Assembly: GCF_049075655.1 (NCBI RefSeq)
Contig: NZ_CP157522.1
Coordinates: forward strand, 640,001 to 704,000
DNA from: Methanothermococcus sp. Ax23
GTDB taxonomy: Archaea > AGJL01 > Methanococci > Methanococcales > Methanococcaceae
DNA length: 64,000 bases
Direction: 5' to 3'
Below, in pieces: positions 1-64,000 of this stretch. Both the position numbers and the translations under genes were made by a program. How positions within the stretch are numbered: the stretch's first letter is position 1; each line of letters starts with the position of its first letter. The notes under the pieces were generated by a model. It was not told the DNA's origin. It saw only the letters and a program-made list of their open reading frames with translations, and ran no database searches.

Positions 1-1830
1 ATTTATAAAGTGCATGGCATTTTTTGATTTATTATATATTTCCGTTATATCCTTTATTAAATCTTGATTTTTTTCAACATCGTATCCTAATGAGTATAAC
101 AACGGATAATATTCATCTATTGATATATATTTATTGATATTATTATTTTCTTCCTTATTCAATACATTATGACAGCATCCTATTAACTCCAAAACTCTCT
201 TTGCCTTTGTATTTTCCTCATACTTTGGATTGTATGGGATTAACCATGCGTCATTTTCTTCATCATAGTATCCATTCAATAGATAGTGTCTAAGCAACAA
301 TATGTCTTCCTTTGATACATCATGCCAGTAGTAAGTATATCTTGGATGTAGTGGCGTTTCAGTTTCTATTGCAAATTTTACAGCTTCTTTATGGCTTGGA
401 TTATTTATAAATTCCTTTTTATAACATATATTCTTTGAAATTAGTATTTTTTCATACCACTCCTCGCACCAACTGCTTGGAAGTATTGAGTGGTTGTTTT
501 CAAGGAAATCTCCAAAATTAACTAAAATATCTCCTAAGAATAGTATCTCTTCCACAGAGTCCCTATATTCCAATGCCTTTTCAATTGTGTCTATTTTTAT
601 TACATTTCCATTTTTTAATTTCACAATAGGCGGTTCTATGCTATCTACTGGGACAACACATGTTGCCTTTCCCGGTCTTTCAGTTTTTAACTGAGTTCCA
701 ATAGCCATAAAGTCATCTACCAAATACATAAGTGCAGGATGGAATCCATCCGTTGCAAATCCTGTATTTCTGCTTCTCCCATACCTTAATCTAAACCCCC
801 CTGCTTTTGAAGGATGGGCAAAAACTGGTCTTCCCGCAATTACTTCCCCTATAAACTTTGTAATTGCTTCGATTTCAACATCGTCGTATAATTTACTATA
901 TTCTTCAAATTCTTCATCATCCACTTCATTGACTTCATCGTCTAAGTTTTCCTTTTCGTTTTCATTTCCTTTTTCATCTTTTTTGCCCTTTAACTCCTTT
1001 AACCAATCCCATCCTTCAATTCCAAGTTTATCAACGTGCCTTAAAATTTTTGGAGCTTTTAAAAGCACACCTTCAACAAGTGCAAGGAGAGCTCCCCCTC
1101 TTATCTGATTAGTTTCTACTCTATCTAAATCCCTATGTCCGCTGACTTCAACATCGTCTGTGGCTTCCCCTGTAATTTCTATTGATATATTTTTTACTGC
1201 TGTTCTTATTTCCTCAGCTTTTGGAGAATACTGAAAGCTACCTACTTCTGATTGATATAAATCAACCTCTTCTACATATCTTTCTATTTCATCATCATTA
1301 GGTAAATATCTATTTAATCCCATGTTTTTTCGGACATAATCACCAACAAGAACGGCTAGTGCCTGAGCTGTCCCTCCTGCACTTCTAATTGGTCCTGCAA
1401 AATATATTGCTAAATACTCACTTCCATCCTTGTTCTTTTTTATTTTAACATGGGCAATACCTTCAAGGGGAGCTGCCACAATTCCTTCTGTGATTATTGC
1501 TAAGGCTGTTCTTACAGCCTGTTCCGCCAGTTCTTCCCTATTTCCACTGTTTCCAAATTTTCCCTCAACTATTTCTTTTGCAATCTCCAATGCAGCAGGT
1601 TCTTTACCGAGCTCAGAAACTAACTCCCTAATTCTCTCAGACACTCCTTTTGGACCTACAAGCCCTTCAACTCTATCTGCCATATCCTTCGCAAGTGGAA
1701 TTTCTACAAAATCAGATACATCATATCCTTTTTTTCTACACTCTTCCGCAATATTGTAAATTTCCTTAACATTCTCTAAAATATTTTTAAAATAAGATTC
1801 CATATTCTTAGAGGAGCTCACATGAAACAT
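1..1830 (-). CDS. polC: DNA polymerase D (II) large subunit DP2, 5' part; runs off the left edge
   Basis: Not in the ORF track because it is truncated. ATG at 1830 follows a GGTGA RBS. Translates [18 protein letters not shown]...[18 protein letters not shown]...[12 protein letters not shown]...[16 protein letters not shown]...[14 protein letters not shown], the DP2 N-terminal motifs. Confidence 0.95.
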
Positions 1831-1943
1831 ATCTTCACCATATTATAAAATTGTAGATTTAGTAAAATAATATGTCCATCAAATATAAATATTAAAGTAA
1901 GTATTAAGTATATCTAAATATATAAATATATATTTGTAAAAAA

Positions 1944-2192
1944 TATGGGCATGAGGACTATAGCCCGCCTTCTGTAATTTCGGCGACATTCAGCTAAGCG
2001 CTAAATGCTTGCACCCGTGCAGAATGGCCTCGTTTCACCGGCTCCTTGAAACTCCTCAATTTTCATATCATAGTCATCTGTTTCAAGGCCGTGTCGTTTC
2101 TATACACCATTCAATCCTTCTCAGGATATTATGCACATAATGGGTGGGCGGAGCTTCCTCCTAAATGGGAGTCGCCAGTCCTCTTGCCCATA
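1944..2192 (-). ncRNA. rnpB: RNase P RNA (archaeal type M)
   Basis: GC-rich island. Minus strand has a terminal helix UAUGGGCA...UGCCCAUA and the P4 signatures GAGGAAGCUCCGCC and ACAGAAGGCGGGCUA. About 250 nt, consistent with type M. Confidence 0.93.
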
Positions 2193-2252
2193 GTTAATAT
2201 ATTGTAAAATTACATTACACTCGAAAACTCGAAACTATATTGGATAAAAAAA

Positions 2253-2371
2253 TGGCTAACGGCGTCACCCTGTTCCCACCGAAAGGCAGTACTTAGGGTA
2301 TCGCTGGAGGGCTTAATTTCCGAGATCGGAACGGGATCGGATGTGGCACCTCCGCTATGACCGTTATGCCA
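2253..2371 (-). rRNA. rrf: 5S rRNA
   Basis: Minus strand TGGCATAACGGTCATAGCGGAGG...CCGATCCCGTTCCGATCTCGGAAATTAAGCC...GCCGTTAGCCA, directly downstream of 23S and followed by a T-run. Confidence 0.95.
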
Positions 2372-2423
2372 GAAAAAATAAAGCGGGCATAAGCCCCTAT
2401 ATCTTTAAGTGTCCAAGTATCCC

Positions 2424-5394
<2,971 letters not shown>

Positions 5395-5494
5395 TATGGG
5401 ATACTTGGATATCACCAGATATAGGGGCTTATGCACAACCATCATCTTAAATCAGGTTTCAGTTCATAACCCGTGAGGATTATGAACCTCGTTA

Positions 5495-5567
<73 letters not shown>

Positions 5568-5614
5568 AATCCTCAGCCCGCAACCATTTAGTGCTTAGTA
5601 ACGACCTTTTTTTC

Positions 5615-7085
<1,471 letters not shown>

Positions 7086-7339
7086 TATTTGCTAAGCATA
7101 GCTTAGCAAATACTCTTTGGAGTCGGTCAAAAAGTTTTTGGAATTGACTCGGTCGTTACTAAGTATCACTTGGTTGCGGGCTTACATCAAACCTGAGCTC
7201 CTTTTCTCTCAGGCTATCATTGACTGCATAATATGATGGTGGTTTGGATGATGTATTGTTTTTAGGTTTGGAACAATATTATATATATGCAAAAATAATC
7301 CTTCAAAAAATTAACAATAACAATAAAAAAATAAAAAAA

Positions 7340-8356
7340 TCACTTATTCTTTACAATCTTTTCCAGATTATCAAGTTGTTCCGTAGTTCCAAACGCATAA
7401 AGCACATCATTAGAGGAGATTATAATATTGGGCGGTGGATTTGTTATCAACTCGTTGTCTTTTTTAATACCTATTATAGTAGCTCCACTTTCCTGCCTTA
7501 TTCTCGTTTCAGATAAACTCTTACCTGCCAGTCGAGAGCCTTCTTCAATCTTTATCTTTCTTATCTCTAAATCTTCATCATATTCATATTTAGCTATGGA
7601 CATAAAAGTAGATACAAAATCAAGTATATCTGGCTTTAATGCAAGTTCCGCCATCCTTAAACCCCCTATAACATAAGGAGAAACTACCCTATCTGCCCCT
7701 GCAATTAAGAGCTTGTCCATGGCCACTCTTTCATCGGCTTTTGCAATAATATAAAGATTTGGATTAAGTCTTTTTGCAGATAAGGTGATATATACATTAT
7801 CAGAGTCTCTTGAAACTGTTGAAATCAGGCCTTTTGCTTCTTTTATCCTTGCCTTTAATAATGTATCATCAAGGGTGGCATCACCCACAATATAATTAAA
7901 ATTCGGATTATCTTCGAGCTCATTTTCCAAAAGTTCCGCATTATTATCTATGACAACATATTTTGCTCCAGATTTTTCAAGTTTATCTGCAACAACTTTT
8001 CCACTTCTACCATATCCGCAGATAATATAATGATTTTTTAAATATTTTATTCTTTTATCCATGTTTCTCATCTGATTTGTTTTTTTAAAATAACCGCCTA
8101 TAAAAAATTCAGCAATATTTCCCAAGGCATACAATCCTATGCCGACGCCAAATAATATATACATGGCTGAAATGAGTTTCCCCAGTTCTGTCTTTGGCAC
8201 ATAATCTCCATAACCTACTGTTGAAATAGTGACTATTGAAAAATACAGTGCATCCAATGGCCTTAATCCTTCTATATTCATCATAACTATTGAATAGATT
8301 ACAATCGCAACTCCCATTACACCTATACTTAGTTTTATCCTATCTATAACTTCCAT
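7340..8356 (-). CDS. Potassium channel with RCK (TrkA-N/TrkA-C) domains, MthK-like
   Basis: Selectivity filter TISTVGYGD, two TM helices, Rossmann motif IICGYGRSG. Start moved to MEVIDRIK (8356); the upstream extension in the ORF track is AT-rich intergenic DNA. Confidence 0.92.
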   Translation of the reverse strand: MEVIDRIKLSIGVMGVAIVIYSIVMMNIEGLRPLDALYFSIVTISTVGYGDYVPKTELGKLISAMYILFGVGIGLYALGNIAEFFIGGYFKKTNQMRNMDKRIKYLKNHYIICGYGRSGKVVADKLEKSGAKYVVIDNNAELLENELEDNPNFNYIVGDATLDDTLLKARIKEAKGLISTVSRDSDNVYITLSAKRLNPNLYIIAKADERVAMDKLLIAGADRVVSPYVIGGLRMAELALKPDILDFVSTFMSIAKYEYDEDLEIRKIKIEEGSRLAGKSLSETRIRQESGATIIGIKKDNELITNPPPNIIISSNDVLYAFGTTEQLDNLEKIVKNK

Positions 8357-8469
8357 CTTACCACATATAATACATATAAATCCAAATACATCTATGAAAA
8401 TATAAATAATAATGATGTATAAATTAATTACTACCAACTATAAATTAATAAATATAATCAACATAAAAT

Positions 8470-10029
8470 ATGAAGATGATATTTATGGACATAGGCATAA
8501 TTGATATAAAAGGTTCATTACCCTGTTTTGAAAGTTTTGGGGGCCTACCTACAAAAATAATAGACGAAAACAACACTTCAGAAATTAAAGACTTAAACAT
8601 GCTGATTATACCCGGTGGGAGTTTAGTTGAAAGCGGTTCATTGAACGAAAAATTAAAAAAACATATAATAGAATTTGATGGAATAATACTTGGAATATGT
8701 AGTGGATTTCAAATATTATCTGAAAAAATAGATATTGGTAGAAAAAGTCCAGTTCCCATTGTTAAAGAAGGTTTGGGATTGTTGAATGTTGAATTTTCAC
8801 CACTTATTTGCACAGACGAAGTTAATTTTGAATTAAAAAATGACACTATTTTTGGAAAAAGCAATGATGCTGGAATGGGATTTCATTGCCACACATACGG
8901 CAATATAAAAATAACCAACAAAAAAACAAAACAACTATGTATTTCAAAAATTAAAAAATTAAACTACAAAATGGTTGGAGATGTAGATATCATATCCGGT
9001 GTTTATCATAAAAATATCTTTGGAACAATGGTGCATGGATTTTTAGATAACGAAAATATAAAAGAAAACTTGCTTAATTCGTTAAATATCGACGAAAATG
9101 AACGAGAGTTGATATTTAAAAAAAATAAGGACATAACTCAAAAATTAAAATCTAAATCTATAATAAACACCAATACTAATATGGTAAATAGTAAGGTTAA
9201 TATTAATAATAGGAGCTCCCCTTCAAAACATTCAAAAGAAACTAATGAAAAAAAAGGATTGATTCTTCTAGCAACTGGCTCCGAAAGTGGAAAAACTTTT
9301 CTAACAACATGTATAGTATCAAAATTGGATAAAAAAACATTTGTAGCAAAAATAGGTCCCGATGTGAGAGATATTGTTCCATCACTTTATATTTTAAGAG
9401 AACCTATGTCAAAATACAGCAGTATAAAAATCGCAGATAGGGGCTGGTGTGATGTTGATGATTTTTTAAAATTTGTTAAAAATTCAGATTATACATATTA
9501 TATTATCGAAGGAGTGATGGGTGCATTTACAGGAGCATTGAACAAAAAAAATTATAGTGGAGCCGAAATATCGAAAATATTGGGATTCCCTGTATATATT
9601 GTATCATCATGCAGTAAAAGCGGTATTGAAGGAGCATTTGTGGAAAGTTTTGGATATTATTCATTATTAAAAGAGATGGGAGTTAATGTTAAAGGAATAA
9701 TATTAAATAAAATTTATAACTTTGAAGTATTTGAGAAGGTTAAAAAAATAGGAGATGAAATTGGATTACATATAATAGGAGTTGGAAAAGCAAAAATGGA
9801 TAAAAGAGGTCTGATGCCAGAGGTTGAGATAGATTATGAAAACTTCTGTAAAAATGCCATGGATTTGGATATAAAGCTCGAAATTCCGAAAATTGAAATA
9901 GATAATAATAACGATAACAATGCAAAATTAGAGGAAAACCTTTGCATTTCATCACCCTCCGCTCCGCTCCAAGAAGATAAAGATTTTGAATATTATTTAA
10001 AAAAATGGATTAATAATCATTATTTTTAA
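8470..10029 (+). CDS. CobB/CobQ-like amidotransferase with N-terminal class I GATase and C-terminal CbiA-like P-loop domain
   Basis: IIPGGS, GICSGFQ (catalytic Cys) and GTMVHG in the N-half; ATGSESGKT and IIEGVMG in the C-half. Confidence 0.75.
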
Positions 10030-10060
10030 GAATTATAACTTATAACTATCAAGGGATAGT

Positions 10061-12085
10061 ATGGATGAAAAAAAGATAGAGCAGTTAAAACCATATATTA
10101 CCAACTATATAAGAAACTTCCACAGTGATGACATTATATCAGAAAAGGAAAGGGTAGTAATAGACTTGGAGAAATTATATAATTATGGAATAGTGGATTT
10201 TATAGAATATATTTATGAAAATCCATACGATGGATTAAAGATTTTAGAAGATGCATACGTGGAAGCATACTACGCACTAAAAAATGAAAATCCAAACTGC
10301 TCCATCACAATAAAAAACATACCCGAAGTATTCAAAAAATACAACAACAAAACATTAACAATTAAGGATATTAAAAGCAGTACATTGGGAAAACTTATAG
10401 AATTTGAAGGAATTATTGTATTAGCAACTAAAATAAAATCAATATTAAAAAAAGCAGTATATGTATGCAATAATTGTGGAAATAGGGTTGTTGTAAATAT
10501 CGATAATCCCTATGAATATAATCCAGAGTCTAAATCATGCACCAATGAAAAATGTAATGGAATATTACAGATAGTAGAAAACGAATCGGAGTATATTGAC
10601 TTCCAGGAATTAAAAGTTCAACAACCGCTGGATTTAATGGATGACCCAGAGGAACCTCCAAAATATATATCTGTATTTTTAGAAAATTCGCCGGGCATAT
10701 TCTGCGGAAGGGTAAAAATAATAGGAATACCCATCAAATACCAAAGTAGTAAAAAACTACCAATATATGACATATACATAAGAGGGCTAAATTGCGAAAT
10801 AATAGAAAATAAATTAGAAAGTGAGCTCACCGAAGATGACATTGAAAAAATAGAAAAAGTTGCCAAACACCCAAAAGTGCTGGATATATTATCAAATGAA
10901 CTCATCCCAGAAATAAAAGGATATGAAACTATAAAGAAGGCGATATTTTTACAGCAGATAAAAGGAGTTAAAAAAGGGAATAAAAGAGCCGACAGCCACA
11001 TACTTTTAATTACCGACCCGGGGATTGGAAAAAGTGTTATGCTCAGAAAAATAGCGGAGCTCCCGGGAAACCTATATGGTTCTGTAACCACGGCATCAGG
11101 AGTTGGTTTAACCGCAGCAGTTGTTAGGGAAAAAACTGAAATTGGGGATGATACGTGGGTTATAAAACCAGGTTTGTTGGTTAAAGCAAACAAGGGGACC
11201 GCATGTATTGACGAGCTAACTGTTAATAAGGACCTTCAAAGTTTTGTTTTAGAGGCTATGGAAAGCCAAACAATTCACATTAATAAAGGGGGTATAAATA
11301 CAAAGCTTCCAGCAGAGTGTGCAATTCTTGCTGCATGCAACCCAAGATGGGGAAAATTTGACCCCAATGTTTCAATACCTGAACAGATAAACATACCTGC
11401 CCCTATGTTAAGTAGATTTGATATAATATTTCCAATAAAGGATGAAGTAGATAGGGCAAAGGACAAAGACATAGCAAAACATATTATCAATATCCATAGA
11501 AAATATTTGAAGAAGGACGAAGGAGACATAAAAGTCGATAAAGAGACTAAAATTAATGGTGTTGAAATCGACGATGAATTTATCATAAAATATATATTAT
11601 ATGCTAGACAGAAAAAGCCAATTATATCAAAAAATGCAGAGGATATTTTAGTAGAATACTACACAAACATGAGGAAGAGCTCTATACAAATAACCGCAAG
11701 GCAGCTTGAAGCTGCGATTCGACTTGCTGAAGCTCATGCAAAGGTGAAATTAAAGGATGTTGTGGAAGAAGAGGATGCAGAAGAGGCAATAAATATAATA
11801 ATGGAATCACTAAAAGAGATAGCCTATGATCCAGAAACTGGTATGATTGATATAGGGAAGATTACGGGAGAATCAAACAAGGATAAAAATAAAATGAAGG
11901 AGATATACACAATTATTAAAAAACTCTCAGAAAAGAACAACGAGGGATTGGTGTTATTCGAAGATATATTGGAAGAAACTAAAAAGAAGGGAATGGATGA
12001 AGAAGAAACCGAGAACATCATTAAAAAATTATTAAAGAGGGGGGACATCGACGAACCAAGGAATGGAAAATACCGAATTATATAA
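10061..12085 (+). CDS. mcm: Replicative helicase MCM (no intein)
   Basis: Zn finger CNNC...CTNEKC, Walker A DPGIGKS, ASGVGLTAAV, Walker B CIDE, arginine finger LSRFD, ITARQLEA, C-terminal wHTH. Confidence 0.96.
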   Translation: MDEKKIEQLKPYITNYIRNFHSDDIISEKERVVIDLEKLYNYGIVDFIEYIYENPYDGLKILEDAYVEAYYALKNENPNCSITIKNIPEVFKKYNNKTLTIKDIKSSTLGKLIEFEGIIVLATKIKSILKKAVYVCNNCGNRVVVNIDNPYEYNPESKSCTNEKCNGILQIVENESEYIDFQELKVQQPLDLMDDPEEPPKYISVFLENSPGIFCGRVKIIGIPIKYQSSKKLPIYDIYIRGLNCEIIENKLESELTEDDIEKIEKVAKHPKVLDILSNELIPEIKGYETIKKAIFLQQIKGVKKGNKRADSHILLITDPGIGKSVMLRKIAELPGNLYGSVTTASGVGLTAAVVREKTEIGDDTWVIKPGLLVKANKGTACIDELTVNKDLQSFVLEAMESQTIHINKGGINTKLPAECAILAACNPRWGKFDPNVSIPEQINIPAPMLSRFDIIFPIKDEVDRAKDKDIAKHIINIHRKYLKKDEGDIKVDKETKINGVEIDDEFIIKYILYARQKKPIISKNAEDILVEYYTNMRKSSIQITARQLEAAIRLAEAHAKVKLKDVVEEEDAEEAINIIMESLKEIAYDPETGMIDIGKITGESNKDKNKMKEIYTIIKKLSEKNNEGLVLFEDILEETKKKGMDEEETENIIKKLLKRGDIDEPRNGKYRII

Positions 12086-12191
12086 TATCAAAAACCTTCA
12101 ACATTATCAGCTTCATCGAATATAATGGGCATATTATAATTAAATCCATTCGATAAAAAAATATTAATGTAAAAAGAATACTTGTGATACA

Positions 12192-13247
12192 ATGAACATA
12201 ATATATCAGACCGCATCAGATTTTTTAACAAATGATATATGGGTCATGCCAACAGATAGGAAAAATATACTTGAATTAGATGAAAGCGGAGAAATTAAAA
12301 TATTTAACAATATTCCAGTTTTAAGGGTGCTTGCAACACCCTCTTTAAAAAAAACAATTAGTAGGTTAGTTTATACCATAAAAGATAAAATGGTTTTATT
12401 TAAAAATAAAGACGAAAATATTAATTTAAATATATTTAAATACTTGGACAAAATGTACTTCAAAACCCCAAATAAAAATTATTATAGGACAAAAAAAGCA
12501 TGGTATAGATTCATTGGCGATTTATTTGAAGACATCAACAATTGGAATTTTAAAAAGGTCATTACTAAAACCATAATACTACTTAAAATATTAAAGCCCG
12601 TGTTAGTATTTGATGTCCATAATGTTTCAAAATGGAACCATATAGAAGGTTTTAAAAAATTTATAAACACACTTCATAAACATAACATCAGCATCGTAAT
12701 AAGATGCCCAGTTGAATCCATAAACCACATAAAAAAAACATTTGAAAACTCAAAAATAAACAATATTGCCGTGATGAAGTACTATGGAAAACTAAAAGGA
12801 TATAATATCTCAACAAAAGTAGCAGAATATTTATTAAAAATATCCAATGGGAATATAAACATACTAAAATTAATATTGCCGCATTCAAAACGGGATTTAA
12901 AGACATTGCGAGATTTAAAAATACCATGGTTAAAAATAATTCCATTGATTGTTCCAAAAAAATATAAACGCATAATGGAAATAGTATGCAGCATGAAAAA
13001 ATTCAGCATAAGTAATATTGAAAAATACATCAATTTAAAAATACCTACAATATATGCATATTTAAGTGATTTAGTTGATATGAAACTGCTAAAAAAGAGA
13101 AGAATTGGAAGAAATTTAATATACAAATTAAACCTAAATAAAGATGAGTTATTCTATTTTATTAACAATATACCTTATAAAGACTTACATTACAGTGTTT
13201 TTTTAGACTCTCAGTCAATACATAATGGATTTCGGCTTTTCGGATAG
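12192..13247 (+). CDS. Hypothetical protein: degenerate AAA+-like region plus C-terminal winged HTH
   Basis: Walker-B-like PVLVFDVHN, lid-like VAEYLLKISNGNINIL, wHTH IPTIYAYLSDLVDMKLLKKRRIGRNLIYKL. No Walker A. Confidence 0.65.
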   Translation: MNIIYQTASDFLTNDIWVMPTDRKNILELDESGEIKIFNNIPVLRVLATPSLKKTISRLVYTIKDKMVLFKNKDENINLNIFKYLDKMYFKTPNKNYYRTKKAWYRFIGDLFEDINNWNFKKVITKTIILLKILKPVLVFDVHNVSKWNHIEGFKKFINTLHKHNISIVIRCPVESINHIKKTFENSKINNIAVMKYYGKLKGYNISTKVAEYLLKISNGNINILKLILPHSKRDLKTLRDLKIPWLKIIPLIVPKKYKRIMEIVCSMKKFSISNIEKYINLKIPTIYAYLSDLVDMKLLKKRRIGRNLIYKLNLNKDELFYFINNIPYKDLHYSVFLDSQSIHNGFRLFG

Positions 13248-13394
13248 TATGATATTTTATTGAATAACACATAATCATGGTTTTTTATTATCAAATATGT
13301 TTTGTGTATGGTTATGACACACTTCTATTTTTACCATAAGGTTTTAAAATAATACTATACGAAATGAGAATATAAATGATTTTCTTAAAAGTGT

Positions 13395-13762
13395 TTCGGG
13401 TTTTCGAACTTCATGTATGTATAGGAAATAAAAATGTATGTCCAAAAACAAAAAAATAAAATTATTCCAGACGTTTTATATTGTATTATTTTTTTGCACT
13501 TAATATGTATATAATCAAAAAAAAATGAATTATACATTATAATATTACATATAACATTACATTATACATATAACTAAATAAATAAAACAAAATATAAATA
13601 AAATCAGATTAAAAAACCGTATATTATGTATTAAATTTATATACTAATGTTTAAGTAAAATATAAGCATTTTCCATTGAATAATTTTCTACGAATAATTG
13701 AAAATCATAATTTTTTTGGAGATTTTCCAGGGCCATACATACATCATGCTCGAAAACCCGAA
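13395..13762. repeat. ~30 bp inverted repeats flanking a ~310 bp AT-rich tract (candidate origin element)
   Basis: 13395-13424 TTCGGGTTTTCGA-acttc-ATGTATGTAT-aG versus reverse complement of 13733-13762 TTCGGGTTTTCGA-gcatg-ATGTATGTAT-gG. Confidence 0.8.
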
Positions 13763-13768
13763 TTACTA

Positions 13769-14290
13769 TTATTTTTGATTTTCATAATACTTTTTCAGAT
13801 AGTTAATATGCCTACAATCCGAGGATTGACATGCTACACACCACCAGGTGCCTGTTTTTGATTTAAAAACCGTTGATATCTCCTCTCCATTTTCATCATA
13901 GAATTTAAATGAGATTCCACCAAATTCATCGGTGAATTTCCTTATTTCAAAACCTATTCTATTTACTGGATAATACTTGGTTCTAAATTTCTTTTTCGAT
14001 AGACTTTCGAAAAGACCCGAAAAACTAAGGTCAAATATTTCAGGGCATACTCTCTTTAAAATTGCAATTCCTTTTGTAGTTAATGAGTATAATACTTTAT
14101 GACCGTTTCTATCTCTTTTTGTTAAGTTTAAAGCAGTGCAAAGCCTTAAAAATTGTGATGGAATGCCCTTAGAGATTTTTAGGTTTTCGGTTATTTGCTG
14201 GGGATAGGCTGTGCCACGAATCAACACATAATGTAAAATTAATTTCCTTATTGGAGTAGATACTGTTTTATTTATGATATAATCCATCAT
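13769..14290 (-). CDS. ArsR-like winged-HTH protein with C-terminal Zn-binding motif
   Basis: STPIRKLIL...QITENLKISKGIPSQFLRL...KRDRNGHKVLYSLT; C-terminal WWCVACQSSDCRH (CxxC-x4-CxH, SWIM-like). Confidence 0.75.
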   Translation of the reverse strand: MMDYIINKTVSTPIRKLILHYVLIRGTAYPQQITENLKISKGIPSQFLRLCTALNLTKRDRNGHKVLYSLTTKGIAILKRVCPEIFDLSFSGLFESLSKKKFRTKYYPVNRIGFEIRKFTDEFGGISFKFYDENGEEISTVFKSKTGTWWCVACQSSDCRHINYLKKYYENQK

Positions 14291-14918
14291 ACCACCATTT
14301 TTTTATAAATTACGTATTTATAATTGATAATTTGTAATTTAATAAATTGTTTAGTTGTATTTAGTATAATTTATCCTTAGATTCATTTCATGATTTTTTC
14401 ACATTGTGATTTACTATCAAATTCCATACTATATATAATTTTTTGTCAAAGAATATATTTATAATTCAGTTTTTATCGGATGTTCTTATTTTTTACGGGT
14501 AGTGGTTTTGCTATTTTTTATTTAGTTAGATATATTATGTGTAATATTATTTAGCATTATTGATTCATAGTTTTTTTTATTATATATGTTATATTCACAT
14601 TTTTAATTTTCATATATATACTAAAAATTCAATTAAAAAAAACTTTATAATTATAGTGATAGTTTATATATTTTTTAAATTTTTATTAAAGTTATTTTTA
14701 TAGCATTTTTGAGAATGTATTTCAAAGGTTTTTCAATTTTATCATTAGATTCACATTTTAATTTATTTTAAATATTTTATTCATATTTTATTTAAATTAA
14801 TGATTAGAGTTAAATAATCTTATAAATAAATGTATAAATTAATGAATATATACAATAACAAGTAATTTCGAGGTTTCTGGGTTTTCGAATAGATGATGGT
14901 TCAAAATATTAGAAATAT
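14291..14918. other. Very AT-rich intergenic tract with short direct repeats; candidate replication origin next to the cdc6-like gene
   Basis: Repeats TTAGATTCAT (14377), TTGATTCAT (14560), TTATATTCACATTTT (14589), TTAGATTCACATTTT (14745). Syntenic with the region upstream of M. jannaschii MJ0774, which I recall as the computationally proposed origin. Confidence 0.6.
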
Positions 14919-14934
14919 CCGAAAAGTATAAAAA
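14919..14934 (+). promoter_or_regulatory. BRE/TATA promoter of the cdc6-like gene
   Basis: CCGAAAAGTATAAAAA matches the Methanococcales BRE+TATA pattern, about 45 bp upstream of the ATG. Confidence 0.6.
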
Positions 14935-14977
14935 CAGGTTTTACAGTAGGATGATATACTTTAATATTGGTGGTATT

Positions 14978-16207
14978 ATGTTGGACCCTATTGAATTTAT
15001 ACAAAATGCTTCATCAATAACAAAAAAATCAATGAATAGGTTGAAATTAAAGACTAATCCTTTTTCTGAAAAACCAATAAGGGGCAATACCAAGTTTTTT
15101 GTAGGTAGAACCACAGAATTAATGGAAATTGCCGATATATTAGGTGCTGCCCAGTATGGTAGTGTTGCCAATGCCGCCATAGTTGGAACAAAAGGTATTG
15201 GTAAGAGCTCCCTTTTGAATGTTATATATTATGCAGCAAAAAGGCAGAACCACTGGACTGTGGAATTAGAGGCTTCTCAGATTACGCCAAGACAGTTTTT
15301 AATACAGTTAATGCATGGGATTATAAGGGATAATATATTTACTATGGATGGCACCTTATCAACAGATTATTTAGAACACTCTCAAAAGATAATAGATATA
15401 TATCGAAGATTGGATTCATATTCTGATAAAACTCCCGTTCATTATCCAAGGGAGAAAATAGAAAGGGATTTGGATTATTTGTTGAATAATGTAAAAGAAG
15501 ATGGTAAATTATGCATAATTTTAATTGACGAAGCAGACCAATTTGCTAAAAAAGGATGTTTGGGGCTTTTGCAGTTTTTCCACTCATTTTTGTATGAAGA
15601 TGGTATTTTAGCATTTTTTGCAGGTTCCCCAACTCTCATGGAAAATTTAACTAGGGTATCTCCTGCAATGAGGGATAGATTACCTAAAATAATAAATATG
15701 CCTCCGCTATCAAAAGAAGAATCCTATGATTTAATATTAAGGAGATTAAAAGATGCCCAAATTCCAAAGGCAAAAGGTTATGAACCATTCACTGAAAATG
15801 CAGTGGATGTGATTGTTGAAGAATGTGATGGTATTCCAAGGAAAATTATTATGACGTGTTCAGAGGCAATCTCCATAGGATTAAAGAAAGGATTAACTGA
15901 GATAGATGAAGATATTGTTAAAATGGCTATGAAAAAATTAGGAATAAGCGTGGGTCATCAAATCTTGAATCACCTAACCCCTGCTCAATCAAAAATAGTT
16001 AAAGCACTGGCAAGTTTTGGAGGAAAATCAACAGTAACTGAACTTGCAAAAGTTTTAAATAATTCACCTGGGACAGTTGGGACCCATCTATCGGATATAT
16101 ATGAGATGGGATATATTTATAAAGAACGCTCTGGAAATAATGTGTATTATACATTATCTAAGGAATTGAATGAGGTTTTAATAAATAACGATGATGAAGA
16201 TGATTAA
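14978..16207 (+). CDS. Divergent Orc1/Cdc6-like AAA+ ATPase with C-terminal wHTH (MJ0774 family)
   Basis: NPF...FVGR, Walker A GTKGIGKS, Walker B IILIDEAD, sensor-2 DGIPR, C-terminal HTH. Start set to MLDPIEF after GGTGGT. Neighbouring gene order matches MJ0774-MJ0783 as I recall it. Confidence 0.8.
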   Translation: MLDPIEFIQNASSITKKSMNRLKLKTNPFSEKPIRGNTKFFVGRTTELMEIADILGAAQYGSVANAAIVGTKGIGKSSLLNVIYYAAKRQNHWTVELEASQITPRQFLIQLMHGIIRDNIFTMDGTLSTDYLEHSQKIIDIYRRLDSYSDKTPVHYPREKIERDLDYLLNNVKEDGKLCIILIDEADQFAKKGCLGLLQFFHSFLYEDGILAFFAGSPTLMENLTRVSPAMRDRLPKIINMPPLSKEESYDLILRRLKDAQIPKAKGYEPFTENAVDVIVEECDGIPRKIIMTCSEAISIGLKKGLTEIDEDIVKMAMKKLGISVGHQILNHLTPAQSKIVKALASFGGKSTVTELAKVLNNSPGTVGTHLSDIYEMGYIYKERSGNNVYYTLSKELNEVLINNDDEDD

Positions 16208-16296
16208 TATAATTAAATATATTAAAATCTTCAAAAGACATTAATGTTAAATACAATAATTTATCATTATTCTTTAATTAATCAAATGGTGAGTCT

Positions 16297-17238
16297 ATGT
16301 TTTGTGATATTCAAGCAACAGAACCTGATATAAAAGTTTCACTCACAAGGGTTGGAGTAACCAATTTAAAAAAACTGGTTAAAATAACGAGGGAATCTAA
16401 AAGACCTATAATTTTACTACCAACTTTTGAAGTATTTGTTGATTTGCCGAGCTCCCAAAAGGGAATACATATGTCAAGAAGTCCTGAGGTAATTGAGGAG
16501 GTAATAGAAAACCTTGTCAATAAAGAAACCTATGGTATAGAGGAGCTCTCGGTTGATATTGTAAAAAAACTTTTTGAAAGGCATGAGTATGCCAGCAGGG
16601 CAGAAGTTTTGATGCACAGCGACTATATGATGGAAGAAAAATCTCCGATAACTGAAAAAAATTCCCAGGAAATTTGTAAGATTATTGGAAGGGCATATGG
16701 AGTAAAGGATTCAGAAGGCAACATTGTTATTAAAAAAATGGTTGGTGCGGAGGTTGTTGGAATTACAGCATGCCCATGTGCTCAGAATCTTTTAAAGGAA
16801 AAAGCAGTGGATAATTTAAAGGAAAAAGGATTTTCGGATGAAGACATCGTTAAAATATTGGATTCAGTTGTTATTGCAACCCATAATCAAAGGGGAATTG
16901 GAACCATAATGATTGAAGTGCCTGATGGGTATGACATCAGCATAGGTAAAATTATAAATATCATTAAAAAATCCATGAGCGGAGAGGTATATGAGCTATT
17001 AAAAAGAGTTGATGAAGGTTATGTCGTAGAAACGGCACACAATAACCCAAAATTTGTTGAAGATTGTGCAAGAGAGATGATTAAGCGGGTTGTAGATGAA
17101 TTTAACTATCTTCCAGATGACACTGAGGTCCTAGTTAGACAGGTTAATAAAGAAAGTATTCATAGACATGATGCTTTTGCAGAGAGATATTCTAAAATGG
17201 GTGATTTGAGGGCTGAATTGGAACTAAATGGTAAATAA
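16297..17238 (+). CDS. mptA: GTP cyclohydrolase MptA (FolE2 family; methanopterin biosynthesis)
   Basis: KGIHMSR, ITACPCA, ATHNQRG, NPKFVED, ESIHRHDAFA. Confidence 0.93.
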   Translation: MFCDIQATEPDIKVSLTRVGVTNLKKLVKITRESKRPIILLPTFEVFVDLPSSQKGIHMSRSPEVIEEVIENLVNKETYGIEELSVDIVKKLFERHEYASRAEVLMHSDYMMEEKSPITEKNSQEICKIIGRAYGVKDSEGNIVIKKMVGAEVVGITACPCAQNLLKEKAVDNLKEKGFSDEDIVKILDSVVIATHNQRGIGTIMIEVPDGYDISIGKIINIIKKSMSGEVYELLKRVDEGYVVETAHNNPKFVEDCAREMIKRVVDEFNYLPDDTEVLVRQVNKESIHRHDAFAERYSKMGDLRAELELNGK

Positions 17239-17397
17239 TATTAAGTTATTTTATAATATATATAGAACATTTACCATATTTGCTGCATATTCTATATTTT
17301 ATATTTCATATTTCGTTGTTCTATTACTGTATGATTGTATTATGCCTATTTCTAAGTAATTTTATTTTTTCAAATCTCTTTAATTTTAAGTGATTAT

Positions 17398-18543
17398 ATG
17401 AAAGTGCTTGTTATTGGAGTTAATACACGTCCTGTGGTTAATTCGGCTAAAAAATTGGGATATGAGGTTTATTCTATTTCGTATTATAATCCAGTAGATT
17501 TAAACGCCGATAAAAAAGAATATCTTATAAATGATAAATATCATGGGTGTTTTAGAGAAAATTATAATGAGAAAGAATTATTATCTCTTGCCGAGTATTA
17601 TGTGGATGATATTGATTGTATATTTGTATGTTCAGGCATATTTGAAAGCAAACATTCAAAAACACCCGATTGGAATGTTGTTGGGAATCCACCAAAAAAG
17701 ATTAAAAGGATGAGTAATAAATATTACATTACAAAAAAATTAGAAAATTTAGGTTGTAGCGTCCCTACAACATATATTGCTTACAATTATAGCCAACTTG
17801 AAAAGTATTTGTATGATTTAAAGTCTATTGTTGTAAAACCCATTTGTGGAAGTGGCGGAATAAATGTTCATTCTATAACTTTAAATACTTTCACGGATAA
17901 ATTATATAATTTGCTAAAAAATTTGGAGTACCCTGTAATTGTTCAAGAAATGATAACATCAGATAGTTTCAGTGCATCATTTGTAGGTTCAAATTTTATC
18001 ACATTTAATAAACAGATTATTAAAAACAACATGTATGTTGGAAATATAACTCCTTATGTCCCAAATCTAAAAACAAACAACAAAGGAGTCCAATGTATTG
18101 TAGATTCATTTCGAGAAGTTATAGAATCATTTGATTTAGCTGGGATGAATGGTATTGATTTTATGATTAAAGACGGAGCTCCTATTATCATAGAACTAAA
18201 TCCCCGAATATTAGGAACATTTGAAACAATAGAATTGTCGTCAAACAAAAATCTTGTAAAATATATGATTGAAAATTCAGAAAATCAAGGATTTTCATCA
18301 TGTGGTGACTTAAAACCAAAAACTCAGTATATGAAAAGGATATTGTTTGCAGAACAAAAACTTATATGCCGCATTGAAAAACAACAAAATATTTTTGACA
18401 TCCCAATGTATGATACAATAATAGAAAAAAATGAACCATTAGCCACAGCGATTGGGAAAAATAATGATGAAATAAACAAGGCAGTTGATAGTATTTCAAA
18501 GATGGTGATTAATTATGAAATTAAACAAAGAAGAGATATATGA
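17398..18543 (+). CDS. ATP-grasp family protein
   Basis: [29 protein letters not shown]. Confidence 0.8.
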
Positions 18544-19114
18544 TATGCTTGATAATCCATTGGTTCAGCAAGTTCTACTTGAAGTATTGGATGAGGATGT
18601 GAGTGGATTTGAAGTTTTAGCTGTGCTTATAGATTTAGAGGAAGTTACCGACGATGAAATTTCAAGACAGTTAAATTTAAAACTAAATACTGTTAGGAAA
18701 TTATTATACAAATTATATGATGCAAGACTTGTGGATTACGACAGAGAAAAGGACGAAGAAACAAATTGGTACACATACACATGGAAGCCTGCCCTTGAAA
18801 AATTGCCTGCTCTCGTTAAGAAGAAGACTCAGCATATATTAAAGGAACTTAAAGAGCAGCTAATTATTGAGGAAAATAATATGTTCTTTTACTGCCCAGG
18901 TTGCGAATTTAAATATACTTTTGAAGAAGCCATGGATTATGGATTTAGGTGTCCGCAGTGTGGGGGAGCTCTCAAAGAATATAATAATAAAAATGATATA
19001 AAGATACTTAAAGAGCAGATAAAATTCTTAGAAGATGAATTAAAATTAAATCCATTATTTTTTACGTCTGAAGGAACGGGAAATCAAAGAAAAGAAATAA
19101 GAGCAACTGTTTAA
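18515..19114 (+). CDS. tfe: Transcription factor E
   Basis: wHTH VTDDEIS...[13 protein letters not shown]...WYTYTW and Zn ribbon CPGC...FRCPQCG. Confidence 0.95.
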
Positions 19115-19209
19115 TTAAATTTTTAATTTAAATATTTACAACTTATAATTTACAATATATGGATGATTTATATATTTTATTTTAATCATATATTTTACTG
19201 GGTGATTTT

Positions 19210-19836
19210 ATGAATAATTCTTTTTTAAATATGTTAAATGAGCTCCCAGAGAATGATATTAAATGCGTTTTTGACAATAAACCTGGCAATGAAAAGTTTT
19301 TATCTAATAATTCTCCATTCAATAGTCCAGAATTCAAAAAATCCTATGCTCTTTTGTCGAAACTATGCGAAAAAAATGTAGTTATGCATTGTTTGGCGGT
19401 ATCGGTATATACATATGAGCTCGGTTTAAAAATAAAAAATAAGGGGCATAATATCAATCTTGAATTGGCAGTAATAGGAGCTCTCTTGCATGATATTGGA
19501 AGATGCAAAACCCATGGTATAGAGCATGGAATAGAGGGTGGAAAAATATTGAGGAAATATAATTTTAATGAAGAGCTCGCTTTAATTGCTGAAAGACACA
19601 TTGGTGCAGGAATCCCAAAAAATGAAGCAGTAGAATTGGGACTTCCACCAAGAGATTATATTCCACTGACTTTGGAAGAAAAACTTGTGGCACATTGTGA
19701 TAATTTAATAAGTGGAACAAAGAGGGTGGATATTGATTTTGTAGTAAATAAATTTAAAAAAAGAATGAATTTATCCCATCCATCAATAACTCGTATTTTG
19801 AACTTAAACTATGAAATAAATAAATTGTTGATTTAA
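19210..19836 (+). CDS. HD-domain (HDIG) phosphohydrolase
   Basis: VVMHC, LLHDIGR, HGIEG, ERHIGAG, EEKLVAHCD. Confidence 0.88.
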   Translation: MNNSFLNMLNELPENDIKCVFDNKPGNEKFLSNNSPFNSPEFKKSYALLSKLCEKNVVMHCLAVSVYTYELGLKIKNKGHNINLELAVIGALLHDIGRCKTHGIEHGIEGGKILRKYNFNEELALIAERHIGAGIPKNEAVELGLPPRDYIPLTLEEKLVAHCDNLISGTKRVDIDFVVNKFKKRMNLSHPSITRILNLNYEINKLLI

Positions 19837-20717
19837 AATAACATTTTTGTCATAAATAATACTCCATAAAATGACACTAAACCAAAGGTCATGCAGAATG
19901 TGCAGGTAATTATCATTCTATTTATTTTTAAACCAAATAATGGCACAGCAAACAAAATACCAAAAATTCCAGTTCCAATTTGAATGTTTTCCATACATTT
20001 TGCAAGTTGTTCTGGAGTGACAGCAACGATATTTGGGGTCATTTGAGCTATTGCATTTATATAACCTCCAATAATGCCCGCAGTTGCGGGGATAACTCCA
20101 CATATTATTATTAATCCAACTGCGAGACCATTTGCTGTAACACTGAGTAATTGGGCTTTTAGATTTTGCAAATCTTCAAGTGTTTTTGCAAGCGTTCTAA
20201 GAACCTCTGCCAATTCCCCACCATATTTTCTATTTTCTATAATTAGTCTTCCAATCTGTCTAAATATTTTTGAATCGATACTATTTGAAACTAATATAAT
20301 GGAATCCTCAAAACTTAATTTTTTTTCAGTCATTAATGCAACAATTTTTAAAAAAACAGTATCTACTTCTTTAATGCCGCTATTTATAACTTCGTTAATG
20401 GCATCCATTACTGAACGACCTGATTCTAATGACAGTATCATTACATAAAGAGCTTTTGGTAAATTACGTTCGAATTTTTCTATTTTAGACTCATATAACA
20501 TAGATGGAATTGATAATACAGAAAGGACATATAATGCTATTAATATAATTGTGCTTTTTGAATTAAGATTCATAATATATTTTAACACAATTGGTATTAT
20601 GGGTGAAAGCAATAGCATCATAAAATAGGATTTTTCATTTATGTTAATGCCTGCATGTTTTAATATTAAGGTATTACGTCTTATAATATAATTATATATG
20701 TCATAAATATTCACCAT
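19833..20717 (-). CDS. Type IV pilus platform protein, T2SS-F/TadC family (EpdJ-like)
   Basis: Multi-TM, LPKALYVMILSLESGRS...YGGELAEVL; third gene of the ATPase-TadB-TadC unit. Confidence 0.82.
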   Translation of the reverse strand: MVNIYDIYNYIIRRNTLILKHAGININEKSYFMMLLLSPIIPIVLKYIMNLNSKSTIILIALYVLSVLSIPSMLYESKIEKFERNLPKALYVMILSLESGRSVMDAINEVINSGIKEVDTVFLKIVALMTEKKLSFEDSIILVSNSIDSKIFRQIGRLIIENRKYGGELAEVLRTLAKTLEDLQNLKAQLLSVTANGLAVGLIIICGVIPATAGIIGGYINAIAQMTPNIVAVTPEQLAKCMENIQIGTGIFGILFAVPLFGLKINRMIITCTFCMTFGLVSFYGVLFMTKMLF

Positions 20718-20721
20718 AATT

Positions 20722-21873
20722 TCACTCTATTTTCATTTTAATAAATATTGCAAATATTGCAGTGACCAAAGGAGTTATTTTTGTTAATAATAAATCAGTT
20801 GTATTGATTATCCCGTCAAATCCCATATTGCCTTGAAGTGAGGATAGCAGCATACCTGAAAATGGGAGTATTATTCCAACCCCGAATATAAGGTTCCCTA
20901 AATTTGATATTTGAAATTTTGATGAATCTATTCTGGACAATGATTCTCTAATGACTTCATTATATAAATTCTTTAAAAGTAATTGTGTTCCCCCTTTATT
21001 TGCAGAGATGATAAGCTGGCTGTATAATTTTTTCATCAATGGTATTTTAGTTCTTATTCTCGCTCTTTCAAGTGCTTCTTTAAAACTATACCCTCCTCTA
21101 TTGATATCGTAAATTATATTTTTAAATTCAAATGAAGGTATGCCGTATTCGGGATTTTCTGAAATATTTTTCATGGCTTCCTGCAATGACATACCTGAAT
21201 TTAATGAAGAAATCATATGCAATATTGATATCATTATCTGAATTTTTATTTCCCCGCGGAATAGTAATAACTTTATTTTTGGATAAAATATCCCTGCAAT
21301 AAGTAAAATAGCACTTGCAAATAATCCATCAGTAATTCCATATAATATATATCCATCATATACATTATTTAGGAAATATAATATCCCAATACCAATGGAT
21401 GCAATTATTAATTTTAGAAAATATGACTTCACATCTCTAATTCCTGCATACTGAAAATCTATCTTTGAAGGTAGATATTTAGTGTGTGTTACCAAATATG
21501 AGAGATTTTTAGAATACTCATTAAGCATGTTAAAATAACTTTTTTCGATTAATTCGTCTAAATCAATATCCATCTTAATCTTCACATCTGGTTTTTTTTC
21601 AACATATGTGTCGTAAAATTCCATAAGTCCAATGTCTGGTTCTTTATGGGTATCCAATAGTTTTTTTACATGTGTTAATGATATTCTTCTTTTTCGTATT
21701 CTCCTTCTTTTTCTCCCAATTCTTAAATCTATATAAATTAATCTATCGATTAACTTCATCAATTTATTATAATATTTTAATATATTTTTATATATTCTCC
21801 TGCATAATAATATCCGTTTTAACCTTAATTGTTTATATGTATCCCTCAATGATTTGTAGGTCATTTTTTTCAT
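20722..21873 (-). CDS. Type IV pilus platform protein, T2SS-F/TadB family (EpdK-like)
   Basis: HMISSLNSGMSLQEAM...EYG...GGYSFKEAL; TM helices; adjacent to the secretion ATPase. Confidence 0.82.
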   Translation of the reverse strand: MKKMTYKSLRDTYKQLRLKRILLCRRIYKNILKYYNKLMKLIDRLIYIDLRIGRKRRRIRKRRISLTHVKKLLDTHKEPDIGLMEFYDTYVEKKPDVKIKMDIDLDELIEKSYFNMLNEYSKNLSYLVTHTKYLPSKIDFQYAGIRDVKSYFLKLIIASIGIGILYFLNNVYDGYILYGITDGLFASAILLIAGIFYPKIKLLLFRGEIKIQIMISILHMISSLNSGMSLQEAMKNISENPEYGIPSFEFKNIIYDINRGGYSFKEALERARIRTKIPLMKKLYSQLIISANKGGTQLLLKNLYNEVIRESLSRIDSSKFQISNLGNLIFGVGIILPFSGMLLSSLQGNMGFDGIINTTDLLLTKITPLVTAIFAIFIKMKIE

Positions 21874-21887
21874 AAAATCACCAGAAG

Positions 21888-24850
21888 TTATAAGATTATA
21901 TTTTTTAGCACATTTTCTGGATTTTCTTGATATTGCCTAATTAAATTCCCTACGCTATTTATGTCCCGTATGTTATTTTTAATGGCATATTTAAGCACTT
22001 CTATTCTATTCAATCTATCCTCTATGAGCTCATCCCGTGATACACCTGCAATATTGCAAACCTGTTCTTCCCACATACATATTCCATCTTTTTTAATTTC
22101 ATCAGATATACCATCATATTTAAAAAGGCTCGTTTTTGAGATATCCTCTCCAGCCCCGCTAATTTCTATAACATTTAATACCCTTCTCACGGTTTTTCTA
22201 TTTCTTTTAATTCGCTGCTGGTTTATAATAAAATCCAGGGATGAAATCATAACTTCTGGAACGTTCATCGGGGGATTCATTAGTCTAATCATTGCCTCAT
22301 CTGCACTATTTGCGTGAAGTGTCCCGGAACAGTTTGAAATGATAAATCCACCATACTTGCCTGCAATGTATGTGTGGTTATCTTCAACTGTTAAATCATA
22401 AATATGTCCATTGTATTCAATTTCTTCAACACTTACAACCTTATCCCAATATATGTCTGAATTTGCTAATATTTTTAAGTTTTCAGCATTTAATATTTCT
22501 GCTATTTTATTTAACTTCGTTCTCGAAGGGTCTCTTACACCTGTTTCATAAGCCCTGATTAAACTTCTGGTTTTTAATCCAAGTTTCTCAGCTAATTCTT
22601 GCTGTGTTAATTTATTATTTAATCGATAATATTTTATCAATTTTCCGATATTTGGTATAATATCTAGGGAATTTTTGGATTTAAGTAGTATGTTATTTAA
22701 CTTTTCATGTTTTGTATGGTGTGTAAATCCGATATGTTTCCAGTATTTCCATATGTTATCATATCCACCAATGGTTATTTTATAATATGGATTTATATTT
22801 CCTTTTCCATCCTTTTCTTGAGCTGAAACATGGGATATAATCCCAAATCTTAGCAATAAATATGGAAGGGCAATTGCAAGATTTTTGTTTGATGTTACAA
22901 ATTCAATACGCCTTGTAGTTTCATTTATATGGCCATCAGAATCAAATAATCCTTGTATAAATTCTGATAAATCATCGTTTGATAACAATACCTCTATTGG
23001 AATACTAAATGATTTTGTTTTATTTCCAATTGGGATATATTTTGAAAGTTTACTGACTGATTCTACCCCATACACTTTGGCTTTTGTGTGGTTGTTATAT
23101 TTTAAACAAACAACATCTCCATAATCACTCATTTCACTTGAAACTTTTTCAATTACATCGCTATTTTGATTTATAAAGTCAATACAATATTTGCTTAAAT
23201 GATCATCGCCCAATAAAGCACCAATTAAATATGGATTTTCAATATATTTACCATCTTTGGTTTTCAATTCTCGTGGAAGTGCAATGTAATCATTAATTTT
23301 AACCATTTCCGCATTTATCTCAAATATTTTATTATTTAATATATACATAGGATGGTCATGAGTAAGAATTATTTCCTTACCGCTTTTTGTTTTTATTTTT
23401 ATCATCTTTCCAGAGTATTCTTTTCTCCAAACTCTTGATATTAATTTATCTTCAATTTTTAGGGTGCTTTTGTTAAAACTTTTAATAAATATATTCTCAT
23501 TAGATACGTCAATCCATTCAAATCCATTACTTTCTTTTACTTTCATTAAATCATATTTCTCAAAAAATTTATCAACAAATTCTCCTATGTTTATGATGTG
23601 TCCGTTAGATAAATAAATGGGTTCATCTTCCACTAATGCACCATCATGACCTGTATTCATAGCAACTAAAAGAGAATGGGCTTCCTCACCTCTAACCTCC
23701 CCTACAAATATTCTATCTGGTCTCATCCTTAAAGCATTTTTAATTAAATCATCCATTGTGACTTCATACTCTGGAATTCCAGGTCTTGGAGGTCTTGTAA
23801 TCATTTTTATTACATGCTCATGAGGGATTTGCAATTCGGGAGTGTCCTCAATAGTTACAATCCTGTCGGAATACATGGAAAACATTGAAATAACATTAAG
23901 AGTTGTGGTTTTCCCTGAACCAGTTCCTCCCACAATCAGCGTATTTGCAGGTTTTGCTCCGAAGTATCCTTCAACGGCCTGCCATATGAATGCTGCAAGT
24001 TCAAGGTCAAAAGTTTTGTATTTAATTAAATCAACAACCGTCAGCGGGTCAGCTGAAAATTTACGAATGGTTAGGGTGCTGCCATTCAATGTAACATCCT
24101 GTGTTGTGGCATTGACCCTACTACCATCGGGTAAAAACGCATCTAACATCGGTGTCCTGGAGTCTATCGTTCTTCCAGCAAGTAGGGCAATATTTTCAAT
24201 AATTCTAGTTAATTCACTGTTATTAATTACAATATTTGTCTTACACATTTGGTATTTTCTATGGAATACAAAAGTGGGTCGGTTAATTCCATTTACCATG
24301 ATTTCTTCTAGATTATCATCATGTAATGGAACTTCTAAGAATCCAAGTTTTCCTATTATTAAATAAAAATATTTAGCTAAATTTTGAATTTCAATATTTT
24401 TGAGATTCAGGCCATTCTTTTCAGAATAATTTAGTAAATACCCTTGGATTTCTTCAATTTTTTGAAAGCCGCCTTCGGAGATATCAGATTTTATCTCAGA
24501 TATATTTTCCTCAGAAAGCTTGGAAAGCGCATCGATTATCTGGCTAACCTCAGGAATGTTATAATATATTCGCCCATCCTTTTTTTCTATAAGGATATTG
24601 AACACAACGCCATCGATTTTTAAAAAATAATTGTCAATTACATTTGGAGATATGATTTTAATATTTTGAATATTTTGATGAGTGGATTTATCGTTGAAGG
24701 GGAATTTTCGAGTTTCACTACTTGGAGCAAGACCTCTAAGAGGTGCACTAGGCTCAGTTTTTACTGTCTCTTTTTCTAGTTTTTCAGTTTTTTTTTAGGT
24801 TCTGGAGTAGGTTTAATATCTTTGTTTTTAATTCTATCAAAAAGACCCAT
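21888..24850 (-). CDS. Type IV pilus/secretion ATPase (KlbA/EpdL-like) with an intein; frameshifted at the A9 run 24788-24796
   Basis: Walker A GGTGSGKT, TIEDTPEL, LRMRPDRIFVGEVRG, AMNTGHDG/CSGTLHA. RBS-preceded ATG at 24850 (MGLFDRIKNK) is out of frame with the long ORF, which is open from 24794 to 21888. Confidence 0.85.
22332..23639 (-). mobile_element. KlbA intein (436 aa, Ala-initiated) with LAGLIDADG endonuclease and an internal XRE-type HTH
   Basis: Junctions GHDG|ALVEDEP and GFIISN|CSGT; block B THDHP; endonuclease blocks LIGALLGDD and FIQGLFDSDG; block F YDLTV. Confidence 0.92.
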
Positions 24851-24877
24851 AATATCGCCCCGTCTGATAGTATAATT

Positions 24878-27346
24878 TTATAAGGTTACATCAATGTCCA
24901 AATGCTCTGTTAATTCTTTGTATCTATTTCTAATAGTTACCTCTGTAACGCCTGCAACATCTGCAACTTCTCTCTGGGTTCTTCTAGTGCCATGCAGAAC
25001 ACTTGCAATATATATTGCAGCAGCTGCAACTCCTGTTGGTCCCCTACCACTTGTTAAACCTTTTTCATTGGCTTTTTGAAGTATTGCAATGGCTTTTGAT
25101 TCTACCTCCCCAGGTAATTTAAGTTCTGATGCAAATCTTGGCACATAATCTATTGGATTTGTTGGAGCAAGCCTTATTTTCAATTCTCTTGAAATAAATC
25201 TGTATGTTCTTCCGATTTCTTTTCTATCTACTCTGGATATTTCTGCAATTTCGTCAAGGGTTCTTGGAACTTTACATCTTCTACATGCGGCATACAGAGC
25301 TGCGGCAGCCACCCCCTCAATACTTCTACCTCTGATTAATCCTTTTTCTACGGCACCCCTATATAGAACTGCGGCGTTTTCCCTAACATTTCTTGGGAGA
25401 CCTAATTTTGAAGCTATTCTATCCAATTCAGAGAGAGCAAATGCTAAGTTTCTTTCGGAAGCATCTGAAACCCTTATTCTTCTTTGCCATTTTCTTAATC
25501 TATATAGCTGAGCTCTCCTATCTGCTGAAATATCCTTTCCATAACTATCTTTATTTCTCCAATCTATTACTGTGGATAATCCTTTATCGTGTATGGTGTT
25601 ATGAAGAACAAATGCTCCATAACCAGCAACGAAGTTTTCAGCATTTGGAACTGTTAAATCGTAAGCATACCCATTTGTTGGTTTTGTTTTTTCAATCTTC
25701 TTAATTTTTAAGAATATAAAATCAGAGCTCGCAAGTTTTTCCAATTTCTTATCATTATATTTTTTTGCAATGTTCAATGCAAGAGCTCTACTTATTCTTT
25801 TTCTGTCTCTACATTTCCATTCTTTTTTATACTCAGCAGGTGCAGGAATTAACTCTTCAATAGGCGGTTTTTTATTTTCTTTGCTGTAATTTTCAATATA
25901 TCCTAATTTTACTATATGCTTAGGATTTGTAATTCTTAACATATAGGCATCTGAATCCTTTATATGCTGACCATTTAACTCATGACCTTTGATGAGCTCA
26001 TAGTTATAATTTGAATTTATGCCCAATTGAAGCAATAGCATCATTAAATCATTTATTAATTCCTTTGATGAAGAAACCGCAGTTAATTGAATTGTGCTGT
26101 ATTTTTTGTTTGTATATAAATTTCCATCGCCGTTGAAGTATCCTTTTAAAAACTCTATTTTTAAGTTTTTAGGCAATAAGTAGATAATAGATGGAACTCT
26201 TTTTTCCTTTGCACCAGATTTAATACCCAAGGCTTTAAACAATTCCACAAAGACTTTATTTGTAATTTCGATTTGAACTGCGGATTTGTTGCTGTTTTTA
26301 AGATATAATTTAGGTTTAATTCCAAATTTTTTGAAGAATGAAACAACTTCATCGATATATTCCGTTTCATGTTTTCCAAATGAAAATACCAATCTATTAT
26401 CTGTATAATGTCCTTCGGCAATATAATAACCTAATATTTTAGCAAATGTTTCATCTATCTTTAATTTTGATGGTATTTTTAATCCAGAGCCATACCTAAC
26501 AGTTGCAAACTCTGGAACTTCAATTTTTGAATTTATCACATATTCAACTGGTGCGGATTGTCTCTTTTTCCAACTACTGTTTTCATAAGGATAATTGAAT
26601 TGAATATAGCATCCTTTCAGCAACTTCGATAGGTCTAATTCAATATTATATTCAACATTTGGCAATCTTTTTGCAAGCACTAAATAATCCCCTTCTCTGA
26701 GCTCATCTACTCTGGTTTCTACAACTTCACCATCTTTAAGTGCGAATACGCTGTGGCTTCCAGTGGTTTTTATGTGCTTATTTCCTTCAACAACTATATT
26801 ATACACAGAATTTACAGGATGCCTCGAAACCTCGGATACATTCATATAGCTAAATTTATAATCGCTATCGAATGCTACCACTTCTAAATTTTTATCTTCA
26901 ATATTGGCGATTTCCAAAATGCCCTCTTTTCTAATATTTTTCGAGTTTTCGATATATCTGTCAATTAACTCCCCAATTTTTACAATTTTTACATTTCCAT
27001 TTTCTTTAATTATTATCGGCTCGTTGTAATCTACACTATATGTCATCGGAGCTCCGACCCTACTTCTTTTAACTCTCTGCTCATGGTCAAATGCTCTCCA
27101 TTCAGGACCTACATCAAATAAATTCTGCTGTAAAACACATCCACAATCTGCACAGACGATTTCAGCCCTTTCGTAATCTTTAATAACATTTTTGCTTCCA
27201 CAGATTGGGCAAACTAACTCTTCTTCTTTTTCAATAATAACATTTTTAGAGGAATCTTCATTAATTGGTGGTCTTTCCATTATTTTTTTTTCTTCTTTTT
27301 TTGTTTCTTCGCTATTTTTTTGTTTTGACACTAATTTCATTTCCAT
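24878..27346 (-). CDS. tfb: Transcription initiation factor IIB with intein
   Basis: Zn ribbon CPICG...CADCG, GPEWRAF, cyclin repeats GLIRGRSIE and [20 protein letters not shown]. Extein about 342 aa. Confidence 0.96.
25598..27037 (-). mobile_element. TFB intein (480 aa) with LAGLIDADG homing endonuclease
   Basis: Junctions APMTY|SVDYNEP and FVLHN|TIHDKG; block B TTGSHS; ILGYYIAEG and [10 protein letters not shown]; [11 protein letters not shown]. Confidence 0.93.
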
Positions 27347-27447
27347 AATTACACCATCATGGAATTATGCATAAAATACAAAATGCAATAATATTGGTTT
27401 TTAAATAATGATAAATACTCATGATTTAGTATAGTTAATTATAATAA

Positions 27448-27732
27448 TTATTTCGACCGTTTTTTATGCCGCCTTGTCTTCTGCACTTTTTTAGCATCTG
27501 AAATAACTGCTTCCCCAACTTCAAGAGCTCTATTGCCAACTGCGTCGTTGAATGGTATTATCTTTACATACGGTTTATTAACTGGTCCAAAAACATCGTA
27601 AATCTTTCCAAGCTTCGTTCTACTCTCAGTTTTTAAAAAAACAATAGCATTTATTTGAGGTTGGCGGTCTGTTCTTCCAATTATTTTCCCCTTAGGAGTT
27701 TTATGTAATATCTTTATTTTTTTCAAAATCAC
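27448..27732 (-). CDS. gar1: H/ACA RNP component Gar1/Naf1
   Basis: KLGKIYDVFGPVNKPYVKI motif; upstream of tfb as is usual in archaea. Start may be TTG at 27726. Confidence 0.85.
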   Translation of the reverse strand: MILKKIKILHKTPKGKIIGRTDRQPQINAIVFLKTESRTKLGKIYDVFGPVNKPYVKIIPFNDAVGNRALEVGEAVISDAKKVQKTRRHKKRSK

Positions 27733-27814
27733 TCCTCCGAGCTCCTTAAATCATGTATTTAAAATTATTAATTTATTAATTGTTAATCTATGATATATAA
27801 ACAATCACTACTAC

Positions 27815-27842
27815 TATATAAATGTTTCGAAAAATATATATA
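27815..27842. promoter_or_regulatory. Back-to-back BRE/TATA promoters (gar1-tfb leftward; hairpin/rbcL rightward)
   Basis: TATATAAATGTTTCGAAAAATATATATA: the plus strand reads CGAAAAATATATATA and the minus strand reads CGAAACATTTATATA, sharing a central TTCGAA. Confidence 0.6.
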
Positions 27843-27888
27843 GTCGTTTCCAAAATTGAATAATTAATTCTCATATTATGAATAATAT

Positions 27889-28045
27889 ATTATGTATAGG
27901 TCATGATGTAATAACTGATTACCATATAATTATAAATTCGTTTGTAAGAGAATTCGATACTCTAATGTGGGTATTATCAAATAATTATGGACTTGTTCAT
28001 CAAATAGTATAATAGTCAGTTGTAATGTCACGACCTATGTATAAT
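27889..28045 (+). ncRNA. Candidate structured RNA or 5' leader upstream of rbcL
   Basis: 27889-27927 pairs with 28007-28045: 28 Watson-Crick, 7 G-U, 4 mismatches on the plus strand. Inner hairpin at 27956-27975. Confidence 0.5.
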
Positions 28046-28135
28046 TTCGCCAAATATAATAAACTCGTTCTGAGGGATAAGTATAATAAATATGAATATT
28101 ATAATAATATCTATAAAATAAAAAAGGGGGATATT

Positions 28136-29413
28136 ATGGATTATTTAGAAATCGGTTATGTACCAAAGGATAATGAACTACTTTCATGCATGGTAGTAAA
28201 AGCTGAAAACCTTGAAAAGGCGGCAAATGATATTGCAGGTGAGAGCTCCATAGGAACATGGACTGAATTAAAAACAATGAAAAGCGAGGTATATGAAAAA
28301 CTCAGACCAAGAGTATATGAAATAAAGGAGATTGGAAGTGAGGGGAACAATAAAATTGGATTGGTAAAAATAGCTTATCCATTGGATGATTTTGAGCCAA
28401 ACAACATGCCGGGAACTCTTGCAGGAATAGCAGGAAATATTTTTGGAATGAAATCTCTAAAAGGATTAAGAATATTGGATTTTAGGTTCCCAAAGGAATT
28501 TATAGATTGTTATTCTGGACCAAAATATGGGATAGATGGAATAAGAAACCTATTGAATGTTAAGGAAAGACCATTGGTTGGAACAATAGTTAAGCCAAAA
28601 GTTGGGTTAAATTCCGAAGAACATGCAAAAGTGGCATATAATTCATGGGCAGGCGGTTGCGATATAGTAAAGGATGATGAAAACCTTGTTTCACAGAATT
28701 TTAATAAATTTGAAGATAGATTGTATAAGGTATTGGAATACAGGGATAAAGCAGAGTCTGAAACTGGTGAAAAGAAAATATACATGCCAAACATCACTGC
28801 ATCGTATAGGGAAATGGTAAGAAGAGCTGAGCTCGTAGAGGATGCAAAATGTGAGTATGCCATGATTGATGTTGTGGTGCTTGGGTTTTCAGCAGTTCAG
28901 CAGATTAGAGAGGAAGGTTTTGATTTTGTAATTCATGCCCACAGGGCAATGCATGCGGCTATTACTCGTTCCAAAGAATGGGGCATATCAATGCTTGCAC
29001 TTGCAAAAATATACAGATTATTGGGTGTTGACCAACTTCATATTGGGACAGTTGTTGGAAAGATGGAAGGGGTAAAAGAGGAGGTATGCAGTATAAGGGA
29101 TGAAATAGTGTTGGAGGATGTTGAAAAAGATGATAAATATAAGTTCTTTGACCAGAAATGGTATGGATTAAATAATGTATTTCCAGTATCATCAGGAGGG
29201 GTTTATCCTAAATTAGTTCCAGAAATTGTGAATATCTTTGGAAATGATGTAATTATTCAGGCAGGCGGAGGTATTCACGGACATCCAGATGGCACAGTTG
29301 CAGGAGCTCGGGCAATGAGGGCATCAATTGAGGCAGCTGCTGAGGGCATCCCACTAAATGAAAAAGCGGAAGAAGTTCCAGAACTTAAAAAGGCATTAGA
29401 ATATTGGAAATAA
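28136..29413 (+). CDS. rbcL: Ribulose-1,5-bisphosphate carboxylase, form III
   Basis: IAGESSIGTW, GTIVKPKVG, GCDIVKDDE, HAHRAMH, HIGTVVGKMEG, SSGG, QAGGGIHGHP. Start set to MDYLEIG after GGGGG. Confidence 0.95.
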   Translation: MDYLEIGYVPKDNELLSCMVVKAENLEKAANDIAGESSIGTWTELKTMKSEVYEKLRPRVYEIKEIGSEGNNKIGLVKIAYPLDDFEPNNMPGTLAGIAGNIFGMKSLKGLRILDFRFPKEFIDCYSGPKYGIDGIRNLLNVKERPLVGTIVKPKVGLNSEEHAKVAYNSWAGGCDIVKDDENLVSQNFNKFEDRLYKVLEYRDKAESETGEKKIYMPNITASYREMVRRAELVEDAKCEYAMIDVVVLGFSAVQQIREEGFDFVIHAHRAMHAAITRSKEWGISMLALAKIYRLLGVDQLHIGTVVGKMEGVKEEVCSIRDEIVLEDVEKDDKYKFFDQKWYGLNNVFPVSSGGVYPKLVPEIVNIFGNDVIIQAGGGIHGHPDGTVAGARAMRASIEAAAEGIPLNEKAEEVPELKKALEYWK

Positions 29414-29480
29414 TTTTTATTTATTTTAATTATAATTTTTTAATAAATCGTTTTTTGTAAATTTATTATGCGGTGGTATA

Positions 29481-31208
29481 TTGGGTTCAGGTGATAAAAG
29501 CGAAATTGATAACTTGTGTGATAAAGGTTTATATGATGAGGCAGTTCGTTTAGCTAAAAATAAGAAAGGGAGTAAATCAAAATCTTTACTTAAAATAGTT
29601 AAACATTTGTGTAGTAGTATGTTATACGATAAAGCAATCCAAGTGGCTAATGACATACCTGCTAATAATTATAAATACGCATCACTATTTGAAATATCTA
29701 AATCTTTATATATCAAAGGTATGTACGATAAAGCAATCCAAGTGGCTAATAAGATACCCGATAAGAACTATAAGATGGATATATTATCCAAAATATCTAA
29801 AATATCCAAATGCAAATATGATGAAGCATTAAAGTTATGTGAAGAGGGGTTATACGATAAAGCACTTCAAGTGGCTAGTGAAATTCCCAATAAAGAATAT
29901 AAATCTGAGACATTATCTAAGCTATCAAAATGTATGTATGATGATATATTAAAGTTATGTGGGGAAAGAGCGTATAATAAAGCAATCCAATTAGCTAATA
30001 AAATACCCAATAAAGAGCATAAACTTGAATCATTATTTAAAATATCAAAATGTATGTATAATAATACATTAAGATTATGTGATAAGGAATTATACGATAG
30101 GGCAATTCAAGTAGCCATTAAAATACCTAATAATGATTATAAATCTAAATCACTATCTAAAATATCAGAATCTTTATGTAATAAAGGACTATCTGACAAA
30201 GCAATCCAAGTGGTTAATAAGATACCTAATAATGATTATAAATCTAAATCACTATTTAAGATATCTCAATCTTTATGTGATAAGGAATTATACGATAGGG
30301 CAATTCAAGTAGCCATTAAAATACCTAATAATGATTATAAATCTAAATCACTATCTAAAATATCAGAATCTTTATATAATAAAGGATTATATAGTAGGTC
30401 TATCCAAATTGCTAATAAAATACCGCATGAAAGTCATAGATATGAAACTTTAATTAAAATGTCTGAATTTTTATATTGTAATGGATTATATGACGAAGCT
30501 ATTCAGGTGGCTAATGAGCTTAATGAAAAATCTAAATTTGAACTTCTGTTTAAAATATCGGAATCTTTATGTAATTGTGAATTATCTAATAAAACAACAT
30601 TAATATATGATAAAGTTATTCAGGCATCTGCTGAATTATCTAATGAACTGAATAGGTCTAAAATTGTATTTAAAATATCGGAATCTTTATGTAATAATAA
30701 ATTATATGATAAAGCTATCCAAATAGTTGGCAATATATCAAGCACATATTACAAATCGAAATCATTGTTTAAAATATCAGAATCTTTATGCAATAATGAA
30801 ATGTATGATAAAGCCATCCAAGTGGCTGATAAAATATATGATTACAATTACAAAATCAAAGCATTATTGGTAATAGCAGAATCCCAATATAAAAATGGAT
30901 TGACTAACAAATCAATGAATATATATGATAAAGCTATCCAAGTAGCTAATGCAAAACCAAAACTCTTATTGACCATAGCAGAATCATTATACAACATTGG
31001 ATTAACCAATAAGGCAGAATCTTTATATGATAAAGCCATATACATTGCTAAAAATAAGCTTAATGAGGATGTTAAATTTGAAATTATGGAGGATATTGGG
31101 AAATCACTAAACAAGGTGGGATTAACTAGTAAAGCAGAGCAATTAGCCAATGAAATCCCTAAAAGAACTAAAACCGAAAAATTCAATTTATCAGACTATT
31201 TTAATTAA
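29481..31208 (+). CDS. Alpha-solenoid (TPR-like) protein built from ~33 aa repeats
   Basis: About 15 repeats of YKSKSLxKISESLCxKGLYDKAIQVANKIP. Confidence 0.8.
   Translation: MGSGDKSEIDNLCDKGLYDEAVRLAKNKKGSKSKSLLKIVKHLCSSMLYDKAIQVANDIPANNYKYASLFEISKSLYIKGMYDKAIQVANKIPDKNYKMDILSKISKISKCKYDEALKLCEEGLYDKALQVASEIPNKEYKSETLSKLSKCMYDDILKLCGERAYNKAIQLANKIPNKEHKLESLFKISKCMYNNTLRLCDKELYDRAIQVAIKIPNNDYKSKSLSKISESLCNKGLSDKAIQVVNKIPNNDYKSKSLFKISQSLCDKELYDRAIQVAIKIPNNDYKSKSLSKISESLYNKGLYSRSIQIANKIPHESHRYETLIKMSEFLYCNGLYDEAIQVANELNEKSKFELLFKISESLCNCELSNKTTLIYDKVIQASAELSNELNRSKIVFKISESLCNNKLYDKAIQIVGNISSTYYKSKSLFKISESLCNNEMYDKAIQVADKIYDYNYKIKALLVIAESQYKNGLTNKSMNIYDKAIQVANAKPKLLLTIAESLYNIGLTNKAESLYDKAIYIAKNKLNEDVKFEIMEDIGKSLNKVGLTSKAEQLANEIPKRTKTEKFNLSDYFN
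30075..30375 (+). repeat. Exact 103 bp direct repeat inside the solenoid gene
   Basis: 30075-30177 equals 30273-30375; offset 198 bp = two 33-codon units. Confidence 0.88.
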
Positions 31209-31329
31209 CTAGAATTAATATTTTATTTTAAAGATTTATAGTATATTCAATTTTATACCTTCTTATTTTCGTTATTAATTTATATTATAAGATGATACTC
31301 TTTTAATCAAAATAATTTAGGAGATTAAA

Positions 31330-32385
31330 ATGGATGCCGTAGAAGTGTTGGAAAATTCAATTAAAGCATATAAATTAACAACAAAATATCATGGAAATTA
31401 TACTGATTTAAAGAGAGCTCTGTTTTTAGGATGGTATTGTAATTTAACAGAACCTTGCAAATTTTGCTACATGTCATCCCAAAAGCCGAAAATAAAAGAC
31501 CCAAAATCTGCAAGAAGAAGAATTGAAACCATACTTGCAGAGGCAATATTGATGAAAAGAATAGGCTGGAAATTGGAGTTTATCTCTGGCGGCTATGGAT
31601 ATACTGTGGAGGAATTAAATGATATACTTGAAATGGTTTCCTATGTTCAAAAATCAAAACAGTATTTAAATGTTGGAATAGTGGATTTTGAGAACTTGAA
31701 TTTAGATGTAATTGAGGGAGTAGTTGGGGCAATTGAAACAGTAAATGCGGAGCTCCACAACTACCTATGCCCGCAAAAACCAATTGATAAAACAAAGGAA
31801 ATGCTTTTAAGAGCTAAGGATTACAATTTAAAAACTGGAATTACTATAATATTGGGCATGGGTGAAAAAGAAGAGGATATTGAAAAACTTTTAAATTTAA
31901 TTGAAGAGCTTGATTTAGATAGAATTACATTTTATTCATTAAATCCGCAAAAAGACACAATATTTGAGGGAAAACCGTCCATTACCACATTAGAATATAT
32001 GAACTGGGTTTCATCAGTTAGACTGAATTTTCCAAAGATGGAGGTAATCACGGGAACATGGGTTGATAAACTTACAAATATAGGTCCTTTAATAATGAGT
32101 GGTTCAAATACCATTACAAAGTTTCCATTATTTAGCATATTTGGAAAGAAAGAGGGAATCACAGTAGAAAATGAAATAAAATCTACTGGAAGGGAACTAC
32201 TGGGGACTTTTTCAGATATTGAAGTGTTGGAAGGAAAAAAGAAACTTAAAAATACGCCTTATGTTGATGAAGATATAATAATAAGTGATAAAAACATTGA
32301 ACTACTGAGCTCTCTAAAAGATAAAATTGATGATAAAGTAAATAGCTATATTTTGAGAACCTTAAAAAGAGTTAATAATAAATAA
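31330..32385 (+). CDS. Radical SAM protein, BioB-like, with CX5CX2C motif
   Basis: WYCNLTEPCKFC, ISGG, GAIETVN, KTGITIILGMGE. Confidence 0.8.
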   Translation: MDAVEVLENSIKAYKLTTKYHGNYTDLKRALFLGWYCNLTEPCKFCYMSSQKPKIKDPKSARRRIETILAEAILMKRIGWKLEFISGGYGYTVEELNDILEMVSYVQKSKQYLNVGIVDFENLNLDVIEGVVGAIETVNAELHNYLCPQKPIDKTKEMLLRAKDYNLKTGITIILGMGEKEEDIEKLLNLIEELDLDRITFYSLNPQKDTIFEGKPSITTLEYMNWVSSVRLNFPKMEVITGTWVDKLTNIGPLIMSGSNTITKFPLFSIFGKKEGITVENEIKSTGRELLGTFSDIEVLEGKKKLKNTPYVDEDIIISDKNIELLSSLKDKIDDKVNSYILRTLKRVNNK

Positions 32386-32421
32386 TTGGAAATATGGGCG
32401 TAATATAACGAATAATAGAAA

Positions 32422-32943
32422 GTGATAATTATGAAACATAGACCTTTAAATAGTGAGGAAGTTAAATCAGTTAAAAATATATTAATCAACTACATCGGAA
32501 AAAACATAGAAAACTTTAAATTTGAGAACCTATATGTTTTGGAAGATAAAGATGAATATGTGGCAATATATGCAAATAAAGAAGTTCTCGAAACTCTTAA
32601 AAACTTTGATAGAAATATCTATGGTGCAGGCATTTCATTTGGAAATTTTGAAATTAAGCGCAGTGGCAGTGAAAATAAAATTAAATTTTCAATATCCTTG
32701 GAAGGCATGTCGTTGATTTCAAAAGATATTATAAAAAATTATGTGATTGTAAATAAAAAAGGCGAAACTTTATTTTTATACGGCAGAGATGTATTTAAAT
32801 CATCGATTTTGGAGATAAATGGCGGAGGAAAGGTTGCAGTATTTAATAAAAATAAGGAGCTCCTTGGTGTTGGGAACTATGGTGGAGGAGATATAATCAA
32901 GAATATCATTGACAAGGGATGGTATTTGAGAAAAGGTGGATAA
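32422..32943 (+). CDS. NIP7-like PUA-domain protein
   Basis: IYGAGISFG, GETLFLYGRDVFKSSI, VFNKNKELLGVG, NIIDKGWYLRKGG. Confidence 0.8.
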   Translation: MIIMKHRPLNSEEVKSVKNILINYIGKNIENFKFENLYVLEDKDEYVAIYANKEVLETLKNFDRNIYGAGISFGNFEIKRSGSENKIKFSISLEGMSLISKDIIKNYVIVNKKGETLFLYGRDVFKSSILEINGGGKVAVFNKNKELLGVGNYGGGDIIKNIIDKGWYLRKGG

Positions 32944-32973
32944 TTATTATATTAATTTAAAAAAAGAATAGAT

Positions 32974-33795
32974 GTGAAAAACATGAATTCAAAAGAATTG
33001 GTTAGTAGAATTTTAAATGATATTTATGAAAATTTAGATGAATATTCAAAAGATTTGATAAGGGCATGCAATTTCGATGTGCAATTTAAGAATTTATATA
33101 TTATAGATGATAAAACAGGAAAGAAGGTAAATATAAAGAATTTAATGGATTGTGAGAACATTGCATCCTTTGAGGCTCAAAATAGGATATATAAATTTAA
33201 AAAAGTCAGTTTAAAAAAGATGATTGATGAGATTATAATAATACACATGTCATCGAGAAAATCAAAAGATGGTTATTCTTTTGAAGTAGATAGTGATTAT
33301 AAGGTGGTTGAACCATCCATAGTTATAAATTATGAACATAAGGAAAGAATATTAATGTGGAATGAGCTCACCGAGGAGGAGCTCGATGAAAAACTTGCAG
33401 ATTTTGACATGAAAATCAATACAATAACTGAGGATGTTTTAAAAAAGATAGGATGTATTGATAATAATAATTTTGTAGTGTATATGGATGTATTTATGGA
33501 TTTAGAGATTATTAAGAACATCACTGAAAAGGAAGGAAATATGGTAATGATTTGGGTGCATCCGTTGTTTATATTTTCAAATGATAATGTGGTAAAGGGA
33601 ATCATAACATATGAGCTCTCAAAATACAATAAAAATATACTCGAAATGTTCTATAAGGATATTATGGAATACTGTAAAGAATATAAAAAGCTCTGCGGTA
33701 AAAATTTAAAGATATTGGAAAAGATAAAGGAAATAGCAATAAAAAGAAATGATGAAAAGGTTATTAAAGCCATTAAAGAGATGGAATTTATTTAA
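32974..33795 (+). CDS. Hypothetical protein
   Basis: 273-codon ORF co-oriented within an apparent operon; no motif recognised with confidence. Confidence 0.7.
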   Translation: MKNMNSKELVSRILNDIYENLDEYSKDLIRACNFDVQFKNLYIIDDKTGKKVNIKNLMDCENIASFEAQNRIYKFKKVSLKKMIDEIIIIHMSSRKSKDGYSFEVDSDYKVVEPSIVINYEHKERILMWNELTEEELDEKLADFDMKINTITEDVLKKIGCIDNNNFVVYMDVFMDLEIIKNITEKEGNMVMIWVHPLFIFSNDNVVKGIITYELSKYNKNILEMFYKDIMEYCKEYKKLCGKNLKILEKIKEIAIKRNDEKVIKAIKEMEFI

Positions 33796-33874
33796 TTTAT
33801 TAAATATTAAATATTATCTTTATTATCTTTATTTTTTACTTTTTTATTGATTATTTTTAAAGATACGTGATATT

Positions 33875-35080
33875 ATGAAACTCAGACAGATTCCAGAGGA
33901 TTTTATTGTTGAGGAGATTTTAGACAATGATATTGATGGTATTAAAAGTAATACTGATAAGGGAAGTTTTAATTTATACATTTTAAAAAAAACAAACATA
34001 GAAAATTTAAAGGCGTTATCCTATGTTTCAAAAGAATTCAATATTCCATTGAAGGACATAGGATACTGCGGTTTAAAGGATAGACACGCTATTACTACGC
34101 AGTATATAACCATTCCATCAAACTACGGGACATTATCAATTGATGAGGAAAATTTAAAATTAAATTATATTAAAACCATAAAAAAGCCACTAAAAATAGG
34201 GGATTTAAAGGGAAACAAATTTAAAATTACAGTTAGGGGCATTGATAAAAACAATTTTTTAAAAATAGGTGAAAATTTAAGAAATCTAAACTTAGGAGCT
34301 CCGAACTATTATGATGACCAAAGGTTTGGAAGTGTATTTCATAATAAATTCATAGCAAAAGAGTATTTGAAAGGAAATTATGAAAATGCACTAAAAATAC
34401 TGCTTATAAATTACAAAAAAAGTGAAAATAAACGAATAAAAGATTTAAAAAGATACATAAAAAGTAATTGGAACGACTGGAAGAAGATTTTAAAATACAT
34501 CAAAAACAACAAAATAAAAAGCAAAATGTTTGTGAATATAATAAAATACCTAAACTATGAGGAAAATCAAATAAATTACAAAGAAGCCCTTAAATATGTT
34601 GATAATCGACTAAAAAAGCTTTTTGTATCTGCATATCAGAGTTATCTTTGGAACGAGTGTGTGAAGGAGCTCCTAAAAAATTACATCCCAAAGGATGAAA
34701 GGATTTATTTAGATTACAGTTGTGGAACATTTTTATTTTATAAAAAAATCGACGATGAACTATTTAATAAATTAAAGGATAAAACATTCCCAACAATTGC
34801 ACCAGATATTGATTATAATGAATTTGATGAAGAATATCAAAACATAATATCAAAAGTTTTGAAAAAGGAAGGAATCAAACTGAATGATTTTAATAAACTA
34901 AATGATTTAGGCAAACTTTCTTATTCTGAAAGATATATTTTGTCCATTCCAAAAAATATCAAATATGAAACCTTTAAAAAAGATGAATTAAATAAAGGGA
35001 AATATAAAATAACTCTTGAATTTGAGTTGAATAAAGGTAGCTATGCTACAATAGTAATAAAAAGAGTATTTAATGCTTAA
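33875..35080 (+). CDS. truD: tRNA pseudouridine(13) synthase TruD
   Basis: PEDFIVEE, GLKDRHAITTQY, GNKFKI, PNYYDDQRFG, AYQSYLWN, LNKGSYAT. Confidence 0.95.
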   Translation: MKLRQIPEDFIVEEILDNDIDGIKSNTDKGSFNLYILKKTNIENLKALSYVSKEFNIPLKDIGYCGLKDRHAITTQYITIPSNYGTLSIDEENLKLNYIKTIKKPLKIGDLKGNKFKITVRGIDKNNFLKIGENLRNLNLGAPNYYDDQRFGSVFHNKFIAKEYLKGNYENALKILLINYKKSENKRIKDLKRYIKSNWNDWKKILKYIKNNKIKSKMFVNIIKYLNYEENQINYKEALKYVDNRLKKLFVSAYQSYLWNECVKELLKNYIPKDERIYLDYSCGTFLFYKKIDDELFNKLKDKTFPTIAPDIDYNEFDEEYQNIISKVLKKEGIKLNDFNKLNDLGKLSYSERYILSIPKNIKYETFKKDELNKGKYKITLEFELNKGSYATIVIKRVFNA

Positions 35081-35754
35081 TTATTTTTTTCCTTATATAA
35101 ATTATAAATGTATTCATTCCATTTTAACCACATTTCAGAAGTATCTTTATTTACTTCGCTAAATCCCATAGTAATATAATAATTTCCTATTTTTCTATAA
35201 TAGCAGTAGCTTATTGGTGTGCTGTTCTCATATTCGGATGAGTAAGTGTATTTATAATAATCCCCATATTTAAAGTGCAATTCAGTTTTTGAAACTTTTA
35301 TATATTCTGGATTGTCTAAATTTGGTTTGTAGTTTCTCACATCAAAATTTATTACATTTCCATTTTTAATGTATGTCTTTATTTTTCCCTTTTTGTATCC
35401 TTCTGATATGTCGAGGACATTTGAATATGGTAAGTCCATAAATAAATCATCCAATGGAACATTTTTTGAATAATCTACATAAATTATATCATCTGAATTG
35501 TTGTTGGTGAATTCATTTTCGTTGGTGGTTATGTTGAGCTCATTATTTTCATTATTATTGTTTGTATGACTTACATTATTATTTATAGAATAATTATTAA
35601 TTGATGTATTTATGTAATTAAAATTATTTAAATTATTATTTCGGTTGTTATCTGCTGTTGTGTGGAATTTGTCGAATACAACATAACCTCCCAACAATAA
35701 GACAGCCAATGAGAGAATTAATATTAATATATCCTTGGACGATGGAAAAGCCAT
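35077..35754 (-). CDS. Membrane-anchored hypothetical protein with an Asn-rich linker
   Basis: N-terminal TM helix followed by a low-complexity Asn tract and a globular domain. Confidence 0.7.
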   Translation of the reverse strand: MAFPSSKDILILILSLAVLLLGGYVVFDKFHTTADNNRNNNLNNFNYINTSINNYSINNNVSHTNNNNENNELNITTNENEFTNNNSDDIIYVDYSKNVPLDDLFMDLPYSNVLDISEGYKKGKIKTYIKNGNVINFDVRNYKPNLDNPEYIKVSKTELHFKYGDYYKYTYSSEYENSTPISYCYYRKIGNYYITMGFSEVNKDTSEMWLKWNEYIYNLYKEKNN

Positions 35755-35807
35755 AATATCACAGTTTTATTATTTTAATACTTTTCCCCCTCATCTATTG
35801 CATTATA

Positions 35808-36287
35808 TTAATTTTTAATATTTTTTAAATCGTTTATAAGTGAATTAAAGGAATAATAAGGTATATTTTTTATTTGGACTTTATCTTTTACTTTATCTTT
35901 AAATATATCTACTAATTCTTCATCATATTTTATAGTGTATTGGGCAATATCGGAGCTCCTAACTCTTATTCCAACGCCCACACGGTGTATGGCACCAGGT
36001 AGTTTTAAATATATTGTAATAAATTTATCGGGATATACTGCAATAAGAGATACTTCGTTCCATTTAAACAGTTTAAGCCGAGTTTTTATGCCCTCATCTG
36101 TGATTATAATTTTTTTACTGCTGAGGCTGTATGTTATTATCAAGAATACTAAAAATACCATTACTGCAATAACAACTGATGCTGTTAAATCCCCCGTAAA
36201 AATATACAGCATAATTGTTGATTGAATAACACATGTTATTATAACATACTTTAAATGTTCCACATAAATGCTTGCTGTTTTATACAT
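35808..36287 (-). CDS. Small 2-TM membrane protein, paralog of 37465-37938
   Basis: Two TM helices, then KKIIITDEGIK...FKWNEV...IAQYTIKYDE. Start set to MYKTAS. Confidence 0.7.
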   Translation of the reverse strand: MYKTASIYVEHLKYVIITCVIQSTIMLYIFTGDLTASVVIAVMVFLVFLIITYSLSSKKIIITDEGIKTRLKLFKWNEVSLIAVYPDKFITIYLKLPGAIHRVGVGIRVRSSDIAQYTIKYDEELVDIFKDKVKDKVQIKNIPYYSFNSLINDLKNIKN

Positions 36288-36348
36288 GTTCCCCCTCATG
36301 CAAAATGGTTATAAAATAGCAAAAATATAAATAAATGTATATATTTAA

Positions 36349-37449
36349 TTATTCCAAAACTAACGCCTTTAACTCTTCGGGTCTGTGGAGCTCACCACCG
36401 ATTTTATCACTAAGCACCACATCGCATTTAGCGTATTTCATTACCTCTCCAACAATCTGACCTAAATTCATTTCAGGAACTATGATTTTTGAAGCCTTTA
36501 AGTTTTTTATGAGCTCATCAGGGAATGGATAAACTGTAATCAATCTAATATATCCTACATCATGCCCTTCTTTTCTCATTTCCTCAACAAGATATTTTAC
36601 AGTTCTTGAAGGTGTTCCATAGCATATAAACATGGTTTCGCTGTCAATATATTTTGCTTCGTATTTTATAATGTCGTCTTTATTGTTTAGTATTTTGTTG
36701 CAAATCCTTTTTACCAGTTTTTCATGGGTTTCAGATGATACATCAGGATATCCTCTTTCATCATGGGTTAAACCTGTAATATGAACATTGTACCCTTCTC
36801 CAAATATTGGCATTTCAGGAACTTCTTTGTCAAATGGGTATGGTTTTTTACATGGTTTTTCTTCTGGAAGAGCTCTGTTTATTATAGGAATATTATCATG
36901 TAAAACTACCTTTTCCCTCATATGCCCTACAATCTCATCAGCCATAATAAAAACTGGAATTCTGTATTTTTCCGCATAGTTAAACGCCATAATCGTATAG
37001 TCATACATCTCCTGAACAGATGATGGTGCCAATGCTATTGGCTCGTAATCACCATGACTTCCCCATCTTATTTGCATCATATCTCCCTGACTTGCATAGG
37101 TTGGCTGACCTGTTGAAGGTCCTCCTCTCTGAATATCCACTATTACGCAGGGAGTTTCGGTCATAAAGGCATATCCTATGTTTTCCATCATTAAGCTTAA
37201 TCCCGGACCTGATGTTGCTGTCATGGATTTTAAGCCGCCCCAACTTGCACCGATAACACATGCTATACTTCCGATTTCATCCTCCATCTGAACATAATTT
37301 CCTCCAAACTTTGGGAGCTCCCTAGCCATACCTTCGGCTATCTCTGTTGATGGTGTAATTGGATAACCTCCAAAAAATTTACAACCTGCTTTGAGAGCTC
37401 CTTTTACACATGCTAAGTTTCCCTGAATAAATTCCACATTATCAGCCAA
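36349..37449 (-). CDS. korA: 2-oxoglutarate:ferredoxin oxidoreductase alpha subunit
   Basis: GYPITPSTE, QMEDEIG, TATSGPG, QRGGPSTG, VPEMNLGQ. Confidence 0.9.
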   Translation of the reverse strand: MADNVEFIQGNLACVKGALKAGCKFFGGYPITPSTEIAEGMARELPKFGGNYVQMEDEIGSIACVIGASWGGLKSMTATSGPGLSLMMENIGYAFMTETPCVIVDIQRGGPSTGQPTYASQGDMMQIRWGSHGDYEPIALAPSSVQEMYDYTIMAFNYAEKYRIPVFIMADEIVGHMREKVVLHDNIPIINRALPEEKPCKKPYPFDKEVPEMPIFGEGYNVHITGLTHDERGYPDVSSETHEKLVKRICNKILNNKDDIIKYEAKYIDSETMFICYGTPSRTVKYLVEEMRKEGHDVGYIRLITVYPFPDELIKNLKASKIIVPEMNLGQIVGEVMKYAKCDVVLSDKIGGELHRPEELKALVLE

Positions 37450-37464
37450 AGTATCACCTTATTT

Positions 37465-37938
37465 TTATTTTTTTAAACTTTTCATAAATCTATCTAAATC
37501 CTGATAATCCGTATAAGTAATCTTATTTTTGATTTTATCATTAAATAGTTTTATAATATTTTCATCATATTTAATCATATATTCAGCAACATTTGACAAT
37601 TTTGTCTTCACATAGCGATATTTGTAATATTTACCCATTTTCTTAGATACTATAATTTTAATTATTATATATTGATTTGGGCATATTATAACGCATTTTA
37701 CATCTTTCCATTTATATATCTTATTTCTTATTTTAATTCCTTCATCGTTTAGAATTATCGGTTTTTTTGATATAATATATCCTGCGATACCATAAATCAA
37801 TCCCATAATTGACACAAACAGGAATGAGCTCATGTAATCCCCAGTTGTAATATAAAGTCCCGCCCAAAATACAAAAAGTATCCATATAAATAAAAATTCC
37901 CAATTTGGTAGAAGTGTGGTGTATCCTTTATATTCCAT
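37465..37938 (-). CDS. Small 2-TM membrane protein, paralog of 35808-36287
   Basis: Two TM helices, then KPIILNDEGIK...YKWKDV...VAEYMIKYDE. Confidence 0.7.
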   Translation of the reverse strand: MEYKGYTTLLPNWEFLFIWILFVFWAGLYITTGDYMSSFLFVSIMGLIYGIAGYIISKKPIILNDEGIKIRNKIYKWKDVKCVIICPNQYIIIKIIVSKKMGKYYKYRYVKTKLSNVAEYMIKYDENIIKLFNDKIKNKITYTDYQDLDRFMKSLKK

Positions 37939-37956
37939 AACACCCCTCCCGCATTA

Positions 37957-38877
37957 TTATTTACCTACAACATACTTATATACGACATCTAACTTCTCCT
38001 TTATTCCGTATTTTTTGAAATATCTTAAAATATTTTCCAAATCCCTCTTTAAATAATATTCAGTATTTACTTTAAATTCTCCCGGTAGTTTATCCAATTT
38101 TAATTTTATATCATTTTCATCTTTTATTTTTATCGCCTGCGGGAAGTCAATTATTAGGAAATTTCCATCTTCATCAATTAATATGTTAAATTCGCTTAAA
38201 TCTCCGTGAATATATCCGAGCTCATACATTTTCTTTACTTCGTCTATTATATCCCAAAACAATTTGTTAATATCTATGTCCAATTGGTTTAAATCCACTC
38301 TTTTTAATTCATCCCCTTCCATTTTTCCAATAATTAATGCATGTCTATTTTGCTCAATTGGTTCTGGGACTTTTACAATTGGGAACAAATCACTTAATAC
38401 TTCAAATTCCTTTTCCGCCGTTAATCTTGAAGCATATAACCAACTGATATGTCGTTTATCTGCCAAATAGCTCCTGTATCTCTTTCCCCTTGTGAAGCAT
38501 GTTCTCCCTAAATTATGGAATTTTAAAACTGCTTCCCTGTTGTTGCTTAATAGGACATTATAAACATCCCCTTCTTTTCCAACGCCTAATTTTCCGCCTA
38601 TTGCAGTAATGATTCCTTTTTTAATAAATGCATTTAATGCCAATGCATCATATCCTTTATGGGAGAGTCTATAACCATAGCTACTTCTATTTATGAGTTT
38701 GAACTTATCCAGTATTTTTAACCTGTATAATACCTCTTTTTTATCGAGCTTTGTTTTCTTAATTATTTCAGGCAATGGAACCCATTCATAATACCTCATT
38801 GATACTTCAATGATTTTTAAAACTCTCCAATCATCTTCTTTCATTTCCTGCAATGTGTTGATTAATTTTTCTATGAT
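37957..38877 (-). CDS. rio2: RIO2-type Ser/Thr kinase (probable ATC start at 38877; ORF track uses TTG at 38853)
   Basis: N-terminal wHTH, GYDALAL, GVGKEGDVY, HGDLSEFN, IIDFPQ. Confidence 0.9.
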   Translation of the reverse strand: MIEKLINTLQEMKEDDWRVLKIIEVSMRYYEWVPLPEIIKKTKLDKKEVLYRLKILDKFKLINRSSYGYRLSHKGYDALALNAFIKKGIITAIGGKLGVGKEGDVYNVLLSNNREAVLKFHNLGRTCFTRGKRYRSYLADKRHISWLYASRLTAEKEFEVLSDLFPIVKVPEPIEQNRHALIIGKMEGDELKRVDLNQLDIDINKLFWDIIDEVKKMYELGYIHGDLSEFNILIDEDGNFLIIDFPQAIKIKDENDIKLKLDKLPGEFKVNTEYYLKRDLENILRYFKKYGIKEKLDVVYKYVVGK

Positions 38878-39038
38878 GATTGCACCTCCATAGTAATCTA
38901 TAAAATGTAGTTTTATATTAATTTAATAATAATTTTTATAATGTCTATTTACGTACTTATTTTATTTATTTTATAAATGTTTATCAATTTAAAATAAAAA
39001 ACTTATAGTGATTATCTGTTTAATGATATATTATTACC

Positions 39039-39608
39039 TTGGTGGTTAAATTGTTTTCTAAATTTATAAATCATCTGATAAAAAATTTGGAGGTTTTGAA
39101 GGAATTTGACGAGAATTTAATAAATATTCTTATAAATAATATCATATCCACTAAATGTGAAAAATCCAAGATATTTATATATGGGGTTGGGAGAAGTGGG
39201 TATGTGGGAATGGCTTTTGCTATGAGGTTAATGCATTTGGGATTCAATTCACATTTTATTGGAGAATCAACCTGTCCGGCTATTGCAGATAATGATTTAC
39301 TAATAGTTATATCTGGAAGCGGTAAAACATGCTCAGTAGTTAATGTATTAAAAAAGGCAAATGAACTTAAAAATGAGAAGTATAATAATTTAAAAATAGT
39401 TTCAATTAGCTGTAAAAAGGAAAACACTATAAAAGAATTATCTGATATGCACCTTCATCTAGAAATCCACAATGATAAGTGCTTTCCAATGGGGACATTA
39501 TTTGAAGAGATTGTGTTTATATTTTTAGATGGAATTATATATTTATTAATGGAGAGATTGGATATTTCTGAAAATGAAATGAAAAAAAGACACTGTAATT
39601 TGCAGTAA
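39039..39608 (+). CDS. hxlB: 6-phospho-3-hexuloisomerase (SIS domain)
   Basis: IYGVGRSG, FAMRLMHLG, ISGSGKT, PMGTLFE, HCNLQ. Confidence 0.9.
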   Translation: MVVKLFSKFINHLIKNLEVLKEFDENLINILINNIISTKCEKSKIFIYGVGRSGYVGMAFAMRLMHLGFNSHFIGESTCPAIADNDLLIVISGSGKTCSVVNVLKKANELKNEKYNNLKIVSISCKKENTIKELSDMHLHLEIHNDKCFPMGTLFEEIVFIFLDGIIYLLMERLDISENEMKKRHCNLQ

Positions 39609-39728
39609 TTATAAAAGTAAAATAAATAAAATAAATATAAAAACTGAAAAATATAAAAAATTAAAAAAATATTAAATAATATTATAAATTATTTTTAAAT
39701 ATATTATAAAAAAGGAAATGGTGAATTT

Positions 39729-40814
39729 ATGAAATTTGGATGGATATTGGCAAACAATGAAGATTGGGAAGAAAGAAAAGAAACTGTGAAAGATGCTCTT
39801 GAAAGCTCAATTCCTGCGGTCATGGTTCCAAAGAATGACATTGAAAAAGTAAGGGAGCTCGGAAATATAAAAATTATTTCAAATGATTTAGATGCAGATA
39901 TTGTAGTAATAAATAAAGATGAAGATTTGGATATACTTTTCAACGCAAAAAAGCTTGGAAAAGAAACTGGCGTTTATGTATCCATAGAAAGCAAGGATGA
40001 TGAAGAATACGCTTCAGAAGTAAGTAGATACGATTATGTTGATTACATAATTTTGGAAGGAAAGGACTGGACAATTATTCCATTGGAAAATCTTATAGCA
40101 GATTTATTCAATGAAAATATAAAAATCGTATCTGTGGCAAACAATATTGAAGATGCAAAAACAGCTTATGAAATACTTGAAAAAGGTGTAGATGGAGTTC
40201 TTTTAGCTCCAAAGGATACCAACGATGTTAAGGACTTTTCAAGGTTAATAGAGAAAATGAATTCCGAAAAACTAAAATTGGAATACGCAGTTATAAAAAA
40301 GGTTGAGCCTGTTGGTAGTGGCGATAGGGTATGTATTGACACATGCTCAATGATGGAGCTCGGAGAAGGTATGTTGATAGGTTCCTATTCAAGAGGCTTG
40401 TTTTTAGTGCATTCAGAAACAGTGGAAAACCCTTATGTTGCTACAAGACCATTTAGAGTAAATGCAGGACCTGTTCATGCATATATATTATGTCCGGGAA
40501 ACAGAACAAGATATTTAAGTGAGTTGAAGGCAGGAGATAGCATATTGATAGTTGATAAGGATGGAATGACAAGAGAAGGTATCGTTGGCAGAGTAAAAAT
40601 AGAGAAAAGACCTTTAATGCTCATAGAGGCAGAATATAGTGGGGATATAATAAGAACAATATTGCAGAATGCCGAAACCATTAGGCTTGTTGGAGAAGAT
40701 GGGAAACCAATCTCAGTGGTTGATTTAAAAGAAGGGGATAAAGTTTTAATAAAAGCAGATGAAAATGCGAGACACTTTGGAATGGCGATAAAAGAAACAA
40801 TCATTGAGAAATGA
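39729..40814 (+). CDS. 3-dehydroquinate synthase II (AroB')
   Basis: WTIIPLENLIA, GDRVCIDTCS, RPFRVNAGPVHAY, LQNAETI, ARHFG. Confidence 0.93.
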   Translation: MKFGWILANNEDWEERKETVKDALESSIPAVMVPKNDIEKVRELGNIKIISNDLDADIVVINKDEDLDILFNAKKLGKETGVYVSIESKDDEEYASEVSRYDYVDYIILEGKDWTIIPLENLIADLFNENIKIVSVANNIEDAKTAYEILEKGVDGVLLAPKDTNDVKDFSRLIEKMNSEKLKLEYAVIKKVEPVGSGDRVCIDTCSMMELGEGMLIGSYSRGLFLVHSETVENPYVATRPFRVNAGPVHAYILCPGNRTRYLSELKAGDSILIVDKDGMTREGIVGRVKIEKRPLMLIEAEYSGDIIRTILQNAETIRLVGEDGKPISVVDLKEGDKVLIKADENARHFGMAIKETIIEK

Positions 40815-40883
40815 CTATAAATTTATATTAATATTTTTACTATTTTTTATTTTATAATTTATAACATATATTCATAAGATGTA

Positions 40884-41657
40884 TTGTGTGGTGTGATGAT
40901 GGTGTTTATTGGAGATGTTGAAAAAAGATTGAATAAAATCCTGGAAGAAGAAGGAGCTCTATATTTTATACTAATAGACCCTGATGAAAAAAATTGTATT
41001 GATATAGCAAAAAAGGTAAAAGATTACGCTGATGCCATAATAATGGGAGGTAGCATAGGTATTACTAATTTAAATGAAATTACAAAAGAAATTAAAGAAA
41101 TAGTTGGGGATATTCCTATTATTTTGTTCCCTGGCAATGTGGATGGTTTGACGCCCCATGCAGACGCTGTTTTTTTCATGTCTTTAATGAATTCAAATAA
41201 CACCTACTGGACAACTATGGCACCTACATTGGGGGCAATTACTGTTAAAAAATACAATTTGGAAGCAATACCTATGGCATATTTGGGAATCGAACCTATT
41301 AAAAGAACCGCCGTTGGTTTTGTAGGTGAAGTGAATGAGATACCGCAGAGAAAGCCAGAAATAGCAGGAATGTATTGTCTATCTGCTAAATACTTTGGTA
41401 TGAGGTGGGCATATTTAGAGGCAGGAAGTGGTGCTGAGTTCCCTGTAAGCAATGAAATGATAGCAATATCAAAAAAATTAAGTGGAATAAATATCATTGT
41501 GGGTGGAGGTATAAGGACGCCAGAAGTAGCATATCAAAAGGTTTTAAGCGGTGCCGATGCTATAGTTACGGGAACTCTCATTGAAGATAATCCCGATGCA
41601 GTAAAAGAGATGAGAGATGCCATAAAAAAGGCAGGAATGGAGAAATTAAAAAAATAA
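40884..41657 (+). CDS. Geranylgeranylglyceryl phosphate synthase (PcrB family)
   Basis: LIDPD, IMGGS, ILFPG, YLEAGSGA, VGGGIR. True start is probably a few codons downstream. Confidence 0.92.
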   Translation: MCGVMMVFIGDVEKRLNKILEEEGALYFILIDPDEKNCIDIAKKVKDYADAIIMGGSIGITNLNEITKEIKEIVGDIPIILFPGNVDGLTPHADAVFFMSLMNSNNTYWTTMAPTLGAITVKKYNLEAIPMAYLGIEPIKRTAVGFVGEVNEIPQRKPEIAGMYCLSAKYFGMRWAYLEAGSGAEFPVSNEMIAISKKLSGINIIVGGGIRTPEVAYQKVLSGADAIVTGTLIEDNPDAVKEMRDAIKKAGMEKLKK

Positions 41658-41825
41658 AGATAATTATTTTTCATTATTTCTTGTTGTTACTTTATTTTAA
41701 ATTTTTTTAATTTTCAAATTTTGTAATTGGCATTACTCTATTTTATCGACAAAATCAATTCGTAATTTATATATGGGGGCAATTACATATATTATACATT
41801 ATATATGGTGCTATTTGGTGGTAAT

Positions 41826-43103
41826 ATGAATAAAACTCTATTGTTGATACTTTGCCTGTTTGGGTCTATTGTGTGCGTAAATGGGGAATTCTATTCAGAT
41901 ACATTGAGTAACATACATCCAGATACTACGAAATACCAAATATCGTGGGTTCATACATTACCGAGCAATTGCACAAATATTACTTCTTTAACAATTAAAA
42001 TTAAGGCTTATGATGTAGATAAGTCAAATTATATCCCAGTATCAATAAATGGGATACAGATAGGTTATTTAAATGGGGGATATAATAATCAATGGGACAC
42101 CACAACACTAACCCCTGATGCAAATACTTTAAAACAAATTTCAGATACTCATCCATCATCATTAACTGTATATGTTGAGTCTAAATCTGATGATTGGGTA
42201 GGGGTAGATACATCGGAGCTCTCCATTGAATATGTAGTTGATGAGGCAGTATTAAATGGTGTATATTATGATACTCGGGAAGAAGTGCATCCTGATACAA
42301 CATATAACCCGATTACATGGACACATAATTTACCTGATAATTATTCTAAAATTACAAAGATGGTATTTATAATGCAAGCTTATGATGTAGATAGGGCAAA
42401 TTATATCCCTGTATATGTAAATTATGCTCATAAATTAGGGTATTTGTCAGGAGGAAACAATGTATGGTCATATAATTCATTCGTAGTATCCGATGAAGAT
42501 ACCCTGATAGCTATTACAAACAATAACACAGCTAAAATTATCAGTATACTTGTAGTACCTGATAAGAATGACTGGGTTGGAATTGGGAACGCGTCATTAT
42601 CTGTTGAATACGAAAGTGGAACAAATACTCATTCAACATATATAGATTCGAAAGATGATATTTCAGATACTGTGCCAAATACAATTACATGGACGCATGA
42701 GTTAGCCAGTACTGAAAATATTACCTCCATAACCTTTGTAATACAGGCACATGATGTAGATAGGGCAAATTATGTCCCGGTATATGCAAATAATGTATCA
42801 TTGGGATACTTGGTTGGTAATTCGTCGTATGATAATATGGATTCAATAACGACATTCGAAGTTACGGGTAGTGATATTGATACTATCGTTGGTAATTCGA
42901 CAATCATAACCATGAGGGTTGAGCCAGATAGTCATGATTGGGTAGGTATTCGTCATGCAGAGATGATTGTGCAGTATGATGGCGTAATAATTCCAAATAA
43001 TAATGGAGAGGAAATCCCCCCTGTAAAAACCCCAATACCATTATTTGCAATAATATTAACAATAGCATTTATGTCTTCAATAATCTATTATAAAATAAAA
43101 TAA
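41826..43103 (+). CDS. Secreted surface protein with three ~120 aa repeats and a PIP-CTERM-like sorting signal
   Basis: Signal peptide MNKTLLLILCLFGSIVCVNG; three repeats WxHxL...AyDVDxxNYIPV...GYL...DWVG; C-terminus KTPIP + TM + YYKIK. Confidence 0.8.
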   Translation: MNKTLLLILCLFGSIVCVNGEFYSDTLSNIHPDTTKYQISWVHTLPSNCTNITSLTIKIKAYDVDKSNYIPVSINGIQIGYLNGGYNNQWDTTTLTPDANTLKQISDTHPSSLTVYVESKSDDWVGVDTSELSIEYVVDEAVLNGVYYDTREEVHPDTTYNPITWTHNLPDNYSKITKMVFIMQAYDVDRANYIPVYVNYAHKLGYLSGGNNVWSYNSFVVSDEDTLIAITNNNTAKIISILVVPDKNDWVGIGNASLSVEYESGTNTHSTYIDSKDDISDTVPNTITWTHELASTENITSITFVIQAHDVDRANYVPVYANNVSLGYLVGNSSYDNMDSITTFEVTGSDIDTIVGNSTIITMRVEPDSHDWVGIRHAEMIVQYDGVIIPNNNGEEIPPVKTPIPLFAIILTIAFMSSIIYYKIK

Positions 43104-43158
43104 TAAGACATAAAAACTATTCAATATTCTTTATTTTTTATTTTAGTGCTTTTTAATA

Positions 43159-44967
43159 CTATTTGACTTCTATTTTTCCATTATTCCATTCGATATATTG
43201 ATTACCAGTTTTTGATAAGTCCAATATTGGAATCCTTGCAGGTGTTGGATGGATACCCATTTTTTTCTGGAAATCAGTTTGTTCTTGGAATGTTCCACTA
43301 TTTACCATCACAGTTCCTTTATAGAGACCATGTCCATTTATGTGAATATGTCCTGTATGGAATATGTCCGGCTCATTGTGTATTACCAAATAATCCTCAT
43401 GCTCAGGAGCAATTGGGCATCTTCCCCCATAGGTTGGACATAGGTGTCTTCTTTTTAGGAGCTCCTTCATAATGGATGTTGGGTCAGTATATTTTGCCGA
43501 GGAAATCTGACCTATTACATCATCAAAGCTCCTACCGTGGTATAGTAAGAAATCCAAACCATGAACATTTGCAAATCCCGGATTGCTTAAAAATGTGATG
43601 TTATCCAATCCATCAAATAGCTTTAAAATTCTTTCAGGAAATATTGGCTGGGGTTCAGCAGGTCTAAGGGCATCGTGGTTTCCAGGGGATATTATTATAT
43701 GGATGTGTTCAGGAATCTGTTCAAAATATGTTGCAATTTCTTTATACTGAGATATAATATCCACATCATATAAATCATACTCTTGACCAGGATATATACC
43801 AACACCATCCACTAAATCCCCGGCGATTGATATATATTTTAATCTACTGGCTATTTTTTCCTCTAATCCACTATTTACATTTCCATTTAAAAATTCTATA
43901 AATTTTCTAAATGATTTCTCTAAAAACTCATAGCTTCCAACGTGAATATCTGATAAAAATGCAGTATATATTTTTTCGTCGATACTTCTTGGTTTTTTTG
44001 GTGTAATATCTGGTCTTATACATTCGTTTGCAAACATTACATTCCCACTATCGGGTATAAATCCACTAAATCCCACAACCTCGTCGAGTAGTATGTCATC
44101 AGGCAAATCTCCGCTTGCAATTTTATCCTTCATCATAATTACTGTGAAACTTGTATTTTCATCTTCTATCTCTACTCTTTTATGACCTTTTTTTGTGGAG
44201 CTCACATCGGATACAATACCAACAACAAATACATCACTTTCTTTTTTAAGTTTATAGACTTTATTTAATGGGTATGCTTTCCTACTGACTTTTCTTTCAA
44301 TCATTGCCTTAATTTTAATATATCTATCCCTAAAATATTTTACAAAGTCATCAATGGTTCCTTCACATGTGGATTTTCCAGATATGTCCCATTCATCATA
44401 TACTTTAATTTTAGCTTCGATATCCTTGGATATATAGTTTATTCTTTTGTTTATGCTGTTTCTTATGGATTTTATCTCGGTAAGTCGTTTTTCTCTTTCC
44501 TTTTCCAATATATCTAATCTTTCTGATTCTTCTGACTGGGATTTTAATATTTCTTCAATTTTATCTTCGTCTATATTTGCAGGCATTTGGTGCTTTATTT
44601 CTTTTTTAGGTTCAGGTTTAGACTCGGATTTAGATTCAATTTCAAGGATTTGGTTTTTTGCTGATGCATCAATTTCTTCTTCTGTATTATTTTTAAATTT
44701 ATTTAAATTGTCAGTTTCTAAATTAGCATCAGGACTATAATATGCTAAAAAATCAAAATCTCCATAATTTTTTTTAATTTCGTCCAAACTATGATTTAAA
44801 AAAATGTCTAAAAAATGGGCATCCAGCAGTATAAATTTATTATTTATATCTTTAAATTCTTTAATTTTATTAATTAAATTATCTCTTTCATTTTCAGAGA
44901 TTTTTTTAATCCTATTGTAGGAGCTCGGCGATAGTAAAACTTCAATATCTAAAAAATCGTTAATCAT
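43159..44967 (-). CDS. polB: DNA polymerase D (II) small subunit DP1
   Basis: OB fold and calcineurin-like motifs SDIHVGS, AGDLVDG, PGNHD, YHGRS, HTGHIH, NSGTFQEQT. Confidence 0.95.
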   Translation of the reverse strand: MINDFLDIEVLLSPSSYNRIKKISENERDNLINKIKEFKDINNKFILLDAHFLDIFLNHSLDEIKKNYGDFDFLAYYSPDANLETDNLNKFKNNTEEEIDASAKNQILEIESKSESKPEPKKEIKHQMPANIDEDKIEEILKSQSEESERLDILEKEREKRLTEIKSIRNSINKRINYISKDIEAKIKVYDEWDISGKSTCEGTIDDFVKYFRDRYIKIKAMIERKVSRKAYPLNKVYKLKKESDVFVVGIVSDVSSTKKGHKRVEIEDENTSFTVIMMKDKIASGDLPDDILLDEVVGFSGFIPDSGNVMFANECIRPDITPKKPRSIDEKIYTAFLSDIHVGSYEFLEKSFRKFIEFLNGNVNSGLEEKIASRLKYISIAGDLVDGVGIYPGQEYDLYDVDIISQYKEIATYFEQIPEHIHIIISPGNHDALRPAEPQPIFPERILKLFDGLDNITFLSNPGFANVHGLDFLLYHGRSFDDVIGQISSAKYTDPTSIMKELLKRRHLCPTYGGRCPIAPEHEDYLVIHNEPDIFHTGHIHINGHGLYKGTVMVNSGTFQEQTDFQKKMGIHPTPARIPILDLSKTGNQYIEWNNGKIEVK

Positions 44968-45018
44968 AGTTTCCCTTATAAATTTTAAATTTTTATATTA
45001 TTTTTGTTTTTATTTATT

Positions 45019-46131
45019 TTATTTATCCTTTTCTTTTTCTTTTATTATTTCTTTTTTATTTTGATGTTTATTTATATTATAGCATAAATAGTCCAAGGGG
45101 TGAATTATTTTAGGTTTTCCATTCTCGTTTCTCATTCTGCAAATACTATCAGGTTTGCAATAATAACTAAGCCCCTTTCCGCCATCTTCCTTCCAGTTCT
45201 TGCAGTATTCACAATGAGTAATATGGGTTGCTACCTTATAGCCGATATTGTGGCTTATATAGTATTTTGTCCTATCCACATCAAAATCTCCCACTGTGTT
45301 AAATATACTTACAACTTCATTTAAAAAATTCTCTATTTCATCATCCTTTGCAATATCTAATGCACCAATATTTACCAGTTCCCCATTTTCAATTGGTCTT
45401 AAATTTGGATTAAATTTTGCACAGAACCAATATACAACAAAGCTTCTTCTTGCATAGTGGGATGGAGAACCGCCGCTTAGTATGTCGTCCAATATTCCTC
45501 TAATACATGGTGGATGCCATTCCTTTGGAATGTCGCCTTTGAATCCAGATATTTTAATGCCTTCGACGCCTTCGAACTTTACAATACTTCCTATAAAATT
45601 AATAATCTCTTTTATTTTTTCGTTGTTTTTTACTTCTTTTGGGAGCTCATGTAGTCTTATTCTTTCAACCATTTCTTTAAGTTTAACTCGTAGGAGCTCT
45701 ATGGCGTAGGTTTCTTTTATGGTTTTTCCATTAGATGCCATTTTATTTGGCAGATGCACATAACCATTGTCTAGCCACATTCTTTCTAAATGTAAATCGT
45801 TATTTCTAGATTGAGAAGCGATATTTATGAATTCCCAGACGTTGATTTTGTTGGGTATTGTGCAAGCAATTTTTTTGTAATTTTTTTCGGAATATTTTTT
45901 AATGTAAATATTATAATATTTAGTATGAGCAATTATAATAAGTGTTAAACGATTAATTAATGCGTCTGCGGGGTCTTTATGACTGCCTAAGTTTCTATTT
46001 AGGAAATCGTAATATGAATTATCATCTTCGAATATATATTGTAGTAAATATTTTATCAATTTAACATTGAGGTTGGTTAGTTCTTCAAGAAAATTTAAAT
46101 CTTTTAACACGTCAAATTCTTCCCAAAACAT
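45019..46131 (-). CDS. priL: DNA primase large subunit
   Basis: HPPCIRGIL, SHYARR, KTKYYISH-like segment and Cys-rich C-terminus (Fe-S domain); directly upstream of DP1. Start set to MFWEEF. Confidence 0.8.
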   Translation of the reverse strand: MFWEEFDVLKDLNFLEELTNLNVKLIKYLLQYIFEDDNSYYDFLNRNLGSHKDPADALINRLTLIIIAHTKYYNIYIKKYSEKNYKKIACTIPNKINVWEFINIASQSRNNDLHLERMWLDNGYVHLPNKMASNGKTIKETYAIELLRVKLKEMVERIRLHELPKEVKNNEKIKEIINFIGSIVKFEGVEGIKISGFKGDIPKEWHPPCIRGILDDILSGGSPSHYARRSFVVYWFCAKFNPNLRPIENGELVNIGALDIAKDDEIENFLNEVVSIFNTVGDFDVDRTKYYISHNIGYKVATHITHCEYCKNWKEDGGKGLSYYCKPDSICRMRNENGKPKIIHPLDYLCYNINKHQNKKEIIKEKEKDK

Positions 46132-46231
46132 AAATACTACACCAAAAATAATATTACTATGGTAGTATCTAATTATCATCTGCTTTATTATTTATAATTT
46201 ATTTATATTTATTACAATTACGGTGATGTTT

Positions 46232-47689
46232 ATGAATGATAATAATATTTTAAGAAGAGGACGACTTGGGAACTCCGTAAAAGAGGATGTGATGCTATAT
46301 ACTACAAGCCTAAGTTTTGATAAAGAAATATTTGAAAGCGACATACTTTGCGATATTGCCCATACAAAGATGTTGATGGAAAAAAATATTATTTCAGAGG
46401 AAGATGGCAACAAAATAATAAAGGAATTAATAAATATCTTTAAAAATGGAATGGAATCTTTAAATTTAGACCCTTCCCTTGATGATATACACATGGTAAT
46501 TGAAAGTGAGCTCATAAAAAAACTTGGTGAGGATGTTGCAGGAAGGATGCACACGGGAAGAAGTAGAAATGATGAGGTTGCAACAGATTTAAGAATGGCA
46601 CTTAGGGAAAAAATACTTCAAATACTAAAACAGCTAATAAATATGGAAAAAAACATTTTAAAACTTGCAGAAAAGCATAAAGAGACACTTACAATAGGAT
46701 ATACCCATTTACAACACGCACAACCGACAACTTATGCACATCATCTTTTAAGTTATGTTTCAGCAATAGAAAGGGACATTTTAAGGTTATTGGATGCATA
46801 CAAGAGGATAAACATTTCACCACTCGGATGTGGGGCAATGGCAACAACAGGTTTTGACATAGATAGAAAAAGAACAATGGAACTTTTAGGATTTGATAAC
46901 ATCATAGAAAATTCAATGGATGGAGTTTCTGCAAGGGATTTCATAGTGGAAACAATGTCCTGCCTGTCAATGTTGGGAACAAACTTATCAAAGATTTGTG
47001 AAGAGATGGTGCTGTTTTCAACCTATGAGTTTGGAACTATTGAGATAGCCAATGAATATACTTCAACCTCATCAATAATGCCACAGAAAAAGAATCCTGA
47101 TGTTGCGGAGATTGCAAGGGCAAAGTTATCAACATTAAATGGAAATTTAATTAGTGTTTTAACTATATTAAAGGCACTTCCAAATACATACAACAGAGAT
47201 TTGCAAGAAATAAGCCCTCATTTATGGAAAAGCGTCTATACGACCATTGATACAATAAATATGGTTGATGGAATGATTTCAACATTGAAGGTGAATACTG
47301 ATAGAATGAAAGAACTGGCAGAAAAGAATTACTCCACAGCAACGGAGCTCGCAGATACTCTTGTGAGGGAGTGCGGTATTCCATTTAGAACAGCTCATGG
47401 AATTGTTGGGGAGGTTGTAAGGATATCAATTGAAAGAAATAAAAATATGGATGAGGTAATTGGTGAGGTTTTGGATAGATATGGTTTAGAGCTCGACAAA
47501 TCGATGATAGAAAAGGCACTTAATCCTATGGAAAATGTAAAGATGAGAAAGGTTATTGGAGGTCCAGCACCTGAGGAGGTTGAAAGGGCGATAAATTCTT
47601 ATAAAAATAGAATAAACAATTACGAAAAAGAAATAAATGAGAAGATTGGGAAGATTGAAAAAATTAAGAAAGAGTTATTAAATTTATAA
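46232..47689 (+). CDS. argH: Argininosuccinate lyase
   Basis: HTGRSRNDEV, GYTHLQHAQP, SSIMPQKKNPD, PFRTAHGIVG. Confidence 0.96.
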   Translation: MNDNNILRRGRLGNSVKEDVMLYTTSLSFDKEIFESDILCDIAHTKMLMEKNIISEEDGNKIIKELINIFKNGMESLNLDPSLDDIHMVIESELIKKLGEDVAGRMHTGRSRNDEVATDLRMALREKILQILKQLINMEKNILKLAEKHKETLTIGYTHLQHAQPTTYAHHLLSYVSAIERDILRLLDAYKRINISPLGCGAMATTGFDIDRKRTMELLGFDNIIENSMDGVSARDFIVETMSCLSMLGTNLSKICEEMVLFSTYEFGTIEIANEYTSTSSIMPQKKNPDVAEIARAKLSTLNGNLISVLTILKALPNTYNRDLQEISPHLWKSVYTTIDTINMVDGMISTLKVNTDRMKELAEKNYSTATELADTLVRECGIPFRTAHGIVGEVVRISIERNKNMDEVIGEVLDRYGLELDKSMIEKALNPMENVKMRKVIGGPAPEEVERAINSYKNRINNYEKEINEKIGKIEKIKKELLNL

Positions 47690-47711
47690 AATTATTAATT
47701 TTTTCACCATT

Positions 47712-48773
47712 TTATTTTGAGTCAATAATGGCATTAATAATATATTCATCAGATATTCTTTTAGCATCCTTTGAACAAAAGTCGATTCTTAATGTTTTGC
47801 TTGCACCTGGCATTCCTGCGGCCGTAATTGTGATTATTCCATAGTTTTCAAGCATATTCAATGCGATATTGATATATTCGTCTTCCGAAAGATTTTTGAT
47901 AATAAATCCTGTTGGGGTTCTTTCACATTCAAAACCTGCATTGGCCAATGGATTTAAGTCAATATTTTCTGCTCTTTTCAATGCCTCTTTTAAATTATCA
48001 AGTTTAAAGTTTTTTAGTGCATTTATCATTGCAGCCAAAATTGGTGCCTGAGCTTCTAAACCAAATTTTAAACCTTCATTGTATATCTTATCAACTAATT
48101 CTTTTTTTCCACATAATAGGCCTGCCCTTGGACCATTCATTAATTTATCAGTGCTTGTAACTGCCAAATCTGCATTAAGTTCAAGTGCTGGTGGCTGGTT
48201 GTATAATAATCTTAATCTTGCACCAGAGGCATCATCTATGAATACAATACTATTTTTTTCATTACAGCAAGATATTATTTTTTTCAAATCCTCTAAATCG
48301 ACAATTTTATGGTCCATTGTAGCTCCTGTGATGATTGTTAGGGTTTTTTCATTTATCTTATTTAATATTTCATCCACATCGTCGCTTTCAAAGTAGTCGA
48401 GGTTAAATATTTTGCAACTTCTTGGGATTGATGGATGAGATGGTTTTTTTGGAACATAATGAATTACATTTTTAACAGTATTTGATAGTGCCATTATTGT
48501 GGAGAATATTGCCGCAGATGTCCTGTTAAATCCTACTGCTTTGTGGATAGTAGGAGCTCCTCCAAAGTGTAAAACCCCCACTTCGTTTAATTTTTCTGAA
48601 AATATTGCCGGACCAACATATGTTTCTAAGAGCTCCATATCTGTTTTGGGAATTTCAAATCCCCCAGCAATGCCTGTGAGGTCGTATAAATGTTTTCTTC
48701 CTTTTTCCGTTATGACGCCCCGTATTAATGCTCTGGCTTTTTCCAATCTATTTAATTCAGATATATTTTTCAT
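47712..48773 (-). CDS. PLP-dependent SelA-like protein (MJ0158 family)
   Basis: [19 protein letters not shown] (PLP lysine), FNRTSAA. Confidence 0.8.
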
Positions 48774-48861
48774 AATATCACCAAAAAATTGGAAGATTTA
48801 ACTATTATATAATGTAGAAGGATAAAAATTGTAAAAATAATATTTAATAAGAAAAAAGGTA

Positions 48862-49140
48862 TTAACCTGCACCACAGGCATCTACATTTGTATCAACACC
48901 TGATATGTTTTCTTTTTCGAGTATTTCTTCTATTTCTTTCTCATCAATTTCTTTTTCTTTTTTCTCTTCAAATTCAATAATTTCTAATGTATTTGGTTTA
49001 TACATTAAATTATTGTCTAATAGCACCCATTCCGTATTATCTTCTTTTTTTATGTCTTTGACAATGCCCTTGGTTCCTGTGTTAATGTATTTTACATAAG
49101 AGCCTATTGTAATTTCTTTATGGTTTATGTCAAATGCCAT
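48862..49140 (-). CDS. DUF2098 family protein (methanogen-specific)
   Basis: IGSYVKYINTGTKGIV...WVLLD...C-terminal ACGAG. Start set to MAFDIN after GGTGA; the ORF-track extension lies in the rRNA leader. Confidence 0.75.
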   Translation of the reverse strand: MAFDINHKEITIGSYVKYINTGTKGIVKDIKKEDNTEWVLLDNNLMYKPNTLEIIEFEEKKEKEIDEKEIEEILEKENISGVDTNVDACGAG

Positions 49141-49373
49141 AATATCACCAATTAATAATACGATATGGTTTAATAAATAATATTGTTCCAAACCTAAAAA
49201 CAATACATCATCCAAACCACCATCATATTATGCAGTCAATGATAGCCTGAGAGAAAAGGAGCTCAGGTTTGATGTAAGCCCGCAACCAAGTGATACTTAG
49301 TAACGACCGAGTCAATTCCAAAAACTTTTTGACCGACTCCAAAGAGTATTTGCTAAGCTATGCTTAGCAAATA

Positions 49374-50844
<1,471 letters not shown>

Positions 50845-50891
50845 GAAAAAAAGGTCGTTACTAAGCACTAAATGGTTGCGGGCTGAGGATT

Positions 50892-50964
<73 letters not shown>

Positions 50965-51064
50965 TAACGAGGTTCATAATCCTCACGGGTTATGAACTGA
51001 AACCTGATTTAAGATGATGGTTGTGCATAAGCCCCTATATCTGGTGATATCCAAGTATCCCATA

Positions 51065-54035
<2,971 letters not shown>

Positions 54036-54385
54036 GGGATACTTGGACACTTAAAGATATAGGGGCTTATGCATCGGGGAAAAATATATTTTTTTTAAAC
54101 ATATAATCCATATATATTAATATACGAATTTATAATATATCTATTTTAACAGCATATATATTTAGATTAAAGTTTAAATACAACGGAGCTCCTATAAATT
54201 TTGTATGATTCTATTTTGAAGAAATAGTTTAGCTACAATAATTATTTTATATTCATAATTTTGAATTTTAAAACTTAGAAGAAAGGAATTTATAAAATTC
54301 TAATAATCAGCATCATGAGATATTATTATTGAAAATTTTAAAAAAAAGAAGAAAAATAGATAAAAAAGAAAAAAAGATAAATATT

Positions 54386-55801
54386 TTATTTTTTCTTAGG
54401 CTTTTCAGTTTCTCTCATAATTATTATTTTTTCCGCTTTAATAGTGGCATTTTTTAATATTATTTTTACATTATGTGGAAGCCCTCCAAATCCAGTAGGT
54501 AAGTTCATAGTAGAAACAGACATTTCGGTTTCTTCATCTCCGTATAATTCTTCTCTTTCAACTTCTTCTTCATCCGTTCCAACTTCTTCTTCCATACTTC
54601 CCCAGTTTTCAACAACAGGGTGGTTTTTATTTTTTAAGAACTCCTGCAACTCAGTTATGTTTGATACGTCTTCTTCTGTTGCTATTTTATCAATCATTTC
54701 TTCTAAAATTCCGTCTTTTACTTTCTCCTTTAATTCCTTAGGCAACCAGACAACTCTTTTCCAACCTCCATCTGCTTGGAAGAATTTAGGGGATTTCATA
54801 TATGATATACTCATACCACAGAATCCCTCAACCTGTCTTCCTCCACTACATTGACCAGCAAGTGCTGAGAATGGAACTCCGATTGGTGTTTCTCCTTTAT
54901 AACTTCTATCCACTATTCCAAACCCATCAACTTCTGGAATATAGAAGGTAATTGCCTCAAAACAACCACAAGATGTCGAAGGTCTATCCATAACACTGTG
55001 TAATGTCATCGCCTCAATGGCCCCCTGGGACCTCTCGTAAATTACATCATTTACTGCATCATATATACCCTTATTTTCATCTAAACAATTTCCTTTTGGG
55101 ATTTCAAATATTGGACCCTCAGGGTCAATTTTAGATGCTGCCCTTGCATCGAAATAATTTATTCCACCACATAATGCAGGCTTATCTGGTGTAATCACAC
55201 AGACATGCGTTGGAGCAAAACTCTGACACATAATACATCCATAGAATACATCAACATCTTCTTCATGTAAATTTTTTGTTTTTTCGTCTCTTTTAGCATA
55301 TATTTCTCTTGCTTTTTCGAGCTCATCCTTGACTACATCTGGTTCAGTTATTAATTTAACCTCAACGTGTTTGATAAATGGAAATTCTGCTTTATATATG
55401 TCTTGAATTACCTTACCAATATGTTTTAATTTCAAACCTTTTTCTGCGGAATCTTTATTAATTCTAATCCAAACGCTATCTCTCTGGTTTAAGTGCATAA
55501 CTCCTTCTATATAGTTAAATATTTCATGAATTCTTCTTTCTAAAACTCCTTCTAAATCTTCTTCTAAGGATTCTCCACCAACATTAACTATTACTGCGAA
55601 TGGTGTTCTACTGCCTTCTTCCATTTCGTCGAGCTCCTTCCCTATGACATGGATTTTATCAGAAGCATTATCTACAACCCTGACCAATTCAAAACCATAA
55701 GATTTGGGGCCCGCCAATTCAGCAAACATGTCAGGTCCTCTGACTCTCTCCCCTTCGTTCATTGGACCTACCGAAACAGGAATTTCTATATTTTCAGCCA
55801 T
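54386..55801 (-). CDS. cdhC: Acetyl-CoA synthase beta subunit, short archaeal type
   Basis: GVMHLNQRD, FYGCIMCQSFAPTHVC, ALCGG, TSCGCFE (A-cluster ligands). Confidence 0.92.
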   Translation of the reverse strand: MAENIEIPVSVGPMNEGERVRGPDMFAELAGPKSYGFELVRVVDNASDKIHVIGKELDEMEEGSRTPFAVIVNVGGESLEEDLEGVLERRIHEIFNYIEGVMHLNQRDSVWIRINKDSAEKGLKLKHIGKVIQDIYKAEFPFIKHVEVKLITEPDVVKDELEKAREIYAKRDEKTKNLHEEDVDVFYGCIMCQSFAPTHVCVITPDKPALCGGINYFDARAASKIDPEGPIFEIPKGNCLDENKGIYDAVNDVIYERSQGAIEAMTLHSVMDRPSTSCGCFEAITFYIPEVDGFGIVDRSYKGETPIGVPFSALAGQCSGGRQVEGFCGMSISYMKSPKFFQADGGWKRVVWLPKELKEKVKDGILEEMIDKIATEEDVSNITELQEFLKNKNHPVVENWGSMEEEVGTDEEEVEREELYGDEETEMSVSTMNLPTGFGGLPHNVKIILKNATIKAEKIIIMRETEKPKKK

Positions 55802-55829
55802 TTTTTCACCATTGTCAATACAATATTAA

Positions 55830-55886
55830 AATTATCATTATTAATCATTATAATTTAAATATTTAATATATAGATATATATACCTT
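55830..55886 (-). promoter_or_regulatory. TATA box plus 28 bp operator-like element upstream of the short cdhC
   Basis: Minus strand AAGGTATATATATCT (55886-55872) followed by TAAATTATAATGATTAATAATGATAATT (55857-55830); both are identical upstream of cdhA. Confidence 0.72.
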
Positions 55887-56014
55887 ATTGTGAAAAAAAT
55901 TAAAAATTGTATTACCACTGTAAATAAACTAAAAGAGCTCAGATTAATATAAAATAAATTAGTATTTATAAAAAATTAAAAATTAATGTTATAAAATAAT
56001 AGATATTGTGTATT

Positions 56015-58276
56015 CTATTTTTTAGATTTGGATTTTCCAAGGTCTTCTCTTGTAATTATTAGCTCTTCTGCTTTTATTACTACATTTTTCAGTATTATTT
56101 TTACATTTGGTGGAAGCCCTCCAAATCCAGCAGGTAGGCTTATTGTAGGAATGGTTATTTCAGATTCGACTGGTGTATCAACAGGTTTTTCTTCCTTCTC
56201 CATATCTTCAACTGTTGCATTAATTTCTCCAATTTTTTCCATTACAGGATGTTTTTTATCCATCAAGAATTTTGCAAGTTCTTCTGTATTTGAAACATCC
56301 TTTTCTGTTGCTATTTTATCCCTTAATTCTTCTGGAATTGCATCATTAACTTTCTCTTTTAATTCCTCTGGAAGCCAAACGATTTTATCCCATCCTCCAT
56401 CTCCTTTTAAGAATCTTGGAGACCTCATGTATTCAATGGCTATTCCTACAAATCCTTCTACCTGCTTTCCACCACTGCACTGTCCAGCAATTGCAGAGAA
56501 TGGGAGACCATATGGAGTTTCTCCCTTAAAGTGTCTATGGACCACACCAAATCCATCCACATCAGGTATGTAAAATACAATTGCCTCAAAACAACCACAG
56601 GATGTGCATGGTTTTTCCATGGCACTATGGAGCGCAAATTCTTCAATAGCACCGCCTGACCTTTCCTGAGCAACTTTATTAACGCCCTCATATATTCCAA
56701 GTTTTTCATCTAAACATTCCCCTTTTGGAACTTCAAATATTGGTCCCTCAGGGTCCATCTTAGCCGCAGCTCTTGCATCAAAATAGCTTATACTACCACA
56801 AAGTGATGTTCTGTCTGGTGTAATCACACATACGTGGCTTGGTGCAAAGCTCTGACACATTACACATCCGTAAAATGTATCCACATCATCTTCACTTAGT
56901 GCCCGAGCTCTTGCATCTCTTTCCTTATACCTAACCTGTGCCATTTCAATAGCTTCTTTAACCTTTTCAGGTTCGGTAATAATTTTTACATTGCAGTTTT
57001 TAATTATTGGGAAGTGCCCCTTAAATAGAGTTCTTACAACCTCTCCGATGTGTTTCAATCTTAATCCTTTGCTGTAAGAATCTTTATTAATTCTAATCCA
57101 AACTTGGTCTCTCTGGTTTAAGTGCATAACTCCTTCTATGTAGTTTAAAAATTCATGCACTCTTCTTTCTAAAACTCCTTCAATATCTTCTTCAAGCCCT
57201 TCTCCACTTACTTCAACCACTATTGCAAATGGTATTCTGCTACCTGCTTCTATTTCATCAATATCCTTCCCAATGATTTCAACGCCATCCTCTGCATTTT
57301 CATTGACAAGAACAATTTCACAACCGTAGGATTTTGGACCAGCCAATTCTACCTGCATATCTGGTCCTCTAACTCTTTCCCCTTCGTTCATTGGGCCCAC
57401 TGAAACAGGCACATCAAATTCCGCAACTTTAACCTCGATTCCTTTCATCTTCAAAGCATTTTCTACAATATTTTCTATATCTGAGCTCTCCAATGCACCT
57501 TTTATTTCAGGCACAGGATTGTTTGTAATTACTGGAACTCCTGCTTTTATACAGCCCGCACCTGCGGCAAGGGTAATATCATCAACAGGACCCAATGCGA
57601 CTACAACAGCAGGAACTCTGTTTGTAATATATTCAATGATTTCTTCAGTTTTACCTGGCTCAATGCCACCGTATATAAGGGGAGCTCTTATTGCAAGGTT
57701 TGCGGCATGTATTGCAGATGTAATGCCATCACCAACTGGAACAAGGAGTTTATCCAATCCAAATTCTATTCCAGCCTCTTCCATTTCTTTAACAATGTCT
57801 CCAATAAATAACCCCAATATATTTCTTTTTTGAATATCTTCAATTAATTTTTTTAATTTTTCCTCATCACCCACTTTACCGATAACCACAAGTATTGCTG
57901 GAATTTTTCCTTCGACAAGTGGAACCCCCAAATCTCTTAAAACCTCATCTGGAATAAATCCTACATAGGGAGCTCCGTATGGATTTTCATTTTCTGCATA
58001 TTTTAATCCCTCAATAGCCTCAGCACATAATAATGTTTTAACCCCTACATCAAGGGCATTATCCAATGTGAGCTCTTCACTAATTTCAAGAGAATTAATT
58101 AATTCCCTCAACTGTTCAACATTCTCAATTTTTTTACCCAATAAACCATATATTATTGGAAGATTGTAATTTGTTGTGGGATATCCAACTTTTCTGTTTT
58201 CCTTATCAGCTAAAAGTTCTTTGGTTAAATTTAACACTGCCTTTCCGCCAGATATTATATTTTCAACTACCATCAT
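56015..58276 (-). CDS. cdhC: Acetyl-CoA synthase beta subunit, long form with AcsB-like N-terminal domain
   Basis: About 290 aa N-extension (VGYPTTNYNLPIIY, GFIPDEVLRDLGVPLV, RVPAVVVALG) plus a core with CVMCQSF and CTSCGCFE. Confidence 0.92.
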   Translation of the reverse strand: MMVVENIISGGKAVLNLTKELLADKENRKVGYPTTNYNLPIIYGLLGKKIENVEQLRELINSLEISEELTLDNALDVGVKTLLCAEAIEGLKYAENENPYGAPYVGFIPDEVLRDLGVPLVEGKIPAILVVIGKVGDEEKLKKLIEDIQKRNILGLFIGDIVKEMEEAGIEFGLDKLLVPVGDGITSAIHAANLAIRAPLIYGGIEPGKTEEIIEYITNRVPAVVVALGPVDDITLAAGAGCIKAGVPVITNNPVPEIKGALESSDIENIVENALKMKGIEVKVAEFDVPVSVGPMNEGERVRGPDMQVELAGPKSYGCEIVLVNENAEDGVEIIGKDIDEIEAGSRIPFAIVVEVSGEGLEEDIEGVLERRVHEFLNYIEGVMHLNQRDQVWIRINKDSYSKGLRLKHIGEVVRTLFKGHFPIIKNCNVKIITEPEKVKEAIEMAQVRYKERDARARALSEDDVDTFYGCVMCQSFAPSHVCVITPDRTSLCGSISYFDARAAAKMDPEGPIFEVPKGECLDEKLGIYEGVNKVAQERSGGAIEEFALHSAMEKPCTSCGCFEAIVFYIPDVDGFGVVHRHFKGETPYGLPFSAIAGQCSGGKQVEGFVGIAIEYMRSPRFLKGDGGWDKIVWLPEELKEKVNDAIPEELRDKIATEKDVSNTEELAKFLMDKKHPVMEKIGEINATVEDMEKEEKPVDTPVESEITIPTISLPAGFGGLPPNVKIILKNVVIKAEELIITREDLGKSKSKK

Positions 58277-58499
58277 TTCACCAATTTATGCAAATATATG
58301 AAAATTATTTACTGAACAATATAAAATCGAATAGTCATTTAAAAATCCTAAAAAATAATATAAATAATTGTTTAATAAATAAAATAAAATAATAAGAATA
58401 TTTAATAAAAAAATATACTATTATGTTAATATATTAAAAAATAATATACAGGATAAATAATATACAGGAGCTCATATCATAATATTATTAGAAATTAAT

Positions 58500-58955
58500 T
58501 TAAACTTCATCTCTCCATTCTTCTGATATTATTTTTATCAGTTTTTTTCTTCGGGCATCTTTAATCATATCAAGGCACTCATCGCAGATTAATTTTAAAG
58601 CATTATCCTTACATGCCTCTACACATGCAGGGGTGATTCTGTCAGCATCTAAACACAATGTGCATTTATGTGCCACCATTTCCTCAATATATATTGCTCC
58701 AATAGGGCAGGCAATTTCACACATTCCGCATCCTATACATCTTTCTTTATTTACAATAGGGATATTTTCTTTTAAGTATATTGCATTTACTGGGCAAATG
58801 TTCATACAAGGGGCACTTTCACACTGCATGCAGAATATTGGAACATTTCCTGCTTTTTTTACTCTACTAACTCCGTGAATTTCTTTACATTTATTTATAC
58901 AGTCATCACAATTTGTGCATTTTGAAGGGTCAAGAACTACCAGTTTTGGATTCAT
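58500..58955 (-). CDS. 4Fe-4S dicluster protein (CooF-like)
   Basis: CTNCDDCINKC, CMQCESAPCMNICP, CIGCGMCEIACP, KCTLC...PACVEAC. Confidence 0.9.
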   Translation of the reverse strand: MNPKLVVLDPSKCTNCDDCINKCKEIHGVSRVKKAGNVPIFCMQCESAPCMNICPVNAIYLKENIPIVNKERCIGCGMCEIACPIGAIYIEEMVAHKCTLCLDADRITPACVEACKDNALKLICDECLDMIKDARRKKLIKIISEEWRDEV

Positions 58956-58963
58956 AATCTCAC

Positions 58964-59398
58964 CTAAGGGGTATTAACAAGCATAACCAATCTTTTAAGT
59001 GCTTCAATATGTTCGTTTGTTTCCATATTTGGAAAGGAATAGTGGGCATTTGGATGGTAATATCTATCCAATGTTAAAGTTGTGCATTTTGAAAAATGCT
59101 TTAAGTGAGTGATTGCCTGAGCAAGGTAGTAATAGGTAATATCTGAAAATATGACTAAATCATGACCCTCATCAATTACCTTTTTTATAGCAGATAATAA
59201 ATTCATATCCCTTGGAGTGTATATTTTTTTTATATTTAGGTTCATTAAATATTCATTACACTCCTTCTTTGGCCCCAATATTATTATTGGGTTTTTGCTC
59301 CTTTTAATCATGCTCACAGCTATTTTTGTGCTCACAATCTCAGCATGATTTAAATTTGTTCCAGCAGTTGGTTGATATGGTGTGGTTTTTCCAATCAT
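58964..59398 (-). CDS. cdhB: CODH/ACS epsilon subunit
   Basis: MIKRSKNPIIILG, ITYYYLAQ...LKHF, YHPNAHYSFPN; directly downstream of cdhA. Confidence 0.9.
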   Translation of the reverse strand: MIGKTTPYQPTAGTNLNHAEIVSTKIAVSMIKRSKNPIIILGPKKECNEYLMNLNIKKIYTPRDMNLLSAIKKVIDEGHDLVIFSDITYYYLAQAITHLKHFSKCTTLTLDRYYHPNAHYSFPNMETNEHIEALKRLVMLVNTP

Positions 59399-59432
59399 AG
59401 TTTCACCAAAAAATTATAATTAATATTGATAT

Positions 59433-61757
59433 TTAGTAAATCAATGTCGGTTCTTTTGGTATTTTTTCTCTCGGTTTCCAGTTCTTTTCTTTCAAATATT
59501 CCATTACTTTATCCTTTATCATAAATGGAATATCAGACTCTGTTCTAACGAATTTTTCTAAATCAGGGGGCATGCAACCAAAGTATTTTTCATAAACACT
59601 CACATAGTGGTATATTTTCATACTTCTTCCTTTTGAACCATCTGATGCCCTCATACACAATTTTGGAATCATGCATATACATTCTTCCATACTTTCAGCA
59701 GGTGTGATTAAGTTCTCAGGCACCGGTTCTACTGGTATTACTTCCTTGGTTCTCTTATCATATACTTCAAAATCATTTCCATCGCTTAAATACATTCTTC
59801 TGTATTTTGTTGAATGTGGTCCAACTATTACAGGAATTCCCCATCTATTTACACCAGTTGCAATTGCCGCAGCCTTTTGGCTCATAGCACCCCATGCTAT
59901 ACCAACGGCTCCGACCTTATTCAATATATAATCTGCAACCTCAGCATAGTTCCCTCTCAATGGAAGTTTAGCGAATATATTGGCTACTTTTATGGCAGCT
60001 CCTGTAATGTGGCAATTACTTAAACAGCTTCCACAATTTACAAGACCGCCTGCTTTGAATTCCCCAGGATATTTGTCATATAATGTTTTTCCGTCTTTAT
60101 CTTTCCACATTCCTAACGCCATTGCCGCACATCCTGTTGCCACAACGATATATTTTCTCTCCAAAAATTCCTTTGCAATCATTGCAACCTCTTCTTCACC
60201 ATTTGGATGGTTAGAACATCCTACCAGTGCAACAATTCCAGGAATGTCTCCAAACACAATCGGAGCTCCTACATTTCTTATTTCAACATCTTGTATAGGA
60301 CCTCTACCTGCTCTCATTTTAAAGTTTAAATCTTTGAAGAAGTAATCCCCAACTTTTGTTGTCATGGATACTATTGGAAGCTTTCTTTCACATTCGCATT
60401 CACACCTTCCACAGCCATAACATTTTTCATACAACTCTATGAATTTATCGAAGTTTCCTTCCTTTGCCCCTATCATTGCATTCATTACCTCAAATGAGTT
60501 TGGACATACTCTATCGCACCATCCACATTCTGTACATTGGTTTGCAAGAGCTCTTACCTCATCCAAGGTAGGTAGGCATTTTTCTTTTATATCTTTTCTT
60601 TCTTTTGAAATGATTTTTGCCAGTTCAACAGCTACCTTTCCAACTTTATGTTCGTCAAGTATTAATCCAGCTCTATCTCTTAATATTCTACTTATTATCT
60701 CATCTTCATCTAAATGGGATAAATCTTCCAATCCTAAGCACATTTTTTCATTTGTGGCTATTAGAACAGCACCAGTATTTACAGCCTCTTCAAGAATATC
60801 CGTTCTTATGCACTGCTCATCCACCACTACAACATCTGCAACTCCACTTCTAATAAACATCAACTGTCTTGAAAGAGGTCCTATGACCTTTGCCCTGTCG
60901 TTGTATCTACTGACATCTATTGCGGTGCAGCATATCCCGCATACATCTATTTCGTTTTCTAAATTATTATCTTCAATATAATCCATTATTTCAGCACCGG
61001 GAACAACATTATGTCCGATACATAAAATTACAGATTTGCTTTTATCAACACATTTAAGCCCCATCTCAATTAATGGTGCATCTATGTCCCCTTTTGGCAT
61101 GTTGAATCCAACAATCTGGGCAATGTCTCCAATTTCTCTTGCCAAATCATCTATCATTCCAGCGTGCATGGCTTTACTTTCGAAATCTAAATAGCTCCCC
61201 TCTTGACCTGTGTGTGTAGCTGAAAGTAAATGTGTAATCTGCTCTTCACAGTAATCCAATACCTTTTCCAAATCTCCGAGAGTTTTTGGTTTTATCCCCA
61301 TTACCGTTCTTGTAATTGGTGCCTCTACATCTATACTGTTCCCCAGGTCTATTGGATAATCTTTTCCGAATCTTTCTATCAATGTATGCACAACATGCCT
61401 ACTATGTCCAGCATGGCATGCAGCCCCTATGCAGCATGCTATTAATACAATTCTTGCCTGCTGTGCTTTTATATTGAGACCACAAGCTCCCTTTTTCCCC
61501 CTGCTTAAATCACACTTTCCAAAGGTACATAGACAGCACATATCGCAGATTGGCATGTAAAATGGAGGATATCTTTTTAAAAGTTTGAAATCCCATTTTC
61601 TCAAATCAGGCACTTTTGGTTTAGGGGTGGGCCCCATAGGCTCCCACTCTTCGTCGGTCTCTTTATAATCCCCTATTTTTATACTGCCGGTTATTTTTAA
61701 GTTTTTGGATTTAAGCACTGGCGATACTATTTTTTTTATATCTCCTTCAATTTTCAT
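59433..61757 (-). CDS. cdhA: CO dehydrogenase alpha subunit (archaeal type)
   Basis: [27 protein letters not shown], ferredoxin motifs, [16 protein letters not shown]. Confidence 0.96.
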
Positions 61758-61805
61758 GATTCCACCAAAATAAGAATTATATCAATATTACAATGGATAC
61801 TAGTT

Positions 61806-61858
61806 AATTATCATTATTAATCATTATAATTTACACATAAATAAGATATATATACCTT
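61806..61858 (-). promoter_or_regulatory. TATA box plus 28 bp operator-like element upstream of cdhA
   Basis: Plus strand AATTATCATTATTAATCATTATAATTTA (61806-61833) and AGATATATATACCTT (61844-61858), identical to 55830-55857 and 55872-55886. Confidence 0.72.
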
Positions 61859-62190
61859 TTTATTATTTTATAAAAAAATAGTATTACTAAAAATTATATA
61901 ATCGTCAGGCTGTAAAATTACTTAAAAGATGATTAAACGTTTTTTATGCCATATCTGCCATTAATATTTAATCTTCGTGGTTTTTATTGGAATTATGGGC
62001 CTATCTTGCAAATTTTATTTCGGTAAATGACGATATTAGTTGTATTTATATAATACATAGCAATAAATAAATGAAAAAACTAAATAACATTGATTATAAA
62101 GATGTGGTAAGAATAAAAATAATAATAAAAACAATAAAAAACAATATATATTTAAAAACAATAAACTATAACAAATTTTGAGGTGAAAAA

Positions 62191-63183
62191 ATGAAAGTAT
62201 ATTATGACGAAGATACAAATTTTGATGCTGTAAAGGATAAAACAATAGCAGTAATAGGATATGGTAGCCAAGGTAGAGCTCAGTCATTGAACATGAAGGA
62301 CAGCGGTTTAAATGTGATAGTAGGTTTAAGACCAAACGGAGCTTCATGGGAAAAGGCAAAAGCAGATGGACACACAGTAATGACAGTAGAAGAAGCCGCA
62401 GAAAAGGCAGACATAATACACATACTCATACCTGATGAAGTTCAGGCAGAAGTTTATGAAAAACAGATAAAACCATACTTAAAAGAAGGAAAAACATTAG
62501 GATTTTCACACGGATACAACATACACTACGGATACATTGTTCCACCAAAAGGAGTAAATGTAATTATGGTTGCTCCAAAATCCCCAGGTGCTATGGTTAG
62601 AAAAACATACGAAGAAGGTTTCGGTGTTCCAGGTTTAGTATGTGTTGAAAAGGACGAAACAGGAGATGCATTAGATATAGCTCTTGGAATGGCCAAGGCA
62701 GAAGGTTTAACAAGAGCAGGAGTAATTAAAACAACATTCAGAGAAGAAACAGAAACAGACCTATTTGGAGAACAGGCTGTATTGTGTGGTGGAGTAACAG
62801 AGCTCATAAAGGCAGGATTCGACACACTTGTTGAAGCAGGATACTCACCAGAGATGGCATACTTTGAAACATGCAACGAGTTAAAATTAATCGTTGATTT
62901 GATATACCAAAAAGGACTTGCTGGAATGTGGCATGATGTTTCAAACACCGCAGAATACGGTGGATTAAGCAGAAGAGAAAGAATAATAAACGAAGAATCA
63001 AGAAAAGCAATGAGAGAAATCTTAAAAGAAATACAGGATGGAAGATTTGCAAGAGAGTGGGCATTGGAAAACATAAGTGGTAGAGCTCACTTAAATGCTA
63101 TGAGAAGATTGGAAAGCGAGCATTTACTTGAAACAACAGGTAAAAAATTGAGAAAAATGTGTGGATTGGAAAAAGACGAATAA
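62191..63183 (+). CDS. ilvC: Ketol-acid reductoisomerase
   Basis: [45 protein letters not shown]. Confidence 0.97.
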
Positions 63184-63273
63184 GACGAATAAATTCGATT
63201 AATAATATATATTCCAAATATATTTATTTTTTAATTATTAATTTTTAAACTTTAAATTTTAACTTTTAGTGGT

Positions 63274-64000
63274 ATGATGGACTTAATCATTATCCTTTCA
63301 CTGGTTATTTTGGGAATGTTCATTGGATTTATATCCGGTTTATTGGGAATAGGCGGCGGTTTTATACTTGTGCCAATATTAATCTATTTATTTGACTTCA
63401 TGGGGGTTTCTGATGATATATCTGTAAAAATGGCAGTAGGAACAAGTTTGTTTGTAATTTTTTTAACTTCAATTGCAGGAGCTCATAAACATAGTTTAAA
63501 CAAAAATGTAATTTGGAAATACTCATTAATCCTTGGATTATTTGGTATATTAGGTTCAATTGTTGGTGTTAAGGTAGTTGTAGATTATTTAAGTGGAAAT
63601 TTACATAAAGTATTATTTGGCATATTTTTAATTCTTATTTCATTAAATATAATATACAGCAATTTTAAAGATAAGAATAATTTAGATATGATTAACAATA
63701 TAATCAATACATGCCATAACATTAATTATAAGAATGTTGGTATTATGGGTTTTTTAACTGGTTTTTTATCATCTATTTTTGGAATAGGCGGCGGAATAAT
63801 AGTTGTTCCCTTTTTAAATATTTTTTTAAAGTTTCCGATAAAATCAGCAATTGGAACATCCCTTGGCATGATGACCATTATTTCACTTACGGGGTTGTTG
63901 GGATATATGATTAATCCCTATCCATTTGATTATAATTTATATAATATTGGGTATGTTTCTTTATTTGCTGGATTGATTGTAGCTCCTATTGCCATGATAT
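63274..64000 (+). CDS. Sulfite exporter TauE/SafE family membrane protein, truncated at the right edge
   Basis: Not in the ORF track. Translates MMDLIIILSLVILGMFIGFISGLLGIGGGFILVP...AVGTSL...SSIFGIGGGIIVVP...AIGTSL (duplicated GIGGG/GTS motifs). Confidence 0.85.
   Translation, partial: MMDLIIILSLVILGMFIGFISGLLGIGGGFILVPILIYLFDFMGVSDDISVKMAVGTSLFVIFLTSIAGAHKHSLNKNVIWKYSLILGLFGILGSIVGVKVVVDYLSGNLHKVLFGIFLILISLNIIYSNFKDKNNLDMINNIINTCHNINYKNVGIMGFLTGFLSSIFGIGGGIIVVPFLNIFLKFPIKSAIGTSLGMMTIISLTGLLGYMINPYPFDYNLYNIGYVSLFAGLIVAPIAMI

Follow-up and report, generated by a model that had tools for sequence, protein, structure and literature searches.

GAGCTC is a highly iterated, HIP1-like palindrome in a small clade of methanogens

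Introduction

Very-short-patch repair over-represents Dcm sites in the Dcm/Vsr system of E. coli, with a modest effect, and to our knowledge a repair bias towards the word that a methyltransferase recognises is the only well-understood route to an over-represented site of the restriction-modification type. The closest described counterpart of the word reported here is HIP1 of cyanobacteria, a GC-rich palindrome found about once per kb, everywhere in the genome and in lineage variants (PMC4390886). Among uptake sequences, USS are spaced at about one per kb (PMC7811141). Natural transformation is known in Methanococcus maripaludis and M. voltae (PMC10133366), and GAGCTC-specific methyltransferases are known elsewhere: M.AspJHL3I (type II, m4C, gaGCtc) and predicted m5C enzymes (PMC4752239). 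In the literature searched, we found no earlier description of GAGCTC iteration in these archaea.

Results

GAGCTC is the most over-represented hexamer

A first-pass annotation of the window (the whole stretch of DNA analysed, 64,000 nt) had reported about 80 copies of GAGCTC by manual count between 1089 and 63484. Computation gave 81, the first at 1089 and the last at 63479-63484. Dinucleotide-preserving shuffles of the window held 5.07 copies on average (sd 2.51, maximum 15, n=100), and 0 of the 100 attained 81. The earlier chance expectation of about 4 was slightly low because a GC content of ~30% had been assumed; the window is 34.9% GC, which gives a zero-order expectation of 6.3, and the enrichment itself held. 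Among the hexamers of the window, GAGCTC ranked first in over-representation (12.9x). Across the window's genome (G000) there were 2,089 copies, or one per 0.8 kb, at a zero-order observed/expected ratio (O/E) of 16.75, and the genome-wide Markov analysis proposed in the annotation gave a maximal-order z of 62, with the runner-up word at 18. It was the top hexamer whichever null was applied, and similar hexamers, whose equal abundance had been named as grounds for dismissing the motif, were not equally abundant (the next palindrome reaches 2.6x genome-wide). A circular 7.7-kb plasmid carried 4 copies against 0.12 expected, a number that 0 of 2,000 simulations reached. These counts confirm the hyper-abundance first noticed.

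Since GAGCTC is palindromic, its strand is undefined; its start positions in the window are:

1089, 1609, 1814, 3736, 7195, 7916, 9213, 10823, 11057, 11677, 15205, 16449, 16543, 18176,
18966, 19240, 19417, 19478, 19573, 22026, 25510, 25725, 25783, 25994, 26699, 27049, 27525, 27739,
28243, 28829, 29304, 31415, 31750, 32307, 32857, 33364, 33379, 33613, 34296, 34667, 35536, 35953,
36388, 36511, 36870, 37315, 37395, 37826, 38218, 39855, 40356, 40954, 42216, 43459, 44198, 44921,
45643, 45694, 46508, 47345, 47489, 48554, 48630, 49259, 52718, 54186, 55319, 55631, 55935, 56905,
57483, 57682, 57970, 58070, 58468, 60263, 60548, 62276, 62800, 63083, 63479

Seventy-two of the 81 sites lie in ORFs of at least 100 aa, 2 in 23S rRNA and 7 elsewhere, by a heuristic ORF set whose "non-coding" DNA may include small genes. 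The 72 ORF sites populate every frame (+0, 20; -0, 17; -1, 12; +1, 10; -2, 7; +2, 6), bearing out the claim of sites in all three frames on both strands. Individual sites referred to below are:

27739..27744, strand undefined: intergenic site, octamer GGAGCTCC, flank GC 0.16, no ORF of at least 100 aa
54186..54191, strand undefined: intergenic site, reads GGAGCTCC, 148 nt downstream of the second 23S gene, flank GC 0.19
55935..55940, strand undefined: intergenic site between two minus-strand ORFs, flank GC 0.10
58468..58473, strand undefined: intergenic site between two minus-strand ORFs, flank GC 0.14
3736..3741, strand undefined: sole site of rRNA operon 1, in the 23S gene (2421-5400, minus strand)
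52718..52723, strand undefined: sole site of rRNA operon 2, in the 23S gene (51059-54038, plus strand)
7195..7200, strand undefined: ~110 nt upstream of the operon 1 16S gene, outside ORFs and mature RNAs
49259..49264, strand undefined: mirror copy of the 7195 site, ~115 nt upstream of the operon 2 16S gene, outside ORFs and mature RNAs

The first four had been described as isolated in AT-rich intergenic DNA, and they do lie outside ORFs of at least 100 aa, with 80-nt flanks of 10-19% GC. The one at 27739 separates divergent ORFs (24878-27346, minus strand; 28025-29413, plus strand), and a second intergenic site lies at 27525. The single site per rRNA operon was also found as noted, each time in the 23S gene; the 16S genes have zero. 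Chance would give 0.89 sites per 23S gene and 0.47 per 16S gene, so rRNA is simply unenriched.

The excess resides in DNA

The 48 complete ORFs of the window contained 68 sites, where synonymous shuffles held 7.5±2.5 (maximum 15, n=200), and the coding DNA of G000 held 1,929 against 189±13 in synonymous-codon shuffles (n=30). The annotation had argued that codon usage does not explain the sites and had proposed codon-preserving shuffling as the test of its own claim; the enrichment persists through that test. With GAGCTC sites frozen out of the codon pools, the codon-aware null predicted ~44 for the same 1,929, and the perfect word is ~44x over this null.

Frame 0, which reads Glu-Leu, holds more coding sites than any other (1,093 of 1,929), and GAG-CTC encodes 1,093 of the 3,903 Glu-Leu dipeptides of G000 (66 expected). 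The first tenth of genes is poorer in sites (132, against ~195 in other tenths). Both observations would suit an origin of the sites as a side effect of coding, of RNA structure or of overall composition: codon pairs could be used unevenly, a Glu-Leu peptide could be favoured, GAGCUC could pair with itself in mRNA, or the sites could belong to copies of some longer repeat or mobile element. However, each of the three frames is 7-13-fold above synonymous shuffles, there are 157 copies against 9.4 expected outside ORFs and 16 against 1.3 in the cores of divergent promoters, at a distance of over 80 nt from each of the two start codons, and intergenic DNA and these probably non-transcribed cores are enriched 10-16-fold. 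Close relatives with similar proteomes carry 4-115 sites. The flanks hold no information beyond ±5 bp and no complementarity beyond ±2, so the motif is not part of a longer repeat and does not form a hairpin, and in comparison with relatives fewer than 1% of sites lie opposite alignment gaps (2-4 of ~417), so they are not insertions. Contradicted by the shuffles, the gap alignments, the promoter cores and the frozen-site null, a by-product of this kind is highly improbable. Coding and intergenic DNA, promoter cores that are probably not transcribed and the 7.7-kb plasmid are all enriched to a similar extent; the excess resides in DNA, not in codons, peptides or RNA.

Recognition is all-or-none and symmetric, and sites lack a positional pattern

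One-off variants occur at 0.85-1.5x, against ~44x for perfect GAGCTC. Flank preferences are symmetric and extend only to about ±5, with the two halves near-independent. Recognition is thus all-or-none and two-fold symmetric. In one descendant, G010, the octamer GGAGCTCC accounts for 1,259 of 1,645 sites (13-16% in the other four enriched genomes), against 0 copies of the reversed control; there the preferred word has shifted from a 6-mer to an 8-mer.

Site spacing is Poisson (CV 1.09; variance/mean 1.03 at 1 kb and 10 kb). Spectral analysis of site positions gave no significant peak and no long-range periodicity, and a ~10-bp periodicity in the flanks is faint (amplitude 0.0027, against 0.0004 in controls). 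The sites have no positional pattern, and the earlier suggestion of a chromatin signal finds no support here.

Sites are confined to few genomes and are lost slowly

Within the order, the trait is present in only five of 40 genomes (G000, G003, G010, G012 and G013); low-count genomes include G002 with 16 sites, G007 with 4 and G008 with 9. Trees gave (((G000, G010), G013), G005) with bootstrap values of 98% and 96%, and among the genomes compared, four of the five enriched ones (G000, G010, G012 and G013) form one clade apart from G005. The sister lineage G005 shows avoidance (AGCT O/E 0.14, GAGCTC O/E 0.08).

Relatives have GAATTA, GAACTT or GAATTG aligned to GAGCTC. Such alignments indicate that sites were created by point substitution, many changes being AT-to-GC against the genome's AT bias, and that gains fell mostly where the amino acid is unchanged, mostly at existing Glu-Leu dipeptides. 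Between G000 and G012, the closest pair, 76-85% of sites keep the identical hexamer, compared with a background of 42%. At conserved Glu-Leu positions of this pair the probability of a site is 0.86 given a site and 0.06 given a non-site, gains number 26 and losses 29, and occupancy by sites stands at 0.338 (G000) and 0.333 (G012). The pair is at gain/loss equilibrium, and a site is lost at about one fifth of the rate seen for comparable synonymous codon pairs; site-encoded Glu-Leu is conserved at least as well as other Glu-Leu. In the stretch compared site by site (7300..27299, plus strand, 21 sites), GAGCTC was kept at 12 of 17 aligned sites in G012, at 2 of 16 in both G010 and G013, and at 0 of 10 in both G005 and G004. 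Among deep relatives, shared positions are 2-4 times commoner than independence predicts.

Core ORFs hold 1.48 sites per kb, ORFs without a G005 homologue 0.93 and three accessory islands 0-0.15; site-free gaps of 11-12 kb are low-GC glycosyltransferase clusters. Site occupancy climbs with gene conservation, from 24% to 35%.

Methyltransferases, repair enzymes and candidate readers

No recognisable DNA methyltransferase common to the five enriched genomes was found. G000 has no PF00145 and no C5 methyltransferase; within PF01555 and PF02384 it encodes one type III Mod, one type I HsdM, three Eco57I-like proteins and one SPPY enzyme. Two of these were profiled for presence/absence and rejected as the shared enzyme: the SPPY enzyme is present in G003 and five low-count genomes, not in all five enriched ones, and the 567-aa Eco57I-like enzyme in G003 only. 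G012 lacks DNA methyltransferases of either PF01555 or PF00145, and the single 453-aa methyltransferase of G010 was not found in G000, G012 or G013. Vsr was recovered from none of 31 genomes. MutS was not found in any of the family's 19 genomes or in the five enriched ones, nor was NucS in the five enriched ones. The check proposed earlier, for co-occurrence with an orphan methyltransferase or Vsr, thus came out negative, and gene content does not support methylation-directed repair.

None of 31 genomes yielded a SacI-fold enzyme (PF09566), a weak negative because the control matched no genome either. A PLD/Nuc-like gene, present in all five enriched genomes, was rejected as a clade-specific reader since 7 others have it too. 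Every candidate reader tested failed on presence/absence. The systematic comparison covered the complete G005 and only the first 400 kb each of G012, G010 and G013; no reader and no clade-specific DNA-binding protein was found.

Discussion

We tentatively read GAGCTC as an archaeal HIP-like "watermark", a lineage-specific highly iterated palindrome kept by a putative sequence-specific reader. A watermark at the DNA level would accumulate in every replicon resident in these cells. Its reader would be a clade-specific protein of restriction-enzyme-like specificity that reads GAGCTC as a symmetric dimer and tilts repair or gene conversion in favour of the site-bearing allele. These archaea are reported to carry many chromosome copies (polyploidy), and this bias could act between those copies or between cells. 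The outcome would be molecular drive, which requires neither DNA methylation nor a benefit per site, and the densities by gene class (core 1.48, without a G005 homologue 0.93, islands 0-0.15 per kb) may count as evidence of residence time. As the five enriched genomes have no recognisable MutS, NucS or Vsr, a repair bias would need machinery not known at present. Per-site selection, or biased uptake combined with recombination, would bring about faster gain and slower loss just as well, and the present data fit drive and selection alike.

A DNA-uptake signal of the USS/DUS kind, another suggestion of the first-pass annotation, would involve a transformation surface receptor that prefers GAGCTC DNA, with uptake and homologous recombination spreading the motif. 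The density of ~1 per 0.8 kb resembles USS spacing (PMC7811141), uptake sequences likewise arise by point substitution and not insertion (PMC1939737), and the scarcity of sites in accessory genes and unenriched rRNA have their match (PMC2817400, PMC7811141). The G010 dialect fits, a methyltransferase is unnecessary, transformation exists in two Methanococcus species (PMC10133366), which is relevant only if the window's genome is of that order, and a small plasmid could also gain from uptake. However, uptake sequences are described as significantly evenly spaced (PMC1939737, PMC7811141), as over-represented in graded fashion in singly mismatched forms (PMC1939737) and as preferring poorly conserved genes (PMC2817400), whereas GAGCTC is Poisson-spaced, near neutral in its one-off variants and more frequent as gene conservation rises. 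PMC10133366 mentions no archaeal uptake specificity ("uptake sequence", 0 occurrences). We regard an uptake signal as conceivable but, with even spacing and excess mismatched forms both missing, unlikely. GAGCTC is also a 6-bp palindrome, and we know of no uptake sequence as short as 6 bp.

Selection could instead hold GAGCTC as the site of an abundant DNA-binding protein, a "self" marker with a small fitness benefit per site (for example a Chi-like signal at which a helicase-nuclease stops, a site for a nucleoid protein or a shield against a defence system). Retention is ~2x background against G012, an argument that Xu et al. 2018 likewise used in the case of HIP1 to propose selection (PMC5861425). 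Symmetric, all-or-none recognition would be in keeping with such a protein, recent islands are site-poor, as a self/non-self marker predicts, and the plasmid is enriched. To hold ~2,000 sites, each with three AT-to-GC changes against mutational bias, is demanding, however, and neither a positional pattern beyond the faint flank periodicity nor a clade-specific DNA-binding protein came to light, the PLD/Nuc-like gene being shared more widely. Orientation skew is the defining trait of Chi and is impossible for a palindrome. Per-site selection of this sort seems to us improbable.

Under a HIP1-type scheme, an orphan methyltransferase acting on GAGCTC or AGCT and a methylation-dependent repair ratchet would maintain the sites, as in the Elhai 2015 model (PMC4390886). 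HIP1 is the closest phenomenon, M.AspJHL3I and the predicted m5C enzymes demonstrate such specificity elsewhere (PMC4752239), and all-or-none specificity suits restriction-modification-type enzymes; avoidance of AGCT by G005 suggests that enzymes reading the AGCT core circulate in the group. The gene content of G000, G012 and G010 and the missing Vsr, MutS and NucS all count against this scheme, and we consider it very doubtful; a methyltransferase of an unrecognised family is nevertheless conceivable.

Taken as a whole, the first interpretation is partly supported; its HIP1/uptake-sequence analogy describes the phenomenon well (~1 per kb, all frames, intergenic, clade-limited, with a lineage "dialect").

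Comparison with known systems

The tentative watermark reading places GAGCTC beside HIP1 (GCGATCGC) and the alternate HIPs of cyanobacteria, likewise short GC-rich palindromes at about one per kb; HIP1 is over-represented 15-300-fold, GAGCTC 17-fold by the zero-order and ~44-fold by the codon-aware null (PMC4390886, PMC5861425). Both occur in all frames and between genes, show positional conservation in close genomes, vary by lineage and have no gene-level role. Unlike HIP1, GAGCTC is a different and shorter word in an archaeon, its one-off variants have no bias towards outer positions, and its positions are weakly shared between deeper lineages. Elhai reports a cognate methyltransferase whenever a HIP is abundant (PMC4390886) and Xu et al. 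a 10-90 kb periodicity (PMC5861425), whereas neither was found for GAGCTC.

With the USS of Pasteurellaceae and the DUS of Neisseriaceae, GAGCTC shares a density of ~1 per kb, a point-mutation origin, lineage dialects, little protein cost, rarity in recently acquired genes, unenriched rRNA and explicability by molecular drive alone (PMC2817400, PMC1939737, PMC7811141). USS and DUS are asymmetric words of 9-12 bp with extended flanks, evenly spaced and over-represented in singly mismatched forms, in contrast to a Poisson-spaced 6-bp palindrome with neutral variants; their defining property is preferential uptake. The Dcm/Vsr case likewise over-represents a restriction-modification-type site, but G000 has no C5 methyltransferase and Vsr is in 0 of 31 genomes. 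Restriction-site avoidance, as in G005, puts the same core word under strong lineage-specific DNA-level pressure within the group, with the sign opposite in the enriched clade. With ~2,000 copies per genome (G000), this small methanogen clade offers an archaeal counterpart to HIP1-like and uptake-like iterated words.

Abundance of GAGCTC in the window and genome

The first-pass annotation had put about 80 copies of GAGCTC in the window against roughly 4 expected at an assumed ~30% GC. We counted 81 sites, and dinucleotide-preserving shuffles gave 5.07±2.51 (maximum 15). The enrichment stands; the assumed GC content and expectation do not, since window GC is 34.9%, which gives a zero-order expectation of 6.3. 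When all hexamers were compared, GAGCTC was the most over-represented of the window.

The genome holding the window (G000; 1.67 Mb, two contigs, 31.9% GC) carries 2,089 sites, 2,085 on the chromosome (C1) and 4 on a small contig (C2), for a zero-order observed/expected ratio (O/E) of 16.75. The Markov check proposed in the first-pass annotation, run on this genome at maximal order, returned z = 62.3 for GAGCTC versus 17.9 for the next word. Under a codon-aware null with the sites frozen, O/E was ~44, and 41% of all AGCT tetramers in the genome sit in GAGCTC. The genome encodes two MCR-alpha genes; the organism is therefore a methanogen.

Several 4-bp palindromes are strongly avoided in the same genome (O/E of 0.03 for GATC, 0.07 for GTAC, 0.10 for ACGT, 0.14 for CTAG and 0.13 for CGCG and GCGC). 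The window shares this avoidance, and many 6-mers have 0 copies there, such as AGATCT, CTCGAG, GTCGAC and GTTAAC. The profile varies between relatives, with O/E of 1.2 for GATC and 0.14 for AGCT in G005, a GAGCTC-poor relative. This suggests that restriction systems have a long history here, one specific to each lineage.

Placement of sites along the genome

Spacing between sites in G000 is exponential-like, with a mean of 797 bp (1 per 0.8 kb) and a CV of 1.09, and counts in 1-kb and 10-kb bins are Poisson (variance/mean 1.03). A simple spectral test on 1-kb bins, cruder than the analysis of Xu et al. 2018, detected no long-range periodicity: the highest power was 9.98, whereas permutation set the 95% maximum at 12.87.

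ORFs that have a homologue in G005 carry 1.48 sites per kb and those that lack one carry 0.93; in three accessory islands the density is 0-0.15 per kb. The longest near-site-free stretches, G000:C1:113847-124945 (11.1 kb) and 1342926-1355392 (12.5 kb, one site inside), are both glycosyltransferase-like gene clusters of low GC (26-27%), in keeping with surface-glycan gene clusters having been exchanged recently. At 809-816 kb, a cluster of Cas-like genes is free of GAGCTC and has no G005 homologue. Core operons, the archaellum and chemotaxis clusters for example, contain a few gaps of 5.5 kb, no more than chance allows among 2,085 intervals. The contig C2 (7,732 bp, 27% GC), whose ends overlap by 98 bp, is circular and carries its 4 sites where 0.12 are expected. 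Its ORFs comprise one of 668 aa and several of 120-230 aa.

Within the window, a pair of neighbouring ORFs (28025-31208; 462 and 575 aa) lacks any homologue in G005, a complete genome; three sites lie in the first and none in the second. The RNA genes located in the window are as follows.

RNA genes of the window
1949-7085 and 49374-54038: stretches with the two archaeal rRNA operons, in inverted orientation, ~42 kb apart
16S-23S spacer of each rRNA operon: tRNA
2254-2368: 5S gene, after the first operon only
1949-2187: RNase P RNA gene, adjoining the 5S of the first operon

Codon usage, RNA structure and longer repeats

Coding sites were assessed in a heuristic set, not an annotation, of 1,510 ORFs of at least 100 aa that covers 85% of the chromosome. 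The claim that sites occur in all reading frames and between genes was borne out: of the 1,929 coding sites, frame 0 has 1,093, frame 1 has 616 and frame 2 has 220, and a further 157 lie outside ORFs where 9.4 are expected. Disappearance of the excess under codon-preserving shuffling had been named as the outcome that would speak against the motif, yet 30 within-gene synonymous shuffles left 189±13 sites versus 1,929. Codon-order shuffling left 112±9, and the expectation fell to ~44 coding sites once sites were kept out of the codon pools. At the Glu-Leu dipeptide, 1,093 of 3,903 pairs (28%) are written GAG-CTC versus 66 expected.

Intergenic sites are in excess whatever the orientation of the neighbouring genes, with 100 observed versus 8.0 expected in tandem regions, 24 versus 2.4 in convergent regions and 29 versus 1.8 in divergent regions. 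Divergent regions are enriched even in their cores, at a distance of over 80 nt from either start codon (16 sites versus 1.3 expected); this enrichment argues against an RNA-level cause, and we disfavour an RNA motif. Flanking positions carry at most 0.22 bit at ±1 and ~0 beyond ±5 (G at -1 in 38% of sites), and complementarity between the two flanks is slightly above independence at ±1 and ±2 and no farther. Because the flanks hold so little information and their complementarity is slight and confined to these positions, the site is neither a hairpin or cruciform nor part of a longer repeat of the REP/MITE type. Nucleosome positioning was set aside, the 10-11-bp signal being faint.

Origin, gain and loss of sites

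Codon alignments paired G000 ORFs with their orthologues from three other GAGCTC-enriched genomes, each represented by its first 400 kb (279 in G012, 312 in G010 and 307 in G013), and from G005 (263). Only 2-4 of ~417 sites (<1%) fall opposite alignment gaps, which rules out an origin by insertion or as a footprint. The commonest aligned counterparts are the synonymous Glu-Leu hexamers GAATTA, GAACTT and GAATTG, which differ at 2-3 positions; sites were therefore built by substitution, in many cases AT-to-GC within an AT-rich genome.

Once built, sites are retained between close relatives. Between G000 and G012, which share 84% of their nucleotides, 76-85% of sites have the same hexamer, versus 42% for background and 37% for other Glu-Leu hexamers. 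At Glu-Leu positions conserved in this pair, the probability of a site given a site in the other genome is 0.86. For other codon pairs the probability of identity is 0.50, so that the loss rate of sites is roughly five-fold lower. The probability of a site given a non-site is 0.063. Gains and losses balance (26 versus 29), and occupancy is 0.34 in G000 and 0.33 in G012.

Raw retention of sites versus G010 and versus G013 is at background level, and yet sharing at conserved Glu-Leu positions is 3.8 times independence with G010 and 2.2 times with G013, which indicates partial inheritance of sites followed by heavy turnover. Glu-Leu pairs encoded by the motif are conserved at least as well as other Glu-Leu pairs, and site occupancy climbs from 24% to 35% with gene conservation (17% in accessory ORFs). 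The motif occupies pre-existing Glu-Leu dipeptides and does not force new ones.

Distribution among relatives

Five of the 40 genomes in the order are enriched (G000, G003, G010, G012 and G013), with 1,321-2,089 sites each; the other 35 have 4-229. The depleted genomes include relatives labelled as the same genus: G005 (14 sites), G008 (9), G002 (16) and G007 (4). G005 avoids the AGCT core itself (O/E 0.14), and no other palindrome exceeds 2.7-fold there. In G010 the preferred word is the octamer GGAGCTCC, which accounts for 1,259 of 1,645 sites and is often extended to GGGAGCTCCC; in the other four enriched genomes the octamer makes up 13-16% of sites. Outside the enriched clade, genomes G019-G035 of family f2 show a mild excess of the octamer (16-35 copies each, versus 0-4 for the reversed control word), with GAGCTC at roughly its expected level (49-229 per genome).

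A rooted tree of six RNA polymerase, EF-2, S7 and S12 proteins (3,152 columns), with five distant archaeal loci from among the matches listed for RpoA' as outgroups, placed G000 and G013 together to the exclusion of G005 with 98% support. A 68-gene quartet grouped G000 and G010 versus G013 and G005 with 96% support (441, 334 and 315 informative sites). The combined topology, (((G000+G012, G010), G013), G005), places five genomes with uneven branch lengths and is consistent with a single origin of the trait. Genus labels disagree with it, G013 lying outside and G005 inside the genus of G000. A 753-aa window protein was dropped as a phylogenetic marker since it has paralogues.

Search for a cognate enzyme and for repair genes

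Recognition of the word is all-or-none. Relative to the codon-aware null, the perfect word stands at ~44-fold and hexamers with a single mismatch (one-off variants) at 0.85- to 1.5-fold; the exceptions are variants containing GATC or GCGC, whose avoidance has other causes. Active conversion of near-cognate sites, raised by a seeming depletion of the one-off variants, was dropped because they are neutral once sites are frozen in this null. Such specificity resembles that of restriction-modification enzymes more than graded binding.

A co-occurring orphan methyltransferase or Vsr-like nuclease, for which the first-pass annotation had suggested looking, did not emerge. Scans for PF00145, PF01555, PF02384 and PF02086, together with two ortholog profiles, found no DNA methyltransferase common to the five enriched genomes, and Vsr (PF03852) was found in none of the 31 genomes searched, with a control that matched in 3 of them. 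RE_SacI likewise scored 0 of 31, but its control matched nowhere. In G000, no C5 methyltransferase (PF00145) was found. The remaining DNA methyltransferases of this genome comprise one SPPY N4/N6 enzyme, a type III Mod, a type I HsdM and three Eco57I-like proteins; two type IIG enzymes of G000 are 1,070 aa long. The SPPY enzyme with its neighbouring 245-aa ORF (no Pfam match) and a 567-aa Eco57I-like methyltransferase both failed the phyletic test, neither being common to the enriched genomes. Family scans of G012 returned no PF01555 or PF00145 DNA methyltransferase. For G010 they gave one PF01555 enzyme, of 453 aa; its PF02384 and PF02086 classes contain only housekeeping RNA/protein methyltransferases, with no PF02384 protein above housekeeping size.

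Among mismatch-repair proteins, MutS (PF00488) was found in 0 of the 19 genomes searched in family f1, and NucS (PF01939) was found in none of the five enriched genomes and scored above cut-off within family f1 only in G017. The sister family has MutS in 5 of 12 genomes and NucS in 6 of 12. On these profile searches, family f1 seems to be without both known mismatch-repair routes.

A differential screen yielded 294 G000 ORFs without a G005 homologue and 94 whose G005 homologue is weak; 83 of these had good matches in the partial G010 or G013 data. For G010, G012 and G013, gene sharing was scored over the first 400 kb. Three DNA-related leads came out of it: (i) a four-gene cluster with a TGT-like gene, (ii) a PLD/Nuc-like protein and (iii) an McrBC pair (McrC match). 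The cluster (G000:C1:1537329-1542518) encodes a DUF6884 protein, a UvrD-like helicase, a PD-(D/E)XK nuclease with a C-terminal Cys cluster and a TGT/DpdA-like protein (33.5 bits to PF01702). It looks like a putative DNA-modification or defence module and sits in the accessory island of highest GAGCTC density (2.74 per kb). As a determinant of the trait, the TGT/DpdA-like gene was rejected: it occurs only in G000, G010, G013 and the low-count genome G028, and neither in G012 nor in G003.

The second lead (G000:C1:1153260-1153847) is a PLD-like protein of 196 aa (PLDc_2, 94 bits) that has one HKD motif. Its N-terminus is hydrophobic, and from these features it looks like a membrane-anchored Nuc-type nuclease. 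It too was rejected as a determinant, being present in all 5 enriched genomes and 7 others (12 of 31, all of family f1). Transformation of M. maripaludis requires a secreted, membrane-anchored nuclease of a different family, according to the accessible part of the report (PMC10133366). A screen of small ORFs (40-99 aa) in G000 gave nothing convincing, mostly translated CRISPR repeats. Two probable CRISPR arrays lie at G000:C1:~147996-151274 and ~1163691-1166300, with the same repeat translated in several frames.

What could maintain the motif

Taken together, these distributions show a force that acts at the DNA level, site by site and in all replicons these cells carry. It is active still, or was until recently, is restricted to one clade and is changeable in specificity. 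We infer a symmetric, highly specific reader, that is, a putative protein that recognises GAGCTC. The force may be drive, through biased repair or gene conversion or through biased uptake followed by recombination, or it may be per-site selection.

Because the plasmid C2 is affected, spacing is Poisson and not even, and one-off variants are neutral, we tentatively favour an intracellular or recombinational bias. A putative DNA-uptake signal is unlikely, although it would account for several features. Available portions of reports on bacterial uptake sequences (USS/DUS) describe a density of ~1 per kb, origin by point mutation, scarcity in newly acquired DNA and dialects (PMC1939737, PMC7811141, PMC2817400), all of which agree with GAGCTC. 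As those portions also describe, however, uptake sequences are evenly spaced (PMC1939737, PMC7811141) and accompanied by a graded excess of singly mismatched forms (PMC1939737), whereas GAGCTC has a CV of 1.09 with variance/mean of 1.03 and its one-off variants are not over-represented. Selection for a putative 'self' mark or binding site strikes us as improbable as well. A methylation-linked process, which would need an unrecognised enzyme, is very unlikely.

A further reading is conceivable, if somewhat doubtful: that GAGCTC is the first archaeal 'genomic watermark', in which a restriction-enzyme-like reader, without DNA methylation, drives its own word to ~2,000 copies and shifts in specificity. 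Such a reader would bias recombinational repair, the exchange of DNA by cells or gene conversion among copies of the chromosome, and one lineage would have changed its specificity from 6-mer to 8-mer. If this is true, the clean split between 5 enriched and 35 other genomes, in methanogens that can be cultured, could open the 30-year-old question of HIP origin to direct tests.

HIP1, the cyanobacterial highly iterated palindrome, and uptake sequences are among the strongest non-coding signals of prokaryotic genomes, and we know of no accepted mechanism for HIP1. The archaeal case offers a sharp on/off spread among close relatives (5 of 40 genomes, at least 1,321 versus at most 229 sites), a natural specificity variant in the octamer of G010 and no detected methyltransferase link, a combination that suits both a comparative-genomic hunt for the responsible gene and a bench test of drive versus selection. 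In practice, SacI and related enzymes would cut the enriched genomes every ~0.8 kb, GAGCTC tells native from recently acquired DNA in them, and codon-usage and codon-pair statistics of these species are distorted, 39% of CTC codons in G000 (1,093/2,805) lying inside the motif.

Comparison with known motif systems

The literature searched, which omits most subscription journals, contained no description of GAGCTC abundance in archaea, and older palindrome-statistics surveys may mention it; the words 'archaea', 'GAGCTC' and 'Methano' do not occur in the accessible text of Elhai 2015 (PMC4390886). A Dcm/Vsr-type system needs a C5 methyltransferase and Vsr, and PF00145 was not found in G000 nor PF03852 in any of 31 genomes. 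REP/MITE elements have conservation or a hairpin beyond the core, which GAGCTC does not.

HIP1 is the closest parallel. An abundant HIP is accompanied by its cognate methyltransferase, as far as the accessible text of Elhai 2015 (PMC4390886) goes, and HIP1 is periodic along the chromosome at 10-90 kb in the available part of Xu et al. 2018 (PMC5861425); GAGCTC differs, on the present scans, in both respects. According to the same part of Xu et al. 2018, 20 years of study had not settled if HIP1 is functional at all. The remaining hallmarks are shared: (i) an excess of at least ~15-fold that stands far above other words (16.75-fold zero-order and ~44-fold codon-aware for GAGCTC), (ii) occurrence in all frames and between genes and (iii) positional conservation above background (Xu et al. 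2018), here 76-85% versus 42% with G012. Apart from the cognate methyltransferase and the 10-90 kb periodicity, the GAGCTC phenomenon agrees with HIP1 on most counts.
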